DNA from: a candidate division TM6 bacterium GW2011_GWF2_28_16
GTDB taxonomy: Bacteria; Patescibacteriota; Microgenomatia; UBA1400; PJMF01
Assembly (NCBI GenBank): GCA_001029715.1
Contig: CP011212.1
Coordinates: 398,936 to 462,935 of the forward strand
DNA length: 64,000 bases
Direction of reading: 5' to 3'
The notes beneath the pieces are model-generated. The model did not search any database. It had not been told where the DNA came from and saw only the letters and a list, made by a program, of their open reading frames with translations. This document shows positions 1 through 64,000 of this stretch, piece by piece. The position numbers and the translations under genes were made by a program. How positions within the stretch are numbered: position 1 is the stretch's first letter; every line of letters begins with the position of its first letter.

Positions 1-381
1 TTTAACCTTGTATTTAGCCTTATAAATATCATCATTTTTTTGACAAATACGCCAAAATTCCTGAGCCGCTACAATATGTTTTTGATCAGTGGTACGGATA
101 AAGTGGCTAAAAGACAGGTTGAGTAACTTTTCAAGATCTGTAAATTTACTAGCCCACTGATCACAATATTCTTGCACATCCATTTTTTGTTCCAAAGCTT
201 TTTGCCAGATCTTTTGACCATGTTCATCGGTACCAGTATTAAAAACTACCTCGTTGCCAAGAATTTCTTTTTGATAGCGAGCGATGACATCAGCCTCAAT
301 AATTTCCAAAGCAAAGCCAATGTGAGGCGCAGCGTTAACGTAAGGTAAAGTGGTAGTAATATAGAATTTCTTGTATTGCAT
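1..381 (-). CDS. metG: Methionyl-tRNA synthetase, N-terminal part (partial; C-terminal part lies beyond the window start)
   Basis: Minus-strand translation from ATG at 381: MQYKKFYITTTLPYVNAAPHIGFALE...FNTGTDEHGQKI. It carries the class I HIGH-type motif and the MetRS-typical TGTDEHGQKI block. The ORF is open to position 1. Confidence 0.8.
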   Translation of the reverse strand, partial: MQYKKFYITTTLPYVNAAPHIGFALEIIEADVIARYQKEILGNEVVFNTGTDEHGQKIWQKALEQKMDVQEYCDQWASKFTDLEKLLNLSFSHFIRTTDQKHIVAAQEFWRICQKNDDIYKAKYKVK

Positions 382-422
382 CGGGTCTATTATAGAAAAG
401 TCGAGGCAGAAAAGCCAGAGTT

Positions 423-830
423 CTATTTTTTTATTAGTTTTTTAACTTTTTCAAAGAAAGTTAAGCAAACTAAAGCTGAAGTAATTAGAAGAATAGTCAA
501 AAAACTTAGTAGATCAAAACTGATATTAACTATTTTAAAATAGAGCATTAGGTTGATAAAAAAGGCAATAATTAATCCAAGGTTTTTATTAAGCAATAGA
601 AAAGTAAAAAGAAAAAAGTTGGCAATGAAAGTTAGTAAAAAGAAAGGCAAATAACTATTTTTAAATATAAAATTTTGAATTTGACTTGGATAAATTTTAC
701 TAATCAGTAAGTAGAGTAAAAAATAAGCAATTAGGGCGATAAATAGACTCAAAATATAGTGAAGATGTTTCTTAAAAAAAAAATCCTTTTTAGGTTTAAG
801 TCTGGATCGCGCTTGGTTCTTTTCCATCAT
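423..830 (-). CDS. Hypothetical small polytopic membrane protein
   Basis: 135-aa ORF with four hydrophobic segments and a basic N-terminus. Divergent from rmuC. No recognisable motif. Confidence 0.35.
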   Translation of the reverse strand: MMEKNQARSRLKPKKDFFFKKHLHYILSLFIALIAYFLLYLLISKIYPSQIQNFIFKNSYLPFFLLTFIANFFLFTFLLLNKNLGLIIAFFINLMLYFKIVNISFDLLSFLTILLITSALVCLTFFEKVKKLIKK

Positions 831-852
831 TTTAGTATACTAAAATTTATAT

Positions 853-1992
853 ATGAGTAACACTACCCTTCTAATATTATGTTTGTTTTTGATTTCAATT
901 TTAGCGACTTTTTATTTTTTGCTAAAAAAACTTTTGTCAGAAAAAAATTCAGAGCAATCTAGTGAACAACTGGAAGATATGGTTCACAAAGTTTTTGGCA
1001 TGGCTTCTAATGAAATTGCTATTCAAAGTAAAGGTATCCTGCAAGGTGAGAAAGATTTAATCAAGAATGATCTCTCTAATAAACAAGCTGCGATTGAAAA
1101 GATGATAAAAGATTTACGTCAAGAAATGGGTGACCAACAAAGAGAAATTCGTGCTATTGAAAAAGATCAGATTGATAAAATTAGTGGAGTTAAAACAGCT
1201 GTTGAAGAGCATCGCCAATTAACCAAGGAACTAAAAATTTCTACAGAGCAACTGGCCAAAGTTTTATCCAATAATCAGACTCGTGGAGCCTGGGGTGAAC
1301 GCATTATTGAAGATTTGTTGCAGGCCAATGGCTTGCAAGAAGGCATTCATTATCTACGTCAAGCTAAATTGGGCGCTTCAGAAATGAAGCCAGATATTAC
1401 CCTGCTTTTACCAGACCATCGCAACGTGGCAGTTGACGTTAAATTCCCGTATCAAGAAGTTCAAAAGATGTCGATGACTGAGGATCAGAGTGAAAAACAA
1501 AGTCATGTTTTGCAATTTAAAAGAGATCTTAAAATTAAAGTAGACAAAGTAGCTACCTATATTTCTCCAGAAAACGATACTTTAGATTACGCAATTATGT
1601 TTGTGCCAAATGAAGCTCTGTTTTCCTTTATCAATCAAAAGTTCCCAGACGTTATTGATGAGGCTTTAGCTAAAAAAGTAATTATTTGTTCGCCTTTTAG
1701 TTTCTTAATTGTGGCTCGCACAGTGATGGAAAGTTATCGTAACTTTATGGTGGGTAAAAAAATCAAACAAGTTATCAAACACATTGATGCTTTTGCAGGA
1801 GAATGGTTAAAATTTGACGATGAATTTTCTAAGTTTGGACGTAGTATCGAAACTTTGCAAAAAAACTACGAAACTCTTTCAACCACGAGGAAAAGACAGA
1901 TGGAAAAGAAGATTCAAAAGATTGAACAGTATCGCGGTAGTTCAGTAGAATTATTGGAAGATGGTGAAAAAGTTAAACTTCTAGAAGATTAA
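853..1992 (+). CDS. rmuC: DNA recombination protein RmuC family
   Basis: N-terminal TM plus long coiled-coil region. GAWGERIIEDLL (GxWGE motif) and PDITLLLPDHRNVAVDVKFP block typical of the RmuC nuclease-like domain. Confidence 0.7.
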   Translation: MSNTTLLILCLFLISILATFYFLLKKLLSEKNSEQSSEQLEDMVHKVFGMASNEIAIQSKGILQGEKDLIKNDLSNKQAAIEKMIKDLRQEMGDQQREIRAIEKDQIDKISGVKTAVEEHRQLTKELKISTEQLAKVLSNNQTRGAWGERIIEDLLQANGLQEGIHYLRQAKLGASEMKPDITLLLPDHRNVAVDVKFPYQEVQKMSMTEDQSEKQSHVLQFKRDLKIKVDKVATYISPENDTLDYAIMFVPNEALFSFINQKFPDVIDEALAKKVIICSPFSFLIVARTVMESYRNFMVGKKIKQVIKHIDAFAGEWLKFDDEFSKFGRSIETLQKNYETLSTTRKRQMEKKIQKIEQYRGSSVELLEDGEKVKLLED

Positions 1993-3128
1993 TCGTTTAA
2001 ATATTTTTCAAAAAAGCTAAGATCTTTTTGGACAGCTTGATTCCAATTGGGTTGTAAATTGTGATTAGCGCCTGGATATTTGTAGAAGTCAATATTTATT
2101 ACTTCCTTTTTTACTTCTTCCGCACTTTGACTGGCATCTGCGTTTTGAGCGCTAGTTGTAGCTCTCAATTCATTTTCTAAATCTACTTTAGCCAAAAATT
2201 CTTCTGTCCAAGAAATTAAGGCTGAGTCATCAGCAGTGCCATGTTGGATTTGAATCGGTCCATTTAATTTGTCTAAATGTTTGGTCAGCGAAAAATCAAA
2301 AACATCGTAATCATCCTCAAAAAGTGAAACATATTTACGAGTCTCTTTACCCTCATCTCCATATTCGTCACTGAAATAAAGAATTGAATATGGGAAAGGC
2401 ACCAGAACTGGTGCCCAAAGAGTAGTAGGCAGATTGCTACCAAGAACTTCTAGAGTAGAGATTGCAATTTGTCCACCATTACTATGTCCCCAAATGCCGA
2501 TTTGACTTGTATCAACGCTAACTTTTTTAATTGTTAGTTCAGTAATTTGACTAAGATCTATTTCTGGAAATGTTTGAATTGTTTTAATGAGATCAACTGC
2601 ATTGACGACTTTAATAAATCTAGCTTCCCAAGTATCAGTTGGCTCGGGATCACTTTCACCAAAGCCAAGAAAATCTGGAGCTAAAGTGAGGTAGTCGTTT
2701 TCTGCAAAGACAGCAGCAACATTTTTAGTACCTTCTCCAGAGTAATATGTTTCTAGAGGAACATAACCTCTAATCATTATTATGGTTGGTTTTTTTGTGT
2801 TCTCATTATCTATTTTCAAATTAAGTGCACCGGAAATTTTTTTACCCTGACTTTGATAAGTAAAAAGTAGGGCATATGTTTGCGTGTCCAAATCTTTAGA
2901 GATAATTTTTTCAATTCTGATTGGTGATGATACTTTAAATTCTTGTTTGCTTAAATTTTCAAAAGAATATTTAAGCAGTGGCAATGGTTTTTCTGTTTTT
3001 ATTTGTTTAACAATACTTTTTGCCAGAGGAGTTGATTCATTTTTTAAATAAAAATAAGCGATTAAAAAAGAAAGACAGCTACTTATTATCAATAGTAAAC
3101 ATATGAAGATTATTTTTTTTGTTTTCAC
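1989..3128 (-). CDS. Secreted/membrane-anchored alpha/beta-hydrolase (esterase/peptidase S9-like)
   Basis: N-terminal signal/TM. GHSNGG nucleophile elbow (GxSxG), downstream Asp/His candidates. 379 aa. Confidence 0.7.
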   Translation of the reverse strand: MKTKKIIFICLLLIISSCLSFLIAYFYLKNESTPLAKSIVKQIKTEKPLPLLKYSFENLSKQEFKVSSPIRIEKIISKDLDTQTYALLFTYQSQGKKISGALNLKIDNENTKKPTIIMIRGYVPLETYYSGEGTKNVAAVFAENDYLTLAPDFLGFGESDPEPTDTWEARFIKVVNAVDLIKTIQTFPEIDLSQITELTIKKVSVDTSQIGIWGHSNGGQIAISTLEVLGSNLPTTLWAPVLVPFPYSILYFSDEYGDEGKETRKYVSLFEDDYDVFDFSLTKHLDKLNGPIQIQHGTADDSALISWTEEFLAKVDLENELRATTSAQNADASQSAEEVKKEVINIDFYKYPGANHNLQPNWNQAVQKDLSFFEKYLND

Positions 3129-3174
3129 TCAGCAAATTATAGCAGTCTTGCTAACTTTTCTTCAAAATTGATGC

Positions 3175-3203
3175 TTGCTAAAATACCAGATCATATTTAA
3201 AAT
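3175..3203 (+). promoter_or_regulatory. Candidate sigma70-type promoter (TTGCTA-N17-TAAAAT) driving a short transcript
   Basis: TTGCTA at 3175-3180 and TAAAAT at 3198-3203, with a 17-nt spacer, in otherwise non-coding DNA. Confidence 0.35.
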
Positions 3204-3314
3204 CTTTCAACATGTCGTTAATTACAAATTACTCCCATTTTTTCTTGGTCATTTTGCGCAAGAACGTTGCGGGGTAATCTTGTTGCATTAAAACAGATAA
3301 AAAACAAGAACAAG

Positions 3315-3340
3315 CCCCGCCTTAAGAAGCGGGTTTTTTT
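3315..3340 (+). terminator. Rho-independent terminator (CCCCGC-loop-GCGGG followed by T7)
   Basis: GC stem 3315-3320/3329-3333, 8-nt loop, TTTTTTT 3334-3340. Together with the upstream promoter it delimits a ~130-nt transcript. Confidence 0.55.
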
Positions 3341-3476
3341 GTATTTTTGATCTTTAACATTAACTAAGGGCTACTTTAGTCTTCAATTATTTGAAAGTTA
3401 AGGTAACCCTTTGTGGCTAGAGCAAATCAGCGCTCTAGTTTCGAAGGGAAAATTTTTCATGGTGGAGGAGAAAACA

Positions 3477-3590
3477 ATGGCAATAGGCAAGGGTAAGCAA
3501 AAAAAGTCTTCCGAACATTTGCCGAGATGCCCCCTTTGTGGGGGAAAACACAGGGCAAAATATTGTCCAAGAAAGCAAAAACCCTCTTAA
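3477..3590 (+). CDS. Tiny basic zinc-knuckle-like protein (37 aa), hypothetical
   Basis: ATG preceded by GGAGGAG 8 nt upstream. MAIGKGKQKKSSEHLPRCPLCGGKHRAKYCPRKQKPS with C-x2-C-x3-H-x4-C. Followed 6 nt later by a perfect 11-bp hairpin. Confidence 0.35.
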   Translation: MAIGKGKQKKSSEHLPRCPLCGGKHRAKYCPRKQKPS

Positions 3591-3596
3591 CCAAAG

Positions 3597-3622
3597 CCTC
3601 CGGTCCAGTAATGGACCGGAGG
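3597..3622 (+). other. Perfect 11-bp GC-rich hairpin (CCTCCGGTCCA-GTAAT-TGGACCGGAGG)
   Basis: Read directly from sequence. Lies immediately after the 37-aa ORF; the following 16 nt are AT-rich with TTTATTTT. Confidence 0.55.
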
Positions 3623-3754
3623 CAACAACATTTATTTTGACCAGGATCCTTAATTTTTAAATATTTGAAATTTAAGAATCCTCGTTTTTTTTCTAGAGCT
3701 AGCGCAAAGCGCGCCAATCTTTGGAAAGAGGAAATCTTTTTGGGAGGGTCGTCG

Positions 3755-3811
3755 ATGAAGAAAGATAAGAAGAAGAAAAAAGGACATCGTAATAAAAAAG
3801 GCAACAAGTAG
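3755..3811 (+). CDS. Tiny poly-lysine peptide ORF (18 aa), hypothetical leader or micro-protein
   Basis: ATG preceded by GGGAGGG 7 nt upstream. MKKDKKKKKGHRNKKGNK encoded by an AAG/AAA run. Followed by a perfect 9-bp hairpin. Confidence 0.3.
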   Translation: MKKDKKKKKGHRNKKGNK

Positions 3812-3840
3812 TCGCCTTTAGGTGTCCAACCCTCAATCTT

Positions 3841-3866
3841 TGGTGGCGCCATTTATTTGGCGCCAC
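3841..3866 (+). other. Perfect 9-bp GC hairpin (GGTGGCGCC-ATTTATTT-GGCGCCACC)
   Basis: Read directly from sequence. Lies 30 nt downstream of the 18-aa ORF and ~70 nt upstream of the aspS start. Confidence 0.55.
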
Positions 3867-3934
3867 CAAAATCTTTCCCTTCCTATATTATCTAAAACCT
3901 CTTTTTCAAATTTCGGTTATAATAACTCTTACCT

Positions 3935-5356
3935 ATGCAAAGAACTCTCGTTATTGATTCCTTAGAAAAAGTTGGTCAAACTGTTCGCCTCTGTGGTTGG
4001 GTGGATAGCAAGCGTGATCACGGTAAAGTTACTTTCATTGATTTAAGAGATCGTACTGGCAAGATCCAGGCCGTTGGTATTGGTGGCAAATTGAGTGAGT
4101 TAAGCAATGAGTCAGTTGTTGAAATCACTGGACCAATCAATACTCGTGGCGAAAAAATGGTCAACCCAAATTTGCCAACTGGCTCCATAGAGATTTTTGT
4201 TGAAGATTATAAGGTTCTCAATAAGGCAGCTGAGCTACCAATTCTTGTGGAAGGTGATGGTCGTGATGTTAATGAAGAGATGCGTCTTAAGTATCGCTAT
4301 TTAGATTTGCGTCGTGAGAGAATGCAAAAAATTGTGCGCTTGCGCTCTAAATTTTATCAAGCTCTTCGTGAGCAATTAGAGAAAAAAGATTTTACCGAAG
4401 TTGAAACTCCAATGTTGACCAAATCAACTAAGGAAGGAGCTCGTGATTTCATCGTGCCTTCTCGTTTTAATCCTGGTAAATTTTATGCTCTTCCGCAAAG
4501 TCCTCAACAATATAAACAATTATTGATGACGGCTGGTGTTGAGAATTATTATCAATTTGCTCGTTGTATTCGCGATGAAGATTTACGTGCTGATCGCGGT
4601 TTTGAATTTACTCAGCTTGATCTCGAAATGAGTTTTGTGACTCAACAAGAAGTAATGGATAATGTCGAAGAAATTGTCAAAAATGCTGTCAAAAAAGTTG
4701 GCGCCAAACTCAAAGATGAAGTTTTTCCAGTTATTCCTTACAAAGAAGCAATTGAAAAATATGGTGCCGATAAATTTGATTTGCGCAGTGAGGAAGAAAA
4801 AAAAGAAAATGTTTTAGCTTTTGCTTGGGTGGTTAGTTTCCCATTCTTTAAAAAAGTTGATAAAAAAGACATTGCTGAAGTGCGCGATGGTAAGAGTGGT
4901 TGGACTTTCACTCATAATCCTTTTTCGAGTCCAATTCCAGAATCTATGGAAGATCATAAGAATGCTGAAAATATCGAAAATATTATTACCGCTCAGTATG
5001 ACTTGGTCTGTAATGGTTACGAAGCAGGTGGCGGCAGTATTAGAGCTCATGATCCAGAAGTTCTTAAAAAGACCTTTGAAATCATGGGTTATAGTGATCA
5101 GGAGATTGAAGCCAGTGTGGGCCATATGTTGGAAGCTTTTAAATTGGGCACTCCTCCCCATGGTGGAATTGCTTTAGGACTAGATCGCTTAGTAATGCTT
5201 TTGGCAGGAGAGAATTCACTCAAAGAAACCATTGCTTTCCCAATGAGTTCTTCTGGCAAGACCTCTATCATGGACGCACCAAGCGAAGTTTCTGATGAAC
5301 AACTCAAAGAGTTAGGTATTCTAATCGCTCCTAATTTAGCTACAATGAAAAAGTGA
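3935..5356 (+). CDS. aspS: Aspartyl-tRNA synthetase, bacterial-type core but lacking the GAD insertion domain (473 aa)
   Basis: QSPQQYKQLLM block, CIRDEDLRADRGFEFTQLDLEM (motif 2 region) and GLDRLVMLL (motif 3). A TATAAT box sits 12 nt upstream of the ATG, suggesting a leaderless or near-leaderless mRNA. Confidence 0.8.
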   Translation: MQRTLVIDSLEKVGQTVRLCGWVDSKRDHGKVTFIDLRDRTGKIQAVGIGGKLSELSNESVVEITGPINTRGEKMVNPNLPTGSIEIFVEDYKVLNKAAELPILVEGDGRDVNEEMRLKYRYLDLRRERMQKIVRLRSKFYQALREQLEKKDFTEVETPMLTKSTKEGARDFIVPSRFNPGKFYALPQSPQQYKQLLMTAGVENYYQFARCIRDEDLRADRGFEFTQLDLEMSFVTQQEVMDNVEEIVKNAVKKVGAKLKDEVFPVIPYKEAIEKYGADKFDLRSEEEKKENVLAFAWVVSFPFFKKVDKKDIAEVRDGKSGWTFTHNPFSSPIPESMEDHKNAENIENIITAQYDLVCNGYEAGGGSIRAHDPEVLKKTFEIMGYSDQEIEASVGHMLEAFKLGTPPHGGIALGLDRLVMLLAGENSLKETIAFPMSSSGKTSIMDAPSEVSDEQLKELGILIAPNLATMKK

Positions 5357-6252
5357 GAAAATCATCTCTGCTTTTATTGCTACTATTTTTTCTTTCTTTG
5401 CTTAGCTTAGTCTATTTTTATTTTTTTTATCCACAAAAAATAGTTAAAAAAGTTGAATTAGAACTTTTTAGTTTAGAAAATGTACCAGTACTTAGAAATA
5501 AAAGTTTTTTTAATGACGATCTTAATCTAAGTGCTATTTCCGCTTATGCACTAGATTTATCGTCAATGACAGTACTTTATGAAAAAAATAGCCAACAAGT
5601 TCTTTATCCAGCCTCAACGAGTAAAATGATGACCGCTTTGGTTGCTTTAGACACTTTTAATTTAGAAGATGAATTAATGGTTGCTAAAGAGGCCACTGTA
5701 TCTGGCAATAAATTAAGTCTTAAAGAAGGCCAGCTAATTAGGGTTAAAGATTTATTGGCAGCAATGTTGATTTTTTCTGCTAATGATAGCGCTTATGTTT
5801 TAGCGGATAGAGATCCTGAAGGTTTTAGTGGCTTTATAGCTAAAATGAACCAAAAAGCCTCTAGCTTGGGTTTATCAGAAACTCACTTTGTTAATCCAGC
5901 TGGACTTGATGAAGCAGGACAGGATGCTACGGCCAGGGATTTAACAGTCATTGCTCAAGAATTACTCAAAAACAAGCAGCTTAAAGAGCTGGTTGCGATG
6001 CCTTACAAAAAAATAGAAGGAGAAGGTTGGTCTTATGATTTGTATAATAGCAACCAGCTGCTTGGTCAAATTCAAGGCATTTTAGGAGTTAAAACTGGTA
6101 CGACTGAGCTAGCGGGTGAAGTTTTAGTAACGTTAATAGAGAGAGATGGTCATCAAATCTTGATTACTTTAATGAATAGTCAGGATCGTTATCAAGATAC
6201 AAGTAGGTTAATAGCGTGGATACTTAATAATTACGAGTGGAAAAAACTCTAA
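5353..6252 (+). CDS. dacA: D-alanyl-D-alanine carboxypeptidase (peptidase S11, PBP5/6-like)
   Basis: N-terminal TM. SxxK (ASTSKMMT), SxN (FSANDSA) and KTG (KTGTT) motifs in the right order. Confidence 0.8.
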   Translation: MRKSSLLLLLLFFLSLLSLVYFYFFYPQKIVKKVELELFSLENVPVLRNKSFFNDDLNLSAISAYALDLSSMTVLYEKNSQQVLYPASTSKMMTALVALDTFNLEDELMVAKEATVSGNKLSLKEGQLIRVKDLLAAMLIFSANDSAYVLADRDPEGFSGFIAKMNQKASSLGLSETHFVNPAGLDEAGQDATARDLTVIAQELLKNKQLKELVAMPYKKIEGEGWSYDLYNSNQLLGQIQGILGVKTGTTELAGEVLVTLIERDGHQILITLMNSQDRYQDTSRLIAWILNNYEWKKL

Positions 6253-6273
6253 GAAACCAGTTAGAATAAGCTT

Positions 6274-7368
6274 ATGTCTACTTCAAATTCTGGAAGTTCT
6301 GGTCCTAATCTGACTAATATTAATTATGCCGGTCGTTTACTTGTTAAATATGGCATCGCTTTTTTAATTTTTTTAATGGTCGGTCGAGTTTTATTAAATG
6401 CTTTTGTTAATTATTGGAAAGCAACTCATCCAGATCCACCGCCAGCCCCAACAGTTGGCTTTGGAACTTTGCCTAATCCAGCTTTTCCTGTTCAAACAGA
6501 AGAGGATAAGCCACAGTCTTATAGTCTAGAAATGGTTTATGGTGTTCAAGAAATTACCGATAGAAGCAAGGTCTTTCTAGTTACAAAGTCTGTTGCAAGT
6601 TTACTTTCCGACTCTCAGATCAAGTCGATGGCTGCTAACTATGGTTTTATTTTTACGCCAGAAATAATTGATGGAAAGATTTACCGTTTTACCAAAAACA
6701 CACCTCTAGATATGAGTTTAGAAATCAGTTCAGTAGATTTTACTTTTGAAATGAAAAGCAATTTCTTATCAAGGCCAGACTTGTTGAGTAATGAGTCTAA
6801 ATTGCCAGAAGAATTTGAAGCAGTTGCCCGAGTTAAGAAATTTATTGAATCAGCTGACTTAATGGGTAGCGATGTTGCCACTGCTTCTGGTCAAGTAACT
6901 TTTCTTAAATCAATTGGCGGTGAATTAAAAACAGCCTTTTCTCTTTCTGAAGCTGACTTTTTACAAGTTGATATAAATCGTAACCCAATTGACCAGCTTT
7001 ATAATGTTTATACCGATGAGGGTAAAAAAGGAATCATTTCAGCCAAGCTTAGTTCTGCCTTTACCTCCAACAATTCAATTGTAGAAATGGATTATCATTA
7101 TCGACAAGTTGACTATCTTAATTTTGAAACCTATCCATTGAGGACTGCTAAGTCAGCCTGGAATTTAGTTCAGGCAGGCGATGCTTATGTAATTAATGGC
7201 AAGGGTATTAAAGATGTTATTGTTAGAGAGCTTGAATTGGCTTATTACGATAGTTTTGATGAGCAGAAATATTTACAGCCAATCTATGTATTTAAGGGAG
7301 ATAATGATTTTATGGCTTTTGTTCCAGCAGTTAGTGCTAATTATTTAAATAGGTCTCAAACTGAATAA
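6274..7368 (+). CDS. Hypothetical membrane-anchored extracytoplasmic protein
   Basis: 364 aa. One N-terminal TM after a Ser-rich start and a Pro-rich linker. No known motif. Lies directly downstream of dacA. Confidence 0.5.
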   Translation: MSTSNSGSSGPNLTNINYAGRLLVKYGIAFLIFLMVGRVLLNAFVNYWKATHPDPPPAPTVGFGTLPNPAFPVQTEEDKPQSYSLEMVYGVQEITDRSKVFLVTKSVASLLSDSQIKSMAANYGFIFTPEIIDGKIYRFTKNTPLDMSLEISSVDFTFEMKSNFLSRPDLLSNESKLPEEFEAVARVKKFIESADLMGSDVATASGQVTFLKSIGGELKTAFSLSEADFLQVDINRNPIDQLYNVYTDEGKKGIISAKLSSAFTSNNSIVEMDYHYRQVDYLNFETYPLRTAKSAWNLVQAGDAYVINGKGIKDVIVRELELAYYDSFDEQKYLQPIYVFKGDNDFMAFVPAVSANYLNRSQTE

Positions 7369-7397
7369 GAAATTAAAGTGATAGAATAACGATCAAT

Positions 7398-8834
7398 ATG
7401 ACTCAAGTTCGTACCAGAATGGCCCCTAGTCCTACCGGAGAAATGCATGTCGGTAGTATGGCTACTTTACTTAAAAACTACGCTTTTGCTAAAAAGTATG
7501 GTGGACAATTTATTTTACGCATTGAAGATACTGACAAGGTAAGAGAGGTTGAGGGCGGTGTAGCTGCTATTCAAGAAATTATTCACAGATATGGTTTAGA
7601 TTGGGATGAAGGTCCAGGTAAAGGTGGCGAATTTGGTCCTTATATTCAGTCAGAGAGATTGGGTATCTATAAAGAAAAAGTACAAGATTTGTTAGAGAAA
7701 GATAAAGCTTACTACTGTTTTTGTTCTAAAGAACGTTTAGCGAGTGTTAAAGAAGAGCAGATGGCTAATAAACAGGCGCCTCATTACGATCGCCATTGCA
7801 GAAGTCTTTCCAAAGAAGATGCTCAAAAAAGAGTGGCGGCTGGCGAAGAGTACGTGATTCGTTTGAAAGTTCCTGAAGATCAGGAAATTAGTTTTACTGA
7901 CTTATTGCGTGGCGAGATCACTTTCAATTCAAATTTAATTGACGACCAAGTTTTGTTGAAGTCAGATGGTTATCCAACCTATCACTTGGCAGTGGTAATT
8001 GATGATAATTTAATGAAAATTAGCCATATTATGCGCGGTGAAGAATGGATTAGTTCTACCCCAAAGCACGTTTTGCTTTATCAAGCTTTTGGTTGGAGCG
8101 TCCCTGTTTTTGCTCATATTCCATTGTTTTTAAACCCTGATGGTAAAGGCAAAATGAGCAAACGCAAGGGTACAGTTTCTGCAGCTTCTTTTTTGGAGAA
8201 AGGTTATCTCCCAGAAGCAATGTTGAACTTTTTTATGATTCTCGGTTGGGCTAAAAAAGATCAAGAAGAAATTATTAGTCTCGATGAATATATTCAAGAA
8301 TTTGAGCCAAGTGATTTAAGCAGTAATAGTGTTGCTTTTGATCTTAAAAAATTAGATTGGCTCAATGGAGTCTATATTCGTAAATTAAGTTTTGGACAAC
8401 TTAAAGAAAAGATCAAGCCTTTTATAGCTCGAGAATTCCCTGCAGAGAAAATTGATCAAGTTTTACCCTTAATTCAAGAGCGTTTGGTGACTTTGGCAGA
8501 TTTTAATCAGCTAACTAAGTTTTTCTATTCTAAAATTAATTATGAAGCAGATTTGTTGCTTAAAAAGGCTGATTCAAAAGAATTAGTTGTAGAAGAGCTA
8601 AAACAGACGATTGAACTTTTAGAATCTTTATCAATTTGGTCGCTTCACAATTTAGAAGAAGGAATCAGAGGATTGCAAGAAAAAAAAGATTGGCATAGAG
8701 GTCAATTTTTCATGATGTTACGTATTGCTGTAACTGGTGAGAAAGCTACTCCGCCTCTTTTTGAAACAATGATGGTAATAGGTAAAGAATTAGTTATCTT
8801 TCGCTTGAAAGAAGCAATTAATAAGTTAGCTTAA
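7398..8834 (+). CDS. gltX: Glutamyl-tRNA synthetase
   Basis: PSPTGEMHVGS (HIGH-type motif) and KMSKR (KMSKS motif). 478 aa. Confidence 0.9.
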   Translation: MTQVRTRMAPSPTGEMHVGSMATLLKNYAFAKKYGGQFILRIEDTDKVREVEGGVAAIQEIIHRYGLDWDEGPGKGGEFGPYIQSERLGIYKEKVQDLLEKDKAYYCFCSKERLASVKEEQMANKQAPHYDRHCRSLSKEDAQKRVAAGEEYVIRLKVPEDQEISFTDLLRGEITFNSNLIDDQVLLKSDGYPTYHLAVVIDDNLMKISHIMRGEEWISSTPKHVLLYQAFGWSVPVFAHIPLFLNPDGKGKMSKRKGTVSAASFLEKGYLPEAMLNFFMILGWAKKDQEEIISLDEYIQEFEPSDLSSNSVAFDLKKLDWLNGVYIRKLSFGQLKEKIKPFIAREFPAEKIDQVLPLIQERLVTLADFNQLTKFFYSKINYEADLLLKKADSKELVVEELKQTIELLESLSIWSLHNLEEGIRGLQEKKDWHRGQFFMMLRIAVTGEKATPPLFETMMVIGKELVIFRLKEAINKLA

Positions 8835-8838
8835 AGAT

Positions 8839-9651
8839 ATGACTGCCCAAACCAAATCACAGCAAATTCTAGCAAGCTTAGCTATGGCAGGACAGGTTGC
8901 TATGACCAGTCCTGTGCTTAGTGCCAATCAGGACAATCAAGTTTTAGACGAAAAATCTCGTCAAGTAGCTTTAGACATCTCAAAGCAGGAGCATCAAGAA
9001 ATTATTGCCAAACTGAGTTCTTATGTTAATTCTCCAGCTGGTCATTTAGAAAGAGAAACAGAACTTTATCTAGAACAGCAACTCTCAGAAATTTTAGGTT
9101 TTAAGGTAAGAACGGAACTCGATGGCAAAAGACTTAATCATAGCATTGGAATTATGGGTTCAGAACAACACTTATTGCGTTTTCCAGGTGATGAGCTTAA
9201 AGATCATGATGCTTATACTGAAGCGGGAATTGCTCCAAACAGAGGAGCTTTTGGTTGGTTTACAGACAATGGTCAGCTGACCGAAGAATCCATCCAAAGA
9301 GAAAAATATTATTTTGTAGCTCAATTAATGTACATGGAAGATTGGAGCGAAAATTATCAGGAATTAAAGCCGTGGTATAAATTTCGCAAAATGATCGTGA
9401 TTAATCCAGCCGAGCAGATTGCAGTAGTAGGAGTGGTGGCAGATGCTGGTCCAGCCATGTGGGTGAAGAAGCAATTCGGTGGTTCTCCAGAGGTAATTCG
9501 TGAAGGTAAAATTTGGAGCCCCAATAGCAAGGGTAAAGTTATGTTGCTTTTTGTTGATGATGAAGAAAATAAAATTCCCCTTGGTCCAATTTCTTTGGAT
9601 TTCGCTACTGCCTTGGCTCATAATAAGGAAATTTCTCAAAAAACCATATGA
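8839..9651 (+). CDS. Hypothetical protein (possible secreted)
   Basis: 270-aa ORF in an operon between gltX and ybeY. N-terminal hydrophobic stretch. No motif recognised. Confidence 0.5.
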   Translation: MTAQTKSQQILASLAMAGQVAMTSPVLSANQDNQVLDEKSRQVALDISKQEHQEIIAKLSSYVNSPAGHLERETELYLEQQLSEILGFKVRTELDGKRLNHSIGIMGSEQHLLRFPGDELKDHDAYTEAGIAPNRGAFGWFTDNGQLTEESIQREKYYFVAQLMYMEDWSENYQELKPWYKFRKMIVINPAEQIAVVGVVADAGPAMWVKKQFGGSPEVIREGKIWSPNSKGKVMLLFVDDEENKIPLGPISLDFATALAHNKEISQKTI

Positions 9652-10043
9652 TTAAAGTAAATCTTTTTGTTGGTTCTCGCTATCCTGTTAATCGACATAA
9701 AATTAAAGAAACTGTAGAAAAAATTTTGATTGAGCACAACATAAGCAGTGCTCAAGTTGACGTTTCAATTGTAGGAGCCAGAAAAATTACTACTTTAAAT
9801 GAGAAATACTTAAAACATCAGGGTCCAACAGATGTTTTATCTTTTCCACAACACGATAAAGGACAATTGGAAGACGTTCCCATGCCAGAAGGAGAAGTAG
9901 TTCATTTGGGAGATATAGTAATTAGTTTTCCAGAAGCAGTCAGAATGGCCAAAAGATTTGGTAAGATGGTTGACCAGCAAATTTGTTTTTATTTAGAACA
10001 CGCCTTATTACACCTGCTCGGTTACCATCATGACGATCATTAG
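9648..10043 (+). CDS. ybeY: Endoribonuclease YbeY (rRNA maturation factor)
   Basis: TDVLSFP block and C-terminal HALLHLLGYHHDDH (HxxxHxxxxxH zinc motif). Confidence 0.8.
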   Translation: MIKVNLFVGSRYPVNRHKIKETVEKILIEHNISSAQVDVSIVGARKITTLNEKYLKHQGPTDVLSFPQHDKGQLEDVPMPEGEVVHLGDIVISFPEAVRMAKRFGKMVDQQICFYLEHALLHLLGYHHDDH

Positions 10044-10083
10044 AAGTTGATTCAAATTTATTAATTTATGTTAGACTCTAACT

Positions 10084-11604
10084 ATGGCTTGGTATCGTTC
10101 TTATCGTCCTAAAAAAATTCAAGATCTAAACATTAGCTCTGTTAGAGAATCTCTAGAGAGAATGATGGCGGCTGGGAAAATTCCTCAATCTTTGTTATTT
10201 GCCGGCCCAAAGGGCACGGGTAAAACTTCTGCCTCACGTATTTTAGGTGCCATGCTCAATGATCCAGCCAATGCTGATTTAGTTGATTATCTTTTTTTCA
10301 AAAAAGTTGCTCCTAAAAAGTTGGCTTTTGTAGAGCCAAATGAAGAAAGTGAGTTTGCTAAAAGAGTTTATGATGGACACTCTTTTGTTGTTCAGGAATT
10401 AGATGCAGCTTCTAATCGTCGTATTGATGATATTCGTTTGCTTAGAGAAAGAATCAATTTGCCTCCTAGTGATGGCAAAATGATGGTTTATATCTTAGAC
10501 GAAGTTCACATGTTAACCAATGAAGCTTTTAATGCTTTGTTGAAAATTCTTGAGGAACCACCAGCTCACGTGGTTTTTATTCTAGCCACTACAGAATTAC
10601 ATAAAATCCCAGCAACAATTGTTTCTCGTTGCAGTCTAATTAATTTCAGAAAAGCTAGCGGTAAAGAGCTAAAAGAGGCTTTAGAGCGAGTTCTGAAAGC
10701 AGAAAAAATAAAATTTGCTGATGAGGATCTAGAGAAAATCTCTCTCAGAGCTGATGGTAGTTTTAGAGATGGAGTTAAAATTTTAGAGATGGCTTGTAAA
10801 GATGGTAAATTAGATTTAGAAAGTATCAAAGATCTTCTTGCTAGTGATAATGAGTCTCACATTAAAAATTTACTTGAAGCAGTTGTGCAAAAAGATGAGC
10901 AGGAGTTGTTAAAAATTTTTGGGGAATTACGCGATAATAATTGCAACCAACGAGATTTTTACAAAGATCTTTTTGAGTTTTTACATAAAGATTTATTAAT
11001 GAATTTAGGAGTTATTGATGGAGTAGCTCATTATTCTATTAAAATTGATCAATTTTTTCTTAAGGAAGTTTTATCTCTCGATCTAAATCAAGATACACCC
11101 ATTCCTTTCTTAGTTTTAGAATTAAAACTCTTAGACATTATTGAGCGTTCTAAGAAAAATACTCCAAATTTGCCACCTAAAAATCCACCAACTAATTCAG
11201 GCTCAGAAAAAAAAACTGAAAAAATTGAGTTGAAAACCAAAGAGAACAAAAAAGAACCAGCAGACTCCAAAAAAAAAATTCAAAAAACTGATCTAGTTGG
11301 GCAAGATCTTTGGCAAAAATTAATAGAAACCTTTTCTGCAGATAATTTTTCTTTACTCACCCTTCTTAAATCTTGTAAGCTAGACACTATAAGCGAAGAG
11401 CTAGCTAGAATCTTTGTTTATTATCCTTTTCATAAAGAACAACTGGAGCAAATTAAAAATAAAGAATTGTTAAATAAAGCTGCTAGAGAAGTCCTAGGAC
11501 TCGATATGCAGTTTGACTTTGTTTTGCAAAATGAAACAGTGGTAGCCAGCAATCAGATTCAGGATTCAGAATTAATGCTTGCAGCTAAGGATTCTTTGTT
11601 ATAA
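10084..11604 (+). CDS. dnaX: DNA polymerase III subunit gamma/tau
   Basis: AAA+ P-loop GPKGTGKTS. ILDEVHMLT (Walker B), SRC motif (VSRCS), FNALLKILEEPP. Lys/Glu-rich linker. Confidence 0.85.
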   Translation: MAWYRSYRPKKIQDLNISSVRESLERMMAAGKIPQSLLFAGPKGTGKTSASRILGAMLNDPANADLVDYLFFKKVAPKKLAFVEPNEESEFAKRVYDGHSFVVQELDAASNRRIDDIRLLRERINLPPSDGKMMVYILDEVHMLTNEAFNALLKILEEPPAHVVFILATTELHKIPATIVSRCSLINFRKASGKELKEALERVLKAEKIKFADEDLEKISLRADGSFRDGVKILEMACKDGKLDLESIKDLLASDNESHIKNLLEAVVQKDEQELLKIFGELRDNNCNQRDFYKDLFEFLHKDLLMNLGVIDGVAHYSIKIDQFFLKEVLSLDLNQDTPIPFLVLELKLLDIIERSKKNTPNLPPKNPPTNSGSEKKTEKIELKTKENKKEPADSKKKIQKTDLVGQDLWQKLIETFSADNFSLLTLLKSCKLDTISEELARIFVYYPFHKEQLEQIKNKELLNKAAREVLGLDMQFDFVLQNETVVASNQIQDSELMLAAKDSLL

Positions 11605-11740
11605 TCAGGGTTAGTTTTGAGTGCTAACTTTATAAATTAAAAAAGAAAGGAATAATTTAATTTTTGATGCATTACATTACCCGAGTAAACGTCTTTACTC
11701 GAGAGATGCTGAGGAAAAAATTATATTATTACGTAATAGT

Positions 11741-12022
11741 ATGGCAGGAAATTTCATGAACCAATTGGGAGATTTAAATAAATTGCGTAAGCAAGCTAAG
11801 CAAATGCAGCAAGAATTGGCAGCTGAAGAGATCACTGTTGAGCGTGGTGACATCGTAGTTAAAATTACTGGGGGTCAGGAAGTCAAAGACATCTCTGTCC
11901 AAGGTATTCATAGCGATGAATTAGTCAAAACTTTAAATGAAGCAATTAAAAAATCTCAAGAGGTAGCAGCCAAGAAACTTCAAAGTATGACGGGTGGTTT
12001 AGGCTCTCTGATGGGCAAATAA
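11741..12022 (+). CDS. ybaB: Nucleoid-associated protein YbaB/EbfC
   Basis: Conserved position after dnaX. MNQLGDLNKLRKQAKQMQQELA...MTGGLG. The true start is possibly ATG at 11756. Confidence 0.85.
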   Translation: MAGNFMNQLGDLNKLRKQAKQMQQELAAEEITVERGDIVVKITGGQEVKDISVQGIHSDELVKTLNEAIKKSQEVAAKKLQSMTGGLGSLMGK

Positions 12023-12028
12023 GTTTCA

Positions 12029-12667
12029 GTGATGAATATATTTATTGCTAGTGCTAATGACGGCAAAATTAAAGAAATTAAAGCAATTCTTGCTAATAAT
12101 TCTCTCAATTTACTCAGTATTTTAGATACAGAGCAATTAAATAGGTTGGGCTTATCAATCGATCAAGATTTTGATGTTATTGAAGACGGTAAAACTTTCC
12201 AGGATAACGCTCTTCTTAAGGCTAAAGCCTATGCTGATCTAACCAAGATGCCTGTTATTGCTGATGATTCTGGTTTAGAGGTAGAGGTTTTGGATGGATT
12301 TCCTTCAGTTAACTCCAATCGTTGGTTTGATGGTACAGTCGGTGAAAGAAACCTAGCTTTATTAGATTTACTTAAAGATAAAAAGAATCGCCAAGCCAGA
12401 TTTTATAGCGTAATTTGTTATTTTGATCCGGCTAATAACGAAGCAAATTTTTTTGATGGAGAAATTAAAGGGCAAATAGCTCTTGAGCCAAAAGGTAGTA
12501 AGATTGAAGGTTTTGGTTACGATCCGATCTTTATTCCAGAAGGTTTTGACAAAAGTTTTGCAGAACTAGGCGCAGAGTTTAAAAACACCATTTCTCATCG
12601 CAGAAAAGCTTTGGCTAAGCTAAACCGATATGTTCTTCAAGATAAACATCTTGAACAGCCTGAATAA
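12029..12667 (+). CDS. rdgB: Non-canonical purine NTP pyrophosphatase (RdgB/HAM1)
   Basis: IFIASANDGKIKEI at the N-terminus. GFGYDPIF and ISHRRKAL blocks. Confidence 0.85.
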   Translation: MMNIFIASANDGKIKEIKAILANNSLNLLSILDTEQLNRLGLSIDQDFDVIEDGKTFQDNALLKAKAYADLTKMPVIADDSGLEVEVLDGFPSVNSNRWFDGTVGERNLALLDLLKDKKNRQARFYSVICYFDPANNEANFFDGEIKGQIALEPKGSKIEGFGYDPIFIPEGFDKSFAELGAEFKNTISHRRKALAKLNRYVLQDKHLEQPE

Positions 12668-13685
12668 TCTTGATGCCTTCTTCCATTGGTCTTTTAAAAG
12701 CTTTGCGACCCATGATTAATCCAGCTCCACCAGCTCTTTTATTAATCACGGCCGTTTTGACAGCTGCTTTAAGGTCTTTTTCTAAATCTCCATCTTCGCT
12801 ACTTTCACCACCTGAATTAATCAAACTAATTTTACCGGCATAGCAGTTCATAACTTGTAAGCGTACCATGTCGATTGGATTTTCTGTGCTTAGAGCCTCA
12901 TACATTTCTTTGCTTTGTTTACCAAATTTAAATTTGCGAAAACCACCGTCAATATCTGGCATTTTTTGTTTAATGATATCTGCTTCAATAGTTACTCCAA
13001 GACGATTAGCATAAGAAGTGATATCAGCAGCATTTTCGTAATTGCCATCTTTATCTTCCCAAGCTGAATTTCGAGGGTAGCACCAAAGTATAGTAGCTAA
13101 ACCTAATTGATGAGCTTCATAGAAAGCTTTGGAAATTTCTACTATTTGGCGATTGGATTCCTTAGAACCAAAATATATGGTCGCTCCAATCGCCACAGCT
13201 CCCATGTCATAAGCCTGTTTAACTTGGGCAAATAAGACTTGATCCCATTTATTTGGATAAGTTAAGAGTTCATTGTGGTTAATTTTGACGATGAAAGGAA
13301 TTTTGTCAGCATATTTTTTACTGACTAGCCCTAAAGCTCCTAAAGTAGAAGCAACGCCATTACATTCGGCTTCCATGGCAAGTTTAACTACGTTCTCTGG
13401 ATCAAAATAAATAGGGTTTTTATAAAAAGAATAAGAAGCATTGTGCTCAATATCTTGATCAACCGGTAGAATAGATAAATATCCTGTATTAGTTAGACGA
13501 CCATGTCCATAAAGTCGCTCAAGATTGCGAATTACTTTTTCATTACGATCGGAATTAGCAAAAACGTTTTGTACATGATTACTTTTAGGGAATTCAATTA
13601 ATTCCTTTGGCAATAATTGGCACTGATGAGCCATAAGATAGCGTGCTTCACTACCAAGTAAATCAATTATATCTTGATAAATCAT
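12615..13685 (-). CDS. fbaB: Fructose-bisphosphate aldolase class I (DhnA/FbaB type)
   Basis: Near-collinear similarity to E. coli FbaB along the whole length: YLSILPVDQ, IVKQKM, NSGG, VINKRAGG, ILGRKAFK, AVQDVYL. Confidence 0.9.
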   Translation of the reverse strand: MIYQDIIDLLGSEARYLMAHQCQLLPKELIEFPKSNHVQNVFANSDRNEKVIRNLERLYGHGRLTNTGYLSILPVDQDIEHNASYSFYKNPIYFDPENVVKLAMEAECNGVASTLGALGLVSKKYADKIPFIVKINHNELLTYPNKWDQVLFAQVKQAYDMGAVAIGATIYFGSKESNRQIVEISKAFYEAHQLGLATILWCYPRNSAWEDKDGNYENAADITSYANRLGVTIEADIIKQKMPDIDGGFRKFKFGKQSKEMYEALSTENPIDMVRLQVMNCYAGKISLINSGGESSEDGDLEKDLKAAVKTAVINKRAGGAGLIMGRKAFKRPMEEGIKIIQAVQDVYLEEHIGLA

Positions 13686-14203
13686 TTTTTCTTAGCTTTA
13701 CTTTTATTTTTGCTAATTATTTTAGCCACAGCATATTCAGATTTTACTTCATAAAGAACATAGAAGCTTATTAAGAGACTAAACAATAAGCCAAAGAGTC
13801 CGTTTCTAAAGAAGATGACACTAACTAAGTTCATAACCAACTCTAAGATGCTTAGGCAGAATAGAATGTACCAACCTTCAATCTTTCTATTCATAAGTGG
13901 TTTGTAGGCCATCAAAGAAATTGCGCCAGCTAAAATTTGAAGTAGACCTGTTATATAAAAATAAACAGAAGGAACAGTTCTCCACAAATTAAATATACGG
14001 TGAAAATCTTCTGCGCCAAAAATACTACGCAAACCGCCAGTAATCATAAATAAACCGGAAACAAGAACTAGATATGGAGCAATTTTTACTAAAATCTCCG
14101 TGGCTTTTTTAGGTAAATGGGGTACGCCACTGAAGACTTTTTCTAGCTCTCTGTCAAGCTTTTTAACTAATGGATGGGAGAAAAGAGATAAAATTTTCTG
14201 CAT
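13682..14203 (-). CDS. Hypothetical membrane protein (4 TM)
   Basis: 173 aa, hydrophobic, K-rich C-terminus. Start overlaps the fbaB start by 4 nt. Confidence 0.45.
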   Translation of the reverse strand: MQKILSLFSHPLVKKLDRELEKVFSGVPHLPKKATEILVKIAPYLVLVSGLFMITGGLRSIFGAEDFHRIFNLWRTVPSVYFYITGLLQILAGAISLMAYKPLMNRKIEGWYILFCLSILELVMNLVSVIFFRNGLFGLLFSLLISFYVLYEVKSEYAVAKIISKNKSKAKKK

Positions 14204-14240
14204 GATTTCATATTAGCATAAATGTTAAGATGAATGCACG

Positions 14241-16760
14241 ATGAAAGAATCATTTCACAGCCTATCTATCAAAGAAAGCTTAGAAGCTCTAAATACTAAT
14301 CAAGAAGGATTAAGTGAAAATGAAGCTCTTTCCAGATTGGAAAAATATGGCAAGAATCGTCTTAAACAAACGAGCCAGTTTTTGGTTTTCAAAATCATTG
14401 CCAATCAATTTAAAAGTTTGCTGATTTTTATTTTAATTGCAGCAATGATTCTATCTATTCTCTTAAAAGAGAATATTGATGCTTTGGCGATTTTTGTAGT
14501 AATAATTCTAAATGCGATCCTTGGTTTTGTTGAAGAATACAAAGCTGAAAAATCTATTAATGAACTAAGGAAAATGGAGACTTTGAAGGCAGTGGTTTTG
14601 CGTGATGGTGTTGAGAAATATATTAATGCAGACTTTTTGGTTAAAGGTGATGTGATTCTCTTAGGTGAGGGTGAAAAAATTCCAGCAGATTGTAGAATTT
14701 TGGAAAATTTGTCTTTGGAAACAGATGAGTCAATGTTAACTGGAGAGTCAATGCCAGTGCTCAAAGTTTCTAATAAGTTATCTGAGAATCTTAGCATTCA
14801 AGATAGAAAAAACATTCTTTATTCTTCCTGTCTAATTACTAAAGGTAAAGCTAAAGCAGTGGTAATTGAAACAGGGATGAATACACAAATAGGTCAAATT
14901 GCCACACAAATTCAGGATGTGAAGGAAGAGCTAACTCCTCTACAAAAAACCCTTGATGAATTAGGTAAAAAAATTGCTATTTTAGCTATTCTTTTATCCA
15001 TTCCTGTTTTATTAATAGTTTGGTTTAAAGGTGGAGATCTTTTTGAAACTTTAATGATGGGTGTTTCTTTAGCAGTCTCCAGTATTCCTGAGGGTTTGCC
15101 AATTGTAGTTACAGTAGCTTTAGCGCTAGGTGTTAAAAGAATGGCCAAATCAAATGTTTTAACTAAAAAACTGCCTGCCGTTGAATCTTTGGGGGGAATT
15201 GACGTTATTTGTTCTGACAAAACTGGCACAATCACTAAAAATCAAATGGAAGTAATTGATCTTTTCATGTTAGATTTTTCAGCTAGCGATATTGCTCTCG
15301 AAGCAGTTTTATGTAGTGATGCTAAGGCTGACCACGGGGATCCGACGGAGCGGGCTTTGCTTAACTTTTTGAAGAAATATCAAGATCAAAATGAAAGTCT
15401 TGAAACTTATAAAAGAATCGCTGAAGTACCTTTTTCTAGTGAATATAAATATATGGCAGTAGCAGTAGAGAGTGATAGTAAAAGTAAAGAAATAATTAAA
15501 GGCGCACCAGAAATTGTTTTGGAGTTTTGCAATCTCAGCGATGAAGATAAAGAAAAAATTTTAAAAGCTAATGAAGACTTTACTAAAAATGGCTTGAGAG
15601 TTTTAGCTGTGGTTTCAAAATCAGTTACTAAGCAAAAGAATTTGTTTTCTTTAGAGAACTATAATTTTTCTGGTCTTTTAGCACTCCAAGATCCTCCAAG
15701 AGAACAAGTGGCAGCTTCGATTATGAAATGTCAGAAAGCAGGGGTGAGGGTCATTATGATTACAGGAGATCATAAAAATACAGCTATAACCGTGGCAAAG
15801 GAAGTTGGAATAAATGCAGAAATAGCCTACACAGGTTTAGAGCTAGACAAATTAAATCGTCGAGAGTTAATTGAGGTGCTTAAAAAATGTTCTGTTTTTG
15901 CTAGAGTCTCTCCACAAAACAAAGTACAAATTTTAGAAGCTCTACAAGGCCAGGGATTGCAGGTAGCAATGACTGGAGATGGGGTTAATGATGCTCCAGC
16001 TCTTAAAAAAGCCGATGTGGGCATTGCTGTTGGTTCAGGAACTGCTTTAAGTAAGGATGTGGCTGATGTAATTTTACTTAGTGATGATTTTACTAATATT
16101 GTAGATGGCATCGAAGAGGGACGTCATATTTTCTTTAATATCAAGAAATTTGTTAGGTTCTTACTTAGCGCAAACTTTGATGAAATTCTCTGCGTAGGAG
16201 CCTCAATCTTTATGGGTCTTCCATTGCCATTTATCCCAATTCAGATTCTTTGGCTCAATTTAGTAACTGATTCTTTTCCAGCTTTAGCTTTAAGTAATGA
16301 TGTGGGAGATCCATCTTTGATGGATAAAAAGCCTTATGTGGCTAGAAAAGAAGTTCTTCGTGGAGTAATTTCTTATGCATCCATAGCTGGATTTTTTGGC
16401 TTTTTAATTACCTTCTCTACATTCCTATACATGATTTATTTCAGAGAGAGTGGTGAGGTTTATGCTCGCACAATGAGTTTTTCAGCTATGGTTTTCTTTG
16501 AGCTATTTTTAGTTTTTTCTATTAGATCAGAATTGAGTGCTTTTAAGATGGGTATTTTTTCTAATAAATTTTTAATTGTTTCAGTTTTACTGTCTTTTGT
16601 TCTGCAGTTTTTAGCTATTTATAACCCCCTTTTCCAGGGTTTTCTAGGAACCATGAGCATCAGTACAACAGATCTTTTATGGCTCCTAGCTTGGTCCAGT
16701 TTTGGTTTTATTTTTATGGAAATATACAAGAAAATAAAAGTTATTTATTCCAAAAGATAA
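14241..16760 (+). CDS. P-type cation-transporting ATPase (type IIA, Ca2+/Mg2+-like)
   Basis: DKTGTIT phosphorylation motif, PEGLP, MITGDHKNTA, TGDGVNDAPALKKADVGIAVG. ~10 TM. 839 aa. Confidence 0.9.
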   Translation: MKESFHSLSIKESLEALNTNQEGLSENEALSRLEKYGKNRLKQTSQFLVFKIIANQFKSLLIFILIAAMILSILLKENIDALAIFVVIILNAILGFVEEYKAEKSINELRKMETLKAVVLRDGVEKYINADFLVKGDVILLGEGEKIPADCRILENLSLETDESMLTGESMPVLKVSNKLSENLSIQDRKNILYSSCLITKGKAKAVVIETGMNTQIGQIATQIQDVKEELTPLQKTLDELGKKIAILAILLSIPVLLIVWFKGGDLFETLMMGVSLAVSSIPEGLPIVVTVALALGVKRMAKSNVLTKKLPAVESLGGIDVICSDKTGTITKNQMEVIDLFMLDFSASDIALEAVLCSDAKADHGDPTERALLNFLKKYQDQNESLETYKRIAEVPFSSEYKYMAVAVESDSKSKEIIKGAPEIVLEFCNLSDEDKEKILKANEDFTKNGLRVLAVVSKSVTKQKNLFSLENYNFSGLLALQDPPREQVAASIMKCQKAGVRVIMITGDHKNTAITVAKEVGINAEIAYTGLELDKLNRRELIEVLKKCSVFARVSPQNKVQILEALQGQGLQVAMTGDGVNDAPALKKADVGIAVGSGTALSKDVADVILLSDDFTNIVDGIEEGRHIFFNIKKFVRFLLSANFDEILCVGASIFMGLPLPFIPIQILWLNLVTDSFPALALSNDVGDPSLMDKKPYVARKEVLRGVISYASIAGFFGFLITFSTFLYMIYFRESGEVYARTMSFSAMVFFELFLVFSIRSELSAFKMGIFSNKFLIVSVLLSFVLQFLAIYNPLFQGFLGTMSISTTDLLWLLAWSSFGFIFMEIYKKIKVIYSKR

Positions 16761-16767
16761 TCGAGCT

Positions 16768-17640
16768 TTATACTGCAACGGATAATCCGCCTTGGAAGGC
16801 AAGTAATTCTTCTGGGATTTCAGCCTCAGACGAATATTGAGCTCCAGGAATTGCAAGAGATCTGCTTTTTTCGTTTTTACCATCAAGACCAGCTCCTATC
16901 AAAAAATAATTTGCAATTAATAGAAGATAAAAATCTGGACTACTTATTTTTTGATGTTTCTCGTCAACGTCATCTGTGACATTTTTTTCGAGCATATTAA
17001 TAGAGACAAAACTAGTCGCTCCATCCAATAGCGCTCGTTTTTTCATGGCTTCTTGAGTTCGTCCGGTGTCACCAAGATCTTCGAGAGAATAAATTTTTTT
17101 ATCTTTTATTTTAGCTGCGTTCCAAATTTCAAATTTGACCTCTTCACTAAAAGTTGTCTCACCGCTTGAGCTTGTAGCTCTAACTGGCATTGAATTAAGA
17201 CCAGTATCTTCAAGTGAATTTATTTTATCTCCAAATTGTTTTTTTAATAAAATAAGACATTTTTCTTCAAATTTTTCTTTAAACCATTTGGCACCCTCTA
17301 GATTGTAAATAATGAGAGATTGTTCTGCTTTTTGCCTAAACTCTTCAAGAGTTAGATCTTCTTCTCCATCAGATATTTCATTAATAAAGATTTGAATGTA
17401 CCAATTAATTGATTCGTTGAGAATAAATTCTGGAATTAAAGGAGCAAACCATCTGTCTTCGTCAAGAAGTTCTTTAACTTGTTGCTCAATCTTATTTTTT
17501 TCATCATCAGCTAGTTTATGAGGATATTTTCCATTATCTGAAGAATAAGGGGATTTAATTGTTCCCTTCTTTATTTCTAAGTTCAATCTGTTGTTGCTAC
17601 TTTTTTCTTCTTGAGAAGACATAAAGGAATAATATATCAC
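16768..17640 (-). CDS. Hypothetical protein (290 aa), orphan
   Basis: Acidic. No recognisable motifs. Co-oriented with the 738-aa orphan immediately upstream. Confidence 0.5.
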   Translation of the reverse strand: MIYYSFMSSQEEKSSNNRLNLEIKKGTIKSPYSSDNGKYPHKLADDEKNKIEQQVKELLDEDRWFAPLIPEFILNESINWYIQIFINEISDGEEDLTLEEFRQKAEQSLIIYNLEGAKWFKEKFEEKCLILLKKQFGDKINSLEDTGLNSMPVRATSSSGETTFSEEVKFEIWNAAKIKDKKIYSLEDLGDTGRTQEAMKKRALLDGATSFVSINMLEKNVTDDVDEKHQKISSPDFYLLLIANYFLIGAGLDGKNEKSRSLAIPGAQYSSEAEIPEELLAFQGGLSVAV

Positions 17641-17779
17641 AAGAGGTCATTTTTGTCTTGCAATGGAGTTTTTTTGGTGATGGGGAGCAGTTTTGAAGGA
17701 TTTAATGATGCGTTTTTTAGAGTCAGCGTTAGGGATGAAAAAATAAATAAGCTCTTTTTAGAAAAGTTAGAGGAGATTT

Positions 17780-19996
17780 CTAAGAAATTTGATTAAAAAG
17801 TTGATCAGAAACTTCGCTTAATTTAATTTGTAGCGGAGGACCAGATGGATCAATAGGCTCATGTTTAAAACCAATTAAAGCAATGTTTTCTGAGCTGTTA
17901 TCTTTTTCATTCATGGGGTTCACTGTATTATCAATTCCCAGCATAGTTTCTCTAATTTGCGTTTTAATGGTTTTGACTCTGGATTCATCCCAGTTTCCAG
18001 GATTAATCTTGCCTTCAAGTCTTTTGAGAGAAGACAGGATAATACGTTTAAGGGTTTTATCTTCAAGAGTATCCAAATATTTAAGATCTTGCTGAGCTAA
18101 ATAAAAATGTTTGTTAAGTTTTAATAGAGAATAACCAAATTCTTCTTCAACTTCTGAGTTGATACTCGAACTTGGGTTGTCCCAGTCTTTTGGTTGATAT
18201 GAATATGGTAAGACATAAAGATGGGAGCTATTAGTAACTTCTTTTCGTTGATAGTCTTCCATCTGTTCTATTTCTGTTGTTCTATTTTCTGCAATTGGCT
18301 TAGCTGCAATAGTCGAGTTTTGATAAAGATCGCGATTTTTAATTGCTAATAGATATGAAAAAACTACTCTTTCTATCCAAGCTTTTTCAGTAGGAGCTAA
18401 TTTAGATAAGGTTGGAGTTTCCATCTGTTCATTGATTCCAAAAGTAAACACTCTTTTGCCTAGTTGCAAAGAAACTTGTAAATTGTGAGGGCTGACAGTG
18501 CGCTTGAAAGTAAGTTGTTTCAAGCCAACTTGAAACAATAATTTGTCCTGACCCTGAGACTGATCAAGGTTTACACTAATACCTCTTTTGGAAACAGGGA
18601 ACATTCCACCCCTAGCTTGGTCTTTGAGTTCTGTTAGCGGAGTGGTTTCATTTAAATTTAATTCAGGACGAAGAAAAGCTAAAACAGCTGCAACTTCGGT
18701 TACTTCTAATGGTTTGTTAGATAAATTAAGTAAATGAGGAAGATTGGTTCTAAATTCTGCAAGCGAAGATGGATCTAATTCGTCTAAATTATCTAGAGTA
18801 ATATTTCCTCTCCAAGTCAGAAGAATATTTTCTTGATTATTAACAGTTTTTGAGGGGAGTACAAAACCACCAAAATTGCCTTCTTTTTTTATTAGAAGCA
18901 ATTCTTCTTCCATAATGAATTCAATCAGCTTATTTGCCAAGGGATCATGAGTAAAATTGTCAGATTTTTCACAAAATGCTGTCAGATTTTGTTCTGACCC
19001 TGTCATTTTGGCAAAAGAATCTAAACCAGCCGATCTTACGTTTTTGTTAAAAATGCGGTCATCAGCTAAAGAAATAGGAGGACATTCAAAAACTTTTCTT
19101 AAAATTATTTCTTTGGCTTTTGATTTTTTGAGATTAACCCTCATTTGGGCTTGTCTCTCTTTTCTTCTAGAGCTGACATGAGTAATCGTTAATTTTCCGT
19201 TTTCATCATATTTTCCACGACTATCTACTGCTACATAAGCACTCAGGGCGTCAAATGTTTCCAGAACATACTGAGCCTGACAACGCATTTTATAGTCAGG
19301 GTGATGGAGCCGTGTAAAACTAAGAGCGTCGAACAAATTATAGGAGTTTTCTATTTTGTCGTAACCTAAGTCCTCAAATGTTTCTAAAATTATTAATTGT
19401 TTTTCGCGATCTTTACATTTTAAAATTTCTGAAGAAAGCCGATAAAGATTGCTAATAATTTTTTTGAAAGGGAGATCGTCAATTTTTGGAATGGCCTGCT
19501 CCGGAGTTCCCTTCCTTTTTCTTTTTTTATCAGTTTCGTTTTTTGGATCAAATTCTTCTTGATTAATTGATCCTCTAATTCCATTAATTCGAGATTGAGT
19601 AGCAGCATCTTTTAATAAAGGTGAGACAGCATCAGTGCCTTGATTAAAATACTCAATTTTATCTTTATGTTCTTGAAAAAATTTATCTAAAGTGTGGTCG
19701 AAAATTTGGAAATCAGACATGCCCATATTTGTTGCAAGAATCAAAGCTTCTTGGTATTTAGCACTCAACTTAGAGTTTAGACCATTTATTAGAAAAGCAA
19801 ATTCATCATGGCTGCACCAGTGTTGTTCTTTTTGATCAGAGAGAAGTTCTAAAACCTTATCTAAGATTTTTTCTTCAAATTCTTCTAAAAGAAGATAAGA
19901 ACTTTCTTTAATTCCCGCATAAATTGGCAACAGATCGGAAAATTTTTGTGCCCGCTCAATTTGTTGATAATTTTCTAGTGGCTCACTTTCGCTCAT
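17780..19996 (-). CDS. Large hypothetical protein (738 aa), orphan
   Basis: Long uninterrupted ORF with coding-like composition. Basic KRKRKGTPE patch. No P-loop, no catalytic motif recognised. Lies directly beside tRNA-Glu. Confidence 0.55.
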   Translation of the reverse strand: MSESEPLENYQQIERAQKFSDLLPIYAGIKESSYLLLEEFEEKILDKVLELLSDQKEQHWCSHDEFAFLINGLNSKLSAKYQEALILATNMGMSDFQIFDHTLDKFFQEHKDKIEYFNQGTDAVSPLLKDAATQSRINGIRGSINQEEFDPKNETDKKRKRKGTPEQAIPKIDDLPFKKIISNLYRLSSEILKCKDREKQLIILETFEDLGYDKIENSYNLFDALSFTRLHHPDYKMRCQAQYVLETFDALSAYVAVDSRGKYDENGKLTITHVSSRRKERQAQMRVNLKKSKAKEIILRKVFECPPISLADDRIFNKNVRSAGLDSFAKMTGSEQNLTAFCEKSDNFTHDPLANKLIEFIMEEELLLIKKEGNFGGFVLPSKTVNNQENILLTWRGNITLDNLDELDPSSLAEFRTNLPHLLNLSNKPLEVTEVAAVLAFLRPELNLNETTPLTELKDQARGGMFPVSKRGISVNLDQSQGQDKLLFQVGLKQLTFKRTVSPHNLQVSLQLGKRVFTFGINEQMETPTLSKLAPTEKAWIERVVFSYLLAIKNRDLYQNSTIAAKPIAENRTTEIEQMEDYQRKEVTNSSHLYVLPYSYQPKDWDNPSSSINSEVEEEFGYSLLKLNKHFYLAQQDLKYLDTLEDKTLKRIILSSLKRLEGKINPGNWDESRVKTIKTQIRETMLGIDNTVNPMNEKDNSSENIALIGFKHEPIDPSGPPLQIKLSEVSDQLFNQIS

Positions 19997-20032
19997 AATT
20001 TAGATAAAAATTAATTTAAGGATGTTTATTTG

Positions 20033-20104
20033 TGACCCCACGCAGAATCGAACTGCGGTTACAAGGATGAGAACCTTGTGTCCTAACCACTAGACGATGG
20101 GGCC
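20033..20104 (-). tRNA. tRNA-Glu (anticodon CUC)
   Basis: Reverse complement folds as a cloverleaf: acceptor GGCCCCA/TGGGGTC, D-arm GTCT..GGAC, anticodon stem CAAGG/CCTTG with loop TTCTCAT (CUC), T-arm CGCAG-TTCGATT-CTGCG, discriminator A. No encoded CCA. Confidence 0.85.
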
Positions 20105-20183
20105 GATCCAGAGATTATACCAAATTTGCCTTGATTTTGTAAACGCTACACTTCTTGTAATTTGGTTCAGTGATAATAAGTTA

Positions 20184-20927
20184 ATGATAATTATTTTATT
20201 TTTCTTAACTTTATTTTTTTCTGTTAGACAAATTGAGGCACAGAGTTTTTCTTATCAATTTATTTTGGCAAATAATTCAATTGATTTAGATTTTTTAAAA
20301 AAGTTAGAATTAAATTTAGAAGAGCAAAAGCCAAAAAATTTTCTCTCTTTTGAATATAAGTTGGAAAAACAAAATGATTTGCCCTCAGATCTTCCTTTAT
20401 TTATTGTTGCTTTTGATAAAGAAGTGCTTTTTTCAGTCGATTCCAGCTTGGCAGATAGTTTATTTCACCAGGTAGAAATAAATTTAACCAATCGAAATGA
20501 TCGAATACCAGTTTTTTATCAAAGCAATTATTTAGATGGTTTTAAGCTCACATTGGAAAATTTAATTTTTATTGAAGAGCCAATTCTTAATAAGGATAAA
20601 ACTTCAATAATTAAAGACCTAAGCGTCATTAGAGAATTAGATCAATCTCTTAGCATTATTTTTTCTCTAGAAGAAACAGAAAAAAGACAACATTCTTTTC
20701 AGCTGATTTGTCTTGATGAAGGAGGCGAAGTTACAAACTCAAATAAATTATTTAAGAATGACGACTTTCTTTGGTCTGACTTTTTTTTTACAAATTCTTT
20801 TTCTAATAAAAAAAATGAATTTATTTTTCACTTGGATAAGCTCGAATGCTCTGGGCTTGTTTATGTACTTACTGACTTTTCTATTCAGTCAGATAAAACT
20901 TCAATTATCAGAGTGGAGGACTTATGA
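20184..20927 (+). CDS. Hypothetical secreted protein
   Basis: The track ORF begins inside the tRNA. A realistic start at ATG 20184 gives a signal-peptide-like MIIILFFLTLFFSVRQIEAQ. No motif. Confidence 0.45.
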   Translation: MIIILFFLTLFFSVRQIEAQSFSYQFILANNSIDLDFLKKLELNLEEQKPKNFLSFEYKLEKQNDLPSDLPLFIVAFDKEVLFSVDSSLADSLFHQVEINLTNRNDRIPVFYQSNYLDGFKLTLENLIFIEEPILNKDKTSIIKDLSVIRELDQSLSIIFSLEETEKRQHSFQLICLDEGGEVTNSNKLFKNDDFLWSDFFFTNSFSNKKNEFIFHLDKLECSGLVYVLTDFSIQSDKTSIIRVEDL

Positions 20928-21532
20928 AGGAAATTAAATTAAATTGTTTTTCTTCGAATGAATTATGTATAAATTCTTCTTCTCTTGAAAATTTTGTAAT
21001 CAATGATCCAACAGATCAGGAATTTTCTTTGCAAATTGCAAACCATGGCAATAAGGATTGTGAGCTTAATTTATCAACAAAGAATTTCAATGAAGATAGT
21101 TTTTTTGGTCAAGTTGAGCTTTTAATTTCTAGTCAAAATGAATTATTTTTTCGAGATAATTTGGACCAGTTTTTTAAGCAAAAAATAAACCTGAGCTCGA
21201 TTAGGGCTCAATCTTCAAAAACATATTATTTTTATTTAGATTTTCTAAATTTAATAACCAATGAAGAACAATTTTCAGTTAATTTTGACTTGTTGCTTGA
21301 TTTTGTTTGCCATGAGCCAAGTAAATTAGAGGAATTGCCTAATGAAGCTAATGAACTAGAAATAGAAACGCAAGAATTTACTAAGGGAGTGGTTTTATCT
21401 GCTAGTTCTAGTGCGGAGGTGAAACAGAATCTCCCACAAGTTTTTTTGTTTTTCTATTTATTGTCGATCTTGTTTGTCATAGCTTTTTTTGTCATAATTA
21501 AATTCATTAATGGCAAAAATAAGAAAAAGTAA
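20924..21532 (+). CDS. Hypothetical surface protein with C-terminal hydrophobic anchor plus basic tail
   Basis: C-terminus LPQVFLFFYLLSILFVIAFFVIIKFINGKNKKK resembles a cell-wall or membrane sorting signal, but there is no canonical LPxTG. Confidence 0.45.
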   Translation: MKEIKLNCFSSNELCINSSSLENFVINDPTDQEFSLQIANHGNKDCELNLSTKNFNEDSFFGQVELLISSQNELFFRDNLDQFFKQKINLSSIRAQSSKTYYFYLDFLNLITNEEQFSVNFDLLLDFVCHEPSKLEELPNEANELEIETQEFTKGVVLSASSSAEVKQNLPQVFLFFYLLSILFVIAFFVIIKFINGKNKKK

Positions 21533-22430
21533 AAGTAAAAGAAACTTTTGGTTTAAATTGAGTCATTTCTTTAGACCACAAGCTTCGAACAGATATCGTT
21601 CGAAACTCCTTCATCCTCAGTCGATGTTGGTGACATCCTTTATTTTATTGGCATTTTTTGCTCTTTTTAATGCGGTTAGGTTTTTTCCTAATTTAACAGA
21701 TAAAGTTTTAGGTTTTAGCTCAAACATTAGTACTAGTGATTTGCTTGATAAGACCAATCAAGAACGCCAAAGACTAGGCCTATCTAAGCTCGTTTTAAAT
21801 GAAGAGCTCAATCAAGCGGCTTTGGCTAAAGCTCAAGATATGTTCAATGATCAGTATTGGGCTCATGTTGCTCCAGATGGCAAGCAGGCCTGGGATTTTA
21901 TCAAAGAAACAGATTATTCTTATAAATATGCTGGAGAAAACTTAGCCAGAGATTTTAATACTAGCGATGAAGTAGTTGAGGCTTGGATAGCTTCTCCCTC
22001 TCATTATGAAAATTTGACTAATAAAGATTTTACCCAGATGGGTTTAGCGATTGTTAACGGTAATCTTAAGGGTTTCAATACGACTTTGGTTGTGCAATTA
22101 TTTGCTGTGCCCTCATCTGTGGCGATGAAAGATCAGGCCGGTAGTGATTTTTATTTACCAAAGGCTGCTGAAGCAACTTTTCACGAAAATGAGCTAGTGG
22201 CTGGCGAAAAAACTGCCAATAAGGAAATAGTTTTTTCCTCGCTTAATTTTACAAAAACTTTTTTCTTATTAGTAGTTCTTTTGATTATTTTAACCTTAAT
22301 CTATGATGCTTTGATAGCTTCTAGTAGAAAGTATCAGCGTCTAGTTGGACAAAACTTTGCCCATGTTGCTCTTTTTGTTACCGTTGCTTTCTTATTAGTT
22401 TTATTCAAGGGAGGTTCGGTTTTGCCATGA
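21510..22430 (+). CDS. CAP/SCP/PR-1 domain protein, membrane anchored
   Basis: YWAHVAPDGKQAW...YAGENLARDF...WIASPSHYENL blocks match CAP-domain signatures. TM segments at both ends. Confidence 0.65.
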   Translation: MAKIRKSKSKRNFWFKLSHFFRPQASNRYRSKLLHPQSMLVTSFILLAFFALFNAVRFFPNLTDKVLGFSSNISTSDLLDKTNQERQRLGLSKLVLNEELNQAALAKAQDMFNDQYWAHVAPDGKQAWDFIKETDYSYKYAGENLARDFNTSDEVVEAWIASPSHYENLTNKDFTQMGLAIVNGNLKGFNTTLVVQLFAVPSSVAMKDQAGSDFYLPKAAEATFHENELVAGEKTANKEIVFSSLNFTKTFFLLVVLLIILTLIYDALIASSRKYQRLVGQNFAHVALFVTVAFLLVLFKGGSVLP

Positions 22431-22684
22431 AAAGTTTTCTGAAAAAAAATCAAATTGCTTATCTTTTTCTCATGATTTTATTGGTAGCTTTTATTTATTT
22501 ATTTATGAGAGCTTGGCCAAATGGACAAATGCAACGTTATATTGCGATTGCTTTTGGAGTTATTTACTTTTTTTGGGGAGTAATTACTCATACCAAGAGT
22601 AAAAGAATTAATAGCGAAATTGTTTTTGAGTATTTATCAGTTTCTATGCTGGCTATACTTGTAATCGTTTTGATTACTTTATAA
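22427..22684 (+). CDS. Small 2-TM membrane protein
   Basis: 85 aa. Overlaps the upstream stop by 4 nt (ATGA). Confidence 0.4.
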   Translation: MKSFLKKNQIAYLFLMILLVAFIYLFMRAWPNGQMQRYIAIAFGVIYFFWGVITHTKSKRINSEIVFEYLSVSMLAILVIVLITL

Positions 22685-22748
22685 TAATGGCTTGCTTTTG
22701 AAAAAGGCTCGTGTTAGTTTTGACTAGTAAAAAAGAAAGGTTGTTTAT

Positions 22749-23496
22749 TATGGCAAGTAAAGAAATGAAGGGGATTATTTTGGCCGGTGGAGCAGGAACT
22801 CGTCTTTATCCGTTAACCAAAGTAACTAGCAAACAACTATTACCAGTTTATAACAAACCAATGATCCAATATCCGCTTGAGACTTTAATAAGAGCGGGAA
22901 TCAAAGATATTTTGATTATTGTTGCTCCAGATCACGCTGGTGATTTTCTCAAATGTTTGGGCAGTGGAAAAGAATATGGTTGCCATTTCACTTATGAAAT
23001 TCAAGATAAACCAGAGGGAATTGCTCAAGCTTTTTTAATTGGTCAAGATTTTATTGATCACGACAATGTTACTTTGATTTTAGGTGATAATCTCTATGAA
23101 GACGATTTCTCGGAAGCAATCAAAACTTTTAAGAGTGGCGGGCGTATTTTTGCCAAAAAAGTTGTTGACCCACAGCGTTTTGGTGTAGTTGAGTTCAATG
23201 AAAATAATAAAGCAATCTCAATTGAAGAAAAGCCAAAGCATCCAAAATCTGAATATTCAGTAACTGGTCTTTATATTTATGATTCAACTGTAATTGAAAA
23301 AATTAAGAGTCTTTCTTTTTCAGACAGAGGTGAGCTGGAAATTACAGATCTCAATAATCTCTATCTCAAAGAAGATAAGCTCGATGTAGCCTTTGTTAAA
23401 GGCAAGTGGTTTGATACTGGAACTTTTGAATCGATGCATGAGGCTATTACTTTTGCGAGAGATCGCCACCTAGCCAAAGAAGCTCGCTCACTGTAA
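22749..23496 (+). CDS. rmlA: Glucose-1-phosphate thymidylyltransferase (sugar nucleotidyltransferase)
   Basis: MKGIILAGGAGTRLYPLT...SKQLLPVYNKPMI signature of RmlA/RfbA. The start could also be 22765. Confidence 0.85.
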
Positions 23497-23505
23497 AATA
23501 ATTTT

Positions 23506-24342
23506 ATGAAAAGATTGGTCTTTTTTTTCTTGTCTTTTTTTCTATTGCTTTCACCTGCTCGTGCTCAAGAAGTTGGGTCAACTGACAGCTCTAGTCTAAA
23601 GACTGATGGAATTTGGCAAAAAGAACGTCTTGATGAAGAAATTTCTACTTTAAAAGCAAGTTATCAATCTCAATTAGAAAATTATCTCTATCAAGATAAA
23701 CTATATAGAATTGCCTACGATCAACATCAGGAATTACAAACTTTATCTTCTATAGAAGACCTAACCCAAAAAGCCAAAAGCTTAGGAATTTATAGAGATG
23801 AAGTTTTAATTAGTTATTTAAATTTATTGAGGCTAAATTTAATTGCCACTGAGGGGATTGAACTTTCCCTTAAGAATGAATCTTTGGCTAAATTAGAAAC
23901 GACACTTGATTACATAGGTATCCATCAAGAAAATTTAAAGAACATTAATGATAGAGATCAGGTTGTGGCTTCCTTGATGACTTTTACGACTGATCAAAAA
24001 AATCTCAATAATTTAGCAAATGAAGTTCTAGTTTTATTATCAGTTGGCAACTTACAGGTGATTTATGATAAATCAGTGGTTCTTAAGGGAGAAATTGATC
24101 TTTATTTAGAACAAAAAGGCACTTCAACTTTACCATCCATAGATCGAGCTAGTTATGAAACGAATCGTAGTTTAGATTCTGCCAAGTTGAAGCTAGACAC
24201 TTTTTGGACTGATGTTATCGAGCATAGAACTAGCAATTGGTATTTAGCTAAATTTTATGATCAATTACCAAAAACTTTAAATCCTATTTATGTCAATCTT
24301 TCACAGTCAATTTCTTATTTAAGTGAATTACTAAGTATTTAA
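23506..24342 (+). CDS. Hypothetical secreted protein
   Basis: Signal peptide LVFFFLSFFLLLSPARAQE. Largely helical composition. Confidence 0.5.
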   Translation: MKRLVFFFLSFFLLLSPARAQEVGSTDSSSLKTDGIWQKERLDEEISTLKASYQSQLENYLYQDKLYRIAYDQHQELQTLSSIEDLTQKAKSLGIYRDEVLISYLNLLRLNLIATEGIELSLKNESLAKLETTLDYIGIHQENLKNINDRDQVVASLMTFTTDQKNLNNLANEVLVLLSVGNLQVIYDKSVVLKGEIDLYLEQKGTSTLPSIDRASYETNRSLDSAKLKLDTFWTDVIEHRTSNWYLAKFYDQLPKTLNPIYVNLSQSISYLSELLSI

Positions 24343-24346
24343 AAAT

Positions 24347-24706
24347 ATGTTTTCAAGAAAAGAATTTAATCAAACCAGTCAAACTGAATTCGTCGAAGAT
24401 GGAGCTTTCATAGAAAGCTCTGCACATAAAAAATTCAACTTAAGAGACTTAAAGAATAATAAGAATTTGTTACCTTTTTATATCTTAATTGCTGTCCTAT
24501 TCTTCTTCTTTTTATTAATGATTATTAAAATAATTGGCAACAAGCAGACACCAGAGGCAGAAATGATAAAAAAAGTTGAAGAAAAAATTGAATTAGATCC
24601 GCTCAGTTTGCGAGCTAATGAGTTAAGAGCAAATCTCAAAGATCATGATCCAACTAAGCAAACCCTACCATTTCCCCAGGTTGATTTAGAATTTAATATC
24701 AATTAG
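24347..24706 (+). CDS. Hypothetical single-TM protein
   Basis: 119 aa with a central TM. Confidence 0.4.
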   Translation: MFSRKEFNQTSQTEFVEDGAFIESSAHKKFNLRDLKNNKNLLPFYILIAVLFFFFLLMIIKIIGNKQTPEAEMIKKVEEKIELDPLSLRANELRANLKDHDPTKQTLPFPQVDLEFNIN

Positions 24707-24726
24707 AATGCCAAAAAAAGTAAACT

Positions 24727-25281
24727 ATGCCAATACATAAAGACTCATACTTAGAAAAATTTGAAAAAACACTAAACCACGCTCAAGATGGTTTTGCTAC
24801 TTTGCGCACTGGCAGAGCCAGCGCACAGCTTTTAGATAGTATTTTTGTTGAAGCCTATGGATCTAGAATGGCTTTGCATGAAGTAGCTTCCATCTCTGCT
24901 CCAGACACTCAGCTCTTAGTGGTTAAGCCTTGGGATAAAAATCTTTTTCCAGCCATAGAAAAAGCAATTCAGCAAGCTCAATTAAATTTAAATCCAATTA
25001 TTGATGGAGATATTATTAGAATTGCTGTGCCTTCCCTCACTCAGGAAAGAAGACAAGAAATGGTCAAAATTCTTAGTCAAAAAGAAGAAGAGGCTAAAGT
25101 GATGTTCCGTAGTGTGCGAGCTGAAATACGCAAAGATATAGAGAAACAAGAAGGGGAAGCGGGCGTTAGCGAAGATGATATTAAATCTGAAGTTATAGAA
25201 TTGGACGAGACTGTTAAAGAATACATTACTAATCTAGAAGAAATTTCTAAACAAAAAGAAAAAGAGCTTCTAAACATTTAG
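24727..25281 (+). CDS. frr: Ribosome recycling factor
   Basis: FATLRTGRASAQLLDSI, ISAPD, LVVKPWDKN and LNLNP blocks typical of RRF. 184 aa. Confidence 0.9.
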   Translation: MPIHKDSYLEKFEKTLNHAQDGFATLRTGRASAQLLDSIFVEAYGSRMALHEVASISAPDTQLLVVKPWDKNLFPAIEKAIQQAQLNLNPIIDGDIIRIAVPSLTQERRQEMVKILSQKEEEAKVMFRSVRAEIRKDIEKQEGEAGVSEDDIKSEVIELDETVKEYITNLEEISKQKEKELLNI

Positions 25282-25292
25282 CTTAGGTTTTT

Positions 25293-26405
25293 ATGGCAGC
25301 TTTGATTTTTATTCTTATTTTGTCTTTTTTAGTGATCATTCATGAGGCTGGACATTTTCTTTTTGCCAGAAAAAATCATATTAAAGTCAGAGAATTTGGT
25401 TTAGGCTATCCACCCAGAATTTTAAAATTATTTTATTGGAGGGGGACTCTTTTTTCACTTAATTTAATTCCTTTTGGTGGTTTTGTGCAGATGGATGGTG
25501 AAAATGGTCCAGAGGGAGATGAAAATAATTCTGCAGATTCTTTTTATGAGAAATCAATCAGAGCTCGCTTGCAAGTTATTTTAGCAGGAGTGACTGTTAA
25601 CTTTATTTTTGGAATTATAGCTTTTGCCATTGTTTTTTATCGCTTAGGTATTCCTACGGCTTTAGATGGCCAAGCAAGAATTCAGGATATAGCTGACAAT
25701 TCTCCAGCGATGGTGGCTGGTTTAGTGTCAAATACTAATATTTTGGCTTTTAAAACTGTCGATCAGTGGGTAGAAATGAATAGCATTTCTGAAGTTCAAG
25801 ATTTTAGTGCGGCTCATCTGGGCGAAACACTTGAAATTAGAACTTCTTTACTTTGTGACCAGGAATTTTGTACCGATGAATATAGAGAGAGCTCTATTTA
25901 TTTAAGAACAGTTGAGGAAACACCGACTAATGAAGGTGCGATGGGAATTGCTTTTAGCGATACGATTTTCAAAAGTTATCCTTGGTACTTAATGCCTTTC
26001 ATGACTATCTTCCATGCTTTTAAGCAATCAATCGCTTTAGCAGTATTAATATTGCAATCTCTTTGGCAGTTAGTTGTAGATTTATTTGCAGGAAGAGGTG
26101 TTCAGCAAGAAGTAGCTGGTCCAATTGGAATCATTGATCAAGCTAACACTTATGGGTTTTTTGAGGGCGGTTTTTTGAGCATTCTCAATTTTGCAGCATT
26201 ATTGTCTATTAATTTAGGAATTATGAATTTATTGCCAATTCCTGCGCTAGATGGAGGAAGAGCAATTTTGATAATTTTAGAAAAATTTTTCAAGAGAAAA
26301 CACATTGATAAAATTGCGCATTATCTAAATTATTTTGGTTATATTTCCCTACTTGCTCTAATGATCATTGTTTCCTTTAATGATATAAGAAACATTTTTA
26401 AATAA
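25293..26405 (+). CDS. rseP: Site-2 protease RseP family (M50 zinc metalloprotease)
   Basis: HEAGHF (HExxH) in TM1 and NLLPIPALDGG (LDG motif). Confidence 0.85.
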   Translation: MAALIFILILSFLVIIHEAGHFLFARKNHIKVREFGLGYPPRILKLFYWRGTLFSLNLIPFGGFVQMDGENGPEGDENNSADSFYEKSIRARLQVILAGVTVNFIFGIIAFAIVFYRLGIPTALDGQARIQDIADNSPAMVAGLVSNTNILAFKTVDQWVEMNSISEVQDFSAAHLGETLEIRTSLLCDQEFCTDEYRESSIYLRTVEETPTNEGAMGIAFSDTIFKSYPWYLMPFMTIFHAFKQSIALAVLILQSLWQLVVDLFAGRGVQQEVAGPIGIIDQANTYGFFEGGFLSILNFAALLSINLGIMNLLPIPALDGGRAILIILEKFFKRKHIDKIAHYLNYFGYISLLALMIIVSFNDIRNIFK

Positions 26406-26408
26406 ACT

Positions 26409-26657
26409 ATGGCAAAAAAAAGAAGTAAGAAAGATCGTCTTCGTGCTGAGGCACATCGTCTCACAAAAGTTAAATTAAAATCATCTTCTGTTCCTAAAAG
26501 AGAACAAACACCTGAAAAATCTTCCGCAGAGGAGAATTATTTAGAAAAAATTTTTGCCTATGATTCTAGCTTAATTGTTAAAGATTTAAAGAAAACTTTT
26601 ATAGTAGTGATCATTATTTTACTTGTTTTGTTAGCAATTGCTTTGTTATATACTTGA
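26409..26657 (+). CDS. Small basic protein with C-terminal TM
   Basis: 82 aa, K/R-rich N-terminus, one C-terminal TM. Confidence 0.35.
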   Translation: MAKKRSKKDRLRAEAHRLTKVKLKSSSVPKREQTPEKSSAEENYLEKIFAYDSSLIVKDLKKTFIVVIIILLVLLAIALLYT

Positions 26658-26687
26658 GACTTAGTTTAAATTTAAGAAAGGGTTTTA

Positions 26688-27884
26688 ATGCCGAAAAAGA
26701 ATTTAATAGTTGCCTTAGTTTTATATGTAGTCAGTGCAAGTTTATCTTTTGCTGCCTTCTCTTATCTCTCCAAAGATTCCTTGGCTAACTCAGTTGCTAA
26801 TAAGCAAGCTGAGGACCCAAGTCAGACCTTGCTAAGCAGTCTATTAGATATAGATCCAAATGAAGCTAAAGATCAGGTTTGTCCACTAAACGGTGCCTAT
26901 TACACTCAAACTGAAAAAACTGCTTGGGAGCAAAGGCGCCCTCTTTTTGTAATGATTGAAAATACTCCAGATTCTCGTCCTCAGGCTGGTTTAAGTCGTG
27001 CTGATGTGGTTTTTGAAGCTGTTGCGGAGGGCGGGGTAACTCGTTTTGGAGCTTTGTTTTATTGTGCTGCTCAGTATCAAGATCTAACTTTGGCTCCTAT
27101 TCGCAGTGCTAGAACATATTTTGTTGATTGGGCATCTGGTTTTAATTTACCGATGTATGTACACGTAGGTGGAGCTAATGTTTCTGGACCAACTGATGCG
27201 CTTGGACAAATTGGCGATTATGGTTGGGAGGGTGAAAACGACATTAATCAATTCTCAGTGGGTTATCCAACTTTTGTGCGCAACTACAATCGTATTCCTG
27301 GCAAAGAAATTGCTACCGAGCATACCATGGAAACAACCACTGAAGGTCTTTGGGAAGTAGCTGCTGATCGTGATTGGACCAACCTAACTCCAGCCAGAAC
27401 AGTGGCTAAAAAAGCAGTTCCCGCCGCTTCTTGGCAAAGTGCATACAAAAGTTGGACTTTCGAAAGCGATAAGGTTCCTGCTGGTTCAGTTAGCAAAGTT
27501 TCTTACGATTTTTGGACTGGCTATAATGATTATTCGGTCGAATGGAATTATGATAGCGCCACTGATTCTTATAAAAGAGTTAATGCTGGGGAAGCATTCA
27601 CTGACATAAATAACGACGAACAAGTTGCTAGCAAGACCATGATTGTTTTATTAACCACAGAAAAAGGACCAATTAATGAGAAGAAGCATATGCTTTATGG
27701 CACTACTGGTCGCGGTAGCGCTCTCATTTTTAAACATGGTCAGGCTCCAATTGAAGCCAATTGGGTTAAAGCAGATCGCGAGTCAGAGCTAGAATTCGTA
27801 GATGTCAGAGGTAAAGCAGTTGAATTAGCCAGAGGTCAGGTTTGGATTTCTGTCTTAGCGACTGGCTCTGAAGTTGTCTATTAA
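26688..27884 (+). CDS. DUF3048 (YerB-like) extracytoplasmic protein
   Basis: Signal/TM plus PLFVMIENTPDSRPQAGLSRADVVFEAVAEGGVTRF block characteristic of DUF3048. Confidence 0.65.
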   Translation: MPKKNLIVALVLYVVSASLSFAAFSYLSKDSLANSVANKQAEDPSQTLLSSLLDIDPNEAKDQVCPLNGAYYTQTEKTAWEQRRPLFVMIENTPDSRPQAGLSRADVVFEAVAEGGVTRFGALFYCAAQYQDLTLAPIRSARTYFVDWASGFNLPMYVHVGGANVSGPTDALGQIGDYGWEGENDINQFSVGYPTFVRNYNRIPGKEIATEHTMETTTEGLWEVAADRDWTNLTPARTVAKKAVPAASWQSAYKSWTFESDKVPAGSVSKVSYDFWTGYNDYSVEWNYDSATDSYKRVNAGEAFTDINNDEQVASKTMIVLLTTEKGPINEKKHMLYGTTGRGSALIFKHGQAPIEANWVKADRESELEFVDVRGKAVELARGQVWISVLATGSEVVY

Positions 27885-27915
27885 AACTAGTTTGCTTTTT
27901 TGCTATTTTTTGTTA

Positions 27916-27948
27916 ATATTGAAATTGAGTACAAATTGATTTCAATAT
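27916..27948. promoter_or_regulatory. Inverted repeat (ATATTGAAAT-N13-ATTTCAATAT), candidate operator upstream of the wHTH gene
   Basis: 10-bp perfect arms at 27916-27925 and 27939-27948, centred ~28 bp upstream of the ATG at 27960. Confidence 0.4.
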
Positions 27949-27959
27949 AAGGAGTAGCC

Positions 27960-28559
27960 ATGGCAGATCTAAGCGATTTATTAGTTTCAAAAGTTAGAGT
28001 AAAAATGCTTTCACTTTTCTTTGAAAAGCCGAGTGAAATGTATTACGTTAGAGAGATTACTCGTTTAGTTAAAGAAGAGATTAATGCCGTTCGTCGTGAA
28101 TTAGACAGAATGCTAGAGTGTGGTTTGCTGAAAAGCGAGCAACGAGCCAATCGTCTCTATTATTTTCTCAATAAAAAATATTTATATTTCCAAGAATTGC
28201 AGAGAATTGTAATCAAAACAACTGGTCTTGGCAAAAAAATTCGCAAATTTAGACGTAAATTAGGCAACTTGAGTTATGTGGCTTTTACTGGAGCCTTTTT
28301 AAATCAAGAGAAGCTAAATAAAGACGAATTGGATATTTTAATTGTTGGAGAAGTTGTTTTGCCAGAAATAGAAGATTTGATAAAAACTGAGGAAAAAAGT
28401 TTTGGTCGAGAGATCAATTACGCAGTTTTAGAAACTGAAGAATTTGAATTTCGCAAGGCTCGTCGAGATCCTTTCATCATGGAAGTAATGTATGGTGCCA
28501 GAGTAATGATTATTGGAGATGAACTTGAATTTTGTCATCGCGAATTGCCAACAATCTAG
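27960..28559 (+). CDS. Winged-helix regulator fused to a Pol-beta-type nucleotidyltransferase-like domain
   Basis: N-terminal wHTH-like segment (YVREITRLV...AVRRELDRMLECGLL). C-terminal FTGAFLNQEKLNKDELDILIVGE resembles the G[GS]-x9-13-DxD NTase core. Confidence 0.5.
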   Translation: MADLSDLLVSKVRVKMLSLFFEKPSEMYYVREITRLVKEEINAVRRELDRMLECGLLKSEQRANRLYYFLNKKYLYFQELQRIVIKTTGLGKKIRKFRRKLGNLSYVAFTGAFLNQEKLNKDELDILIVGEVVLPEIEDLIKTEEKSFGREINYAVLETEEFEFRKARRDPFIMEVMYGARVMIIGDELEFCHRELPTI

Positions 28560-28610
28560 TTGTCTAATTTATTATTTTTTGCTAGAGTGAGCTGTCACGG
28601 TAAAGTCTTT

Positions 28611-29984
28611 ATGAAAAAGCAATCTTTGGCTAAATCTTTATTTTTAATTTTTTTCCTAACTGTTTTTGCTGCCTTTATTGCTTTACCAGATAAAATTGGT
28701 GATTTTACTAAGCCAAAAATTGACTTTTATATACTAGGTAAGCATGTTTATAAAGATTATCAATTGCGAAAGGGCTTGGATATTCAGGGTGGGATGCAGG
28801 TTACTCTTGAAGCAGAAATGGAGCAAATTTCTGAAGAAGACAGGGCTACTGCCTTGGAGGCGTCTAGGGAAATTATTGCCAAAAGAGTTGATCTTTATGG
28901 TATTAGCGAATCTTCAATTCAGACCTCCAAAGCAGAAGGTAAGAATCGTTTAATCATTGAATTGCCTGGAATTTCTGATCCAGCAGAGGCTTTGGAGTTA
29001 GTTGGTAGAACCGCTTTATTAGAATTTAAATTGCAGAGAGAATTAACAGATGAAGAAATGAATGAGGCAACAGTTTCTCCACAAATTTGGCTCAACTCTT
29101 TTGTTGATACTGGTCTAACTGGTAAGCAGCTCAAAAGATCTCAAGCTCAACTAGACCCGCAAACTTCAAAGCCAGTAATTTCTTTAGAAATGAATGATGA
29201 TGGTAGAGAACTATTTGCCGATATCACAAAAAATAATGTTGATCAGGTTCTAGCCATTTTTATTGATGGCGTGCCAATTATGACACCAGTGATTTCTACA
29301 GCAATTCTTGATGGCAAAGCAATTATTAGTGGTAATTTTACAATTGATGAGGCCAAAAATTTAGCTATTCAGCTTAATGCGGGTGCGCTGCCAGTTAACA
29401 TTAAAGTTTTAGAGCAAAAAACCATAGGAGCTAGTTTGGGCGATGAATCAATTCAAAAAAGTGTCAAAGCAGGCCTGATTGGTTTAGCTATGGTTCTTTT
29501 ATTTATGATTCTTTATTACGGTTGGTTGGGTTTTGTGGCTGATATTTCTCTGATAATTTATGCAATTCTAACCATCGCTCTTTATAAAATTTTTGGAGTA
29601 GTTCTGACATTGCCTGGGATCGCTGGTTTAATTTTAACTATTGGCATGGCTGTTGATTCTAATATTTTAATTTTTGAAAGAATGAAGGAGGAAATAAGAA
29701 TTGGTCATCCTTATGCTCGAGCAATGGAGCTTGGTTTTGGTCGTGCTTGGGACAGTATTAAAGATGCCAATTTAGCCTCTATTTTCACGGCTTTAGTCCT
29801 CATTAATCCACTTAATTTTTCTTTTCTTAATACAAGTGGTTTAGTCAAGGGTTTTGGTCTGACTTTTTTACTCGGTACTTTACTCAGCTTATTTACTGGA
29901 GTTTTAGTTAGTCGTTTGTTGCTTAGGGCTTTTCTGCCTCTTTTTAATCGAGAAAAACGAATAGGCAAGGAATCTAAATCATGA
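28611..29984 (+). CDS. secD: Protein translocase subunit SecD
   Basis: N-terminal TM, large periplasmic domain with GLDIQGGMQV, C-terminal 6-TM bundle. Start taken at ATG 28611 (MKKQSLAKS). Confidence 0.85.
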   Translation: MKKQSLAKSLFLIFFLTVFAAFIALPDKIGDFTKPKIDFYILGKHVYKDYQLRKGLDIQGGMQVTLEAEMEQISEEDRATALEASREIIAKRVDLYGISESSIQTSKAEGKNRLIIELPGISDPAEALELVGRTALLEFKLQRELTDEEMNEATVSPQIWLNSFVDTGLTGKQLKRSQAQLDPQTSKPVISLEMNDDGRELFADITKNNVDQVLAIFIDGVPIMTPVISTAILDGKAIISGNFTIDEAKNLAIQLNAGALPVNIKVLEQKTIGASLGDESIQKSVKAGLIGLAMVLLFMILYYGWLGFVADISLIIYAILTIALYKIFGVVLTLPGIAGLILTIGMAVDSNILIFERMKEEIRIGHPYARAMELGFGRAWDSIKDANLASIFTALVLINPLNFSFLNTSGLVKGFGLTFLLGTLLSLFTGVLVSRLLLRAFLPLFNREKRIGKESKS

Positions 29985-30856
29985 AATTAATGAGGTTTAA
30001 AAAAATATATTTTGCGATTTCTTTATTCTTTTTAATTCCAGGAATGATTTCCTTGTTTTTATTTGGTTTGAAGCCAGCTATTGATTTTACTGGGGGCTCT
30101 TTACTTGAATTGCAATTTTTAGATCAAGGAGAAAACTCCAATTATTCAGAGGCTAATTTCAAAGATAGTATTGCTAGCTTATATGAAGCAAACGTGGTCC
30201 AGAGTTCAGGAGACAATAAGATGATTGTTAAAGGTAAAGAAATTACTAATCAAGAAAAAGATGAAATCGTCAGCCAACTTAATCAGGTATATGGACAAGT
30301 AGAAGTTTTACGCTTTGAAACAGTTGGACCAGTTTTAGGTGCCGAGCTTTTGAAAAAAACTCTGGCAGCTGTTTTCTTAGTTTCTGGGATTATCACTTTT
30401 TATGTTTGGAAGCAATTTGATGAACTCAAATACGGCGTTTGTGCTGTTCTAGCTATGTTGCACGATTCGCTTATTTTAATTGGCGCATTCAGCCTATTAG
30501 GGCATTTTTTCAATGTTGAAGTTGATGTTCTATTTGTAACAGCTTTATTAACAACACTATCCTTTTCTGTTCACGATACAATTGTTGTTTATGACCGGAT
30601 TAGAGAGCTTAAAAGAAAACACACTCGTTTTTCATTTGAAGAAATTACTAGTGCCGCTGTTCTAGAAACTTTGAGTAGATCAATTAATAACTCAATGACG
30701 ATTATTATCATGTTATTAAGCTTGGCAATTTTAGGAGGAGATAGCATTCGTTGGTTTGTAATTGCCTTATTAATTGGTGCAATTACGGGGACCTATTCGA
30801 GTACTTTTACTGCTGTACCTTTACTTTTAGTTGTTGGAAAAAAGAAAATTAAATAA
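29981..30856 (+). CDS. secF: Protein translocase subunit SecF
   Basis: IDFTGGSLLELQF and a 6-TM C-terminal domain. Overlaps secD by 4 nt. Confidence 0.85.
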   Translation: MKLMRFKKIYFAISLFFLIPGMISLFLFGLKPAIDFTGGSLLELQFLDQGENSNYSEANFKDSIASLYEANVVQSSGDNKMIVKGKEITNQEKDEIVSQLNQVYGQVEVLRFETVGPVLGAELLKKTLAAVFLVSGIITFYVWKQFDELKYGVCAVLAMLHDSLILIGAFSLLGHFFNVEVDVLFVTALLTTLSFSVHDTIVVYDRIRELKRKHTRFSFEEITSAAVLETLSRSINNSMTIIIMLLSLAILGGDSIRWFVIALLIGAITGTYSSTFTAVPLLLVVGKKKIK

Positions 30857-32429
30857 GTTTTTTAGCTTCTTTTAATAGTTCTTCTCTTGTATTTAGTTCT
30901 GGATTCTCTAAAATCTTTTCAAGCAATTTATCAAGTATTTCGCCAAGAATTGGTCCTGGTTTAAGAGATAATTCTTTCATCAAATCATTTCCATTAATGG
31001 CAAGATCATCTAAGCCCATGGGTTGATTGAGTTGCTCGATAATTCTGTTTTTCATTTCCTCTAGTCGCCAGCTGGTTTTTTTAGCGCCACTGCCAAGACG
31101 ATCGCCTTCTCGCAAATCGAGAATGTCATCAATGTTTTCAAAACCAACTCGACGAATGAAACGACGAATAGAGGAATCAGAATGATGTTCTTGATAATGA
31201 AACATGTGATATCTAACAAGAATAAAAACTCTTTGAGCATCTTTCTTTGACATTCTTAGTCTCAAAGCAATTTTGCTAGCTATGCGAGAACCTAAAATAT
31301 CATGATTATAAAAGGTAATTTCTTCATTTTCTTCTCTATAAGAAGGTGGTTTACCTATATCATGAAGAAGGGCAGCTAATCTAACAATTGGATCTTTGGA
31401 AGGGCAGTGTCTTAAGCTATCAATGCTATGTGTCCAGACATCGGTGGTGTGGTGCCCGCGTTGCTGCATGTTTATTCCTTGGTAAAGTTCTGGAATAATT
31501 TGCTCTAAAAGTCCAGATTCATCAAGCATTTCTATGCCTTTAGCTGGATTATCACTGGCCAAGATTTTTAAAAACTCATCTCTAATTCTTTCAAAACTAA
31601 TAAATTTTAATAAATCTTTATGAAATCTGATGGCGTAATAAGTTTCAGTATCTATGTCCATGTTGAGTTGCACTGCTAAGCGAATGGCGCGTAGCATACG
31701 CAAGGCGTCCTCAATAAATCTTTGATCCGCTTTGCCAACAGTGCGAATAATTCTTTTACTGATATCAGTTTTGCCATCATGCAAATCTATTAAGTCAAAA
31801 TCAGCTAACTCAAGTTCATAGGAAGTTTTAATTTCTTTCTGAGTAAAGATATTTTTTAGATACTTTTCGTTAACGCTAATAGCAAGAGCGTTGATGGTAA
31901 AATCTCTTCTTTCCAAATCTTCTTCAATGCTTTTACCGAAATCCACGCTTTCTGGTCGACGATGATCTAAATATTCTCCATCACTACGAAAAGTAGTCAT
32001 CTCGAAAGGAGGAACAGTTTTGATTTCTCTTTCTGGTTCTTGATCAGCGGAGGAGGCTTTATCTTTTAATGAGGCATGAATTTTCTTGGCTTTTTTGAGA
32101 TCAATAATTCTATTGGTTTTAACTTCTTCTTTTTGAATCATTGCGATCAAATTTTTGTCTGGGAGTTGATATTTCTTGCTCATTTCAACAATTAGATTTT
32201 CATGAGTTACGCTGACCGTGCCAAATTTATTTTCATAAAAATTTTCCGCAAAGATTTTTTGGATTTCTTCTGGAACGGCATTACTGGTAAAATCATAGTC
32301 CTTAATAGAATCAGGTTTAAAGTTCATAATTAGATCACGAACAGCTCCGCCTACCAAGAAACTTGAAAAACCTGCTTCATTAAAACGATGGAGTATATAC
32401 AAAACTTCAAATGGTAAATTTAAGCGCAT
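30849..32429 (-). CDS. cca: CCA-adding enzyme / poly(A) polymerase family with HD domain
   Basis: FLVGGAVRDL...DYDF nucleotidyltransferase head and HDIGK HD motif. Confidence 0.8.
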   Translation of the reverse strand: MRLNLPFEVLYILHRFNEAGFSSFLVGGAVRDLIMNFKPDSIKDYDFTSNAVPEEIQKIFAENFYENKFGTVSVTHENLIVEMSKKYQLPDKNLIAMIQKEEVKTNRIIDLKKAKKIHASLKDKASSADQEPEREIKTVPPFEMTTFRSDGEYLDHRRPESVDFGKSIEEDLERRDFTINALAISVNEKYLKNIFTQKEIKTSYELELADFDLIDLHDGKTDISKRIIRTVGKADQRFIEDALRMLRAIRLAVQLNMDIDTETYYAIRFHKDLLKFISFERIRDEFLKILASDNPAKGIEMLDESGLLEQIIPELYQGINMQQRGHHTTDVWTHSIDSLRHCPSKDPIVRLAALLHDIGKPPSYREENEEITFYNHDILGSRIASKIALRLRMSKKDAQRVFILVRYHMFHYQEHHSDSSIRRFIRRVGFENIDDILDLREGDRLGSGAKKTSWRLEEMKNRIIEQLNQPMGLDDLAINGNDLMKELSLKPGPILGEILDKLLEKILENPELNTREELLKEAKKLI

Positions 32430-32453
32430 GGCTTTATTATAATTCTAAACACA

Positions 32454-34100
32454 ATGAAATGGCATATTCAATCAGCGATCATTCCTAAAGACCTTGAAGA
32501 ACTAGGTAAAATTCTCCTTGCCAATAGAGAGATAGAAGATGAAAAAACATTTTTTAAGGGGATCTCTCCATTTAAGATTAGTCTTGAAGATCTAGGAATT
32601 GAACGTAGCGAGTTGGATAAAATTAAGCATCGCCTTAAAAAAGCCAAGGCCAAACAAGAGAAAATCATCATTTTTGGGGATTATGATGCCGATGGAATTA
32701 GCGCCAGTGCAGTGCTTTGGCAGGTTCTTCATGCAGAGAAATATAATGTTTTACCATTTATTCCCAATCGCCTTAAACATGGCTACGGTTTATCTGTTAG
32801 AGCCCTTGATGACTTGTTAAAAGATCAAGCTGACACTGCATTAATCATTACTGTCGACAATGGCATCGTGGCTCATCCTGCTCTTAAGTTACTTAAAGAG
32901 AAAAAAATTGACGTTATTATCAGTGATCATCATCAGCGAGATGAAGAAAAACTAGATGCTTTAGCAGTTTTTCATTCAACTAAGGTTTGTGGTTGTGCAG
33001 TAGCTTGGTTTTTAGCTAGAGAGTTGAGTACTAATTCTGATCGAAAGCTTTTAACTAATTTATTAGCTTTGGTGGCAATTGCTACTGTCACAGATCTGAT
33101 GCCTTTGCTTTCATATAACCGTTATTTATTGATGTACGGCTTGGCAGTTCTTAGAGCTAATAATAATCTTGGTTTGGAACAGCTTTTGCTTAAAGCTAAG
33201 ATCGATCCAGAAAATATTGATGCTTATACCCTGGGTTTTCAGATAGGTCCACGCATTAACGCCATGGGGCGTTTGGCTGAGGGTATGGATGCTCTGCGTT
33301 TGCTTTGTACTAAGGATAAGAAAAAAGCAGTTGCTCTCAGTAATCTTCTTTATAGTACCAATGAAGATCGACAAAATTTAACTTTAGATTTAACCAAACA
33401 AGCAGAAGAAATAGTCACCAAAGAAAAAGATGAAAAAATCATCATTTTGAGTTCTGCTGATTATCATGAAGGTATTATTGGTTTAATTGCTGGCAGAATG
33501 ACTGAGAAATTTTCTAAGCCAAGTATTGTCATTAGTGCTGGTTTAGACGTGGCCAAGGCGTCAGCCCGTTCTTTACCTGGTTTTAATATTACTGAATTTA
33601 TTCGCTTATTTAAAAAGGATTTATTAGAAGTTGGCGGTCATCCTTTAGCAGCTGGCTTTGCTTTAAAAACTTCGAAGATTGAAGAAGTCAAAAAAGCCAT
33701 GCAAGCTAAAGCAAAAGAGCTTTTGGCAGATACGAATTTAGAGAAAACTTTAGAATTGGAAGCAATTATGCCAGTGAACCTTTTGAATACCGAGACAGTA
33801 GGGTTAGTTAATAGCTTTGCTCCTTTTGGTTTGGCTAATACCAAGCCAGTTTTTCTTATAAAAAACGTTTTACTTAAAAACTATAAATTACTCGGTAAAG
33901 AACAGCAGCATTTAAAATTATCGATTTCAATCGGAGAAGATAACTCAGAGTACGATGTTTTAGCCTGGGGAAGAGCAAGCTTGCTTAATACCCTCAAATT
34001 GGAAGAACGATTTGATTTAGCTGTTTCTTTAGAAATTAATAGTTTCAGAGGGAGAGACAAATTGCAATTTGCTCTTAGAGATCTTCAAAAAGTTAGTTAA
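32454..34100 (+). CDS. recJ: Single-stranded-DNA-specific exonuclease RecJ
   Basis: DHH family motifs IIIFGDYDADGISA, ITVDNGI and ISDHHQ. Confidence 0.85.
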   Translation: MKWHIQSAIIPKDLEELGKILLANREIEDEKTFFKGISPFKISLEDLGIERSELDKIKHRLKKAKAKQEKIIIFGDYDADGISASAVLWQVLHAEKYNVLPFIPNRLKHGYGLSVRALDDLLKDQADTALIITVDNGIVAHPALKLLKEKKIDVIISDHHQRDEEKLDALAVFHSTKVCGCAVAWFLARELSTNSDRKLLTNLLALVAIATVTDLMPLLSYNRYLLMYGLAVLRANNNLGLEQLLLKAKIDPENIDAYTLGFQIGPRINAMGRLAEGMDALRLLCTKDKKKAVALSNLLYSTNEDRQNLTLDLTKQAEEIVTKEKDEKIIILSSADYHEGIIGLIAGRMTEKFSKPSIVISAGLDVAKASARSLPGFNITEFIRLFKKDLLEVGGHPLAAGFALKTSKIEEVKKAMQAKAKELLADTNLEKTLELEAIMPVNLLNTETVGLVNSFAPFGLANTKPVFLIKNVLLKNYKLLGKEQQHLKLSISIGEDNSEYDVLAWGRASLLNTLKLEERFDLAVSLEINSFRGRDKLQFALRDLQKVS

Positions 34101-34107
34101 AAATAAA

Positions 34108-34144
34108 AAACCGCAAACTTTGCAGCCTGCGGTTTCTATTTTTT
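34108..34144. terminator. Bidirectional rho-independent terminator between recJ and the convergent dsbA-like gene
   Basis: AAACCGCA-loop-TGCGGTTT stem flanked by A-run upstream and T-run downstream; it works on both strands. Confidence 0.6.
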
Positions 34145-34159
34145 AAATTAATTTATAAA

Positions 34160-34981
34160 TTAAAGATGTTTTTCCAATAATGCTTCTACCTGTTCAATTG
34201 GCAGAGCACCAGGAATTAGCTCAAAACCACCCTTTTTACTAACGATGACTGTTCCTGGAGTACCAGTAATGCCAGCTTTTGAGCCACCAACTTGGTCATC
34301 TTTGACGCTTTGTGCCATTTCGTTACTATCAATACAAGCTTTAACTTTATTAGTATCGGCACCTGCAGCAGTAGCTAGAGAGAGAATCATTTCTTCACTA
34401 ACTATTTTATTAGTAGCATCAGTACCAAAGATTGAGCCATCAGCCATTTTTTCGTAAACGCTGTCAGAGAATTTCCAGAAAGCATCTTCGCTACCGTAAG
34501 TAGCTACACATTCACTTGCTTCAGCAAGAGGCTGAGCATTTGGATGGAAAGAAAGTGGGAAATGTCTGTAAACCCAAGCAATTTGGTCGCCATATTTATC
34601 CATTAAGCTGGTCATAGTTGGGTGAAATTTATTACAGTAAGGACACTCGTAATCTGAATATTCGACCAAAACGACTTTAGCATTCTTATTGCCACGAATA
34701 TGATCAGTTTTTGCATCAAAAGCTGGTAAACTTTCTAATTTTTTTTGGGCAGCGGCTTCAGCGACAGTCGTGTCAGCAACTGCGGTTCCACCAGCGCCAA
34801 TTCCGCTTTTGAGTATTTTATTTTCTCTCCATAGAGAACCAGTTAAAAATCCCAAAAGGAATGCCATAATTAATAAAATAATGATAGAAAAATTAGCGTT
34901 TACAAAATCGCTAAAAGCTTTTAAAGAAAATTTGCTTACCACAAGCTGTGGAGCTTCTTTTTGTTGAATTTTTTTTGCCAT
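34160..34981 (-). CDS. Membrane-anchored thiol:disulfide oxidoreductase (DsbA/BdbD-like thioredoxin fold)
   Basis: N-terminal TM. CPYC active site (YSDYECPYCNKFH). Confidence 0.75.
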   Translation of the reverse strand: MAKKIQQKEAPQLVVSKFSLKAFSDFVNANFSIIILLIMAFLLGFLTGSLWRENKILKSGIGAGGTAVADTTVAEAAAQKKLESLPAFDAKTDHIRGNKNAKVVLVEYSDYECPYCNKFHPTMTSLMDKYGDQIAWVYRHFPLSFHPNAQPLAEASECVATYGSEDAFWKFSDSVYEKMADGSIFGTDATNKIVSEEMILSLATAAGADTNKVKACIDSNEMAQSVKDDQVGGSKAGITGTPGTVIVSKKGGFELIPGALPIEQVEALLEKHL

Positions 34982-35057
34982 AAGGCCTTTCCTAAAAAAT
35001 ATAATAAAAGTAGATTACAATATGCCTTATTAGAAAGAATTTTACAAGCAGAATATT

Positions 35058-35834
35058 ATGACTAAATCAAGACAGCTTAGTATTTACGAAAAAAATCAAT
35101 TGCTTAGATATGGTTTAAAGGAAGATGATCTTTTAGCTAGAGCTGAAATGCCTGTCGAATATTTGACTGGCTTTGTAAACTTCAAAAATTTAGAAATAAA
35201 AGTTAATCAAAATGTTTTAATTCCTAGGGTAGAAACTGAAGAATTAATTGATTTAATAACTAATTTTATTGATTCTATTAGAGCGCCACTTTCTTGTTTA
35301 GAAGTAGGTACGGGAAGCGGAGCAATCAGTCTTGCTCTTTTTGATTTTTTATCAAGACAAAAAAATTTACTTTTGGAAAAATTTATTTTAACTGATCTTT
35401 CTACAGCTGCCTTAAAAATAGCTAAAGAAAATTTTTCTAGATTATTTGGAACAGGATCTCTTTCAAAAATTCAATTTTTAGAAAATGATTTGTTGAGTGG
35501 ATTTTCAGAGCAAAAGTTTAATTTAATTGTTGCTAATCTCCCATATGTTCCTTCTGGCAAAATGGCAAATTTAGACTTAAGCGTCAAAGATTATGAACCA
35601 ATTTTAGCTCTTAATGGAGGAGAGAGCGGTTTTGAATTGATTAACAAAATGCTAGAACAAGTTTTAGATAAAGAATTATTGAGTGAAAAAGGTCAAATTT
35701 TTTTAGAGGTCTATGAAAATCACAACATTCAATTTATTAAAGAGAAGTTCCCTAAAATCTTTCAAAATTTTTCAATTAGAGAATCCAAAGATCAATTTAA
35801 TAGACAGCGTTTTTTAATTCTTCAGAAGATTTAG
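35058..35834 (+). CDS. prmC: HemK/PrmC-family protein-(glutamine-N5) methyltransferase
   Basis: VGTGSGAISLAL (SAM motif I) and IVANLPYVPS (NPPY-type motif, here NLPY). Confidence 0.6.
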   Translation: MTKSRQLSIYEKNQLLRYGLKEDDLLARAEMPVEYLTGFVNFKNLEIKVNQNVLIPRVETEELIDLITNFIDSIRAPLSCLEVGTGSGAISLALFDFLSRQKNLLLEKFILTDLSTAALKIAKENFSRLFGTGSLSKIQFLENDLLSGFSEQKFNLIVANLPYVPSGKMANLDLSVKDYEPILALNGGESGFELINKMLEQVLDKELLSEKGQIFLEVYENHNIQFIKEKFPKIFQNFSIRESKDQFNRQRFLILQKI

Positions 35835-36947
35835 GTATTGCTCTGCGACTTTTTCTATTTGATATTTTTTTATAAAGTTTTGTTGGGCATTCTTAGCTAG
35901 TTTTTTTTGTAAATTTTTATCTTTAAGTAATTCAATGATTTTATTTGATAAATCAATGTAATCTTTATTTTTAGCTAATAAAGAATTTTTTTCGTTGCTG
36001 AGGATTTCGTTTCCAGGGGCACGATCAAAGGCAACAATTGGTTTAGCAAAGGCCATGGCTTCAATAATGGTTAAACCAAAACCCTCTAGAGACCAAACTG
36101 AGGGGCAGACAATCAGCTCACTCTCTTCGATAGCTTTTTGTTTATTTTTAACATATTGAAGAAATTTAATTTGTTGATCATTTTTAGCCATCAATTTAAG
36201 TTCTTTTTCAAAATTTCCTTGACCGATAATTAGGAGCTCGGCATCTTTAAATTCTTTTTTGACTAAGGCAAAAGCTTTAATTGCTAAATCTTGTCCTTTA
36301 CCTTTTTCAAGTCTAGAGATAACAGTAATAGTTCGTTTTTTAATTGTTTTTTGTCTTTTTAATGAGGGAATAAAACTTCCACAAGGAATAATAATCATTT
36401 TTTCTTTGGCAAAGACTTTTTTGAGGGCAAATTAAGTGTTATTTGATGGAACAATAATTTTAGAAGCAATATTTTTAGTTAGGAAATAAAGGAATTTTGG
36501 AATTCCTCTGAGTTTTACAAAAAGTGGTTCCAGTGGACCATACTCTATGAAAAAAGTGGGCAAATTAAACAACTTAGATAAAGGTCCGGGAATAATTTTT
36601 TCTGAAAAACCAGAGTAAATAACAACTTGTTTTGAAGATCTTTTTTTAATCTCTGAGAAGACTTTGAAATAATAAATTATGGCAAAAGGGCTTAGTAAAA
36701 TACTTTTTAGTAAACCTCTCCGATTGCTGGCAAAATCTAAATAAAGAGGAGTTTTTTTAACTTGTAGATTTTTTTTGTTAGTTAAGTTTTTTAATAGAAA
36801 GTCATTGCTGGTGTAAAGATATACAAAATTGCCCTTTTTAGCCAATTCAAGCAATAAATCTTTGGCGAATTGTTCTGCTCCGCCGAAATCTTTACTTTGA
36901 AGGAAAAAGTTAATAGTTATTTTTTTCGGTTTGAACGATGATTCCAT
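35814..36947 (-). pseudogene. GT4-family glycosyltransferase interrupted by a single in-frame TAA (codon at 36432-36434)
   Basis: The N-terminal GT4 half (36432-36947) and the C-terminal half (35814-36398, EX7E-like region, LLIIGQG...) are in the same reading frame. They are separated only by the stop; read-through gives ...VPSNNT*FALKKVFAKEKMIIIPCG... Confidence 0.6.
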
Positions 36948-37164
36948 TTAGATTTTCTGGCAACATATCTGATATTTTTTCAAAAAATGGTCTAAAAATA
37001 GGAATTAAAATATTGACTAAAACTAATAGGACAATGATGTTAAAAAACCAAGCTCCTGCGCTACGAGCCATTCCAGCCAAAAAATTTTTCCTCATAACCA
37101 TCCAATTACTGACATCATAAATAGTGTCGTGTTTTTCTAAGTTGAGTTTATGGTCTTTTGTCAT
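36910..37164 (-). CDS. Small membrane protein, hypothetical
   Basis: 84 aa with one TM. Overlaps the GT4 start by 38 nt. Confidence 0.3.
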   Translation of the reverse strand: MTKDHKLNLEKHDTIYDVSNWMVMRKNFLAGMARSAGAWFFNIIVLLVLVNILIPIFRPFFEKISDMLPENLNGIIVQTEKNNY

Positions 37165-37270
37165 TTTTATATTCTAGCTTTTCTTTTTAACTAACTCAAG
37201 CAAAAGAATTTTGTTGATGTTATACTTGACGCATTCAAAATCAAAAAATTTAAAAATAGAAAGGTTTTTA

Positions 37271-39487
37271 ATGTCTTTTAGATCTGGTAAGTGGCAAGAA
37301 GAAATTAACACTAGGGATTTTATTTTAAATAATTTTACTCCCTACGATGGCGATAATTCTTTTCTAAAAGGTCCCACCGAAGCGACCAAAGAACTTTGGC
37401 AAAAATCTAGCGAACTTTTACAAAAAGAGATGAAAAATGGTGGTATTTTAGATATTGATACCAAAACCATCTCTTCAATAACCAGCCATAAACCTGGATA
37501 TTTAGATAAGAAAATTGAAAAGATTGTTGGTTTTCAAACAGACGCTCCACTAAAAAGAGCCATGAAGCCTTATGGAGGTATTAGAGTGGTTGAGGCTGCT
37601 TGTGAAGAAAATGGCTACAAAGTTGATCCGGCAGTTTCTGAAATTTTTAATAAATATCGTAAATCTCATAATGATGGTGTTTTTGATGTTTATACTAAAA
37701 CTATGCGTCAACTACGTTCAACTGGTATTTTGACTGGTTTACCAGACAATTATGCTCGTGGCAGAATTATTGGTGATTATCGTCGTGTGGCTTTATATGG
37801 TATCGATCGTTTAGTTGAGGCCAAAAAAGCAGATAAAGAGACTTTGGATGGCGTAATGACTGATGATTTAATCAGACTCCGTGAAGAAATCAGTGAACAA
37901 ATTAAAGCTTTAGGAGAAATGAAGGAAATGGCTCTTAGCTATGGCTTTGATATTTCTAAACCAGCCAAAAATGCTCAAGAAGCCATTCAATGGACTTGGT
38001 TTGGTTTCTTAGCCGCTCTAAAGGAACAAGATGGTGCAGCCATGAGTTTGGGCAATGTCAGTACTTTTTTTGATGTTTATATCGAAAGAGATCTAAAAAA
38101 TGGCAATTTAACTGAAGTTGAGGCTCAAGAATTAGTTGATCATTTCATCATGAAATGTCGTCTCATTCGTCATTTGCGCATGGATGCTTATAATGAGCTT
38201 TTTGCTGGAGATCCAACCTGGATTACGGAAGCAATTGGTGGCTTTTTCTCTAATGGTCAACACAAAATTACCAAGACTAGTTTTAGATTTTTACAAAGTT
38301 TATATAATATTGGTCCAGCTCCAGAGCCAAACTTAACTATTTTATGGTCAGATAAGCTTCCAAAGGGTTTCAAGAAGTTTGCTGCTCAGGTTTCGATTGA
38401 CACTTCTTCACTGCAATATGAAAATGACAGCCTGATGCGTGAGGCAGGCAATTGTGATGATTATTGTATTGCTTGTTGTGTTTCGATGATGGAAACCGGC
38501 AAAGAAATGCAATTTTTTGGAGCACGCTGCAATTTAGCTAAAGCTTTGCTAATGGCTCTTAATGAGGGTCGTGATGAAATCAGTGGTGAGCTAGTGGTGA
38601 CTGGAATTGAAAAAATGCCAGCTGGCCCAATTAAATATGAAGAATTTATTAAGAGATTTAAGCAAACTGTAGCTTATTTAGCTAAAGCTTACGTTAATAC
38701 CATGGACGTCATTCATTATATGCATGACAAATATTATTATGAAAAAGCTCAAATGGCCTTGATGGATACCGAGGTTAAAAGAAATATGGCTTTTGGTATG
38801 GCAGGATTAAGCGTAGTGGCAGATTCTATTTCAGCGATTAAATTTGCCAAAGTTACACCAATTCGCAATGAAGAAGGTTTGACGACTGGTTTTGAGACAG
38901 AAGGTGAATTCCCAATGTATGGCAATGATGATGATCGCGTTGATACAATCGCTCAGAGCTTGGTTAGCGATTTTAATAAAGAATTGGCTAAGCAACACAT
39001 TTATCGTGATGCAACTCCAACTTTGTCGATTTTAACCATCACTTCTAACGTTGTTTATGGCAAGAAAACTGGTTCTACCCCAGACGGACGTAAAAAAGGT
39101 GAACCTTTTGCTCCAGGAGCGAATCCAATGCATGGTCGTGATCATTCAGGTGCAATTGCCTCACTAAATTCAGTGGCCAAGATTGATTATCATGATGCTA
39201 GAGATGGTGTTTCTAACACTTTTTCAATCGTGCCAAAAACCTTAGGTGAAAATAAGGAAACTCAGGTCAACAATCTTTTGGCAATGCTTGATGGTTACTT
39301 TAACAAAAACGCTCATCACCTAAACGTTAATGTTTTGAATCGTGAAACTTTGGAAGATGCTATGAAGCATCCAGAGAAATATCCACAATTAACCATTCGT
39401 GTTTCTGGATATGCGGTTAACTTTGTCAGACTGAGTGAGGCTCATCAACGAGAAGTCATTGCTAGAACCTTTCATGAAAGCATGTAA
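37271..39487 (+). CDS. pflB: Formate C-acetyltransferase (pyruvate formate-lyase)
   Basis: Catalytic CC (IACCVSM) and glycyl-radical motif RVSGYAV near the C-terminus. Start set at ATG 37271 with a GAAAGG SD. Confidence 0.9.
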
Positions 39488-40220
39488 TCTGAAAATCCAT
39501 TCGATTGAAACCTTTGGGACTCATGATGGTCCAGGTATTCGTTTGGTAATTTTTGCACAGGGCTGTCTTTTTCGCTGTCTTTATTGTCACAACCCAGACA
39601 CACAAGCTTTGGAAACTGATAAAACCAAAACGATTAAAATTAAAGAAATTCTTGAACTTTTAGAAAAGCAAAGAACCTATTTTGGCAAAACTGGTGGCTT
39701 AACGATTTCTGGTGGTGAGCCAACACTACAAGCCACTGGGTTAATTGAACTTTTCAAAGAATGCAAAAAAAGAGCTTTTAATACCTGTCTCGATACTTGT
39801 GGAGCAATTTATAGCCGAGAAGTGCAAGAGCTTTATGATTTAGCTGATTTAGTCATGCTTGATGTTAAACACATTGATGATGGCTGGCACCAAAAATTAA
39901 CTGGGATGAGCAATGCTAATACTCTTAAAAACGCTGCTTATCGAGAAAAAACAGGCAAAGAATTGTGGTTGCGCTATGTTTTGGTGCCCGGTTGGACCGA
40001 TCAAGAAGAACATCTGGAAACATGGGCTAAGTATTTTGCAAATTATAAAACTCTTAAAAGAGTAGAATTAATTCCTTATCATAAATTAGGAGTTTTTAAG
40101 TATGAGGCTTTGGGTCGTAAATATGAACTCGATGGAGTTGAGCCCCCGACAAAAACTGAGATTGCTAAAGCAGCAGAAATTTTTATAAAGTATTTAGGTA
40201 ATAAAGTTGTGGTGGTTTAA
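39474..40220 (+). CDS. pflA: Pyruvate formate-lyase activating enzyme (radical SAM)
   Basis: [25 protein letters not shown] (CxxxCxxC). Collinear with the E. coli PflA N-terminus. Overlaps pflB by 14 nt. Confidence 0.9.
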
Positions 40221-40247
40221 GTCATCTCAATGAATAGAAAGTAAATT

Positions 40248-42335
40248 ATGAATTTTGAAGCCCTTTTTTATCCAAAGTCGATCGCTATTGTTGGTGCATC
40301 TAGTAGAGAGAAAACAGTTGGTAATGACGTGGTTAAAAACCTTGTTAGACAGGGCTATGAGGGTAAAATTTATCCAATTAATCCGAAAATTAATAGGCTC
40401 TATGATTTGAAGGTTTATGAGAGTATTGAAAAAATTGCAGATAAAATTGATTTATTAGTGGTGGCTATTCCAGCTAAATTTGTGGCCGAAGAAATTCGTA
40501 AGTCTGCCGAAAAAGGCACTAAGGCTGTGATTGTTATTTCAGCTGGCTTCAAAGAAGCTGGCAATCTAGAACTAGAAAAAGAACTGGCTGAAACTTGCAA
40601 TGAGCTTGAAATTACCTTAATCGGCCCAAATTGTTTGGGTGCAATTAATGCTGAGCATAGCATGAATGCTTCTTTCGCTGCCATCATGCCACCAGTCGGA
40701 GATGTAGCTTTCTTCTCTCAAAGTGGTGCTCTATGCACTGCAGTTTTGGATTATGCCAAAGATATGGGCATTGGTTTCTCTAAGTTTGTGAGTATTGGCA
40801 ATAAAGCTGCTTTAGATGAGCTAGATTTAATTAAATATTTGCATGAAGATCCAAAAACCAAAGTCATTTGTCTTTATGCCGAATCTCTTGAAAATGCTCC
40901 AGAATTTATCAAGGTTTTACGTGAACTGAATAGAGGGGAAAATCCTAAACCAATTATTGTGCTTAAATCTGGTAAGACTAGTGCTGGTGCTGGAGCAATT
41001 GCTTCACATACTGGTTCTTTAAGCAGTGGAGATAGTGCTTACGAAGCTCTTTTTGCTCAGGCAGGGATTATTCGTGCCAATAGCATCAGCGAACTTTTTG
41101 ATTTAGCTCAGGTTTTTTCGATGAATGAGCTCCAAAAAGTTAAAAAAGTAACTATCATCACTAATGCTGGCGGTCCAGGTGTTTTGACTACTGATGCAGT
41201 TGTAGAGAGTGGTTTGGAAATGGCTGAATTAGATCCTAAGACAGTTGCTAAATTGCATTCTTTTTTACCTGCTGCTGCTAGCACTCACAATCCAGTTGAT
41301 GTTTTGGGTGATGCAGTAGGAGAGGTCTATGAAAAGACAATTAGTGTTTTAGCTAAAGATCCAGGCACCGATGCCATTATTCTTCTTTTGACACCTCAAT
41401 CAATGACTGAGCCAGTTAAAACTGCTGAAGCAGTGGTAAAAATGCGTAAAACTAGCAAAAAACCAGTGGTAGTGAGTTTAATGGGCCGAGCTTTGGTAGC
41501 TGAAGGGGTAGAAGTTTTAAAAGAAAATAAAATTGCTTCAACTACTTTTCCAGAGCCAGCCGCAACAGCTTTGGCCAAATTTGCTAAATTTAGTGAATGG
41601 AGTAAAGAAAAGAATGAGTTAGCTTTAAGTTATGATGATGTTGATAAAGCTAAGGTGGCTACAATTTTCACGGAGGCCAAGAGTAAGGGGCAAACTTCTT
41701 TTCCAGAAGCAGAGGCAATGGAGATCATGAGGGCTTATAAATTTCCGCTAATGAAATCTGCTGTAGTTAAAAATGCCAAAGAAGCTTTAAGAATGATGCA
41801 AGAATTTAATTGCGAAGTGGCAATGAAAATTGTTTCTCCAGATATTTTGCACAAAAGCGATGTTGGCGGAGTTAGTTTGGGGGTTACTGCAGAGACTGTA
41901 GTTACTGAATATCAAGCAATGATAAAAAGAGTTGCGCAAAATAAACCTGAAGCAAAATTAGAGGGTGTTTTATTATTACAAATGGCAAAAAAAGGCACAG
42001 AGTTAATTTTGGGTATTAATAAAAATTCTTTAGGCACAATGCTAATGTTTGGTTTGGGTGGTATTTATGTAGAGATATTTAAAGATGTGAAATTTGCTTT
42101 TGCTCCGCTAACCAGAGCTGATGCTTTAAGTATGATAAATGGTTTACATTGTAGTAAATTATTAGAAGGAGCCAGAGGCGAAAAGGCAGTTGATAAAGAA
42201 AAAATTATTGAAGCTATTGGTCGCTTGTCTCAATTGGTAAATGATTTTCCAGAAATTGTTGAATTAGACATCAACCCTTTATTGGTTAATGCTGAAGGCA
42301 CTAAAGTTTTAGATGCAAGAGTGGTGATTGAATAA
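40248..42335 (+). CDS. Acetate--CoA ligase (ADP-forming), fused alpha/beta subunits
   Basis: N-terminal CoA-binding domain (SIAIVGASSREKTVGN), succinyl-CoA-synthetase-like ligase domain, C-terminal ATP-grasp. 695 aa. Confidence 0.85.
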   Translation: MNFEALFYPKSIAIVGASSREKTVGNDVVKNLVRQGYEGKIYPINPKINRLYDLKVYESIEKIADKIDLLVVAIPAKFVAEEIRKSAEKGTKAVIVISAGFKEAGNLELEKELAETCNELEITLIGPNCLGAINAEHSMNASFAAIMPPVGDVAFFSQSGALCTAVLDYAKDMGIGFSKFVSIGNKAALDELDLIKYLHEDPKTKVICLYAESLENAPEFIKVLRELNRGENPKPIIVLKSGKTSAGAGAIASHTGSLSSGDSAYEALFAQAGIIRANSISELFDLAQVFSMNELQKVKKVTIITNAGGPGVLTTDAVVESGLEMAELDPKTVAKLHSFLPAAASTHNPVDVLGDAVGEVYEKTISVLAKDPGTDAIILLLTPQSMTEPVKTAEAVVKMRKTSKKPVVVSLMGRALVAEGVEVLKENKIASTTFPEPAATALAKFAKFSEWSKEKNELALSYDDVDKAKVATIFTEAKSKGQTSFPEAEAMEIMRAYKFPLMKSAVVKNAKEALRMMQEFNCEVAMKIVSPDILHKSDVGGVSLGVTAETVVTEYQAMIKRVAQNKPEAKLEGVLLLQMAKKGTELILGINKNSLGTMLMFGLGGIYVEIFKDVKFAFAPLTRADALSMINGLHCSKLLEGARGEKAVDKEKIIEAIGRLSQLVNDFPEIVELDINPLLVNAEGTKVLDARVVIE

Positions 42336-42368
42336 GCTAAAGCCATCTGGTGTTATAATATTCTTTAA

Positions 42369-43499
42369 ATGAAATCAGCTATTTATGCTTTTTCTGGCGA
42401 TCCAATTACCTTCGGTCATCTTGATGTTATTCAGCGTGCAGCAGCAGTTTTTGATCGCTTGGTGGTAGCGATTGGTCTTAATCCTGCTAAAAAATATCTT
42501 TTTTCTCAAGAAAAACGCACTGAAATGGCGCGTAGATCCCTTTTGACTCTTAAAAATGTAGAAGTGAAATCTTTTCAAGGAATGTTGGTGGATTTTGCTT
42601 ATGAAAATAATATTGATGTGATTGTCAAAGGAGTTAGAAGTGCTCAGGATTTTGAGTATGAGCAAAGCTTACACAGCTTAGGTGAAAGCCAGAAACTTGG
42701 AATAGATACTTTTATTCTTTTTGCTAAACCGTCATTGGCACATATTAGTTCAAGCGCGGTCAAAGAAATTCAGCAAGAACAAGGCTTAATTCAAGATTAT
42801 GTGCCAAGCTATGTTAAACAATGCGTCGAAGCCAAGTTGAGTGAGCAATTCATTGTTGGTCTAACTGGTGAGATTGGAGTTGGGAAATCTTATCTTGGGC
42901 AAAAAATGGTAGCTTTGGCTCAAAAAATGGGTTTAGAAGCACATAACATTGAGTTAGATCATTTGTCTTGGCAAATTCAGTCAGATCTTAAAGAAGAAAA
43001 ATATGAAGTAGTCAGAAAAAAAATTATTGATACTTTTGGTGCAGAAATTGCCAATAATGATGGCAGTATTAACCGTAAGATTTTGGGTGAAATTGTTTTT
43101 GCCAATCAAAAAAAATTAGATAAACTCAATGAAATTATGGAGACTCCAATTTTAGTGCGTTTACGTAGAGAGCTAAAAAATAAGAAAGGTTTAATTTTTC
43201 TTAACGCAGCTTTACTAGTTGAGGCACAAATGAGCCAGCTTTCTAATTACAACACGATTTTGCTCGGTGTGGATGAAAAAACTCAGCAAGAGCGACTTCT
43301 AGAAAGAGGATTAAACAAAGAGCAAATTAAAAGAAGATTAAAAAGTCAGTATGATTTTGCTAATAAGAAAAAGAATTTGCAAAAAGAAATTGAGATGAGC
43401 AAGCAAGGTAAACTTTGGACTTTGAATAAGAAAAATGTTACTGGTGAAGAAATGAAAAAACTATTAAATGAGCTTTTGCTTTATTTTGGCATCAATTAG
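42369..43499 (+). CDS. coaDE: Bifunctional phosphopantetheine adenylyltransferase / dephospho-CoA kinase (CoaD-CoaE fusion)
   Basis: N-terminus aligns to PPAT (FSGDPITFGHLD, DFEYE, ISSSAVKE). C-terminus has the DPCK P-loop IVGLTGEIGVGKSY. Confidence 0.8.
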   Translation: MKSAIYAFSGDPITFGHLDVIQRAAAVFDRLVVAIGLNPAKKYLFSQEKRTEMARRSLLTLKNVEVKSFQGMLVDFAYENNIDVIVKGVRSAQDFEYEQSLHSLGESQKLGIDTFILFAKPSLAHISSSAVKEIQQEQGLIQDYVPSYVKQCVEAKLSEQFIVGLTGEIGVGKSYLGQKMVALAQKMGLEAHNIELDHLSWQIQSDLKEEKYEVVRKKIIDTFGAEIANNDGSINRKILGEIVFANQKKLDKLNEIMETPILVRLRRELKNKKGLIFLNAALLVEAQMSQLSNYNTILLGVDEKTQQERLLERGLNKEQIKRRLKSQYDFANKKKNLQKEIEMSKQGKLWTLNKKNVTGEEMKKLLNELLLYFGIN

Positions 43500-44069
43500 A
43501 ACACCTAGCTTGAATCTCACTAAAGAATAAATCGTTACACAGATAAGAAAAATATAAACGGGGAATCCCCAATGAGCAAAAGTCCAAGATTTAATTGTCA
43601 AGAGAGTTATTCCGGCATTAATCATGCCAAAAAGAAAAATTTTGTAGCTTTCTGATTCTGGTTGACGGTAAGATTTAACAACAGTTGGAATAGAAGCAAA
43701 ACCATCAGCCAAAATAGCAAAGAAGATGGCTAAATTCCCTTCACCAGTTAACTGCCAAATAAGAATTGCAAAAAGAGAAATAGAGCCATAGACGTAGTCC
43801 ATTTTATTTAATTTCCAGTATGATTTTTTGTTAACAAAAGAAGCAATGATAATTAAAAGAGGATTAAAGCCAGTCATAAAAGTCATTAATGAAGTTAATC
43901 CAACTCCTTTGTCTATTTCAGCAGCAAAAGCAATCATTGGGGCTAAGGTCCACAAAAACCAACTAACTCGATTAGGCTTAGTTTTGCCTTTGATGGTATC
44001 AATGAGATAAGTAAGACCACCGTAAAAAGATATTAAAGCTCCCAAAATAATAAATTTTTCATCTAGCAT
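43464..44069 (-). CDS. Hypothetical polytopic membrane protein
   Basis: 201 aa with 5-6 TM. Confidence 0.45.
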   Translation of the reverse strand: MLDEKFIILGALISFYGGLTYLIDTIKGKTKPNRVSWFLWTLAPMIAFAAEIDKGVGLTSLMTFMTGFNPLLIIIASFVNKKSYWKLNKMDYVYGSISLFAILIWQLTGEGNLAIFFAILADGFASIPTVVKSYRQPESESYKIFLFGMINAGITLLTIKSWTFAHWGFPVYIFLICVTIYSLVRFKLGVLIDAKIKQKLI

Positions 44070-44084
44070 GCTTGCATTTTAGCA

Positions 44085-44849
44085 CTAGCTTAGTTCTATA
44101 GAAATGGGGCAGTGGTCTGAACCAAGAATATCTTGATGAATTTCTGCTTTTTTAAGTTTTTTACGTAAATTTGGACTAATAAAGAAATAATCGATTCTCC
44201 AGCCAACGTTGCGTTGTCTAGCTCCAGATCGTTGGCTCCACCAAGAATATTGATCTTTTAGATCAGGATGGAGAGCGCGGAAACTATCTATAAATCCAAT
44301 GCCTAGTAATTTATCTATCCAAGCTCTTTCTTCTTTGAGAAAGCCAGAAATCTGGCTATTTTCCTTTGGTCTAGCTAGATCGATTTCTCGATGAGCAGTG
44401 TTAACATCACCGCAAATGACAATGTTTTTTTCGGTTTTAAGTAATTCCTTTAGATAATCTAGTAAGAAATCATAATAAGCCATTTTGTAGGCGAGGCGCT
44501 CAGAAGAGGCTTTGCCATTGGGAAAATAAATATTGAAGAGAATAAAATTTTCAAATTTAGTAATTAAGGTTCGACCTTCGCGGTCAAATTTTTCATTGTT
44601 GAGACCAATTTTGACTTCGTAGGGTTCTTTTTTACTGTAAGTTATTACTCCACTGTAACCTTTTCTTTCTGCCCAAGCGAAATGACTATGAAAGTTTTCT
44701 AATTCAGTCAATTCAAAACCTAGCTGATCAGGAGAAGCCTTGCTTTCTTGCAAACAAACGATGTCAGCTTGATTGCTTTTCATCCAAGCAAAAAAGCCTT
44801 TTTTAGCAATTGCTCTAATGCCATTCACATTCCAAGAATAAATCTTCAT
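44085..44849 (-). CDS. xth: Exodeoxyribonuclease III
   Basis: MKIYSWNVNGIRA start. QESK, DVNTAHREIDL and SDHCPISIEL motifs of the ExoIII/APE1 family. Confidence 0.85.
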   Translation of the reverse strand: MKIYSWNVNGIRAIAKKGFFAWMKSNQADIVCLQESKASPDQLGFELTELENFHSHFAWAERKGYSGVITYSKKEPYEVKIGLNNEKFDREGRTLITKFENFILFNIYFPNGKASSERLAYKMAYYDFLLDYLKELLKTEKNIVICGDVNTAHREIDLARPKENSQISGFLKEERAWIDKLLGIGFIDSFRALHPDLKDQYSWWSQRSGARQRNVGWRIDYFFISPNLRKKLKKAEIHQDILGSDHCPISIELS

Positions 44850-44885
44850 AATATCGAAATTATAGCGTATATTTGAGCCTGTGTT

Positions 44886-45755
44886 ATGAATCAATTTGAT
44901 CACTTAGTTTTATTAACTCTTACTTACAGCAGTTGTTTCAACTTTGCTTTAAGTGAGAATGAGGTGGCAAGACGCTTAGTGAAAGGCGAAAAAAAATTGT
45001 TCTTTTCTAGAAATAAAATAAAGGTATCTTTAAAAAAATTGCTAGAGCAATCTTTAATTCAAAGTGATGGCCAATATTTTTATTTAGAAGCAAATAATTT
45101 GTTAAATAGAAAAAGTAAAGCTAAATTTGTAGAAAGTAAAAAAGCTGACGCTAAAGAATTTGTTAAACTAGCTCAAAGGGTTCCTTTTGTCAAAGCAATT
45201 GTTTTGACCGGTTCAACAGCTGTTGGCAATGCAGGCAAGAACGATGATTTAGATTTTATGATTATTTGTCAAAATAATACTTTATGGATTACAAGATTTT
45301 TATTAGTTATTTTAACCAAATTAAAAAACAAAAGACCTGGTATTCAGGAAAGCAGTTCTTGGTGCCTCAATCTTTGGTTAGATGAAAATGATTTGGCGAT
45401 GGGAAAACAGAGAAGAAGTCTTTATGAAGCTTATGAAATTTTACAAATGAAATTTATTTTTGATCGCGGTTCTTACGAGCAACTTTTCCTCAATGCCAAT
45501 CAATGGTTAAAAAAACATCTCTTTTTTTATGATAATTTTAAGTTTGGCAGATATAAAAGAGGAATGTCTTTTTCGCTATTCAATCGATTTATGTTTATAA
45601 TCCAAAAACTTTATCGCCAGATTATTTTTGGTAAAGAAAACTTTTCCCTCAGCCCTACCCAAGCATTTTTTAATGAAATTTCATTTAAGGAAAAGCTGTT
45701 TGGAAGGTTGGAGAAGAAATTAGATGAAATTGGCAAACAAACTATCAGTTTTTGA
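44886..45755 (+). CDS. Pol-beta superfamily nucleotidyltransferase domain protein
   Basis: LTGSTAVGNAGKNDDLDFMII matches the G[GS]-x9-13-D-x-D NTase core. ~90-aa N-terminal extension. 3' end overlaps the next gene by 32 nt. Confidence 0.5.
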   Translation: MNQFDHLVLLTLTYSSCFNFALSENEVARRLVKGEKKLFFSRNKIKVSLKKLLEQSLIQSDGQYFYLEANNLLNRKSKAKFVESKKADAKEFVKLAQRVPFVKAIVLTGSTAVGNAGKNDDLDFMIICQNNTLWITRFLLVILTKLKNKRPGIQESSSWCLNLWLDENDLAMGKQRRSLYEAYEILQMKFIFDRGSYEQLFLNANQWLKKHLFFYDNFKFGRYKRGMSFSLFNRFMFIIQKLYRQIIFGKENFSLSPTQAFFNEISFKEKLFGRLEKKLDEIGKQTISF

Positions 45756-46560
45756 GAATACTTGTTTAAAAGATAAAAAAAGAAATAGTTATCTCCTTAA
45801 TTTCATTAAATTGACAGTTGAAAGAAGAACAAATGAACTCAGGTTATTGCAATTAAAAAAATTAACTAAAATAGCTCCATTGATAGATTTGGGAAAATTA
45901 ACTGCTGGACTAGTGCATGATATTAGACAGCCATTGTCAGTATTGAGTCTAATTTTGCAAGACGCTAAAAGAAATAAAAACATAATTTCTAACTTGGACC
46001 AGGCCTTTTTAGCAATTGATAAGATTGATGATCTTTCAAAAATGAGTGCCTGCATACTTTTTAACGAATCAGAACTTGAAGTTTTCAATTTAAACTTAGA
46101 AATTAATAAGCTAATCAGTTTATTTGAATACAAATCTAGAACGAAAAAAGTAAAGATTATTTTCAAGCCCAGTAGAGATTATGAGCTTTATGCAGATAGA
46201 AAAAAATTAAATCAAGTTTTGGCTAATTTAATTTTAAATGCATTGGAATCTTATGAAAATTTAGAAAAAAGTGATAAAGACATATTTATTAAATTAATTA
46301 GAAAACCAAGAAATTTACTTATTAAAATTAAAGACTATGGCGTTGGAATAAAAAAAGAAAATTTATCTTTAATATTTGAGCCAAATTTTTCTTCTAAAAT
46401 TAAAGAAGAGGCACTTGGTTTTGGGCTTTATGTTGGTCAAGAAGCAATGGCAAAAGGATATGGCACAAAGATTAAAGTTGAGAGTAAAGATAAATTTGGC
46501 TCAACTTTCACCTTGTTTATTAAAAGTAAATTTGTCTTAGATGAAAATAAAGCTAAGTAA
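45724..46560 (+). CDS. Soluble histidine kinase (HisKA + HATPase_c, no sensor/TM domain)
   Basis: H-box LVHDIRQPLS, N-box LILNALESY, G-boxes GVGI and GFGLYV. No hydrophobic segment. Confidence 0.7.
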   Translation: MKLANKLSVFENTCLKDKKRNSYLLNFIKLTVERRTNELRLLQLKKLTKIAPLIDLGKLTAGLVHDIRQPLSVLSLILQDAKRNKNIISNLDQAFLAIDKIDDLSKMSACILFNESELEVFNLNLEINKLISLFEYKSRTKKVKIIFKPSRDYELYADRKKLNQVLANLILNALESYENLEKSDKDIFIKLIRKPRNLLIKIKDYGVGIKKENLSLIFEPNFSSKIKEEALGFGLYVGQEAMAKGYGTKIKVESKDKFGSTFTLFIKSKFVLDENKAK

Positions 46561-46770
46561 AATATTTTTATAAAATTACCGCTTGCGCTGATTCTCAATT
46601 CTTGCTACTTTAATTATTGCTGTGGAACATAGTGAAAATCTATGACTGTGCCGCAACGGTAATTCCTTTTTAAGGATTAGTCCGATCTTCAGCAAAAGAG
46701 AAATCTTGACGAGCATCGAGGCTGTATATTTTACTGTCGATGCTCCCTAAAGGGGAGCTTTTTTGTTCAA
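46561..46770 (+). promoter_or_regulatory. Structured leader with alternative hairpins ending in an intrinsic terminator (attenuator/riboswitch-like)
   Basis: Hairpin A is GAGCATCGA (46711-46719) / TCGATGCTC (46736-46744). Its 3' arm overlaps the 5' arm of the terminator GCTCCC(46742-46747)-TAAA-GGGAGC + T6. A further long-range stem lies upstream. Confidence 0.4.
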
Positions 46771-46840
46771 AGAACCACGGCTATTAATATTATTAATAGT
46801 TATCTTCGTGGTTAATTTCTGCGAAGTAAGAAAGGTTTTT

Positions 46841-47542
46841 ATGAACACAAAAGCTATCGAAATGGCAGGCAGTATTGGAATTGAGCTAAGCCAAATAAAT
46901 TCAGAATGGACTTCTCTTCAAAGCATTGATTCTTCTTCAATATTAGAGAATGCAGGTAAGGAAGCAGGCATAGAAGATCGTCAGTGGCAAAAATTGCTTT
47001 CTCAAGCTGGTTCTTGGGTGATTGATGGTTTGGATAAAAAGATATTTGAAATACAAAATAAAGTAATTGAGCAAACAACTGCCATTGAGTTAAGAAAAAT
47101 GTTTGGTGTTCCACTTTCATTGCTAGCAATGCCTGTTTTTGTAGAGTTGGCAGGAATGGAATTGGCAGCGAAAATTGATTTGAAAAAAGAAGCCATGATG
47201 ACCTCTCAAATTTGGGAACAAATTAATAACAGAGTTTTATATATGGTTCAACTTTTCTTAGCAGAGCAAATCAATTTGGTCGAAGATGAAGAAAAAGCTC
47301 ATCAGAGTGCTTTGAGTGAATCAAAGAAAGAAGCCGACGGAGTCTCTGGTTTATCAGAAACGGTGGGAGCTGTGGAGAATCAATTTGCTTCAAAGCTGGA
47401 AAAACTAAAAGATAAGAAAGAATCTTTAATAAGTGTTTTCAAAAAGATTGGTGGAGATTTAGTTAATACTGTTGAGAGAGCTTTTGAGACTACTGTTTTT
47501 AGTGCGAGTAGGCAAAGTACTGCTGTTACGGTGATTCAATAA
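46841..47542 (+). CDS. Hypothetical all-alpha protein
   Basis: Start chosen at ATG 46841 with AAGAAAGG SD (MNTKAIEMAGS...); the track TTG start at 46763 lies inside the terminator. Confidence 0.5.
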   Translation: MNTKAIEMAGSIGIELSQINSEWTSLQSIDSSSILENAGKEAGIEDRQWQKLLSQAGSWVIDGLDKKIFEIQNKVIEQTTAIELRKMFGVPLSLLAMPVFVELAGMELAAKIDLKKEAMMTSQIWEQINNRVLYMVQLFLAEQINLVEDEEKAHQSALSESKKEADGVSGLSETVGAVENQFASKLEKLKDKKESLISVFKKIGGDLVNTVERAFETTVFSASRQSTAVTVIQ

Positions 47543-47547
47543 ACTTG

Positions 47548-47618
47548 ATCCCGGGCCAGGATTTGAACCTAGAATAATTGATTCAGAGTCAATTGTGATG
47601 CCATTTCACTACCCGGGA
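47548..47618 (-). tRNA. tRNA-Gln (anticodon CUG)
   Basis: Reverse complement: acceptor TCCCGGG/CCCGGGA, D-arm GTGA..TCAC, anticodon stem ATTGA/TCAAT with loop CTCTGAA (CUG), T-arm CTAGG-TTCAAAT-CCTGG. Confidence 0.85.
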
Positions 47619-47690
47619 GGGTAAATTTTAAGATTTTTTTATTCTCTGATTATATAACAAAAGCAGTTTTTTGTTCTACAGAGGATAAAT

Positions 47691-48356
47691 ATGAAAAAAA
47701 TATTAATTTTAGAAAATGACTGGACTCTTTTATCTTCTTTAAGCGATTTTTTAAAAAAGAAGGGACATTTATCTTATTGTTCTCAATCTATAAAAAGAGC
47801 TGAAGAATTACTCAAAAAAAAGACCTTTGATTTATTTTTATGCGAAAGGGTTTTGCCAGATGGAGATACTTTAGATTTATTAGAAAAAATGAAAGAAAGA
47901 AAGCTTTTTACGAGAGTTTTAGTTTTTAGTTCTAAAAAATCTTTAGTAGATCGGATTGCTACATTAAAATTAGCAGATGATTTTATAGCCAAACCATTTA
48001 ATTTTACGGAATTAACTTTAAAAATAAAGAATATCTTATGTTTAGAAAAAATAAGAGATCAAGATTTTTTTGAAAATTCATTTCTCTCGCTTAAAGAAGA
48101 TAGTTTTTTTACTGATAAAGTAAATCATTTTCGTCCTCAAGAATTAAAAATTTTAGAATGTTTCTCTAAGCATAGAAATTTTGTTATTTCGTATGAAACC
48201 ATATCCTCTTATGTTTGGGGCTATAAAGAAACAATTCCTCTTAAAAAAACAATTAGTGTTTATATTAGAAGAATAAGAATAAAGCTTCCAAATAATTTTA
48301 AGATAGAAACAATTAAAAATAGAGGATATAGATTTATTAATTTAAAGGAAAAATAA
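47691..48356 (+). CDS. OmpR/PhoB-type response regulator with degenerate (pseudo-)receiver domain
   Basis: Receiver-like N-terminus with conserved Ser/Thr (VFSSKK) and Lys (FIAKPF), but Cys/Glu (FDLFLCERVLP) at the expected phospho-acceptor Asp position. C-terminal winged helix (RIRIKL...IETIKNRGYRF). Confidence 0.65.
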   Translation: MKKILILENDWTLLSSLSDFLKKKGHLSYCSQSIKRAEELLKKKTFDLFLCERVLPDGDTLDLLEKMKERKLFTRVLVFSSKKSLVDRIATLKLADDFIAKPFNFTELTLKIKNILCLEKIRDQDFFENSFLSLKEDSFFTDKVNHFRPQELKILECFSKHRNFVISYETISSYVWGYKETIPLKKTISVYIRRIRIKLPNNFKIETIKNRGYRFINLKEK

Positions 48357-48786
48357 TTCTAAAAGTGGCACCTTTATTTTTTTTAGAAATAATTTCTAAT
48401 TTAGCTTTAAATTCCTTTTCTAAAATTTCATTAATTTGGAACATATTTGAATTGGAGTTTTTTTCTCTAAATAAAAACCCTTTTTGTTTGACTAGTGCTT
48501 TTTCTAAAAAAGACAGGCCAATTCCTCCACCCGTTATACTTATTGAAAGTTTTTTTGAACTTTCGATATTGCTAGTAATTAGAATTACTTTATTTTCTGA
48601 ATTGCTATTTGGATAAGCTTGTTCTGCATTCTTTATTAGTTTGTTTAGTAATTCTTCAAAAATATATTTTTTGCCAGGAATTCTAATTTCATTAGGAAGA
48701 TCAATTTTCAAAATGTAAACAAACTTCTTTTGCTTGATACGTAAAATGTTGGTGGTTTTTATAATTATTTCTCCAACATTTTTCAT
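48337..48786 (-). CDS. Stand-alone GHKL ATPase domain protein (HATPase_c only; RsbW/SpoIIAB-like or split kinase)
   Basis: N-box LIKNAEQAY and G-box TGGGIGLS in 149 aa. No DHp/H-box. Confidence 0.5.
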   Translation of the reverse strand: MKNVGEIIIKTTNILRIKQKKFVYILKIDLPNEIRIPGKKYIFEELLNKLIKNAEQAYPNSNSENKVILITSNIESSKKLSISITGGGIGLSFLEKALVKQKGFLFREKNSNSNMFQINEILEKEFKAKLEIISKKNKGATFRIIFPLN

Positions 48787-48818
48787 GATGGAGAAATTTT
48801 AAAACTTCAACTTAAAAT

Positions 48819-50321
48819 TTATTTAAAATTCTCTTCTTTTATCTCCCAAATCTCTAAACAAGGTGCTCCGTTTGGTCGGCAGAAGCTCTTGAGGAGGTCT
48901 GCTTCGGGGAGTTTCATTTCTAGGCGATGAGAATTAACTATTAATAATTTGTTGTCAAAATCTCTGGCTTTTTGCCAAAACTCAGCGGGAATTTCTCTAA
49001 CTGGTTGACCGATGCCTTCGACGTAAATATTTTCAACGTTTTGATTATGGAGATTGAGCAAGATACCATCTGGGAGAGTGCCAAAATAGCCCTCGGTGGC
49101 GACGGCTACCCTTTGTGTTTCGGCTAGCTCTTGGATATAGGAGACCGATTCTTTGATGCCATGTCCTGAAGCCCAGCTTTCGAGAAACTGTTCTCGATCG
49201 ACTCTGCTTAGTTGTAGCTGATCGACTTTGAAGTAAGATGTGGAGATAAATAAAATCGATGGTAAGATAATTAAAAGCAAAAATAGATACTTGAAGATTT
49301 TCTTGTTGAAATTTTGTAGAGAAATAGTTGCTGAAGCAATAAAAAATAAACTACTGGGTAGGATGTAGCGAGGGTAAATAATTCTTCCGAGCAAAGCCAA
49401 AGGGAAAATAAAAATTAAACCAGATAAAAACAGAACCACTTGTTTACGTCTGGTTTTAGCTGAAAGCGGCAAGGCTAAGAGCAAAATCACTGGTCCCAGA
49501 TAATAAATGAGTTGTTCGTAGAAGAACTGACTGTTTTGCCAAAAAATCGTAAAAATTTCAGTGGACAAAATCACAGAGCGAGGTTGCAAAAAATTCCCTC
49601 CAACAGCAAATAATTGACTGAAAAGCGGTATTATTCTAAAGCTATAAAAAGCCAATCCAGCCAAAAGCAAGCCTACACTAATTTTAATGCTTTTATTAAT
49701 GATTAATTTTAAATTCAATTTTTCTTCAAAAAAAATCGCTAAGTAAAAGACTGGCATGAAGAGAAGAGCTGGGGTTTTACTCATAATGCTTAGTAAGAAA
49801 AAGAAAGCAAAAGGCAAAATTGGCCAGATCTTTTTATTTCTAATTATTAAGAGAGCAAAATAATAAGAAATAATCAGATTGGCAAATAAGAGCCCATCAG
49901 TTAAAGCCATGCGATTATAGAAAAAAGTAAAAGGACTAATAATTGCTAAGAACATGGCCAGATGAGCAGCCTTCTTTTCCTTGATTTTTCTCATGATTAA
50001 GAAAATCATTGAAACACTTACTCCTCCGACTAAAACCGCTAATAACCTAGCCGCGAAAAGCTGGTCAGTAATTAATTTCAAAAAAGGCAACATCAGCCAC
50101 ATCAGTAGAGGGGTTTTACCATCATTCATTGGATAAAAAAGATAGCGATTAAAATCATCAATAATCAGTTGTGACCAGCGAATATAGATTGATTCATCAG
50201 CAAAAACTGGTAAAGAAGTTAAATGAAAAAGATGCAAGGCAAAGTATAAAACAAGCAAAGCTAAAAAGAAAAAAAGAGTTTTATTTTTCACTTCTTCTAT
50301 TAAATAGGAAAAAGGTAGCAC
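48819..50321 (-). CDS. GT-C fold membrane glycosyltransferase (ArnT/PMT-like, GT39/83-like)
   Basis: ~11 TM. First extracytoplasmic loop carries FADESIYIRW (DE motif typical of polyprenol-P-sugar-dependent GT-C enzymes). Confidence 0.65.
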   Translation of the reverse strand: MLPFSYLIEEVKNKTLFFFLALLVLYFALHLFHLTSLPVFADESIYIRWSQLIIDDFNRYLFYPMNDGKTPLLMWLMLPFLKLITDQLFAARLLAVLVGGVSVSMIFLIMRKIKEKKAAHLAMFLAIISPFTFFYNRMALTDGLLFANLIISYYFALLIIRNKKIWPILPFAFFFLLSIMSKTPALLFMPVFYLAIFFEEKLNLKLIINKSIKISVGLLLAGLAFYSFRIIPLFSQLFAVGGNFLQPRSVILSTEIFTIFWQNSQFFYEQLIYYLGPVILLLALPLSAKTRRKQVVLFLSGLIFIFPLALLGRIIYPRYILPSSLFFIASATISLQNFNKKIFKYLFLLLIILPSILFISTSYFKVDQLQLSRVDREQFLESWASGHGIKESVSYIQELAETQRVAVATEGYFGTLPDGILLNLHNQNVENIYVEGIGQPVREIPAEFWQKARDFDNKLLIVNSHRLEMKLPEADLLKSFCRPNGAPCLEIWEIKEENFK

Positions 50322-51471
50322 TAAGCAAGAGGTAGAAGCTAGGGATTAGCCAAGTAATGGCTTTTTGCAGGCTTTCCAAACTACTTGAATCCAAGTGAAA
50401 ACTCATCCAAGGCAGATAGTACATCCAAGGTAAATAGCGTAGCAATGAAGAAAAGGAAAAAACGATTAATAAATTTCTGAGAAATTTATTTTTGATTAAA
50501 GGTAAAAAGATTAGAGACCAAAGTAAATACCAAGGTAAAAACTGTTTGGATCTTTCAGTTAGCAATGGAGCGAACATTGCTAAAGCCATTAAATCGTAGG
50601 TAGGGAATTTGCCTAGTCTTCCTAGCCTATTTTTGAGTGCTAAATAAATTATTAGAGGTAACAAAACAATTGTGGCAAATTTAATAGAAATTGATACAGT
50701 AAGCAAAACAGCAATTAAGATAATCTTGAAAATTTTTTTCTTTTGTAAATTAGTCGCTAGATAAACAGCTAATAAAGCTGGAGCCAGCATCCATAGATCA
50801 TTATGAGCACTGCTGAGAATTTCAATTAAAAGTAATGGATTTAAAAAGAATAAAGCTAATTTAAAATAGTTAGCTTTCTTGAAAAACTTTTCACTAATCA
50901 GCAGAGCTAGAATTAAGGAAAGAAAAGCAAATAGTTTAAAAACGATAAAGGTGGAAAGAAATTTCCCCAGTCCAGCTAGATATGGCAACAGTGACAAAGT
51001 AGTCCAACCATAACCATATGGAGCCGGGGTGTGAATGTTGTTCATGAAACGCAACATCGGATCATTAGGAAAATTAATGGCAGTTTGAACATGTGGATTA
51101 GCCCCATACTCGATGATCATTTTTGCATTAAAAATATAATTAAAAAGATCGTGAGAGAGGGCGTTGTAAGAAAAAATTAGGGGCAAACTGACAATGATTA
51201 GAAACTTCCAAAAATTTTGGCGAACATCAAGTTTTAAGCCATGCCAATTTTTAAGGATAAGCAAATAATTAATGAAGATCAAAGTGATTAGAACGCCATA
51301 GAAAATAGTTCTAAAATTTTGTAATGGTAAAACATGTTGCCAAAGATAAGTTTGAAGAGAAACAAAAAAATTAAGATTCAGCAAAGTCAGATTAGGATCG
51401 GTCAAAACAAAAGAAAAAATCGCAAAAACAACAAATAAAAAAAAATAACTTTTAAGTAAAAAACTTTTCAT
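50281..51471 (-). CDS. Polytopic membrane protein (possible GT-C/mannosyltransferase-like)
   Basis: 396 aa with >=10 TM. Lies within the glycan locus. Confidence 0.45.
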   Translation of the reverse strand: MKSFLLKSYFFLFVVFAIFSFVLTDPNLTLLNLNFFVSLQTYLWQHVLPLQNFRTIFYGVLITLIFINYLLILKNWHGLKLDVRQNFWKFLIIVSLPLIFSYNALSHDLFNYIFNAKMIIEYGANPHVQTAINFPNDPMLRFMNNIHTPAPYGYGWTTLSLLPYLAGLGKFLSTFIVFKLFAFLSLILALLISEKFFKKANYFKLALFFLNPLLLIEILSSAHNDLWMLAPALLAVYLATNLQKKKIFKIILIAVLLTVSISIKFATIVLLPLIIYLALKNRLGRLGKFPTYDLMALAMFAPLLTERSKQFLPWYLLWSLIFLPLIKNKFLRNLLIVFSFSSLLRYLPWMYYLPWMSFHLDSSSLESLQKAITWLIPSFYLLLSATFFLFNRRSEK

Positions 51472-52223
51472 TTTTTTGGATACTTGCCATTTAATTCAGC
51501 CATTCTGATTCGCAAAATATCAGCAAACATCAAAATGGAATCTCTCACCGGACTAACTCTATTACTTTGGAAGTGTTTCCATAAAATTGGTACCTCCTTC
51601 ATTGCAAACCCATATTTTTTAGCTAAATAGAGTAGCTCTACATCAAAGGCACCAGTAAAAGCATCTTGGCGTTCATTTTTACCAGAGTAAATGTATAGAT
51701 TATTAAACAGTTTTTCAGTAGTTCTCTCTGAAAAAAGCTTAAAGCCACACTGACTATCTTGAATGCCGGAAAGAGCCAATAGCTGAACGAGATAGTTAAA
51801 GCCTCTGCCCATCAGATGGCGATAAAAAGGCTCTTTTTCTCTTTTGGCGCCAATTATTTCTCTAGAGCCAAAAATGACTTCATATTCGCTATTATATTTA
51901 AGCAATTTACGAACTTCTCGAAGCGGAGTTGATTGATCAAAATCAGAGAATAAGCGCCAAGCACCATTGGCTTTGAGCATACCAGACTTAACAGTTGGAC
52001 CTTTACCTTTGTGTTGATTCAAAATTAGTTTAATACGCTCATCTTTTCGACTAAATTCTTCTAGAGCTCTGATGGTTCCATCAGTACTACCATCATCAGT
52101 CAGAATTAGCTCCCAAGATTTTTGATAGTCCCTCAGAAATTGGTAAACTTCTTCAAGAATACCACGTCTAATATTTTTCATTTCATTGTAGGAGGGGAGT
52201 ACAACCGACAAATATGGTTTCAT
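51468..52223 (-). CDS. GT2 polyprenol-phosphate sugar synthase-like glycosyltransferase (DPM1/ArnC-like)
   Basis: VVLPSYNE and LILTDDGSTDGT (GT2 DxD region). Confidence 0.8.
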   Translation of the reverse strand: MKPYLSVVLPSYNEMKNIRRGILEEVYQFLRDYQKSWELILTDDGSTDGTIRALEEFSRKDERIKLILNQHKGKGPTVKSGMLKANGAWRLFSDFDQSTPLREVRKLLKYNSEYEVIFGSREIIGAKREKEPFYRHLMGRGFNYLVQLLALSGIQDSQCGFKLFSERTTEKLFNNLYIYSGKNERQDAFTGAFDVELLYLAKKYGFAMKEVPILWKHFQSNRVSPVRDSILMFADILRIRMAELNGKYPKK

Positions 52224-52228
52224 AAAAT

Positions 52229-53773
52229 TTATTTATTATAACTAGTTAAAACACTAATTTCTGGACCATTTTCCATTTGAAAAACTTCGTCAATAGTTCT
52301 ACTTGGAAAAACAACTACTTCATAGAGAGATGTATCGAAAATATCATTTCTAACTTCTTTTTCATCATTAATAATAAAAAGTTTAGTGGCTAATTGATGA
52401 TCTTCAAGTTTGACTATTTTGTTTTCTTTAGTACTTAGAAAATATCGATAACTCATGCCATAAGAATCTTTAGATGGGGAAAAGAGAACAATATTATATT
52501 TTTCATCTTTATTAACTCTTCTATAAATCTCATCGCTAGTTTTACTCATGTCTCCTGGTTTCCAGCCAGCGTCTTTAATTGAATATCTACTTATATTACT
52601 TGAAATAAAAAATGCTAAAAATGGCAAAATAATTGCCAACATTAACCATTTATTTTTAAATTTAGCAAAGAAAAGGCCGTAAAGAATATAAACAAAAGGA
52701 AATAGATAGGCGATGTAGTGTTCATAAACCTCATGCTGGTAAAGACTAATGCCAATTATGCCAGGTAACAAATAAGCTAATAATACGATCTCGCTATCTT
52801 TGATTTTATTTTTATTTTTAACTAAATAAAATACGCTTGAAAGCAAAAGAAGATATAAAAGTGGATAATTTATTTTGTTAGCTGCAAAGCTTGGTTCAAA
52901 AAGAATTTGTGAAGCGCGATTTTTCAGATCGATTGTTACAAATTTAGTAATTGCGCCAAAACCTTCTCGACCCTTTTTTCTTTGTAAGTCAAAGCTCTCT
53001 TCCTTAACTAAAATCTTTGTGAAAGATTTGGCATTTGTGAAGTCATGCTTGTAATCAAAAAGCATGAGGGGAGTTAGAGAAATTATGAAAATAAGAACTG
53101 CTAGCGCAACATGTTTAAAAAACCTTTTTTCTTCGACAAAGAAATGTTTTTTGTTATTTTTAATTTTAGCAATGAGTTGGATTAAGAATACAATTCCTGC
53201 TCCTGATAAAGAGAGCAGAGTTACATAGTGCAATTGAATTAACAGGCTAAAACAAAGTGAAACCAAAAGCCAATATTTTGTATTTTTTTTCCAAGCTAAA
53301 AAAGTGAAATAAAACATCAATAAACTAAAAAATGGGGCGATGTTTGGGTTCCAACTAAAACGGGCAAGATTAACCACGCCGGCCGACAAAGTGAAAAAAA
53401 TTGTCGATATATAAGCAGTTTTTTTGTTAAAAAGTTTTTTAGTAATTTTGAAGAGCAAAAAAACTGTTAGAACACTTAAGCCAGCCACGGCATAAACTGG
53501 CCCAATTGGATTTGGGTAAGACAAGAACAAAAATGGCAACATAAAATAATAATAAAAAGGTCCTAAATACATGTTGCCAATACTAGTTACTGGACCAATA
53601 AAAACAGGATCTTTTTCTTTAAAAATTTGTGAAACTACTAAAGCATCTCTTCCCTGATCTCCTTGAAACATAAAAGTGTTTTTGAGATTAAAGAAACGTA
53701 AGAATATGGCTAAAGCTAAGATAAAAAATAAAAATAAGTATTCTTTTTTTATTTTTCTAATAGAGTCAAACAT
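52229..53773 (-). CDS. GT-C fold membrane glycosyltransferase (ArnT-like), paralog of the partial gene at the window end
   Basis: ~12 TM. QGDQGRDALVVSQIFKEKDPVFIGPVTSIGNMYLGPFYYYFMLPF block is shared with the CDS at 63591+. Start set at MFDSIRK. Confidence 0.6.
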   Translation of the reverse strand: MFDSIRKIKKEYLFLFFILALAIFLRFFNLKNTFMFQGDQGRDALVVSQIFKEKDPVFIGPVTSIGNMYLGPFYYYFMLPFLFLSYPNPIGPVYAVAGLSVLTVFLLFKITKKLFNKKTAYISTIFFTLSAGVVNLARFSWNPNIAPFFSLLMFYFTFLAWKKNTKYWLLVSLCFSLLIQLHYVTLLSLSGAGIVFLIQLIAKIKNNKKHFFVEEKRFFKHVALAVLIFIISLTPLMLFDYKHDFTNAKSFTKILVKEESFDLQRKKGREGFGAITKFVTIDLKNRASQILFEPSFAANKINYPLLYLLLLSSVFYLVKNKNKIKDSEIVLLAYLLPGIIGISLYQHEVYEHYIAYLFPFVYILYGLFFAKFKNKWLMLAIILPFLAFFISSNISRYSIKDAGWKPGDMSKTSDEIYRRVNKDEKYNIVLFSPSKDSYGMSYRYFLSTKENKIVKLEDHQLATKLFIINDEKEVRNDIFDTSLYEVVVFPSRTIDEVFQMENGPEISVLTSYNK

Positions 53774-53777
53774 GGTT

Positions 53778-54950
53778 TTATTTCTTCTTTTTCCAAACAA
53801 AAGTGCTGTAAGCGAAAAAATTCCAGAACATACCAACTAGAATACCCACCACTGCAGATATAACGCCCGTATCAATTATGTAGTTAACAATTGGTAGAGT
53901 AAATACAGGTTTAAGACCAATGGTAGCAGAAGTAAAGTAAGCAATGGCACTCTGAATTAAGATTGAGCCACCAGAAGATAAATTAAAAGTGAGAAAACTC
54001 ATTGGAATCTGACTGGCTTTTAACTTACGATCCTTAAAAGTCCAAAGATTGCTCCAAATAAAATTCGAGACGATAGCTGTTTCAATGGATAAAAAATTAG
54101 CAATCACGAAGCTTTTTTCTGATGAAAATGGTATTCTCCATAAAGATAAGGCGATTAGTTGAACCAAGGCTCCAAACCCTCCAACAATGGCAAATTTCAC
54201 CACTCTCATCTCTAAAATTTCTTTTATTCTAACCTTCATAAGATATAACAAAGTATTTTTGATATACTCTGGCCCTATTTTACTATTACCTACTACTCGA
54301 TCTTTAAATTCAAAAGGCACTTCTGCAATTTTGAAATTTTTACGCAAGGTTTTATGTAAAAAACCTATCTGAAAAGTATAACCTGAAAAACGATCATCAT
54401 GCAATTCATCTTCTATAGATAGGTATACTTCCTTTTTGATTGCTCGAAAGCCTGTCGTCCAATCTCTGATTGAGAAGTCCAGCATCAAAAAATTAATAAA
54501 AGCGTTTCCGACTATGCTTAAAAATTTACGATGTATGCCCCAGTTTTTAGGAATAGAGCCACCCTTAATGTATCTAGATCCTAAAACAAGGTCGTAGCCC
54601 TGATCAATCTTTTTTAAAAAAGCAGGAATTTTTTTAGGATCATGAGAGAGATCGGCATCAAACTCAAAAACTAAGTCTGCTTTTAATTTAGCAAAAGCAT
54701 GATTCATGCCAATCAAATAAGCCCCACCTAAGCCAGATTTTTTTTTATTGATTAATAATTCAAGAAATCTAAACTTTTTTTGTAAACTTTTCACGAGGAT
54801 TGCTGTGCCATCTGGAGAACTATCGTCAACTACTAAGATTTGCATTTGCCAATTTTTAATGCTTTTAAAAATTTCAGCAAGAGACTGGATGGTCTCTGCA
54901 ATATTACCTTTTTCATTATAAGTGGGAATAATGACAACGGCTTTTTTCAT
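53778..54950 (-). CDS. GT2 polyprenol-phosphate sugar synthase fused to a C-terminal GtrA-like 4-TM domain
   Basis: VVIIPTYNE and ILVVDDSSPDGT (GT2). C-terminal KFAIVGGFGALVQL... GtrA-like segment. Confidence 0.75.
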   Translation of the reverse strand: MKKAVVIIPTYNEKGNIAETIQSLAEIFKSIKNWQMQILVVDDSSPDGTAILVKSLQKKFRFLELLINKKKSGLGGAYLIGMNHAFAKLKADLVFEFDADLSHDPKKIPAFLKKIDQGYDLVLGSRYIKGGSIPKNWGIHRKFLSIVGNAFINFLMLDFSIRDWTTGFRAIKKEVYLSIEDELHDDRFSGYTFQIGFLHKTLRKNFKIAEVPFEFKDRVVGNSKIGPEYIKNTLLYLMKVRIKEILEMRVVKFAIVGGFGALVQLIALSLWRIPFSSEKSFVIANFLSIETAIVSNFIWSNLWTFKDRKLKASQIPMSFLTFNLSSGGSILIQSAIAYFTSATIGLKPVFTLPIVNYIIDTGVISAVVGILVGMFWNFFAYSTFVWKKKK

Positions 54951-54951
54951 C

Positions 54952-55929
54952 TTAGTTAGGATTTTTACTTTCAAATTCTATATCTTGCGTCACCATCAAA
55001 GTAACCAATTCTTCAAAACTAACTGAAGGCTCCCACTTAAGAATCTTTTTAGCTTTTTCTGGATTGCCAATTAATAAATCAACTTCGGCTGGACGATCAT
55101 ATTTTTTATTATGTTTAACGTATTTTTGATAATCTCCTAGACCTGCAACTCTGAAAGCAATTTCCAAGAATTCTCTGACACTATGAGTTTCACCAGTAGC
55201 AATCACAAAATCATCGGCTTTATCTTGCTGTAACATTAACCACATGGCTTTGACGTAATCTTTGGCATAGCCCCAATCTCTCTTTGCATCTAAATTGCCC
55301 AACTCAATAAAGTCTTGTTTACCTAGTTTAATGCGAGCCACAGCATTACTAATCTTACGTGTTACGAATTCTAGTCCGCGACGAGGCGATTCATGATTGA
55401 AAAGAATACCAGAAACAGCAAACATATCGTATGATTCTCGATAGTTAACCGTAATCCAATGTCCATAGACTTTGGCTACGCCATAAGGTGAGCGGGGGTA
55501 AAAGGGAGTATTCTCATTTTGAGGAACTTCTCTAACTTTGCCAAACATTTCACTTGAGCTAGCTTGATAGAATTTAGCTTTTGGACAAGCCAATCTCATA
55601 GCATCTAAAACTCTGGTTACGCCAATAGCGGTAAATTCTCCAGTTAAAACCGGCTGCTCCCAAGAAGCTTTAACAAAAGACTGAGCAGCTAAATTATAAA
55701 TTTCATCTGGCTGGATATCTTGCAAAGCAAAAGTTAAAGAATGTTGATCAATTAAATCTCCAGAAATAAGTTCAAGGTTTGGATTGTGAATAATAGATTT
55801 AATGCGATCGAAATTTTGAGTACTAGTGCGACGGGTTAGGCCATAAACTTTATAACCTTTTTCAAGCAAAAGCTCGGCTAAATAAGAACCGTCTTGTCCA
55901 GTAATGCCCGTGATAAAAGCTTTTTTCAT
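54952..55929 (-). CDS. gmd: GDP-mannose 4,6-dehydratase
   Basis: [26 protein letters not shown] plus the Y-x3-K region ([10 protein letters not shown]). The track start is extended; the real start is at MKKAF. Confidence 0.9.
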
Positions 55930-56870
55930 ATGTTTTCTCTCCAATAATTTAAAATTCTTTCTAAAGTTTCTTTTAATTGGTGATTTTGTTGCCAACCTAA
56001 ATTTACAATCTTTTCATTGTCGCAAACAAGGCTATGAAGGTCAACTGGGCGAATTTTATTTGGATCTATTTCAACCTTAATTTCTGCCTTAGCTAAGTTA
56101 ATCAATAAATCTAGAACTTCTCGGATGCTGTGCCCTTGACCAGAACCAATATTATAAACTTCATTGTTTTGACCCTTTTCCATAATTAAGATGTAGGCAT
56201 TAACGACATCTTTAACATCGGAAAAATCTCTAATACTATCAAGATTGCCAACTTTGACGGAATCTGCTTCACCTTTTTCGACTTTAACCACCGCGGCTGC
56301 AAGATCAGCAACGACAAAACCAAGGGTCTGTCTTTCGCCAATATGATTAAAAGGTCTTACTCTAACAATATTAAGTCCTTCGCTTTTGACAAAAGAATAA
56401 GCCATCATATCTTGAATCAATTTAGATAAAGCGTATGGATTATCTGGACCAAGAGTAGCTTTTTCATCAATGGCTTGATCATTGTCATTAGCAGCATAAA
56501 CAAGAGCAGTGCTAACATGAAGTAGTTTGGCTTGTGGAGCGTGAGCCTTAATGGCTTCAAGCAGATTTAGTTGAAGATTGGTGTTCATTTCCAAAATGAA
56601 CTTACGTTTTTCGAAACTATCTCCAACACTTGCTAGTGAGGCTAAATGATAGATTTCATCTGGTTTCACTGCTGCAATTAAATCTTGAGTGGCTTGATAG
56701 TCAGTTAAATTAATTTGGTAAATATTTTTTTCATCGACGAATTGTTTGACAAACTCACCCTCATCTCGATAAGAAGTTAAATGAATGTTTCTTTCACCTC
56801 TTTTATAAAGCTCTTCAACTAAATGCGAGGCTACAAAGCCAGTGCCGCCAGTGATTAAAATAGTTTTCAT
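55926..56870 (-). CDS. NAD-dependent epimerase/dehydratase, probable GDP-4-keto-6-deoxy-D-mannose reductase (Rmd-like) or GDP-fucose synthase
   Basis: [14 protein letters not shown] Rossmann fold and YALSK (Y-x3-K). Adjacent to gmd. Confidence 0.6.
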
Positions 56871-56887
56871 ATTGAATCCATTTTCCT

Positions 56888-58168
56888 TTATCTTTTACCA
56901 ATGCCCAAATATTGATATTGCCAATTTTTAACTCTTTCTGGATTAAATTGATTACGACAGTCAATGAAAGTTTGTTTTTTGTTATTTTTAACTTTAGAAA
57001 AATCAAAACTAATAATCTCTGGCCATTCAACTACTGCCATAATGATGTCAGCATTTTCACAAGCTTCTTCAATCGAGGAAAATTGTTGATGATTGTCGGT
57101 TGCTAGAGGATTATATTTAGCCATTGGATCGTAGCTTCTGACTTTAGCTTTTTTATCGCTTAAAAATGGAATAATTTTTGTCGACGGAGCTTCTCTCATA
57201 TCGTCAGTGTTAGGTTTAAAAGATAAACCCAAGATGGCAATAGTTTTGTCTTTGAAGCCACCCGACTCTTCAGCAAATTTCTTTAGAAGTCTGAAGATGC
57301 GATCTTTATTGATTTCATCAACGCGATTGAGTAAATTACCACTTTCCCCAACAGTGCGTGAATAAGCGGCCAATTCCTTAACATCTTTAGGGAAGCAAGA
57401 ACCCCCATAGCCTAAACCTGGATACCAGTAGTGTTGGCCAATTCTTTTATCGTAACCAATAGCCTTAATGACTTCTTCAATATCAGCGCCATTTTTTTCA
57501 CAAAGATTAGCAACTTCATTAATAAAAGTAATACGAGTAGCCAAATAAGAGTTGGCAGTGTATTTGGCCATTTGTGCCGAAGCGACTTTACAATGAACAA
57601 CTGGAGCTTTAAGCGTTTTGTGCAATTCTTCTAATTTTGTAAAGACGAAGTCATCTTCAGCACCAATGACAATTCTGTCAGGATTAAGAGTGTCAAAAAC
57701 AGCTGAGCCTTCTCTTAAGAATTCTGGTAAAGAAGCACCATAGAATTTAGTTGATATTTTTTCCTTGATGACAGAGATCACTTTTTCTAAAGTTCCTGGA
57801 GGAACAGTTGATTTAATGACTACAATGGCATTTTCTTTAAGATAGGGAGCAAGCGATTCTGCACTAGCTAAGACGTATTTTAAGTCAGCTGTGCCGTCTG
57901 AAGCCGATGGAGTTCCAACAGCGATAATGATGATTTCTGCCTCATTGATGGCTTCTTGATAAGAAGTGGTAAAACGTAATTTTCCTTTAGCTTGCTGTTC
58001 TAGCAATAATTCCTGCAAATCTGGTTCATAGAAAGGCACTTGGCCTTTTTCTAAGAGTTTAATTTTATTTTCATCAATATCTAAACCAATGACTTGGTTT
58101 CCGAAAGAGGCGTAGACTGCAGCTGAGACAACCCCTACGAAACCAGTGCCAATAACTGTTACTTTCAT
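56888..58168 (-). CDS. ugd: UDP-glucose 6-dehydrogenase
   Basis: MKVTVIGTGFVGVVSAA and catalytic GGSCFPKD. Confidence 0.9.
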   Translation of the reverse strand: MKVTVIGTGFVGVVSAAVYASFGNQVIGLDIDENKIKLLEKGQVPFYEPDLQELLLEQQAKGKLRFTTSYQEAINEAEIIIIAVGTPSASDGTADLKYVLASAESLAPYLKENAIVVIKSTVPPGTLEKVISVIKEKISTKFYGASLPEFLREGSAVFDTLNPDRIVIGAEDDFVFTKLEELHKTLKAPVVHCKVASAQMAKYTANSYLATRITFINEVANLCEKNGADIEEVIKAIGYDKRIGQHYWYPGLGYGGSCFPKDVKELAAYSRTVGESGNLLNRVDEINKDRIFRLLKKFAEESGGFKDKTIAILGLSFKPNTDDMREAPSTKIIPFLSDKKAKVRSYDPMAKYNPLATDNHQQFSSIEEACENADIIMAVVEWPEIISFDFSKVKNNKKQTFIDCRNQFNPERVKNWQYQYLGIGKR

Positions 58169-58234
58169 AAATTAACTTTCTATTTTGTTTATCTTGTATA
58201 ATAGCAGAGAACATATCTAATTTATCACGATTTT

Positions 58235-58873
58235 ATGAAAATTAATATTTTAACTATTTTTCCAGATTTCTTTAAGACTCCTCTTGAAACTTCGATCTTA
58301 AAGCGTGCTTTGGCTAAAGAAGCGATTGAGTTTAAGATTATAAATTTGCGTGATTTTGCGGAGGGTAAACATCAAACTACCGATCAGCGACCTTTTGGTG
58401 GTGGTCCAGGCATGGTCATGATGATTGAGCCTATTGATAAGGCTTTGCAGTCTTTAGGTCTTAGTAAGGGTCAAAAAAATAAAAGAATTCTTTTAACTTC
58501 TGCCAAAGGTAATTTATTTACTCAAGAAGTAGCCAGAGATTTTTCTTCTTTAGATGAATTAACCTTAATTTGTGGTCATTATGAAGGAGTTGATGAAAGA
58601 GTTGCTTTGTACTTAATAGATGCAGAAATCAGGATTGGTGACTATGTTTTAACCGGTGGTGAAACAGCTTCTTTAGTTATTGCTGACGCCGTAACAAGGC
58701 TAATTCCAGGTGTTTTAGGCAACGAGCTAAGTAATCAAGACGAATCACATAGCCAGCCTGGTAAAATGGCTCATCCACAGTTTACCAAACCAGTTGAATA
58801 CAAGGGTTGGAATGTGCCAGAAGTTTTACTTTCTGGAAATCATCAAAAAATTAAAGATTGGCGCACTCACTAA
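58235..58873 (+). CDS. trmD: tRNA (guanine37-N1)-methyltransferase
   Basis: MKINILTIFPDFF start. GGGPGMVMM and LTGGE blocks of the SPOUT TrmD family. Confidence 0.85.
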   Translation: MKINILTIFPDFFKTPLETSILKRALAKEAIEFKIINLRDFAEGKHQTTDQRPFGGGPGMVMMIEPIDKALQSLGLSKGQKNKRILLTSAKGNLFTQEVARDFSSLDELTLICGHYEGVDERVALYLIDAEIRIGDYVLTGGETASLVIADAVTRLIPGVLGNELSNQDESHSQPGKMAHPQFTKPVEYKGWNVPEVLLSGNHQKIKDWRTH

Positions 58874-59735
58874 TTACTTCTTTGATAGTTTTTTGCTTAA
58901 AATCTAAAATATTTTTGATTTTATCAATATTTAAAGCAGTATTTTTTTGATAAGGACGGTTGCTTGTCTCTAAATATTTAGCCAAAGAACCTGCTTTAAG
59001 ATCAAAATTAAGAGCAAACTTTTCATTAATAAGCTTGGCAAACTCAAAGTCTGTCCAGGATTCACCAGATGTAGCGTGATAAATTCCGGTCATTTTTTTA
59101 TTAATTACAAAGTCGATAATTTTAACGAAATCATTAATATAAGTTGGTCCGAAGTAATGATCACTAAACTGTGGATAAAGTTTGTTATTTTTCATGCCGT
59201 CTATAATTCTGTGCAAGGTGTCAACTTTTTCAAAAGCATCACTTCTGAAAGGTTGGTCGATACGCAAAATTGTCCAATCAATATTACTATTGGTAATGGC
59301 TTCCTCAGCCAAAGCTTTAGTTTTGCCATACCATTCAATTGGGTTAGTTTTGTCAGTTTCGACATACATTTCTTTTTTTTCACCGTCAAAAACATAAGCA
59401 GTGGAAAGGTGAATCAGATGTTTGCCTGTTTCTGCACAAGCTTTAACTAAGTTTTCCGTACCTCTCACGTTAACCGCATAACAAACTCCATTTACATCTC
59501 CAGTTTGTTGCCAAGCTCCGGTGACATCAGTGTAAGCTGCCATATGAACTACGAATTTAGAATCTGAAGTAGATAAAACAGACATGACTTGTTTTTCGTT
59601 GGTAATGTCAATTGGTCTAGATTCGTTGCGTAGATCTAAATTATCAAATTCATATTTATCTGCAAAATCTTTGACAAATCTAGAGCCAACTAGTCCGTTT
59701 AAACCAGTACCGAGAAGAGGAATTTTATTATCCAT
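58851..59735 (-). CDS. rmlD: dTDP-4-dehydrorhamnose reductase (RmlD-like)
   Basis: LLGTGLNGLVGSRF Rossmann motif. Y-x3-K (YGKTK). 294 aa. Adjacent to rmlB. Confidence 0.7.
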   Translation of the reverse strand: MDNKIPLLGTGLNGLVGSRFVKDFADKYEFDNLDLRNESRPIDITNEKQVMSVLSTSDSKFVVHMAAYTDVTGAWQQTGDVNGVCYAVNVRGTENLVKACAETGKHLIHLSTAYVFDGEKKEMYVETDKTNPIEWYGKTKALAEEAITNSNIDWTILRIDQPFRSDAFEKVDTLHRIIDGMKNNKLYPQFSDHYFGPTYINDFVKIIDFVINKKMTGIYHATSGESWTDFEFAKLINEKFALNFDLKAGSLAKYLETSNRPYQKNTALNIDKIKNILDFKQKTIKEVISECANL

Positions 59736-59748
59736 GATGAAACCTTTC

Positions 59749-60765
59749 TTATGTGTCGTATTGTTTATTAAAATAAGCTTGATTGTTTGTTTTGAGTGGT
59801 CTCCACCAATTTTGATTATTTTGATACCAAGCCACAGTTTTTTTTAAGCCTTCTTCCAAACTCACGCTAGGTTGCCAACCCAAAGCTTCTTGGGTTTTTG
59901 TAAAATCAACACTATAACGACGATCGTGACCAGGACGATCTTTGATATACTCGATGGCATTTTCGTCTTTACCCATAATCTTAATAATCATTTTGATCAG
60001 ATCAAGATTATTAACATCTTTATAAAGTCCACCGAAAAGATAAGTTTTGGCATTTTCGCCATTTTGTAAGATTAGATCGATGCCTTTACAGTGATCTTGA
60101 ACATAAAGCCAGTCCCGCACATAAAGTCCATCACCATAAATAGGGACTTTTTTATCATCAATTAAATTGGTGATGGCTAGGGGAATCATTTTTTCTGGGA
60201 AATGATATTCGCCATAATTATTAGAGCAGTTGCTTAAAGTAAATGGTAGACCATAGGTGTCGCCATAAGCGCGCACCAGATGATCAGAAGCGGCTTTTGA
60301 GGCAGAATAAGGACTATGAGGATTATAAGCTGTTTCTTCATTGAATTTTTCATTAGAGCCAAGTTCTAAAGCTCCAAAAACTTCATCAGTCGAAATATGA
60401 TGAAAACGTTTGACTTTGTGTTTGAGAGCGGCGTCTAGTAAAACCTGTGTGCCGAGAATATTAGTTTCAAGGAAAATAGCAGGTTCCATGATGGAACGAT
60501 CGACGTGAGATTCGGCAGCAAAATGAACAACCACGTCTACGTCTTCCATAATTTTATTGACGAGCTGACCATCTCTAATGTCACCTTGAATAAATTTATA
60601 TTGAGGATTGTTTTCAATATCCTTTAAAGTGCTGAGGTTGCCGGCATAGGTCAATAAATCTAGATTAATAATTTTATCTTCAGGATGATTCTGGAGATAA
60701 TAATGAACGAAGTTGGAACCGATAAAACCAGCACCACCAGTGATGAGTAAAGTTTGACTTTGCAT
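59749..60765 (-). CDS. rmlB: dTDP-glucose 4,6-dehydratase
   Basis: LITGGAGFIGSNFV and YSASKAASDHLVRAY. Confidence 0.9.
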   Translation of the reverse strand: MQSQTLLITGGAGFIGSNFVHYYLQNHPEDKIINLDLLTYAGNLSTLKDIENNPQYKFIQGDIRDGQLVNKIMEDVDVVVHFAAESHVDRSIMEPAIFLETNILGTQVLLDAALKHKVKRFHHISTDEVFGALELGSNEKFNEETAYNPHSPYSASKAASDHLVRAYGDTYGLPFTLSNCSNNYGEYHFPEKMIPLAITNLIDDKKVPIYGDGLYVRDWLYVQDHCKGIDLILQNGENAKTYLFGGLYKDVNNLDLIKMIIKIMGKDENAIEYIKDRPGHDRRYSVDFTKTQEALGWQPSVSLEEGLKKTVAWYQNNQNWWRPLKTNNQAYFNKQYDT

Positions 60766-60767
60766 AA

Positions 60768-60938
60768 TTAAAAATCCATTTCTTCTATTTTAGTTTCTAG
60801 TTTTTCTAGCTTGTTTTCTAAAAGTTTGTATTTTTTCTTTTCCACACTCAGAGAAGACTGATAAAAACCTGCCATAAAAGCTAAGACGATAATTGCAACC
60901 AGCATCAGACGAATAAGATTTTTAGTTGAAGATGGCAT
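60768..60938 (-). CDS. Small TM plus coiled-coil protein (56 aa), hypothetical
   Basis: MPSSTKNLIRLMLVAIIVLAFMAGFYQ... fills the gap between the LCP gene and rmlB. Start overlaps the LCP 3' end by 17 nt. Confidence 0.3.
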   Translation of the reverse strand: MPSSTKNLIRLMLVAIIVLAFMAGFYQSSLSVEKKKYKLLENKLEKLETKIEEMDF

Positions 60939-62031
60939 TGATACTTTCTGTAAATTTAATTTGATCTTTTATTTGATAGATCCATTGTTGTTTACTCTGC
61001 CAGAGCGGAGGATTGAAGATGACTCCGTTTTCATCATCTGGATAAATGCTTAATTGATGCTTTTCAAAAGAAATCTCTGTAGAAGTATTTTTACTTATAT
61101 AATCAATAAAAACAGTTCCAATTTGGATAATTTCTTCAGTACTAATATTTTTAGCGAAACGATCTAGATAAAAACGATAGAGCTGCCCAAATACTTCTGG
61201 GTTTCTAGTTTTTAAGATTTTATCAAAAATAGCTTCTAAAACTAATTGCTGTCTTTGAGCTCTTGCTTCATCAGTGCCCTCATCTCCCTCGCTGTGGCGA
61301 CTACGCATGTATTTCAAAGCCAGACTGCTATCCATTTCTTGAAAGCCAGTCTTAAAACTAACCTCTTCATAAAGTAATTTAGGATCAGTAATTTCACTAA
61401 CATCTACATCTTGAATTGGGAAAAGAGGATCGGTAAAAGCAATTGGCACGTCAATTTCTACTCCACCAAGGATATCAATCATTTTTTCTAAATCTTCAAT
61501 GCCCATGACAATGGTGTGATCTGCCTTAAAATTGCTAATTTCAGCAATGACTTCTTCTGGGAATTTCTCTGGAGTTTCTGGATATCTATCTTTGCCATAA
61601 AAATATAAAGCGTTAATTTTAGTCTGATAATTTTCTACGTATAAATCTCTTGGCAAGGAAAGAGTTTTGATTTTGCCATTTTTAAAGTCTGCTTGTAAAA
61701 GCATGACTGTGTCAGTTAGTTCTGGATCTCCATCTCTGCCACTGAGCTTATCGGTTCCTAGGATTAAAAAATTATATTTTTGAGCTAATTCCGAGACATT
61801 ATTTAAATTATCTTGAAATTGATTTAGAGAAATCGAAGCGGTATCAAGAACTTCTTCTTTGCTAAGTTCAGCTGCCTTGGCGAAGTCTTTAATGATTTTG
61901 TTAGTTTTGATGCTAAAGTAGATAAAAAGTGAAATAAAACTTAAAAATAAGAGTCCAAAGAACCAAAGTATCAATTTAAAAATAAGACTTGGCTTCTTAT
62001 ACTCGAGAGTAACAGTTAAATCTTGTTTCAT
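60922..62031 (-). CDS. LytR-CpsA-Psr (LCP) family glycopolymer transferase
   Basis: N-terminal TM. FLILGTD...RDGDPELTDTVMLL...LSLPRDLYV block typical of the LCP catalytic domain. Confidence 0.8.
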   Translation of the reverse strand: MKQDLTVTLEYKKPSLIFKLILWFFGLLFLSFISLFIYFSIKTNKIIKDFAKAAELSKEEVLDTASISLNQFQDNLNNVSELAQKYNFLILGTDKLSGRDGDPELTDTVMLLQADFKNGKIKTLSLPRDLYVENYQTKINALYFYGKDRYPETPEKFPEEVIAEISNFKADHTIVMGIEDLEKMIDILGGVEIDVPIAFTDPLFPIQDVDVSEITDPKLLYEEVSFKTGFQEMDSSLALKYMRSRHSEGDEGTDEARAQRQQLVLEAIFDKILKTRNPEVFGQLYRFYLDRFAKNISTEEIIQIGTVFIDYISKNTSTEISFEKHQLSIYPDDENGVIFNPPLWQSKQQWIYQIKDQIKFTESINAIFN

Positions 62032-62088
62032 TAAACTTGAGTATATTGGAAAAGTCGCTTATTTTCAAAGAGAAAAAAGTCGAATAGA

Positions 62089-63594
62089 ATGAAAGTTAAT
62101 ATGGATGAACACGAAATTTTACCAACTGATGACCTGACAAGTGAGTTGAGTGGTGAGGAAATTGCAGAAATTAAGAAAAAATCCGTCAAGGGTGTTGTCT
62201 CTTTTTTCGCACGAACCATAATTTTGCAAGGAGTTGGTTTGGTTTCAGCCTTCATATTAAGTGCTTTTCTATCTCCAGAAGATTTTGGTATTTTTGGGAT
62301 TGTTACGCAAATTATTGCTTTGCTTGTTTTCTTTTCTGACATCGGATTAGCAGCAGCTCTAATTCAAAAAAAAGCTGAGCCTACGGAAGATGACTATAAA
62401 ACGGCTTTCACAGTGCAATTAATTTTGGCTTGGACAATTTTCTTTATTGTTCTGGCAATTATTAAATTAGGTTTTTTAAATGTAAAAATTGGCAACGAAG
62501 GAATTCTAGTACTTTTAGCCTTGGCAATTTCTTTTCCTTTGGCAACTTTCAAAACCATTCCTTCAATTATTCTTGAGAGAAAATTAGACTTTAATAAATT
62601 AGTTTTGCCACAAATTTTTGAGCAAGTGGTTTTTCATTCAATTTTAATAGTTATGGCCTGGAAAGGTTATGGCGTAGCTTCTTATTTTTATGCTATTTTA
62701 TTTCGTAGCGTCATTGGTTTAATAGTGATTCAAATTTTGCAACCTTGGTTTCCAAAAATTAAAATTGATAGGCAGTCACTCAAAGGTTTACTTAGTTTTG
62801 GTTTCAAATTTCAACTCAATGATTTTTTAGCCCGCATCAAAGATCAGCTTTATTTCTTGGTTCTAGGAGCATTCTTGCCACTTAAAGATTTTGGCTACAT
62901 GCAGTGGTCAAAAAATTGGTCTATGTATCCATATAATTTAACTGTGCAGAATGTCATGTCAATTACTTTTCCAACTTTTTCGAGATTACAAAATCATAAA
63001 GATTTACTTAAAAAAGCCATTGAGAAATCACTTTATTTTATTTCTTTATTTATTTTTCCAATCTTAATTGGCATGTCTATCTTTATTTATCCTTTAACTG
63101 AGCTGGTGGATAAATACACTAAATGGCAGCCAGCGATCTTTTCTTTTGTTTTATTCTCACTTAGTGTGGCTTGGTCGGCAATTTCAACTCCACTTATTAA
63201 TAGTCTAAATGCGATTGGCAAGATTAACCAAACTTTGAAATTAATGACCATGTGGACTGTTTTAACTTGGGTTTTAACTCCAGTCTTAGTTTGGAAATTT
63301 GGTTTTAATGGCGTAGCTATTGCTGCTTTTTTAATATCTTTTACTTCTATTTTTTCAGTATTCATGACCAAAAAATATGTAGCTATAGAAGTGATGAGAA
63401 ATATTTGGCCACAATTAGTAGCAAGTCTTTTTATGGCTGTTTTTGGATTTTTAGGAATCAAATATTGGGGCTTAAGTTATCGTAATTTCTTTTTTGGTGG
63501 TTTTGCTTCATTTTTACTTTATGCTGTGGTGTTTTTTGTCTTATCTAAGAATAGGTTTTTAGAGGAAATTAAAAGTTTAAGAAAAAATTTATGA
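62089..63594 (+). CDS. wzx: Polysaccharide/oligosaccharide flippase (Wzx, MOP superfamily)
   Basis: 501 aa, ~12-14 TM. Polysaccharide biosynthesis protein family composition. Confidence 0.7.
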   Translation: MKVNMDEHEILPTDDLTSELSGEEIAEIKKKSVKGVVSFFARTIILQGVGLVSAFILSAFLSPEDFGIFGIVTQIIALLVFFSDIGLAAALIQKKAEPTEDDYKTAFTVQLILAWTIFFIVLAIIKLGFLNVKIGNEGILVLLALAISFPLATFKTIPSIILERKLDFNKLVLPQIFEQVVFHSILIVMAWKGYGVASYFYAILFRSVIGLIVIQILQPWFPKIKIDRQSLKGLLSFGFKFQLNDFLARIKDQLYFLVLGAFLPLKDFGYMQWSKNWSMYPYNLTVQNVMSITFPTFSRLQNHKDLLKKAIEKSLYFISLFIFPILIGMSIFIYPLTELVDKYTKWQPAIFSFVLFSLSVAWSAISTPLINSLNAIGKINQTLKLMTMWTVLTWVLTPVLVWKFGFNGVAIAAFLISFTSIFSVFMTKKYVAIEVMRNIWPQLVASLFMAVFGFLGIKYWGLSYRNFFFGGFASFLLYAVVFFVLSKNRFLEEIKSLRKNL

Positions 63595-64000
63595 AGAAGA
63601 ATTTTTTGCTTTATTTAATTTTTTTTCTTGTCTTGTTTAGTCATTTTTTTCTTTTAAAAGATGGGGTTATTCCTTTTCAATTTGATCATGGTAAAGATTC
63701 TCTAGCAGTCATGGACATGTGGTTAAATAAAAACCCCAAATTAATCGGTCCGTGGACGAGTATTCCTGGTTTGTATTTTGGTCCAGCTTGGTATTATTTA
63801 CTCTTGCCAGCTTTTCTAATTGGGGCTTGGAATCCAGTCTCTGCAGTTTGGTTGATGGTTTTATTACTTTTGGTACAAATTTATTTAGCCTATCGTTATT
63901 TAGGTAAAGAAGAAGCCTTTATTATGGCGACTGCACCAATGTGGTTAATGATTTCTACTAGTGCTTGGAACCCATTCCCAATGACTTTTGTTTCACTTAT
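63591..64000 (+). CDS. GT-C fold membrane glycosyltransferase (ArnT-like), partial; paralog of 52229-53773
   Basis: ATG overlaps the wzx stop (ATGA). FDHGKDSLAVMDMWLNKNPKLIGPWTSIPGLYFGPAWYYLLLP parallels the paralog. Open to the window end. Confidence 0.55.
   Translation, partial: MKKNFLLYLIFFLVLFSHFFLLKDGVIPFQFDHGKDSLAVMDMWLNKNPKLIGPWTSIPGLYFGPAWYYLLLPAFLIGAWNPVSAVWLMVLLLLVQIYLAYRYLGKEEAFIMATAPMWLMISTSAWNPFPMTFVSL

What the first reader, a model, noticed from the sequence alone, without database searches (positions are those of the whole stretch)
35814..36947. GT4 glycosyltransferase split by exactly one in-frame TAA
The N- and C-terminal halves of a typical ~375-aa GT4 enzyme are in the same frame. 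They are separated only by the TAA at 36432-36434; read-through gives ...VPSNNT*FALKKVFAKEKMIIIPCG... This is either a very recent nonsense mutation (pseudogene), a sequencing error, a strain polymorphism, or a stop-codon read-through site. An ATG with a possible downstream restart lies 11 codons after the stop.
Basis: seen in the sequence. Interest (0 to 1): 0.5.

Follow-up and report, generated by a model that had tools for sequence, protein, structure and literature searches.

The report
Glycosyltransferase gene broken by nonsense mutation
A sugar-transferring enzyme gene in one groundwater strain of an uncultured Pacebacteria bacterium carries a real, recent single-base change (CAA to TAA) that cuts it in two; sister strains and more than 30 related species keep it whole, so this is an ordinary young broken gene.

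Summary
On the minus strand, 36947..35814 encodes a 377-codon GT4 (GT-B fold) glycosyltransferase with one in-frame TAA at codon 172 (36434..36432).

The window is the published genome of Candidatus Pacebacteria bacterium GW2011_GWF2_38_9. There the halves are annotated as two proteins, AKM81407 and AKM81406.

The stop is not a random sequencing error. The TAA allele lies on at least 24 contigs in the public collection. The six fetched carry six different sample or run names and are 100% identical to the window.

The stop is not conserved. Two same-species strains (about 96-97% identical over the locus) and a 77% relative all have CAA (Gln), so it is a C-to-T transition. About 79 homologues are full-length single proteins with Q or K there.

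pN/pS of both halves (0-0.18) lies within the range of intact neighbouring genes, so the mutation is young.

Recoding is not supported. TAA ends 36 of 52 long ORFs, the context is TAA-T, and there is no structure downstream.

The N fragment lacks the donor-binding domain and the EX7E motif. The most likely outcome is loss of function. A two-piece enzyme restarted at Met184 cannot be excluded (about 0.15).

Low interest.

The parts
35814..36947 (-). Whole GT4 (GT-B fold) glycosyltransferase reading frame: 377 codons plus terminal TAA, interrupted at codon 172.
   Evidence: collinear with 377-aa P0001 at 98% identity; the model of that orthologue is a GT-B fold matching PglA, PimB', BshA and MshA.
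36435..36947 (-). N-terminal fragment, codons 1-171. It is the acceptor-side Rossmann domain without its last strand. GenBank AKM81407, annotated 'hypothetical protein'.
   Evidence: No Pfam hit on its own. In the model, beta-strands 10-16 through 163-166 lie here.
36432..36434 (-). Premature stop TAA (codon 172). The three nearest relatives have CAA (Gln) here, so it is a C-to-T transition. The following base is T.
36399..36431 (-). Eleven in-frame sense codons (FALKKVFAKEK) between the stop and the next ATG. The stretch is A-rich, has no Shine-Dalgarno match and no start codon.
   Evidence: anti-SD duplex -0.9 kcal/mol, like the median gene in the window; no significant structure.
35814..36398 (-). 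C-terminal fragment ORF, Met184-Asn377 plus stop (194 aa). It holds the donor-binding domain with R212, K217 and the E288-x7-E296 motif. GenBank AKM81406, annotated 'Glycosyltransferase, family 4'.
   Evidence: PF00534, E 8e-36; these columns are invariant or nearly so..
36910..37164 (-). Upstream 84-aa small hydrophobic (putative membrane) protein gene. It overlaps the GT4 start by 38 nt and is the conserved partner of the GT4 gene.
   Evidence: conserved directly upstream of GT4 orthologues L011-L018. Called as a gene in all related contigs.
37171..37199 (-). Promoter-like site (TTGAGT-17-TAGAAT) just upstream of the 84-aa ORF. It is a possible promoter of the two-gene unit, based on a consensus match only.

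Best explanation
This is a genuine, evolutionarily recent nonsense mutation, CAA(Gln172) to TAA by a C-to-T transition. It is the only allele assembled so far for one strain of Candidatus Pacebacteria (GW2011_GWF2_38_9). It truncates a conserved single-chain GT4/GT-B glycosyltransferase in the short helix after the sixth strand of its N-terminal domain. Translation stops at the efficient TAA-T signal. The resulting 171-aa fragment has no nucleotide-sugar-binding domain and no EX7E catalytic motif. The most likely consequence is loss, or near loss, of this enzyme in this strain: a young pseudogene that has not yet accumulated further damage. The gene is the last in its transcription unit, convergent with prmC, so the stop has no polar effect on other genes. 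Shown: the stop exists, it is reproducible across assemblies, it is derived, it is absent from sister strains and orthologues, and there is no excess substitution. Inferred: loss of function.
For: The stop and frame are shown. The same TAA allele is on at least 24 contigs. The six fetched, labelled ERZ27254744, JGI 3300025000, SRR3309327, SRR1658472, ANAN16-1/SAMN03203003 and SRR1658471, are 100% identical to the window over up to 10.5 kb. Intact alleles with CAA at codon 172 occur in L001 (SRR22216448), L009/L010 (GCA_018817305.1 and JGI 3300014656) and L008. About 79 strong homologues are single proteins of 345-561 aa covering 93-100% of the query; in the 25-sequence alignment the column is mostly Q or K. 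Thirty-four orthologous loci from genome assemblies (those named are Pacebacteria and other Microgenomates, many merely 'uncultured') were translated, and 33 have no internal stop. The catalytic and donor-binding residues R212, K217, E288 and E296 all lie downstream of the stop and are invariant or nearly so. The GT-B fold model has pLDDT 94.8, and the stop falls in helix 169-174. PDB matches are GT4 enzymes. TAA terminates 36 of 52 long ORFs in the window, 12 of them as TAA-T. pN/pS against the sister strains is 0-0.09 for the N half and 0.16-0.18 for the C half. Intact neighbours give 0.00-0.75, so no relaxation is detectable and the mutation is recent.
Against: No further disabling changes have occurred downstream of the stop. 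On the window lineage, 2-3 non-synonymous changes stand against 5 synonymous ones. That is what a very young pseudogene would show, but equally what a still-selected C-terminal fragment would show. An in-frame ATG 11 codons downstream sits in a sequence context typical of genuine starts in this mostly Shine-Dalgarno-less genome. The C fragment could therefore be made. Loss of function was not measured.
Confidence: 0.7

Rival explanations
1. Newly born two-subunit enzyme. After termination at TAA, ribosomes reinitiate at Met184. The 171-aa N fragment and the 194-aa C fragment then reassemble non-covalently into an active GT-B enzyme, as Alg14/Alg13 and EpsE/EpsF do.
For: The break lies near the end of the N-terminal domain. 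The C fragment would carry that domain's last strand (184-186) and the two C-terminal helices (344-376). In GT-B enzymes those helices pack back onto the N domain (established topology; inference here), which gives interaction surfaces. The restart ATG is only 33 nt downstream in an unstructured, A-rich context, and its anti-SD score (-0.9) equals the window median (-0.95). Both halves show low pN/pS. Split GT-B enzymes that work as heterodimers exist (PMC8993221, read).
Against: No orthologue is split at this point: about 79 proteins and 33 of 34 loci are single ORFs. All TAA contigs are one clone with zero divergence, so there is no evidence of persistence under selection. The Met at 184 is ancestral, the majority residue of its column, and not a new adaptation. 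Twelve residues, including helix 169-174, would be lost. The low pN/pS is equally explained by the youth of the mutation.
Confidence: 0.15
2. Programmed stop-codon read-through or recoding of TAA produces the full-length enzyme.
For: The two halves are in frame with a single stop. Near-cognate decoding of UAA by tRNA-Gln(UUG) would restore the ancestral Gln. This is general knowledge and was not tested here.
Against: The stop is absent from the three closest relatives and from all other homologues, whereas a programmed site should be conserved. TAA is the dominant genuine terminator in the window, at 36 of 52 long ORFs. The tetranucleotide is TAA-T, known from E. coli work as a strong termination context (my own knowledge). 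The 111 nt around and downstream of the stop fold no better than shuffles, z = -0.33. No suppressor tRNA is in the window, only tRNA-Glu(CTC) and tRNA-Gln(CTG). The rest of the genome was not scanned.
Confidence: 0.03
3. Sequencing, assembly or consensus artefact: the organism really has CAA.
For: Single-base errors occur in metagenome-derived genomes. Several of the contigs are re-assemblies of the same or related Rifle libraries, so they are not fully independent.
Against: The identical TAA was recovered by different assemblers and projects (Logan, ENA, JGI, GenBank) on at least 24 contigs. The six fetched carry six different sample or run names and have no mismatch to the window over up to 10.5 kb. 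The exact window protein with Q or K at position 172 is absent from a 15-billion-protein collection. The site is not in a homopolymer and the change is a substitution, not an indel.
Confidence: 0.03
4. Within-population polymorphism. The Rifle population carries both TAA and CAA alleles, and assemblies report only the majority allele. This reading is compatible with the best explanation.
For: Intact alleles exist in sister strains elsewhere. Consensus assemblies hide minor alleles.
Against: No contig with the window haplotype and a sense codon was found. All six TAA contigs fetched are identical to the window.
Confidence: 0.09

Closest known systems
CAZy family GT4 retaining glycosyltransferases of the GT-B fold (solved examples: PglA 8dqd, PimB' 3oka, HepE 4xsu, BshA 5d00/6d9t, MshA 3c4q)
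   Same: It has the Pfam Glycos_transf_1 C-terminal domain (E 8e-36). The predicted two-Rossmann-domain fold has TM-scores (normalised to the query) of about 0.72-0.82 to most of these enzymes. E288-x7-E296, R212 and K217 are conserved.
   Different: In this strain the reading frame is interrupted at codon 172. It reaches no NCBIfam equivalog cut-off (best hit PglH, 78 bits against 600), so donor and acceptor are unknown. Sequence identity to solved structures is only 14-21%.
Young bacterial pseudogenes created by a single nonsense mutation (strain-specific gene inactivation)
   Same: There is a single derived stop relative to intact alleles in sister strains. No further decay has occurred, and automatic annotation calls two CDSs.
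   Different: Nothing unusual. The only particular feature is that the break falls near a domain boundary with an in-frame ATG 33 nt downstream.
Naturally split GT-B glycosyltransferases Alg14/Alg13 and EpsE/EpsF (MurG-like)
   Same: An acceptor-side N-domain and a donor-side C-domain lie on separate, adjacent reading frames in N-then-C order (PMC8993221).
   Different: Those belong to a different family (GT1/GT28-like, not GT4), and their split is ancient and conserved across a clade. Here the split is confined to one clone, and every orthologue translated is unsplit at this position.

Membership tests
GT4 / GT-B glycosyltransferase | C-terminal nucleotide-sugar-binding domain (Pfam Glycos_transf_1, PF00534) | tested here: met
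   the C half scores 123.5 bits (cut-off 26.4), E 8.3e-36. PF13692 scores 103 bits.
GT4 / GT-B glycosyltransferase | N-terminal acceptor domain (Pfam Glyco_transf_4, PF13439) | tested here: inconclusive
   no hit for the N half alone. The joined protein scores 21.6 bits, below the 28.5 cut-off. PF13439 is on record for many orthologues, and the fold model shows the domain.
GT4 / GT-B glycosyltransferase | Two Rossmann-like domains with C-terminal helices returning to the N domain (GT-B fold) | tested here: met
   on the 98%-identical intact orthologue P0001: pLDDT 94.8, pTM 0.92. The top PDB matches are all GT-B glycosyltransferases, most of them GT4, with probability 1.0.
GT4 / GT-B glycosyltransferase | EX7E motif in the C-terminal domain | tested here: met
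   E288-GFGLTII-E296. Both residues are invariant in the 25-sequence alignment. E296 is invariant and E288 at least 90% conserved in the 62-sequence alignment.
GT4 / GT-B glycosyltransferase | Both domains on one uninterrupted polypeptide | tested here: not met
   TAA at codon 172 in the window. The feature is met in all close relatives.
Conserved split GT-B (Alg14/Alg13, EpsE/EpsF type) | The two halves are separate genes in related genomes (the split is conserved) | tested here: not met
   homologues are single ORFs. The only other interruption, a TAG in L019, is at a different position.
Conserved split GT-B (Alg14/Alg13, EpsE/EpsF type) | Fragments associate and are active together | not testable with these tools
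   This needs co-expression and an activity assay.
Programmed stop-codon read-through / recoding site | The stop codon is conserved at the site among relatives | tested here: not met
   CAA in L001, L009/L010 and L008; a sense residue in all 24 aligned homologues.
Programmed stop-codon read-through / recoding site | Leaky stop context or a stimulatory downstream RNA structure | tested here: not met
   TAA-T. MFE -9.9 kcal/mol, z = -0.33 against shuffles. TAA is the usual terminator.
Programmed stop-codon read-through / recoding site | A cognate suppressor tRNA in the genome | tested here: inconclusive
   none in the 64-kb window, which has only tRNA-Glu and tRNA-Gln(CTG). The rest of the 853-kb genome was not available for scanning.
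Pseudogene (nonsense-inactivated) | A disabling mutation relative to intact orthologues | tested here: met
Pseudogene (nonsense-inactivated) | Relaxed selection or additional lesions | tested here: not met
   pN/pS is 0-0.18, within the range of intact neighbours. There are no indels. This is expected if the mutation is very recent, so it does not exclude a pseudogene.

The most novel reading that the evidence does not exclude
The locus is a GT-B glycosyltransferase caught at the moment of gene fission. A single nonsense mutation near the inter-domain boundary, together with a pre-existing in-frame Met 11 codons downstream in a genome that initiates mostly without Shine-Dalgarno sequences, would yield two polypeptides. 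These would reassemble into an active enzyme. It would be a natural snapshot of how split enzymes such as Alg14/Alg13 arise.
Probability: 0.12. Interest if true: 0.5.

Novelty: new member of a known kind. Interest (0 to 1): 0.12.

Why it matters
The practical value is for annotation. In the public record of this reference candidate-phyla-radiation genome, the two pieces stand as a 'hypothetical protein' (AKM81407) and a short 'Glycosyltransferase, family 4' (AKM81406). They should be read as one disrupted gene. It also shows strain-level loss of a glycosyltransferase that is otherwise conserved among related Pacebacteria and other Microgenomates, together with its 84-aa partner gene. That loss may alter the cell surface of this strain. 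If the fragments proved to work together, it would be a small, clean example of gene fission at a domain boundary. The evidence does not favour that reading.

Tried and rejected
Recoding and read-through. I checked stop-codon usage, tRNAs in the window, RNA structure around and downstream of the stop and Rfam families. Nothing supports it.

Sequencing error. I looked up the truncated protein across public assemblies and compared the contigs base by base. The allele is reproducible. The exact window protein with Q or K at position 172 is not in the collection.

Two genuinely separate genes. The homologue search, the alignments and translation of 34 orthologous loci show single ORFs.

Relaxed selection. 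Nei-Gojobori counts against two sister strains, with neighbouring genes as controls, and polarisation with an outgroup show no excess of non-synonymous change. This test cannot separate a young pseudogene from a functional split.

Shine-Dalgarno test of the restart ATG. It is uninformative, because most genes here have no Shine-Dalgarno sequence.

Other tries. A search for other one-stop splits in the window found none. A Pfam check of the ten other ORFs I scanned found no glycosyltransferase. A literature search for the genome name found nothing in the held library.

Full report
**1. The observation**

The feature lies on the minus strand. Translating window:35814-36947:- gives 171 residues, one TAA (codon 172, + strand coordinates 36432-36434), 205 more residues and the terminal TAA.

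Eleven sense codons (FALKKVFAKEK) separate the stop from the next ATG at 36398-36396. No other ATG, GTG or TTG lies between them.

The C half is a strong Glycos_transf_1 domain (PF00534, E 8e-36). The N half has no Pfam hit alone, but in the joined protein it gives a sub-threshold Glyco_transf_4 hit.

The window holds four same-frame adjacent open segments of at least 90 codons. This is the only pair that belongs to one protein. The others are unrelated neighbours: an NTP-transferase next to an unknown ORF, an unknown ORF next to SecD, and YbaB next to Ham1.

**2. Where the window comes from**

Exact look-up of both halves returns GenBank proteins AKM81407.1 (N half, 'hypothetical protein UT13_C0001G0445') and AKM81406.1 (C half, 'Glycosyltransferase, family 4'). 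Both are from Candidatus Pacebacteria bacterium GW2011_GWF2_38_9, on a contig of 853,053 bp. The split is therefore already in the public record as two CDSs, though it is not flagged as one disrupted gene.

**3. Is the stop real?**

The exact 171-aa truncated product is called on at least 24 contigs of the public collection. The six contigs fetched carry six different sample or run names from several sources: ENA ERZ27254744, JGI 3300025000, Logan SRR3309327 and SRR1658472, ANAN16-1/SAMN03203003, and ERZ909587/SRR1658471.

All six are 100% identical to the window across everything fetched, up to 10.5 kb. Some are re-assemblies of related libraries from one aquifer, so they represent one clonal strain rather than independent lineages. 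Even so, a random sequencing or assembly error is excluded.

The window protein with Q or K restored at position 172 does not exist anywhere in the 15-billion-protein collection. Its 90% cluster holds only the 194-aa fragment and two intact proteins from other strains.

**4. What relatives have at this position**

The joined sequence finds a 377-aa protein at 98% identity (P0001, E 9e-231), another at 79%, and about 79 strong homologues. These are 345-561 aa long and cover 93-100% of the query; one further hit (P0075, 256 aa) covers 62%.

In the 25-sequence alignment the stop column is Q in the two closest relatives and K in most others.

At the DNA level three relatives have CAA at codon 172:
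- L001 (SRR22216448): 98.2% identical in the gene, 96.8% over 5.3 kb.
- L009/L010 (GCA_018817305.1 and JGI 3300014656): 98.1% in the gene, 95.7% over 11 kb.
- L008: 77% identical.

The window's TAA is therefore a derived C-to-T transition. Gene order around the locus is the same in all of them: PFL, orf84, GT4, prmC, a DsbA-like gene, recJ.

A scan of species-representative genomes returned 34 complete orthologous loci. Those with informative names are Pacebacteria or other Microgenomates; many are labelled only 'uncultured'. Thirty-three have no internal stop. One, UBA1364 (L019), has an unrelated TAG at a different codon. The halves are not separately conserved genes.

**5. Age of the mutation and selection**

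Against the two sister strains, the N half has 6 synonymous and 0-2 non-synonymous differences (pN/pS 0-0.09). The C half has 7-8 synonymous and 5 non-synonymous differences (0.16-0.18).

Intact neighbours give 0.00-0.75: PFL 0.06, RecJ 0.05-0.06, orf84 0.00-0.08, the DsbA-like gene 0.09-0.22, PrmC 0.30-0.75.

Polarising with L008, the window lineage has 2-3 non-synonymous changes (S192F, N317S, possibly R267K) against 5 synonymous changes downstream of the stop, and no indels. By my own binomial estimate, assuming about 3 non-synonymous sites per synonymous site, this is fewer non-synonymous changes than neutral drift over the whole branch would give (p about 0.03).

Two readings fit. Either the stop arose late on the branch, or the C fragment is still under selection. 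The data cannot separate the two.

**6. Where the break falls in the protein**

AlphaFold2 on the intact 98% orthologue, with a 62-sequence alignment, gives pLDDT 94.8 and pTM 0.92. Foldseek against the PDB returns GT-B enzymes, most of them GT4: PglA, PimB', HepE, BshA, MshA, TarM and WaaG. Probability is 1.0 and the query-normalised TM-score about 0.7-0.8 for most.

The stop lies in the short helix 169-174 that follows strand 163-166. Met184 begins strand 184-186. The first strand of the C-terminal domain is 206-210. Helices 344-376 end the chain.

From the established GT-B topology (inference), strand 184-186 and the terminal helices belong structurally to the N-terminal domain.

R212, K217 and the E288-x7-E296 motif, which are invariant or nearly so, all lie downstream of the stop. 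The 171-aa product therefore cannot bind the sugar donor or catalyse transfer.

**7. Read-through or restart?**

Read-through is not supported:
- TAA ends 36 of 52 long ORFs in the window, 12 of them as TAA-T, the same context as here.
- The 111 nt around and after the stop fold no better than shuffles (z = -0.33).
- Rfam finds nothing at the site.
- The window's tRNAs are Glu(CTC) and Gln(CTG) only.
- The stop is not conserved in relatives.

Restart cannot be excluded. Only 11 of 54 ORFs in the window have an anti-SD duplex of -4 kcal/mol or better. The median is -0.95 and the internal ATG scores -0.9. The lack of a Shine-Dalgarno sequence therefore says nothing either way.

The Met is ancestral; M is the majority residue in that column. 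Split GT-B enzymes that work as heterodimers are known, namely Alg14/Alg13 and EpsE/EpsF (PMC8993221). Those belong to another family, and their split is conserved across a clade. Here it is confined to one clone.

**8. Context**

The GT4 gene follows, and overlaps by 38 nt, an 84-aa hydrophobic ORF. That ORF is conserved directly upstream of orthologues down to about 47% identity. A promoter-like site sits just upstream of it.

The GT4 gene is the last in its unit and converges on prmC, overlapping it by 21 nt. A premature stop therefore has no polar victims.

No NCBIfam equivalog is reached (best is PglH, 78 bits against a 600-bit cut-off), so the substrate is unknown.

**9. Verdict**

The best explanation is a real, recent CAA-to-TAA nonsense mutation. 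It is the only allele assembled for one aquifer strain, and the most probable result is loss of function (0.7).

The rivals are a functional two-piece enzyme (0.15), a co-existing intact minor allele (0.09), programmed read-through (0.03) and an artefact (0.03).

This is an ordinary kind of event. It is useful mainly as an annotation correction, with a small chance of being an instructive case of gene fission.

Noticed in passing
window 36910-37164 (-): An 84-aa hydrophobic ORF (AKM81408, no family hit) overlaps the GT4 start by 38 nt. It is conserved immediately upstream of GT4 orthologues in L011-L018 (47-66% identity). This suggests a conserved module of a small, putatively membrane protein plus GT4.
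   Followed up: partly
L019:3352-3354 (Candidatus Pacebacteria bacterium UBA1364, DBRQ01000009.1): The GT4 orthologue of this distant relative (43% identity) carries an independent in-frame TAG at a different position (GKL*SIPVV, roughly residue 127 of the query). This gene family is therefore found interrupted more than once, or that assembly has an error.
   Followed up: partly
window 35058-35834 (+): A HemK/PrmC-like release-factor glutamine methyltransferase converges on the GT4 gene and overlaps its 3' end by 21 nt. It has NLPY where the canonical motif, from memory, is NPPY; the three other members of its 90% protein cluster also have NLPY. It scores below the NCBIfam PrmC equivalog cut-off (164.6 against 199.1). 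It shows the highest pN/pS among the neighbours (0.30-0.75, small counts).
   Followed up: partly
window 46597-46756 (+): An AdoCbl (cobalamin) riboswitch (Rfam RF01482, 55.6 bits against a 50-bit gathering score) sits directly upstream of the ORF at 46763-47542.
   Followed up: no
homologues P0041, P0045, P0047, P0049, P0050, P0053-P0058: A subset of more distant homologues (about 530-560 aa) have the same GT4 body fused to an extra region. In several of them this carries methyltransferase domains (PF08241/PF13649).
   Followed up: no
whole window, start regions of 54 ORFs: Only 11 of 54 ORFs have a recognisable Shine-Dalgarno match. Several starts (for example 3935, 30849/32429, 32454, 42369, 52223) have a TATAAT-like box within about 10-20 nt upstream. 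This suggests leaderless or very short-leader mRNAs.
   Followed up: partly
window 32454-37164 (proteins AKM81403-AKM81408): Identical proteins are deposited under two organism names: Candidatus Pacebacteria bacterium GW2011_GWF2_38_9 and 'candidate division TM6 bacterium GW2011_GWF2_28_16' (the KKQ accessions). This points to a mis-binned contig in one public bin.
   Followed up: no
window 36018-36059 (-), codons 297-310 of the GT4 gene: Five window-versus-relative synonymous differences are clustered within 14 codons: GCC, GCC, CCA, GCC, GCC against GCT, GCA, CCG, GCT, GCT. Four of the five are specific to the window. This could be a small recombination tract or a local codon shift.
   Followed up: no

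What the first reader, a model, noticed from the sequence alone, without database searches (positions are those of the whole stretch)
42369..43499. CoaD-CoaE gene fusion (PPAT + dephospho-CoA kinase in one polypeptide)
The N-terminal 160 aa align with PPAT (GHLD, DFEYE, ISSS). The C-terminal ~200 aa carry the DPCK P-loop (GLTGEIGVGKSY). The last two CoA-biosynthesis steps are thus fused as in eukaryotic CoA synthase, an arrangement uncommon in bacteria. It sits right after the CoA-dependent PFL/ACD module.
Basis: partly seen in the sequence, partly recalled or inferred. Interest (0 to 1): 0.5.

Follow-up and report, generated by a model that had tools for sequence, protein, structure and literature searches.

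The report
Fused CoaD–CoaE coenzyme A enzyme
One gene in this small-genome Patescibacteria bacterium really does encode the last two enzymes of coenzyme A synthesis as a single protein, placed directly behind CoA-using fermentation genes; the fusion is genuine and half-annotated in public records, but it belongs to a large, already deposited family and is not a surprise.

Summary
Window 42369-43499 (+) is one uninterrupted 376-aa ORF. Residues 4-156 pass the curated bacterial CoaD/PPAT model and residues 162-344 pass the curated dephospho-CoA kinase model. All known catalytic residues of both halves are present and nearly invariant across 262 relatives. The junction has no linker, and its length is fixed across the family. 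The AlphaFold model is confident (pLDDT 91, pTM 0.88).

The exact protein is public (Ca. Pacebacteria GW2011 genomes, AKM81412.1) but NCBI names it only "pantetheine-phosphate adenylyltransferase". The fusion is not an assembly artefact. It occurs in at least 174 species-level genomes and about 300 clusters at 50% identity.

The window belongs to a patescibacterial clade in which an ADP-forming acyl-CoA synthetase always lies directly upstream, often preceded by PFL and its activase. A second clade mixes DPANN archaea with Spirochaetes, Planctomycetota and Fibrobacteres. There the partner is often an uncharacterised HD-fold hydrolase, either fused or translationally coupled.

The domain order matches eukaryotic CoA synthase, but the PPAT half is of the bacterial type, so the fusion arose independently. 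Whether this organism salvages 4'-phosphopantetheine or makes it de novo could not be tested. Interest is modest.

The parts
42369..43499 (+). coaDE: a single 376-aa ORF encoding bifunctional phosphopantetheine adenylyltransferase / dephospho-CoA kinase (stop codon included)
   Evidence: Identical to the public protein P0001 = AKM81412.1 / KKQ10237.1.
42369..42842 (+). CoaD (bacterial-type PPAT) domain, aa 1-158. The T14-x-G16-H17 motif is at 42408-42419 and I126-S127-S128-S129 at 42744-42755.
   Evidence: TIGR01510 155.3 bits. PDB PPATs E = 1e-32. The model superposes on solved PPATs with TM 0.92-0.94 and rmsd 1.5-1.9 A. H17, K41, R90, D94, E98, S127 and S128 are each conserved in at least 258 of 262 relatives.
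42846..43496 (+). CoaE (dephospho-CoA kinase) domain, aa 160-376. The P-loop G164-Y175 is at 42858-42893 and the candidate catalytic Asp197 at 42957-42959.
   Evidence: TIGR00152 89.6 bits and PF01121 81.5 bits. Alignments to the DPCK structures 2if2, 2f6r, 2grj and 1jjv. K173 and D197 are conserved in 262/262, R309 in 251/262 and Q327 in 253/262.
40248..42335 (+). Upstream partner gene: 695-aa fused alpha-beta NDP-forming acyl-CoA synthetase (ACD-like), 33 nt before coaDE
   Evidence: Pfam CoA_binding + Succ_CoA_lig + ATP-grasp_5. NCBIfam best hits fall below substrate-specific cut-offs. It lies directly upstream of coaDE in 34 of 80 species-level loci and in all 5 sampled relatives.
39474..40220 (+). 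Pyruvate formate-lyase activating enzyme (radical SAM); overlaps the PFL 3' end by 14 nt
   Evidence: TIGR02493 279.2 bits, cut-off 231.75; gene call.
37271..39487 (+). Pyruvate formate-lyase (formate C-acetyltransferase), first gene of the co-directional cluster
   Evidence: TIGR01255 1148 bits, cut-off 994.2; gene call. Present upstream of ACD in 19 of the 34 ACD-context loci.

Best explanation
The gene encodes a bifunctional enzyme that finishes coenzyme A synthesis. The N-terminal bacterial-type CoaD domain adenylylates 4'-phosphopantetheine with ATP to give dephospho-CoA and PPi. The C-terminal CoaE domain then phosphorylates the 3'-OH of dephospho-CoA with ATP to give CoA. The two domains are joined rigidly: the last CoaD helix runs directly into the first CoaE strand. 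This keeps the two activities at 1:1 and next to each other. The gene is the last member of a co-directional cluster, PFL - PFL activase - ACD-like acyl-CoA synthetase - CoaDE. The products of that cluster use CoA catalytically to make ATP: pyruvate + CoA gives acetyl-CoA + formate, and acetyl-CoA + ADP + Pi gives acetate + ATP + CoA. CoA supply is therefore genetically tied to its main consumer. What is shown: domain identities, intact catalytic residues, fold, family-wide conservation of the fusion, and the ACD linkage. What is inferred: co-transcription, enzyme activity, and acetate as the ACD substrate. The idea that this ~0.85-Mb-genome organism lacks the upstream pathway and feeds the enzyme with scavenged 4'-phosphopantetheine or pantetheine is also inferred; I rate that last point at about 0.5.
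For: The ORF is uninterrupted. Both halves exceed curated equivalog cut-offs and Pfam gathering scores. PDB sequence matches are to bacterial PPATs for aa 3-158 and to DPCKs for aa 160-341. The alignment to E. coli PPAT maps H18, K42, R88, R91, D95, Y98, E99 and S128-130 onto H17, K41, K87, R90, D94, Y97, E98 and S127-129. The DPCK P-loop and the Asp equivalent to H. influenzae D33 (D197) align. These residues are nearly invariant across 262 family members, and the junction length is fixed: 21 residues between reference positions 145 and 166 in 135 of 142 representatives. AlphaFold gives pLDDT 91.1 and pTM 0.88, with helix 147-158 running into strand 160-167. The N-domain superposes on solved PPATs with TM 0.92-0.94. 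The fusion is conserved in all of the top 120 homologs, nearly all of the top 150 cluster representatives at 50% identity and 174 species-level genomes. ACD lies directly upstream in all 5 relatives sampled and in 34 of 80 species-level loci, with a gap of 28 nt or less in 23 of those 34. No other coaD or coaE copy, PanK, CoaBC or pan gene was seen in the 64-kb window. The PPAT + DPCK-only route as 4'-phosphopantetheine scavenging is an established scheme for reduced genomes (PMC8721197).
Against: There is no biochemical evidence. CoaE homologs without DPCK activity exist (T. kodakarensis TK1334 and TK2192; PMC6650551), and the C-domain is rather divergent (E about 1e-6 to 1e-7 to E. coli CoaE). 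Position 10 is Gly where stand-alone PPATs have Phe. The ACD-like protein falls below every substrate-specific NCBIfam cut-off. The promoter/terminator scan was uninformative, finding fewer sites than in shuffled sequence, so the operon is inferred from spacing only. The salvage inference rests on 64 kb of a roughly 853-kb genome. The same fusion also occurs in large-genome bacteria (a 6.15-Mb Sedimentisphaerales chromosome, Fibrobacter), where it is presumably part of an ordinary complete pathway.
Confidence: 0.88

Rival explanations
1. Assembly or sequencing artefact: two separate genes (coaD, coaE) were merged by a missed stop or frameshift.
For: None found. In principle, single MAG assemblies can carry indels.
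Against: The identical 376-aa protein occurs on at least 20 independent contigs from ENA, JGI, Logan and NCBI. All of the top 120 homologs, at 56-100% identity, are 371-395 aa and carry both domains. The junction length is invariant in 135 of 142 distant representatives. The AlphaFold model shows a continuous helix-to-strand junction modelled with high confidence.
Confidence: 0.01
2. The C-terminal domain is a CoaE-like P-loop kinase with a different substrate, or is inactive, like the T. kodakarensis CoaE homologs. In that case the protein is only a PPAT with an accessory kinase.
For: TK1334 and TK2192, both homologs of bacterial DPCK, lack DPCK activity (PMC6650551). The domain is divergent from E. 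coli CoaE (E about 1e-6). NCBI names the protein as PPAT only.
Against: It scores above the curated DPCK equivalog cut-off (89.6 vs 65.55). The next-best P-loop families reach 20 bits or less. The P-loop Lys, the Asp at the acceptor site and the lid Arg/Gln positions are conserved in 251-262 of 262 members. Fusion to the enzyme that makes the DPCK substrate is itself strong functional evidence; the same logic led to the discovery of the archaeal DPCK.
Confidence: 0.06
3. The fusion is simply the terminal part of a complete de novo CoA pathway in this organism, not a salvage module. The upstream genes (PanK, CoaBC) would lie elsewhere in the genome.
For: Only 64 kb of roughly 853 kb was examined. 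The same fusion family is present in large-genome free-living bacteria, in unremarkable housekeeping contexts.
Against: No upstream CoA gene was found in the window. The genome is very small (853-kb contig). General knowledge holds that Patescibacteria have sparse cofactor biosynthesis; this is from my own knowledge, and I could not find it stated for CoA in the searchable literature.
Confidence: 0.4

Closest known systems
Eukaryotic CoA synthase (COASY, bifunctional PPAT/DPCK)
   Same: The same two reactions in one polypeptide, in the same order (PPAT N-terminal, DPCK C-terminal). The DPCK half is homologous: the mouse CoA synthase chain 2f6r matches aa 160-329 at E = 5e-14.
   Different: The PPAT half here is the bacterial CoaD type (TIGR01510; only bacterial PPATs match). 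COASY's PPAT is of the eukaryotic/archaeal type (established knowledge, recalled from memory). There is no N-terminal targeting or regulatory extension: the PPAT fold starts at residue 3. The linker is essentially zero residues long. The fusion is therefore convergent, not inherited.
Stand-alone bacterial CoaD (E. coli PPAT, 1b6t/6b7a) and CoaE (E. coli 1vhl, H. influenzae 1jjv, Aquifex 2if2)
   Same: Sequence, catalytic residues and fold of each half.
   Different: They are covalently joined. The motif is S-G-D-P where stand-alone PPATs have (S/T)-F-D-P. The DPCK half carries small insertions and a longer C-terminal region. Whether the PPAT homohexamer is retained is unknown.
Archaeal PPAT-arCOG04076 DPCK fusions (Shimosaka et al. 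2019, PMC6650551)
   Same: PPAT fused to the kinase that performs the next step, which makes this another independent occurrence of the same functional fusion.
   Different: Both parts differ in origin: an archaeal-type PPAT, and a GTP-dependent DPCK unrelated to CoaE. Members of the family studied here are found in DPANN archaea, the very group that paper reports as lacking arCOG04076.
Mycoplasma HAD-DPCK fusions (PMC8721197)
   Same: A DPCK in a reduced-genome organism fused to a phosphohydrolase of unknown role. This parallels the HD-hydrolase partner that is fused to, or translationally coupled with, CoaDE in the sister clade.
   Different: The hydrolase is a HAD fold rather than an HD fold and sits N-terminal rather than C-terminal. 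No PPAT is part of the fusion. The window's own protein has no hydrolase module.

Membership tests
Bacterial phosphopantetheine adenylyltransferase (CoaD, TIGR01510 / PF01467) | Score above the curated equivalog cut-off over the full model length | tested here: met
   155.3 bits vs cut-off 103.3; model positions 2-154 of 155.
Bacterial phosphopantetheine adenylyltransferase (CoaD, TIGR01510 / PF01467) | (T/H)xGH nucleotidyltransferase motif with the catalytic His, plus the Lys42, Arg91, Asp95, Glu99 and Ser128-130 equivalents (E. coli numbering) | tested here: met
   T14-F-G16-H17, K41, K87 (Arg88 equivalent; K or R across the family), R90, D94, E98 and S127-S129, read from the alignment to E. 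coli PPAT. Each is conserved in at least 258 of 262 relatives, except S129 (227) and the K/R position.
Bacterial phosphopantetheine adenylyltransferase (CoaD, TIGR01510 / PF01467) | Rossmann-like PPAT fold | tested here: met
   The AlphaFold model matches solved PPATs with TM 0.92-0.94 and rmsd 1.5-1.9 A over about 157 residues.
Bacterial phosphopantetheine adenylyltransferase (CoaD, TIGR01510 / PF01467) | Homohexameric assembly and PPAT activity | not testable with these tools
   Only a monomer was modelled, and no model coordinates were available for docking onto a hexamer.
Dephospho-CoA kinase (CoaE, TIGR00152 / PF01121) | Score above the curated cut-offs | tested here: met
   TIGR00152 89.6 vs 65.55; PF01121 81.5 vs 27.
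Dephospho-CoA kinase (CoaE, TIGR00152 / PF01121) | N-terminal P-loop GxxGxGK(S/T) and the acidic residue after strand 2 (H. influenzae Asp33 equivalent) | tested here: met
   G164-LTGEIGVG-K173-S174. D197 aligns with the second Asp of the 'DAD' motif of 1jjv and with 'DSDH' of mouse CoA synthase. K173 and D197 are conserved in 262/262. The role of Asp33 is recalled from the literature and was not re-read here.
Dephospho-CoA kinase (CoaE, TIGR00152 / PF01121) | Lid-region Arg residues and DPCK activity | tested here: inconclusive
   R309, R313 and R323 are conserved in 244-251 of 262 members and lie in the region that aligns to the lid. The exact residue mapping was not verified structurally, and activity is not testable here.
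Eukaryotic CoA synthase (COASY) | PPAT then DPCK in one chain | tested here: met
Eukaryotic CoA synthase (COASY) | PPAT domain of the eukaryotic/archaeal type, plus an N-terminal extension | tested here: not met
   The N-half matches only the bacterial coaD equivalog and bacterial PPAT structures. No archaeal PPAT model appears at E <= 0.1. The mouse CoA synthase chain matches only via its DPCK part. The protein begins directly with the PPAT fold. It works like COASY but is not a member of that family.
ADP-forming acetyl-CoA synthetase (ACD), for the upstream partner gene | Fused alpha-beta NDP-forming acyl-CoA synthetase architecture | tested here: met
   CoA_binding + Succ_CoA_lig + ATP-grasp_5, 695 aa.
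ADP-forming acetyl-CoA synthetase (ACD), for the upstream partner gene | Score above a substrate-specific equivalog cut-off (acetate) | tested here: not met
   AcCoA-syn-alpha 528 vs 567.15; 4-hydroxybutyrate-CoA ligase 606 vs 1300. Acetate as the substrate is inferred from the adjacent PFL.

The most novel reading that the evidence does not exclude
The bacterial-type CoaDE fusion is a mobile 'CoA-finishing' cassette that has spread between Patescibacteria, DPANN archaea and several anaerobic bacterial phyla. In the ultra-small symbionts it would be the only CoA pathway present, converting scavenged 4'-phosphopantetheine to CoA. That would explain the reported absence of the archaeal DPCK (arCOG04076) from DPANN. 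Its frequent partner is an uncharacterised PDE-like HD hydrolase of the COG4339 type (family name recalled from memory). It is either fused to CoaDE or overlaps its stop codon by 4 nt. This partner would be a phosphodiesterase that generates or recycles the 4'-phosphopantetheine substrate, for example from CoA, dephospho-CoA or carrier-protein prosthetic groups. That would give a first functional lead for that orphan family.
Probability: 0.3. Interest if true: 0.6.

Novelty: new member of a known kind. Interest (0 to 1): 0.3.

Why it matters
The main value is in annotation and metabolic reconstruction. NCBI names this protein and most of its relatives only as PPAT. Automated pathway calls will therefore score dephospho-CoA kinase as missing in many Patescibacteria and DPANN genomes, and will overstate their cofactor dependence by one step.

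The conserved ACD-coaDE pairing shows that in this Microgenomates-type lineage, CoA supply is genetically coupled to the ACD-type acyl-CoA synthetase, an inferred ATP-yielding fermentation step. If the upstream pathway is truly absent, the gene pinpoints what the organism must obtain from its environment or host: 4'-phosphopantetheine or pantetheine.

The wider family offers two further leads. Bacterial-type CoaDE genes in DPANN archaea look like a clear case of inter-domain transfer. The tight genetic link to an orphan HD-fold hydrolase is a testable clue to that protein's function.

Tried and rejected
(1) Frameshift or two-gene artefact: rejected.

(2) Other P-loop kinase families (AAA_18, KAP_NTPase, IstB-like): scores of 20 bits or less against 81.5 for CoaE. 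Rejected.

(3) Search for a second coaD or coaE copy in the window by tblastn with each domain: nothing better than E = 0.66.

(4) Search for PanK, CoaBC, pan genes or AcpS in the window, using gene lists with Pfam assignments: none found. One look-up failed because the ORF start did not match a called gene.

(5) Promoter/terminator scan of 36.8-44.2 kb: fewer sites than in shuffled sequence, so uninformative.

(6) An 'FSGDP' motif as a signature of the fusion clade: rejected. Position 10 is G, A or F across distant members.

(7) Literature search for a described bacterial CoaD-CoaE fusion, or for CoA capacity of CPR/Patescibacteria: six queries found nothing specific.

(9) CoaDE context in Fibrobacter and Sedimentisphaerales: no CoA-related neighbours.

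(10) A genome-wide check of the upstream CoA pathway was not possible, because the tools give at most about 20 kb around a gene.

Full report
**1. What is in the sequence**

Window 42369-43499 (+) is a single ATG-initiated ORF of 376 codons with no internal stop.

Pfam finds CTP_transf_like on aa 11-133 (68.1 bits) and CoaE on aa 162-336 (81.5 bits). The curated NCBIfam equivalogs for bacterial coaD (TIGR01510, 155.3 bits, cut-off 103.3, aa 4-156) and for dephospho-CoA kinase (TIGR00152, 89.6 bits, cut-off 65.55, aa 162-344) are both exceeded.

Against the sequences of solved structures, aa 3-158 match 34 bacterial PPATs (best E = 1.4e-32) and aa 160-341 match 12 dephospho-CoA kinases. These include Aquifex 2if2 (E = 2.9e-15) and the DPCK domain of mouse CoA synthase 2f6r (E = 5.1e-14).

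**2. Are both halves competent?**

The alignment to E. coli PPAT places the window's residues as follows:

| E. coli PPAT | Window protein |
|---|---|
| His18 | H17 |
| Lys42 | K41 |
| Arg88 | K87 |
| Arg91 | R90 |
| Asp95 | D94 |
| Tyr98 | Y97 |
| Glu99 | E98 |
| Ser128-130 | S127-129 |

The alignments of the C-half to DPCK structures place the P-loop G164-S174. They put D197 on the second Asp of the H. influenzae 'DAD' motif and on the 'DSDH' of mouse CoA synthase, and put R309, R313 and Q327 in the lid region.

Across 262 family members collected from two database searches, these positions are essentially invariant:

| Residue | Conserved in (of 262) |
|---|---|
| H17 | 261 |
| K41 | 262 |
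| R90 | 261 |
| D94 | 260 |
| E98 | 258 |
| S128 | 262 |
| K173 | 262 |
| D197 | 262 |
| R309 | 251 |
| Q327 | 253 |

An AlphaFold2 model built on 68 homologs is confident (mean pLDDT 91.1, pTM 0.88). It shows the last CoaD helix (147-158) running straight into the first CoaE strand (160-167). The N-domain superposes on solved PPATs with TM 0.92-0.94 and rmsd 1.5-1.9 A, and no solved chain covers both domains.

The stretch spanning the junction has the same length (21 residues between reference positions 145 and 166) in 135 of 142 distant representatives. This argues for a rigid, conserved two-domain unit and not a loose tether.

**3. Not an artefact, and not rare**

The identical protein lies on at least 20 independent contigs. 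It is public as AKM81412.1, KKQ10237.1, KKQ88803.1 and HAZ73257.1 from 'Candidatus Pacebacteria bacterium GW2011_...', with a longest contig of 853 kb. There it is named only 'pantetheine-phosphate adenylyltransferase'. JGI sometimes names relatives 'pantetheine-phosphate adenylyltransferase/dephospho-CoA kinase'.

All 120 best homologs (56-100% identity, 371-395 aa) carry both Pfam domains. An exhaustive HMMER pass over 1.84 billion cluster representatives gave 314 hits at E <= 1e-30. Nearly all of the best 150 (34-56% identity) span both domains. A scan of one genome per GTDB species found 174 loci that encode a relative, and the best 80 were kept.

**4. Gene context here and in relatives**

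In the window the gene order on the + strand is as follows:

- PFL, 37271-39487 (TIGR01255 1148 bits, cut-off 994).
- PFL activase, 39474-40220 (TIGR02493 279 bits, cut-off 232).
- After a 27-nt gap, a 695-aa NDP-forming acyl-CoA synthetase, 40248-42335.
- After a 33-nt gap, coaDE.

The synthetase has the ACD architecture but falls below the substrate-specific cut-offs, so acetate as its substrate is inferred from the adjacent PFL.

The ACD-coaDE adjacency holds in relatives at 80, 75, 66 and 61% identity and in 34 of the 80 species-level loci. The gap is 28 nt or less in 23 of those 34. PFL and its activase are present in only 19 of the 34.

Consensus promoter and terminator scans were uninformative, so co-transcription is inferred from spacing and conservation. 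No second coaD or coaE, PanK, CoaBC or pan gene occurs anywhere in the 64-kb window.

**5. The wider family**

A neighbour-joining tree of the 80 species-level proteins plus the window splits into two groups. It has no support values, so it is indicative only.

- Clade A contains the window. It consists only of patescibacterial records (Pace-/Woesebacteria, Microgenomatus, Paceibacterota, plus MAGs with doubtful placeholder titles), all with ACD upstream apart from one outlying short contig (L086).
- Clade B interleaves DPANN archaea (Woese-, Pace-, Nano-, Aenigm-, Micrarchaeota, Nanohaloarchaea) with Spirochaetales, Sedimentisphaerales/Phycisphaerae/Pirellulales, Fibrobacter, Clostridiales, Thermodesulfobacteriota and Dojkabacteria. 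These are 50-59% identical to the window protein.

I checked one archaeal locus. L036 encodes a TyrRS that passes the PRK08560 model (383.7 bits, cut-off 220) and fails the bacterial tyrS model. I recall PRK08560 as the archaeal-type model, and this fits an archaeal contig. The other archaeal labels rest on the record titles of many independent MAG studies.

Shimosaka et al. (PMC6650551) report that the archaeal DPCK (arCOG04076) is missing from Nanoarchaeota and other DPANN. A bacterial-type CoaDE in those lineages would fill that gap. That reading is mine and is untested.

**6. A recurrent third partner, not present in this window**

About 32 of the 142 distant representatives are 560-660 aa long. 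The extra C-terminal module of roughly 210 aa has no Pfam or NCBIfam match. It carries H...HD-type motifs, and JGI labels a stand-alone homolog 'predicted metal-dependent HD superfamily phosphohydrolase'.

Among the 80 species-level loci, the module is fused in 4 and is a separate gene immediately downstream in 18. In 15 of those 18, its start codon overlaps the coaDE stop by 4 nt (ATGA or GTGA).

The ACD context and the HD context did not co-occur in this sample. The window has no copy of the module. Mycoplasma HAD-DPCK fusions of unknown role are a loose parallel (PMC8721197).

**7. Mechanism and its rivals**

The best-supported reading is a bifunctional enzyme that catalyses two steps:

- 4'-phosphopantetheine + ATP gives dephospho-CoA + PPi.
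- Dephospho-CoA + ATP gives CoA + ADP.

It is expressed together with an acyl-CoA synthetase, and here also with PFL, which recycle CoA to make ATP. My confidence in the bifunctional assignment is about 0.88.

Where the 4'-phosphopantetheine comes from is open. The small genome and the absence of upstream genes in the window favour scavenging, which is route 3 of the scheme in PMC8721197. However, only 64 kb was visible, and the same fusion occurs in large-genome bacteria in ordinary contexts. I rate salvage at about 0.5.

A non-DPCK C-domain (about 0.06) is kept alive only by the precedent of inactive CoaE homologs in Thermococcus. An assembly artefact is excluded.

**8. Comparison with known systems and novelty**

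The protein works like eukaryotic CoA synthase and has the same domain order. Its PPAT half is the bacterial CoaD type, and it lacks any N-terminal extension, so it is a functional analogue produced by an independent fusion, not a COASY family member. A further independent PPAT-DPCK fusion, built from different parts, exists in archaea.

I found no paper describing the bacterial-type fusion. The sequences are nevertheless deposited, and some pipelines already label them as bifunctional. I therefore class it as a new member of a known kind.

**9. Verdict and score**

The finding is correct and useful for annotation and for reconstructing the metabolism of ultra-small prokaryotes, but it would not surprise a specialist. 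Interest: 0.3.

The most novel reading the evidence does not exclude is a horizontally mobile CoA-finishing cassette shared by CPR and DPANN, with an orphan PDE-like HD hydrolase as its substrate-supplying partner. I give it a probability of about 0.3 and an interest of about 0.6 if true.

Noticed in passing
[not shown]
   Followed up: partly
L032-L040, L047-L049, L052-L058, L063, L065, L067, L072-L073, L076-L077, L079, L087: Bacterial-type CoaD-CoaE fusions occur in many DPANN archaeal MAGs and are 51-59% identical to the patescibacterial protein. Published work reports the archaeal DPCK family as missing from exactly these lineages. This suggests inter-domain transfer. Only one locus (L036) was checked for an archaeal marker (TyrRS).
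   Followed up: partly
window 43464-44069 (-): A 201-aa multi-pass membrane ORF with no Pfam or NCBIfam family converges on coaDE and overlaps its 3' end by 36 nt. It is conserved only in close relatives (about 74% CoaDE identity or higher). Its function is unknown. A transporter role is possible but untested.
   Followed up: partly
P0195 and 3-6 other representatives: Trp appears at otherwise invariant Gly positions (e.g. 'FSWDPITYWH', 'ITWAIG'). This is the signature of UGA=Gly (code 25, Gracilibacteria/Absconditabacteria) genes translated with a UGA=Trp table. Those recoded lineages therefore carry the fusion too, and their database translations are wrong at those codons.
   Followed up: no
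L010, L011, L013, L020, L023, L025-L027, L029 and others (TPA_asm 'binchicken'/SRP co-assembly MAGs): Record titles read 'uncultured Pseudomonadales bacterium' or 'uncultured Methanosarcinales archaeon'. The loci themselves have 30-39% GC and the patescibacterial PFL-ACD-CoaDE-ExoIII gene order (or a DPANN-like context). The titles look like placeholder or erroneous taxonomy.
   Followed up: no
window 37211-39487 and 39435-40220: The longest-ORF starts (TTG 37211 for PFL, GTG 39435 for the activase) differ from the public gene calls (ATG 37271, 738 aa; 39474, 248 aa). With the called starts, the activase overlaps the PFL stop by 14 nt.
   Followed up: partly
window 48819-63594: A large cell-envelope glycosylation cluster: several PMT_2 and MptA/B-like glycosyltransferases, a GT2-GtrA fusion, GDP-mannose 4,6-dehydratase-like and RmlD-like enzymes, UDP-glucose dehydrogenase, a LytR-CpsA-Psr protein and a polysaccharide flippase.
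   Followed up: no
window 17780-19996 (-) and 16768-17640 (-): A 738-aa ORF and an ORF of 284-290 aa with no Pfam family on record lie next to a P-type cation ATPase. They were not examined further.
   Followed up: no
L036 8634-9015 and L038 9108-9580: Three tandem tRNA-Ala genes with different anticodons (TGC, AGC, CGC) lie about 0.9-1.4 kb downstream of the CoaDE-HD pair in two related archaeal contigs.
   Followed up: no
L053 (labelled Woesearchaeota, maxbin bin, 411-kb contig): The neighbours of CoaDE are a bacterial-type solute-binding protein and a Cache-HAMP sensor, which looks more bacterial than archaeal. The taxonomic label of this contig may be unreliable.
   Followed up: no

Follow-up and report, generated by a model that had tools for sequence, protein, structure and literature searches.

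The leader of a conserved, unannotated gene in the DNA analysed here (a stretch of 64,000 nt, hereafter the window) is a small cobalamin (vitamin B12) riboswitch, one more member of a known RNA class. The leader belongs to the interval 46561-46840, flanked on one side by a histidine-kinase gene (45724-46560) and on the other by a 233-codon ORF (46841-47542); the elements of the leader and the gene that it precedes lie on the plus strand. An Rfam scan of the 64-kb window gave a cobalamin riboswitch match at 46597-46756 (RF01482, 55.6 bits, E=1.7e-7; gathering score 50). When only the aptamer, 46606-46699, was considered, RF01689 matched with 43.4 bits, its gathering score being 36.5. The curated gathering score was exceeded for two families of Rfam clan CL00101, RF01482 ('AdoCbl') and RF01689 ('AdoCbl-II'). 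The 151-nt leader folded with z = -3.1, and 0/200 shuffles folded equally well. An earlier note on this DNA had described a riboswitch-type leader with mutually exclusive hairpins, which agrees with the Rfam match and with a GCTC common to two of the hairpins. The same note had recognised no known riboswitch consensus and had suggested that this could be a novel cis-regulatory RNA; the Rfam search that it proposed as a check found the cobalamin riboswitch, and the novelty is gone. Class membership is a covariance-model match, and it points to a corrinoid as the putative ligand. We consider it likely, from the predicted energies and the covariation, that the riboswitch is of the class-II type and is repressed by B12 (OFF) through transcription termination, so that the ligand would lower expression of the gene.

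The analysis was based on 29 related loci (designated L001 to L029) gathered by protein search and contig look-up; several were duplicates, and L011 was nearly a copy of the window locus (97% identical). The leader was found upstream of the orthologue at every related locus with enough upstream DNA, that is, at ~23 distinct loci besides the window. Immediately ahead of the gene, a match to the cobalamin clan reached the gathering score at 19 loci. L021, L023, L026 and L027 (L027 incomplete) were just below the gathering score, with E <= 5e-3, and L015 was without a match at the gathering score, yet aligned column for column. The earlier note would have counted a leader not conserved upstream of orthologues against the riboswitch reading, in which the leader regulates the downstream ORF; the same leader was present ahead of every orthologue examined, and the reading stands. 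The related loci came from Microgenomates/Pacebacteria-type CPR genomes. Loci L003, L004, L005, L007 and L010 are an AT-rich CPR-type locus in MAGs titled 'uncultured Pseudomonadales bacterium' and L008 bears the title Saccharibacteria; the taxonomy assigned to these third-party assemblies does not seem reliable.

The aptamer, of the Cbl-II type, occupies 46616-46696 and is supported by RF01482, RF01689 and compensatory changes. It contains a 6-bp P1 (UUGCUG 46617-22 paired with CAGCAA 46690-95), the P4/L4 hairpin (46628-44), P5/L5 with the loop UGCCG (46649-53) and P6 (CGG 46657-59 paired with CCG 46682-84), which carries a short extension hairpin at 46660-46681. A B12-box-like segment, AGUCCGAUCUUCAGC, is located at 46679-93. 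Compensatory changes on both sides of the helix were observed at five pairs of P1 and four pairs of P4 and also in the P6 extension; P5 and the base of P6 were invariant, and L019 and L021 contained bigger P6 inserts. Cbl-II riboswitches are defined by a missing P2 loop-stem-loop between P1 and P3 and by a P6 extension in the form of a short hairpin (PMC7367189). In the window P1 and the P4 hairpin are 6 nt apart (GUGGAA), without a P2 module, which places the aptamer in Cbl-II. The leader resembles the Cbl-II riboswitches (RF01482/RF01689, env8HyCbl-type) in its compact ~80-nt aptamer with no P2 and a short P6 extension, and it shares with them the GUGAAAAUC L4 loop, the GCCGCAACGGU core, the B12-box-like 3' segment and the complementarity of L5 to a downstream hairpin loop. 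Such a kissing loop is common to every cobalamin riboswitch class (PMC7367189). The leader differs from the Cbl-II consensus in having UGCCG and not UCCCG as L5, and CGAGCA as L13, while its P1 has just 6 bp and begins at or near the predicted transcription start. It also differs from known Cbl-II riboswitches in its host lineage, CPR/Patescibacteria (Ca. Pacebacteria), and in the literature that we searched no report of a cobalamin riboswitch in CPR/Patescibacteria was found. In L021 (~215-250) and L029 (~1335-1355) the P1-P13* linker contained an additional hairpin of 22-29 nt, which calls to mind the hairpin in the P8-P9 linker of the B. subtilis yvrC riboswitch (PMC7367189).

A promoter is predicted at 46583-46611, with a -35 box TTGCGC (46583-46588), a 17-nt spacer and an extended -10 element TG-C-TACTTT (46603-46611). 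The -35 TTG and the extended -10 TGnTAnnTT were invariant in 13 orthologous leaders, where the neighbouring bases varied, and TGCTAnnTT was also present at the distant loci L021 and L028. From this conservation transcription is predicted to start at about A46616, a few bases before P1. The promoter at 46583-46611 was not called by a simple consensus scan, because its -35 box fits just 3/6 positions. Another candidate promoter, inside the platform (TTGACG at 46706...), was rejected since its spacing to any -10 was not conserved. The earlier note had also described a long-range stem in the upstream leader. This stem can be drawn as 9 pairs with a bulged C between ACCGCTTGCG (46578-46587, one base off the position implied there) and CGCAACGGT (46652-46660). 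In the 13 orthologous leaders it was 78.6% paired with zero compensatory changes, and 3/9 pairs were broken in about half or more of them. Its 3' arm is invariant aptamer core and its 5' arm holds the conserved -35 TTG; since the 5' arm lies upstream of the predicted start (~46616), it is probably untranscribed. Considering the pairing, the missing covariation and the coincidence of the 5' arm with the -35 box, we rejected the long-range stem as an accident of promoter and aptamer sequence.

The expression platform consists of the P13* hairpin, Hairpin A and an intrinsic terminator. P13* pairs CUUGA (46705-09) with UCGAG (46716-20) and displays the loop L13, CGAGCA (46710-15). Hairpin A, the antiterminator, pairs GAGCAUCGA (46711-19) with UCGAUGCUC (46737-45); in the DNA the arms read GAGCATCGA (46711-46719) and TCGATGCTC (46737-46745), giving 9 bp and a 17-nt loop. 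The intrinsic terminator, 46742-46764, pairs GCUCCC (46742-47) with GGGAGC (46753-58) and is followed by U6 (46759-64); it was called by a consensus scan, which found 2 sites compared with 0.4 +/- 0.6 in shuffles. Since GCTC 46742-46745 is used by both Hairpin A and the terminator, the two structures are mutually exclusive. The 9-bp Hairpin A (46711-46745), the GCTCCC/GGGAGC terminator with its T6 and the overlap between them had been pointed out in the earlier note and were confirmed at these positions. P13* had not been mentioned there; its kissing loop would let the bound ligand decide which of the two structures, Hairpin A or the terminator, is formed.

The pairing of the platform was followed in distant as well as close relatives. 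In alignment A5, made of the modules of 20 distinct leaders excised by regular expressions, so that its pair counts lean towards the modelled structure, the bound-state structure (P1, P4, P5, P6, P13*, kissing loop and terminator) showed 98.6% of cells paired and 11 pairs with compensatory change, which was reached by 0/500 shuffles. The UCUUGACGAGCAUCGAG module was nearly invariant among close relatives and therefore distant family members were compared. P13* in A5 had 99% of cells paired, with two-sided changes at one pair (3 sequences) and one-sided changes at three: C-G was replaced by U-A or A-U (the 3 sequences), U.G by U-A or C-G, U-A by U.G, and A-U by G.U. The 5' and 3' arms of P13* were AUCGA and UCGAU in L021, UUUGA and UCAGA in L026, CUUGA and UCAGG in L027, UUCGG and UCGAA in L028, and CUUGA and UCAAG in L029. 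The terminator had 100% of cells paired in the 20 leaders of A5, where U-A replaced C-G once and G.U replaced G-C three times, and it was present in 21/23 distinct leaders tabulated. For Hairpin A the share of paired cells was 92.8%, and 3 sequences had A-U in place of G-C. The loop of Hairpin A was hypervariable (10-55 nt), and no conserved complement to L5 was found in it across the leaders compared. Two distant members, L022 (1297-1500) and L023 (1308-1500), contain the aptamer and the UCUUGACGAGCAUCGAG module. They keep P13* and are without the 3' arm of Hairpin A and without the GCUCCC/GGGAGC terminator; P13* is therefore the conserved partner of the aptamer. In L023 the sequence UUCCCUU, directly after P13*, is complementary to the Shine-Dalgarno (SD) sequence GAAGGAAGGG of this locus, which suggests that the platform of L022 and L023 may be translational.

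The predicted stabilities differ widely between the three hairpins: -1.9 kcal/mol for P13*, -11 to -18 (about -15) kcal/mol for Hairpin A and -10 to -12.5 (about -11) kcal/mol for the terminator. Unconstrained minimum free energy (MFE) folding gave Hairpin A in 16/21 platforms and the terminator already in 5/21, and with P13* held closed the terminator formed in 21/21 platforms.

Between L5 (UGCCG, 46649-53) and L13 (CGAGCA, 46710-15) five Watson-Crick pairs can be formed with A46712 bulged. The candidate kissing loop comprises C46710-G46653, G46711-C46652, G46713-C46651, C46714-G46650 and A46715-U46649. Both loops were invariant in 23/23 distinct leaders tabulated, and the five pairs are without covariation support because neither loop varies; the register proposed here would follow from complementarity and from comparison with the Rfam model. 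The consensus pair of RF01482, uCcCg with CGAGG, has the same geometry (CG, bulged A, G, N) as L5 and L13 here, and the C-to-G change of L5 relative to this consensus would be matched by a G-to-C change of L13. This compensatory match holds for the first CGAG only, which is followed by CA. In the Rfam alignment L13 falls on the second CGAG (46717-20), which is part of Hairpin A. However, the second CGAG was altered in 6/21 leaders (CGAAG, CGATT, CGAAC, CAGAC, CAGGG and CAAGC) and the bases after it varied, while CGAGCA was invariant, and we rejected this placement of L13. The outer P13 stem of the Rfam alignment, UCUUGA/UAAAGG, was rejected along with it, the terminator loops being variable. 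Bulged kissing loops have been documented in env8HyCbl and in the A. halodurans riboswitch (PMC10653944).

In the mechanism that we propose, transcription would start from the conserved extended -10 promoter, a few bases before P1. With a corrinoid in place, L5 would kiss the loop of P13* through the five pairs with the bulged A, and this would lock P13*, keeping GAGCAUCGA occupied and leaving the downstream UCGAUGCUC free. The free GCUC together with CCC would then pair with GGGAGC to form the terminator, and RNA polymerase would halt at U6. When no ligand is present, P13* alone would be too weak and would be displaced by the stronger Hairpin A, which would tie up half of the terminator 5' arm and allow the gene to be transcribed. 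We favour repression by B12 because the stabilities, the fact that Hairpin A is transcribed first, its variable loop and the folding counts fit a repressing design. That a 5-bp P13* can be held by the kissing loop against a competitor of -15 kcal/mol is a kinetic assumption of this model.

Both repressing and activating designs have been described for cobalamin riboswitches. [quoted passage not shown] 2023, PMC10653944). The leader of the window follows the logic of the repressing Priestia megaterium metE riboswitch, in which the terminator can form once the kissing loop has stabilised P13 (PMC10653944). The corresponding parts are P13* at 46705-20, Hairpin A at 46711-45 and the terminator at 46742-64; the antiterminator is stabler than P13*, both helices covary, and a GC-rich terminator with a U tract lies downstream. 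Compared with metE, the antiterminator here also consumes the L13 loop (GAGCA), P13* is shorter (5 bp) and the proposed kissing loop has a bulged A. The likeness to the activating cobT riboswitch of Alkalihalobacillus halodurans (PMC10653944) is that of a hairpin directly overlapping the 5' arm of the terminator. However, the overlapping hairpin of cobT includes L13 and, when no ligand is bound, is less stable than the terminator, whereas that of the window is without a conserved L13 and is stronger than the terminator. No conserved complement of L5 places L13 in Hairpin A, and by the predicted stabilities the terminator is not favoured in the ligand-free state.

The segment between the terminator and the start codon is a structured 5' UTR (46765-46840) with the SD sequence GAAAGG at 46830-35. 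Region 46765-46850 folded with an MFE of -25 kcal/mol (z = -5.4), and the AUG and part of the SD are buried in a 12-bp helix between 46765-76 and 46834-46. SD occlusion at other loci was comparable but heterogeneous. These structures make a second, translational control layer possible. A stronger form of this idea, that control is dual or chiefly translational and is exerted through access to the ribosome-binding site in the segment after the terminator, appears unlikely to us, for all that the folding of 46765-46850, the pairing of 46765-76 with the SD and AUG and the near-perfect anti-SD sequences of L028 and L029 speak for it, and that L022 and L023, which are without the terminator, must work otherwise. 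Against it, the UTR structures were heterogeneous, with an SD partner within the first 15 nt in just ~10/21 loci, no conserved alternative pairing was found that ties the UTR helix to the ligand state, and the terminator was invariant or covarying in 21/23 distinct leaders tabulated. The anti-SD of L028 (AACUCCUU with AAGGAGUU) stands immediately after the U tract. The UTR of the window also contains a perfect 9-bp palindrome, CTATTAATA-T-TATTAATAG (46781-46799), which forms one of two inner hairpins; it was shortened in L012 and absent from more distant loci, and it could equally be a protein operator.

An activating (ON) switch, in which the kissing loop would stabilise Hairpin A as P13 and B12 would induce the gene as in A. 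halodurans cobT, seems to us improbable. The GCUC common to Hairpin A and the terminator is the activating architecture (PMC10653944), the Rfam covariance model aligns P13/L13 to GAGCAU / CGAGG... / AUGCUC, and the Hairpin A loop of the window has a GGC that is complementary to GCC of L5. This GGC, however, was confined to the window, L012 and L019 in a loop that varies from 10 to 55 nt, and the second CGAG, on which the alignment depends, was destroyed in the 6/21 leaders listed above, in which CGAGCA was kept. An ON switch also requires the terminator to win without ligand, but Hairpin A is transcribed first and was 1-7 kcal/mol stabler in most leaders. Finally, L022 and L023 retain P13* and not Hairpin A. 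The evidence points to the B12-repressed reading, in which L13 is presented by P13*.

The neighbourhood of the gene was compared between the loci. A tRNA-Gln(CTG) gene (47547-47618, minus strand; identified by both ARAGORN and Rfam) is convergent with the ORF and was found 5-60 nt past the ORF stop in 16/16 loci L001-L016 and also in L018; it marks the 3' boundary of the single-gene unit controlled by the riboswitch. One database protein, P0037, reads through into the reverse complement of this tRNA-Gln. The neighbours of the unit in the window are the histidine kinase (45724-46560) and an OmpR-type response regulator (47691-48356), whose 3' end is overlapped on the opposite strand by a short HATPase-like fragment (48337-48786, minus strand). 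The synteny of kinase, regulator and HATPase fragment was limited to close relatives. That the riboswitch is part of an sRNA acting in trans (as EutX/Rli55 of Enterococcus/Listeria), with the flanking two-component system as its possible target, is very improbable, for although the best-scoring Rfam family was RF01482, a model that we take to be built on the eut-locus AdoCbl riboswitch, itself part of such an sRNA, and the kinase and regulator flank the unit in the window and its close relatives, the riboswitch stays with the ORF at L019, L028 and L029, where kinase and regulator are absent, the regulator is of the OmpR type (Trans_reg_C) and not ANTAR, and the UTR showed no dual hexaloop hairpins of an ANTAR-like kind.

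The regulated gene (46841-47542) encodes a 233-aa all-helical protein of a CPR-restricted family. The ORF starts with ATG at 46841, 76 nt past the T tract, and the start Met is conserved in the family, for which we found 50 homologues at 45-100% identity. A longer ORF from TTG 46763, which would give the protein a hydrophobic N-terminus resembling a signal peptide, was rejected because the extension is not conserved as protein and merely translates the conserved leader DNA. Starts at upstream TTG or other codons were frequent among the predictions of gene callers (P0001, P0007, P0012, P0020, P0022, P0040 and P0041, 244-287 aa). These false N-terminal extensions translate the terminator and the UTR (46763-46840), and the 'EPR' that recurs in them derives from the conserved GAACCACGG. 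A profile search of 1.84 billion representative proteins gave 39 clusters only, most of them full-length (~225-265 aa) and the rest shorter fragments. Searches of Pfam, NCBIfam, PHROG and PDB sequences gave no match to the 233-aa protein, and an identical protein is deposited as 'hypothetical protein' from a Candidatus Pacebacteria MAG. In the AlphaFold2 model (pLDDT 87.9) the protein forms three very long helices, and its hydropathy peaks at the motif that is conserved best, PLSLLAMPVFVEL, which is located at the turn between two helices.

The model showed a weak fold likeness to components of the ClyA family of alpha-pore-forming proteins (AhlC, AhlB, ClyA and XaxA), with TM-scores of 0.4-0.5. 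Since long helical bundles match each other easily, we regard this likeness as resemblance and not as membership. Identity to the ClyA family was 8-15%, with no sequence similarity and no Foldseek match at E <= 1e-3, and, unlike ClyA-type toxins, the 233-aa protein is without a signal peptide and without partner paralogues nearby. Neither paralogues nor conserved partner genes were found adjoining the gene, and a scan of 30 window ORFs detected no B12-dependent enzymes. The gene is not a known B12 gene, and the riboswitch is in the 5' leader of this conserved gene at every locus. The function of the protein is probably related to B12, and the protein is presumably needed when B12 is scarce. 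We put forward, as a speculation that is more probably wrong than right by a wide measure, a new B12 function in CPR/Patescibacteria: a helical bundle induced by B12 starvation, whose conserved hydrophobic tip would insert in a membrane, its own or that of the host, and which would bind or import corrinoids. The invariant His154 could then serve as a cobalt ligand. If this reading is true, the functional parallel would be the helical PPE2 behind a B12 riboswitch in M. tuberculosis, the structural reminiscence would be AhlC/ClyA, and the riboswitch would mark a previously unseen vitamin B12 route in ultra-small episymbionts.

The RNA itself is ordinary, a cobalamin riboswitch with what would be a canonical repressing platform, and merits annotation as such. 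The unexplained part is the controlled gene. CPR bacteria have tiny genomes and are almost uncultured, and riboswitches are among the most reliable functional labels for unannotated genes; the one described here is a signpost invariably attached to an unannotated, CPR-restricted protein family. CPR bacteria rely on hosts for most cofactors (PMC11665869), and a gene that would be switched on as B12 runs out offers a concrete, testable entry to cofactor acquisition in these bacteria. The compact 150-nt switch, with its aptamer beginning at about the predicted +1, could moreover serve the genetics of Patescibacteria as a natural part for inducible expression, a need named explicitly by a recent perspective (PMC11665869).

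Elsewhere in the window, a pyruvate formate-lyase (glycyl radical enzyme) is encoded at 37211-39487; a 261-aa ORF (39435-40220), possibly for its activase, comes next, and after it an ADP-forming acetyl-CoA synthetase-like protein is encoded (40248-42335). The genes at 37211-42335 are a fermentative energy module, typical of CPR genomes.

Follow-up and report, generated by a model that had tools for sequence, protein, structure and literature searches.

A conserved envelope-glycan cassette with predicted polyprenol-phosphate sugar synthases and three GT-C families in a Pacebacteria genome

The region described here belongs to an envelope-glycan island that spans at least 25 kb of the genome of an ultra-small groundwater bacterium (Pacebacteria, Patescibacteria/CPR), and it is the portion lying inside the window, the window being the whole 64,000-nucleotide stretch of DNA that was analyzed. 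The locus probably serves to extend or decorate, outside the cytoplasm, a wall glycan attached by LCP, with polyprenol-phosphate sugars as the donors. Its genes belong to known enzyme families in a new arrangement and do not represent a new kind of machinery; as the enzymology is conventional, the value of the locus is descriptive and enabling rather than paradigm-changing. CPR/Patescibacteria live attached to their hosts via the cell surface, the chemistry of their envelope is essentially unknown, and the reviews and genetic studies searched contain next to nothing on their glycans.

The core of the locus is an eight-gene operon on the minus strand (48819-58168). The features are as follows.

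48819-50321, minus: GT-C protein A, PMT_2 type, 500 aa from a GTG start (Pfam PMT_2 44.3 bits, cut-off 26.1)
50281-51471, minus: GT-C protein B, compact, of the ALG3/PIG-M/ALG6/PimE type, 396 aa (best structural matches ALG3 and GPI-MT-I)
51468-52223, minus: short GT2 (GT2s), 251 aa, no predicted TM segment, D94-F-D96 (Pfam Glycos_transf_2 70 bits)
52229-53773, minus: GT-C protein C, PMT/ALG12/ArnT-like fold, 514 aa from the ATG at 53773, with a small C-terminal alpha/beta domain
53778-54950, minus: predicted DPMS-type polyprenol-phosphate hexose synthase, 390 aa (GT2 domain and C-terminal GtrA/DPMS TM domain)
54952-55929, minus: Gmd, GDP-mannose 4,6-dehydratase (TIGR01472 449.3 bits, cut-off 415)
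55926-56870, minus: Rmd-type SDR, GDP-6-deoxy-D-lyxo-4-hexulose reductase-like, toward GDP-D-rhamnose (PDB relatives Rmd)
56888-58168, minus: Ugd, UDP-glucose 6-dehydrogenase family (NDP-sugar dehydrogenase model TIGR03026 443 bits, cut-off 190)
58235-58873, plus: trmD, functionally unrelated
58851-59735, minus: RmlD-like dTDP-4-keto-6-deoxyhexose reductase (Pfam RmlD_sub_bind 173.7 bits)
59749-60765, minus: RmlB, dTDP-glucose 4,6-dehydratase (TIGR01181 468 bits, cut-off 365)
60768-60938, minus: 57-codon ORF with one TM helix and a charged tail (gene calls in three independent assemblies)
60922-62031, minus: LCP (LytR-CpsA-Psr) glycopolymer-to-peptidoglycan transferase (PF03816 92.6 bits; TIGR00350 77 bits, cut-off 62.3)
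62089-63594, plus: MOP-family (Wzx-type) flippase, divergent from LCP (Polysacc_synt_3 177.5 bits)
63591-64000, plus: 5' part of D503, a 503-aa GT-C paralogue of C (by hhalign) that runs off the window end
22711-23496, plus: RmlA-like sugar-1-phosphate nucleotidyltransferase, 25 kb away (NTP_transferase 221.8 bits)

The gene order of the operon is ugd-rmd-gmd-dpms-gtcC-gt2s-gtcB-gtcA, with ugd as the first gene, and its junctions measure, in coordinate order, -41, -4, 5, 4, 1, -4, and 17 nt. The eight genes are packed at -41 to +17 nt, and most of the 80 species-level genomes compared preserve their order; their clustering is not due to chance. Beyond the operon lie trmD, which splits the locus and was absent from the initial annotation, then an operon of LCP, the small ORF, rmlB, and the rmlD-like gene, and then Wzx; the rml/LCP genes and Wzx form separate transcription units on opposite strands. 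The island, on whose extension the initial annotation was silent, continues for at least 9.5 kb past base 64000 and encodes at least four more GT-C-like proteins there. The DNA matches Candidatus Pacebacteria GW2011_GWF2_38_9, and locus L001 is identical to the window across their 11,912-nt overlap. The envelope-glycan gene content read earlier from the DNA was recovered by profile search, namely Gmd, an SDR reductase, Ugd, RmlB, two GT2 enzymes, LCP, Wzx, and three GT-C-fold proteins.

Sugar nucleotides and predicted polyprenol-phosphate sugar synthases

The gmd gene had been paired with an rmd- or fcl-like reductase gene for GDP-rhamnose or GDP-fucose. Gmd, which passes its cut-off, is 71-92% identical across the related loci that carry it, with one exception (L078, 53%). 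The reductase, whose gene overlaps gmd by 4 nt, finds Rmd enzymes as its best PDB matches (2pk3 at 8.8e-53 and 6x3b at 1e-39), while the GDP-L-fucose synthase (Fcl) model NF047922 gives 71.2 bits against a cut-off of 500; the pairing stands with an Rmd-type SDR, and the GDP-fucose option was dropped. Ugd was confirmed at the family level; the equivalog models TuaD (429 bits) and AglM (339 bits) were both under cut-off. In the cytoplasm, enzymes of these families would make UDP-GlcA (Ugd) and convert GDP-mannose into GDP-D-rhamnose (Gmd and Rmd). No gene for GDP-mannose synthesis was found in the window or the 9.5 kb past its end; GDP-mannose must exist in the cell, since it is the substrate of Gmd.

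A dTDP-rhamnose route had also been proposed from rmlB and rmlD, with rmlA elsewhere. RmlB passes its cut-off, whereas the RmlD-like protein (TIGR01214 150.5 bits, cut-off 224) and the RmlA-like protein (TIGR01207 309.8 bits, cut-off 360.65) do not, and tblastn of the window and of loci L001-L084 (four copies of the source contig and 80 related genomes) found no rmlC. The proposal is thus upheld for RmlB and not for a complete pathway. The RmlA-like protein is a possible supplier of dTDP-glucose.

Of two Dpm1/ArnC-like GT2 synthases described initially, one was thought to be fused to a GtrA flippase. Both GT2 enzymes were found, and the larger (Pfam GT2 97.8 bits; GtrA_DPMS_TM, PF04138, 65.7 bits) combines a GT2 domain bearing a DXD motif with the C-terminal TM domain. 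It is homologous over its full length to Pyrococcus furiosus DPMS (5mlz, 8.8e-38; residues 3-349 on 24-349, TM helices included), with the catalytic motif DADLSHDP aligned on DADLQHPP, and it matches ArnC in the PDB at 4e-15. The fused segment is what DPMS-type synthases normally have as their membrane domain and not a flippase; no stand-alone PF04138 ORF occurs among the ORFs scanned, the GtrA-like domain being present solely in this fusion. The sugar could be mannose or 6-deoxy-mannose, with GDP-D-Rha as the alternative candidate donor to GDP-mannose.

The short GT2 has DPMS (5e-12) and ArnC (4e-9) as its best PDB matches and PgfS (1e-15, far under cut-off) as its best NCBIfam match, and TuaG and PglI, both Leloir GTs, match it about as strongly as polyprenol-phosphate synthases do. 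It is probably a second polyprenol-phosphate sugar synthase, and alternatively a Leloir GT with a lipid-linked intermediate as its acceptor; its donor could be a UDP-sugar such as GlcA or Glc.

GT-C proteins of the island

The initial annotation had described three paralogous, ArnT-like GT-Cs, a triplication in which each copy carried the extracytoplasmic DE motif. Three GT-C-fold membrane proteins are indeed present, they are not transporters, and invariant acidic residues follow early TM helices in all of them. The remainder of the description had to be revised. First, B showed no sequence relation to A or C in the comparisons run, and A and C are weakly similar (26% identity over 113 aa, E 0.005; hhalign probability 74%). 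Second, no ArnT model was matched by A, B, or C, and arnA/B/D/E/F were not found. Third, the DE motif is confined to A (D42-E43 in "FADE", invariant among orthologs), while C has D39-Q40..D43 and B has H107-D108...Y112. A, B, and C represent three separate families, each of them old, conserved in its own right, and non-redundant with the others, and the island as a whole has at least seven proteins of GT-C type, which replaces the picture of a triplication.

A and C reach the gathering cut-off of 26.1 for Pfam PMT_2, a GT-C family of the GT39/GT83 type, and neither matches the bacterial Pmt model NF058602 (cut-off 800) at E <= 0.01. A has alternative starts at codons 11, 22, and 29, and at its C-terminus it carries a conserved extracytoplasmic domain some 125 aa long. 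Its ortholog profile finds in the PDB PMT (9i5k, 4.6e-8) and Pmt4 (8.7e-6) and no ArnT. The ORF of C is extensible upstream to a TTG at 53836. The best structural match of C is Pmt4, and ArnT and ALG12/ALG9 score nearly as high.

That A and C are structurally nearest to protein O-mannosyltransferases counts against the wall-glycan reading, and a protein acceptor fits equally well. In general protein O-glycosylation, the PMT-like GT-Cs (A, C, and relatives) would modify Ser/Thr of secreted, pilus, or S-layer proteins, and the LCP and rml genes would be a separate neighbouring wall-polymer pathway. Protein O-mannosyltransferases are the sole significant solved matches of the A profile, the "O-glycosylation flippase" model scores Wzx (99.6 bits) about as well as the best-matching generic MOP flippase model (PRK10459, 101 bits; both under cut-off), and PgfS, the top NCBIfam match of the short GT2, belongs to the streptococcal Pgf protein-glycosylation machinery (10.1101/2022.10.10.511621). 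However, these family matches all fall far under their cut-offs, the nearest solved enzymes of B (ALG3, PIG-M, ALG6, PimE) use lipid-linked glycans and not proteins, and the near-equal scores of C with ArnT and ALG12/ALG9 involve enzymes with non-protein acceptors. In L020, L029, and L041, the C-GT2s-B-A string also has LCP as its first gene, directly upstream of C. Together, these observations make a protein acceptor unlikely.

B has the multi-TM core and juxtamembrane helices of the GT-C fold. Its D108 and Y112, which do not vary among 38 sequences, share the D-x-x-x-Y spacing of PimE D58/Y62 (PMC12041525), and D108 is a candidate for the catalytic Asp expected in an extracytoplasmic loop near the N-terminal TM helices. 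The B-type family comprises 357 clusters at 50% identity (E <= 1e-30); GT-Cs of the ALG3/PIG-M/PimE structural type thus form a sizeable bacterial family outside Actinobacteria. MptA is the sole NCBIfam match of B, and its assignment as an MptA equivalog (TIGR03459) was rejected at 40.9 bits (E 1.2e-10) against a cut-off of 439.4.

These similarities bring up a membrane-anchored lipoglycan, a lipomannan- or rhamnomannan-like polymer built on an outer-face glycolipid anchor as by Ppm1 with PimE/MptA/MptB, with no ligation by LCP. The MptA match, the structural closeness of B to PimE, and the combination of a DPMS-type synthase with multiple GT-Cs, which is the logic of LM/LAM, all fit such a product. 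Its probability is nevertheless low: the MptA score is a small fraction of the cut-off, PimA/PimB-type GT-B and anchor-synthesis genes were not seen in the window, and the repeated linkage to LCP and Wzx points to a polyprenyl-PP-linked, wall-attached product.

Past the window end, hhalign related D503 to C (probability 99.3%, E 3e-20), E557 to C (96.8%), and F583 to A (97.7%); F583 scores 18.3 bits with NF058602 (cut-off 800). Orthologs of H568 match PTPS_related (6/6), GT-C_AftD (6/6), and YfhO (2/6). A 631-aa polytopic protein to which no family is given is also encoded there.

Gene context in relatives and the proposed pathway

The LCP ligase and the Wzx flippase named initially were both borne out by their domain scores, and the LCP protein has an N-terminal TM anchor at residues 20-38. 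Of the parts of a Wzx/Wzy-dependent O-antigen or capsule cluster, the flippase was thus recognized, and Wzy_C, Wzz, and initiating phosphoglycosyltransferase domains were absent from the scanned ORFs of the window and L001 (including the 9.5 kb beyond). Like the absence of rmlC and of GDP-mannose synthesis genes from this stretch, these absences count against the pathway proposed below.

Synteny was assessed in 80 species-level patescibacterial genomes, in which B identities reach down to 37%. Near B, the short GT2 is kept in 77 of the 80 loci as its most constant neighbour, followed by C (74), A (72), DPMS (69), Gmd (66), Rmd (65), and Ugd (63). Background collinearity is high in this clade (trmD lies beside the cassette in 39 of 63 Ugd-carrying loci, and a response regulator in 54/80), and plain synteny is therefore weak evidence for functional linkage. 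Independent rearrangements, however, keep the cassette parts together. L029 and L041 carry a co-directional LCP-C-GT2s-B-A-H568-Wzx string, L043 and L082 an Ugd...A-H568-Wzx string, so that Wzx is co-directional with the GT-C cassette in all four, and in L032 DPMS-C-GT2s-B adjoins RmlD-RmlB-LCP and H568-Wzx. A natural B-A fusion protein (P0278) also exists. The region might alternatively be a mosaic, in which sugar-nucleotide, GT, and export genes are independent of one another and stay adjacent through the generally high collinearity of these small genomes. Such a reading could draw on the inserted trmD, on the equally syntenic trmD and response regulator, and on the separate rml/LCP and Wzx units, but it is highly improbable given eight core genes that overlap or lie <=17 nt apart, parts that re-associate in other orders, the B-A fusion, and coherent predicted functions in which two donor synthases stand beside three donor-using GT-Cs.

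Collectively, the PMT matches of the A profile, the full-length DPMS homologue, and the presence of LCP and Wzx in the cassette string of rearranged relatives support the extracytoplasmic, polyprenol-carrier-dependent glycosylation proposed initially, and gene context favours a wall glycopolymer over a protein or S-layer as the acceptor. In the proposed pathway, the DPMS-type GT2 would load a single sugar onto polyprenyl phosphate at the inner face, as its architecture suggests, and the short GT2 would probably do likewise. After flipping, A, B, and C, with their GT-C folds and acidic residues, would move these sugars to an outer-face acceptor. The likeliest acceptor is a glycan linked to polyprenyl diphosphate, which the neighbouring Wzx would export. 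To judge from gene context, the additional GT-Cs D503, E557, F583, and H568 may build the glycan further, the rmlB and rmlD-like genes may supply a 6-deoxyhexose for it, and the LCP enzyme would finally ligate it to peptidoglycan.

As Gmd/Rmd and Ugd are hard-wired to two predicted polyprenol-phosphate sugar synthases, the operon, whose conservation reaches deep into Patescibacteria, may make undescribed lipid-linked donors. We put forward as a speculative extension that these are polyprenol-P-D-rhamnose and/or polyprenol-P-glucuronate, used by the three GT-C families to build the main wall-attached surface polysaccharide. If true, such a polymer would define the envelope of the lineage and would be a likely host-attachment determinant of these ultra-small episymbionts. 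The lineage-conserved module defined here, whose eight genes include a pair of predicted donor synthases and three GT-C families that are not redundant, and which is physically tied to LCP and Wzx, predicts a wall-linked polymer with Man/D-Rha/GlcA-type sugars assembled outside the membrane. Heterologous biochemistry, probing of enrichments with lectins or antibodies, and, once a relative with the cassette is in culture, genetics thereby gain testable targets.

Comparison with known systems

Compared to the ArnC/ArnT system for lipid A aminoarabinose, the locus likewise has Ugd at the pathway head, ArnC-like GT2s, and PMT_2-family GT-Cs, but it lacks ArnA/B/D/E/F and ArnT matches, its A profile finds PMT, and it resides in a monoderm CPR cell without lipid A. 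A uronic-acid variant of the Arn system exists in Rhizobium (RgtE/RgtA-D), where a polyprenol-P-uronic acid donor is known. The Gmd and Rmd pair is shared with the Aneurinibacillus thermoaerophilus S-layer glycan and the Pseudomonas aeruginosa common polysaccharide antigen. There, Leloir GTs in the cytoplasm use the GDP-D-Rha; here, the next gene downstream of the pair encodes a DPMS-type synthase, and a D-rhamnosyltransferase was not identified. The archaeal and eukaryotic Dol-P-Man systems (Dol-P-Man synthase with ALG3, PIG-M, and PMT) offer the P. furiosus DPMS homologue and structural counterparts of B (ALG3, GPI-MT-I) and C (Pmt4), yet identity is only 10-15%, the context here is one of bacterial LCP and peptidoglycan, and no OST/N-glycosylation component is present.

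The Pgf machinery of Streptococcus mutans (pgfS-pgfM1-pgfE-pgfM2) likewise has, within one operon, genes for a GT2 and a nucleotide-sugar enzyme together with those for two polytopic membrane GTs, and PgfS is, ArnC aside, the best NCBIfam match of both GT2s. At 58-61 bits against a cut-off of 500 they are not orthologues, and Pgf modifies adhesin proteins (10.1101/2022.10.10.511621), whereas the LCP linkage here suggests a wall polymer. Gtr-type three-component glycosylation (GtrA/GtrB/GtrC, CsbB/GtcA/YfhO; PMC5836110) and the streptococcal GtrB-type systems with GT-Cs (PMC12041528) resemble the scheme predicted here in having a GT2 that makes a polyprenol-phosphate sugar, a GtrA-like TM module, and GT-C transfer to an extracytoplasmic acceptor, and H568 adds YfhO/PTPS_related similarity. 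Those systems have one of each component, whereas this locus has a pair of predicted synthases with three GT-Cs (at least seven island-wide), its GtrA-like domain forms one protein with the synthase in the manner of DPMS, and its sugar-nucleotide enzymes belong to the operon.

Compared to the actinobacterial pathways (Ppm1 with PimE/MptA/MptB for PIM/LM/LAM, and GT-C arabinosyltransferases with Lcp1 for arabinogalactan), the locus differs in having no equivalog-level match, a synthase built like archaeal DPMS and not like Ppm1/Ppm2, a flippase of the Wzx type, and GDP-D-rhamnose and UDP-GlcA genes in the operon, all in a CPR bacterium with a genome of <1 Mb. Shared with those pathways, in roles that are predicted for the locus, are a GDP-Man-type GT2 that makes a polyprenol-P-hexose, several different GT-Cs that extend the glycan outside the membrane, and an LCP enzyme that joins the polymer to peptidoglycan. 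The rhamnose-containing linker of mycobacteria depends on the dTDP-rhamnose (rml) pathway, and here the rml genes lie beside the LCP gene. The logic of the proposed pathway resembles actinobacterial arabinogalactan/lipomannan assembly and streptococcal side-chain glycosylation more closely than ArnT-type lipid A modification.

Operon structure and its setting

Eight genes run head to tail on the minus strand from 58168 down to 48819, in the order ugd, rmd, gmd, a dolichol-phosphate mannose synthase (DPMS)-type GT2, C, a short GT2, B and A, where A, B and C denote GT-C proteins. The successive junctions from ugd to A measure 17, -4, 1, 4, 5, -4 and -41 nt. Because they span only -41 to 17 nt, the packing marks these genes as one operon. 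A second minus-strand unit follows, from which the Wzx flippase gene diverges at LCP; of the gene after Wzx, the first 410 nt fall within the window.

Features of the glycan region and its neighbors
45724-48786, two-component system adjoining the cassette, four ORFs, as follows
45724-46560, histidine kinase, followed by a 259-aa ORF of no known function
47691-48356, plus strand, OmpR-type response regulator
48337-48786, minus strand, 149-aa stand-alone HATPase_c-like ORF immediately downstream of A
48819-50321, minus strand, A
50281-51471, minus strand, B
51468-52223, minus strand, short GT2, 251 aa
52229-53773, minus strand, C
53778-54950, minus strand, DPMS-type GT2, 390 aa
58235-58873, plus strand, trmD, a housekeeping gene separating the two glycan operons and unrelated to them
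62031-58851, minus strand, second unit: LCP, 57-codon membrane ORF, rmlB, rmlD-like gene
60768-60938, minus strand, 57-codon ORF between LCP and rmlB, with one TM helix and a charged tail, probably coiled

Three independent assemblies annotate the 57-codon ORF as a gene. At its 3′ end, trmD shares 23 nt with the rmlD-like gene, which converges on it. The adjoining two-component system may regulate the glycan operon. A consensus scan of 47.5-64 kb detected 58 sigma-70 promoter-like sites, about as many as chance would give (56.7); terminator-like sites in the same interval were nearly all intragenic, which made that scan uninformative.

The window has a G+C content of about 34% and tightly packed genes. 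B (396 aa) is 100% identical to UT13_C0001G0459 of "Candidatus Pacebacteria bacterium GW2011_GWF2_38_9," an organism assigned by NCBI to the phylum Minisyncoccota (Patescibacteria/CPR). The remaining genes serve mostly housekeeping and central metabolism (tRNA synthetases, SecDF, RRF, RecJ, PFL and others), together with a few secreted or uncharacterized proteins that have no evident link to glycans. Exceptions to this background are an RmlA-like gene (22711-23496) and a GT4 gene.

Further features elsewhere in the window
16768-22430, run of ORFs with no Pfam match (290, 738, 276 and 202 aa), then a CAP/SCP-domain secreted protein at 21510-22430
35814-36947, minus strand, GT4 glycosyltransferase gene, one frame broken by an in-frame TAA at 36432-36434

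The ORF run may encode surface proteins particular to the lineage, which would be candidate targets of glycosylation. The two pieces of the GT4 gene (N-terminal, 171 aa; C-terminal, 194 aa, with the Glycos_transf_1 domain) appear as separate ORFs; a pseudogene, a split gene or an assembly error could each explain this.

Donor supply and glycosyltransferase families

Nearly all gene calls of the initial annotation were borne out. Gmd and RmlB score above their equivalog cut-offs (449 against 415 and 468 against 365, respectively), Ugd clears the NDP-sugar dehydrogenase model, LCP clears TIGR00350, and the flippase belongs clearly to Polysacc_synt_3/MOP. For the dTDP-rhamnose pathway proposed there, the RmlD-like and RmlA-like proteins are family members scoring under the equivalog cut-offs, and a tblastn search detected no RmlC-like sequence in the window or 80 related loci, which is weak evidence of absence. 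Should rmlC indeed be lacking, RmlB and the RmlD-like protein would be expected to yield a dTDP-6-deoxy-D-hexose in place of L-rhamnose. The SDR beside Gmd had been read as an rmd/fcl-like reductase yielding GDP-rhamnose or GDP-fucose. Its nearest solved enzymes are Rmd 2pk3 (8.8e-53) and 6x3b (1e-39) and it scores poorly against the Fcl model, so that, judged by homology, its likely product is GDP-D-rhamnose and not GDP-fucose.

Two polyprenol-phosphate-sugar synthases had also been proposed. The 390-aa GT2 is a full-length homologue of the Pyrococcus furiosus dolichol-phosphate mannose synthase (5mlz, 8.8e-38), with the catalytic DADLSHDP aligned to DADLQHPP and the C-terminal TM helices aligned as well (NFIWSNLWTFKD to NFFWNDIWTFKD). 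Since the alignment spans both the catalytic domain and the TM helices, what had been taken for a fused GtrA flippase domain is ordinary DPMS architecture and does not point to a flippase. No TM segment is predicted in the 251-aa GT2, which contains D94-F-D96. Among solved structures it is closest to DPMS (5e-12) and ArnC (4e-9), and PgfS is its top NCBIfam match; two Leloir enzymes, TuaG and PglI, score about equally well. On these similarities it is a probable second synthase.

The three GT-C enzymes are present, yet they are not the triplicated ArnT-like paralogues described earlier. Over a stretch of 113 residues A and C are 26% identical (E 0.005), and their ortholog profiles align with an hhalign probability of 74%; pairwise and profile comparisons detected no relation of B to A or C. 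On these comparisons a recent triplication was rejected, and at the sequence level A, B and C are three separate families. A clears Pfam PMT_2, and its profile retrieved protein O-mannosyltransferases from the PDB (4.6e-8 and 8.7e-6) and no ArnT. The extracytoplasmic DE motif, attributed to all three, was found in A alone, as the invariant D42-E43. The most conserved part of A is its C-terminal extracytoplasmic domain (about 125 aa; 48819-49200; ATEGYFGTLPDGI), which has two conserved Cys, matches no Pfam family and may be an acceptor-binding module.

Against the PDB, single-sequence phmmer searches with A, B and C gave no match, nor did the profile of C. Subclass GT-C_A includes PimE and ALG6 as well as ArnT and PglB (PMC12041525), so subclass labels are unusable for separating B from A and C; B was set apart by its nearest structural neighbors alone. 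All B homologues bear the precomputed Pfam label PF26314, which probably stems from a later release than our local Pfam-A copy, where B matched no family even at E <= 1.

Conservation of the cassette and its extension

In a scan with one genome per species, B had 172 relatives; the top 80 loci were fetched with 8-kb flanks. B identity falls as low as 37% among them. The B family comprises 357 clusters (50% identity) at E <= 1e-30 and about 4,500 at E <= 0.001. Most titles name Patescibacteria groups (Pacebacteria, Microgenomates, Woesebacteria, Shapirobacteria, "Paceibacterota"). Many records among L005-L084, the related loci, are titled "uncultured Pseudomonadales," and three are titled Limisphaerales, Methylococcaceae or Pseudomonadales; in these MAG records, too, the patescibacterial cassette is present (37-77% identity), and their titles are apparently taxonomic mislabels in public records.

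In the best 80 of the 172 loci, the order Ugd-Rmd-Gmd-DPMS-C-short GT2-B-A recurs, with the short GT2 kept in 77, C in 74, A in 72, DPMS in 69, Gmd in 66, Rmd in 65 and Ugd in 63. However, trmD is retained in 39 of the 63 Ugd-bearing loci and the response regulator in 54 of the 80. This shows that background collinearity is high, so that synteny by itself is weak functional evidence. Beside the cassette, the HATPase_c-like fragment is kept in 29 of the 80 genomes.

Rearranged genomes are more telling than plain synteny. L029 and L041 carry a single co-directional string LCP-C-short GT2-B-A-H568-Wzx, H568 being a 568-aa polytopic protein; L020 has LCP-C-short GT2-B before the contig ends; L043 and L082 have Ugd followed further on by A-H568-Wzx; and in L032, DPMS-C-short GT2-B adjoins RmlD-RmlB-LCP and H568-Wzx. 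A library of 1.84 billion proteins contains a 938-aa protein (P0278) predicted to be a head-to-tail fusion of B-type and A-type GT-Cs. In the window, the genes for B and A, whose counterparts are joined there, overlap by 41 nt.

A 425-kb metagenome contig (L001), identical to the window across an 11,912-nt overlap, reaches 9.5 kb past its end. It encodes five further large polytopic proteins, each without a Pfam match as a single sequence, and then two more GT2 genes. Profile comparisons identify D503 (503 aa) as a paralogue of C (99.3% probability), relate E557 (557 aa) to both C (96.8%) and A (91%), and relate F583 (583 aa) to A (97.7%). Orthologues of H568 match PTPS_related (6/6, best 6.5e-13), GT-C_AftD (6/6) and YfhO (2/6). 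This brings the GT-C-type proteins of the island to at least seven, of which the initial annotation saw the first three alone. The fifth protein is as follows.

L001 16493-18388, plus strand, G631, 631 aa, about 13 hydrophobic segments

G631 matches nothing in Pfam or NCBIfam, and profile comparisons with A, B and C showed no similarity. In L043, a relative with 23% identity comes after Wzx. G631 might serve the glycan system as a polymerase or ligase, or be something else entirely.

Proposed pathway and comparison with known systems

The observed enzyme families, folds, conserved acidic residues, operon packing and repeated physical linkage allow a pathway to be outlined. First, Ugd would produce UDP-GlcA, and Gmd with Rmd would convert GDP-Man to GDP-D-Rha. 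Second, the DPMS-type enzyme, and probably also the short GT2, would charge polyprenyl phosphate. Given that the operon starts with Ugd and that Gmd and Rmd directly precede the gene of the DPMS type, polyprenol-P-D-rhamnose or polyprenol-P-GlcA is a possible, if rather doubtful, product of the synthases. Third, after translocation, A, B and C would move single sugars onto an extracytoplasmic acceptor. This acceptor would most likely be a Wzx-exported, polyprenyl-PP-linked glycan that LCP would finally ligate to peptidoglycan; LCP, Wzx and the GT-C-type H568 repeatedly join the cassette, which makes such a glycan the most economical choice. Protein O-glycosylation, in which the acceptor would be a protein, draws on A and C being nearest to PMTs and is a live but rather unlikely alternative. 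A membrane-anchored lipoglycan, to which the resemblance of B to PimE/MptA points, is another live alternative of about the same low likelihood.

All components come from known families, with equivalog-level membership limited to Gmd, RmlB, LCP and generic families. The Arn system and the classical three-gene Gtr unit were rejected as the identity of the region. A canonical Wzx/Wzy O-antigen cluster, an alternative raised at the outset, appears unlikely, as no Wzy, Wzz or PGT was detected in the window or the 9.5 kb beyond it, although G631 there matches no known family. A description of the cassette is absent from the searchable literature on Patescibacteria/CPR GT-Cs, mannosyltransferases, rhamnose and lipoglycans, and it is not treated in a Saccharibacteria genetics paper or a Patescibacteria review. 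What is new is the combination of two donor synthases with three non-redundant GT-C families and built-in supply genes for GDP-D-Rha and UDP-GlcA, conserved in much of the Patescibacteria and linked with LCP and Wzx. The cassette gives studies of the uncharacterized envelope glycans of CPR bacteria a concrete and testable point of entry. Mechanistically it is conventional, and the proposed logic is close to that of actinobacterial arabinogalactan and lipomannan assembly and of streptococcal and Bacillus Gtr-like side-chain glycosylation (PMC5836110, PMC12041528).
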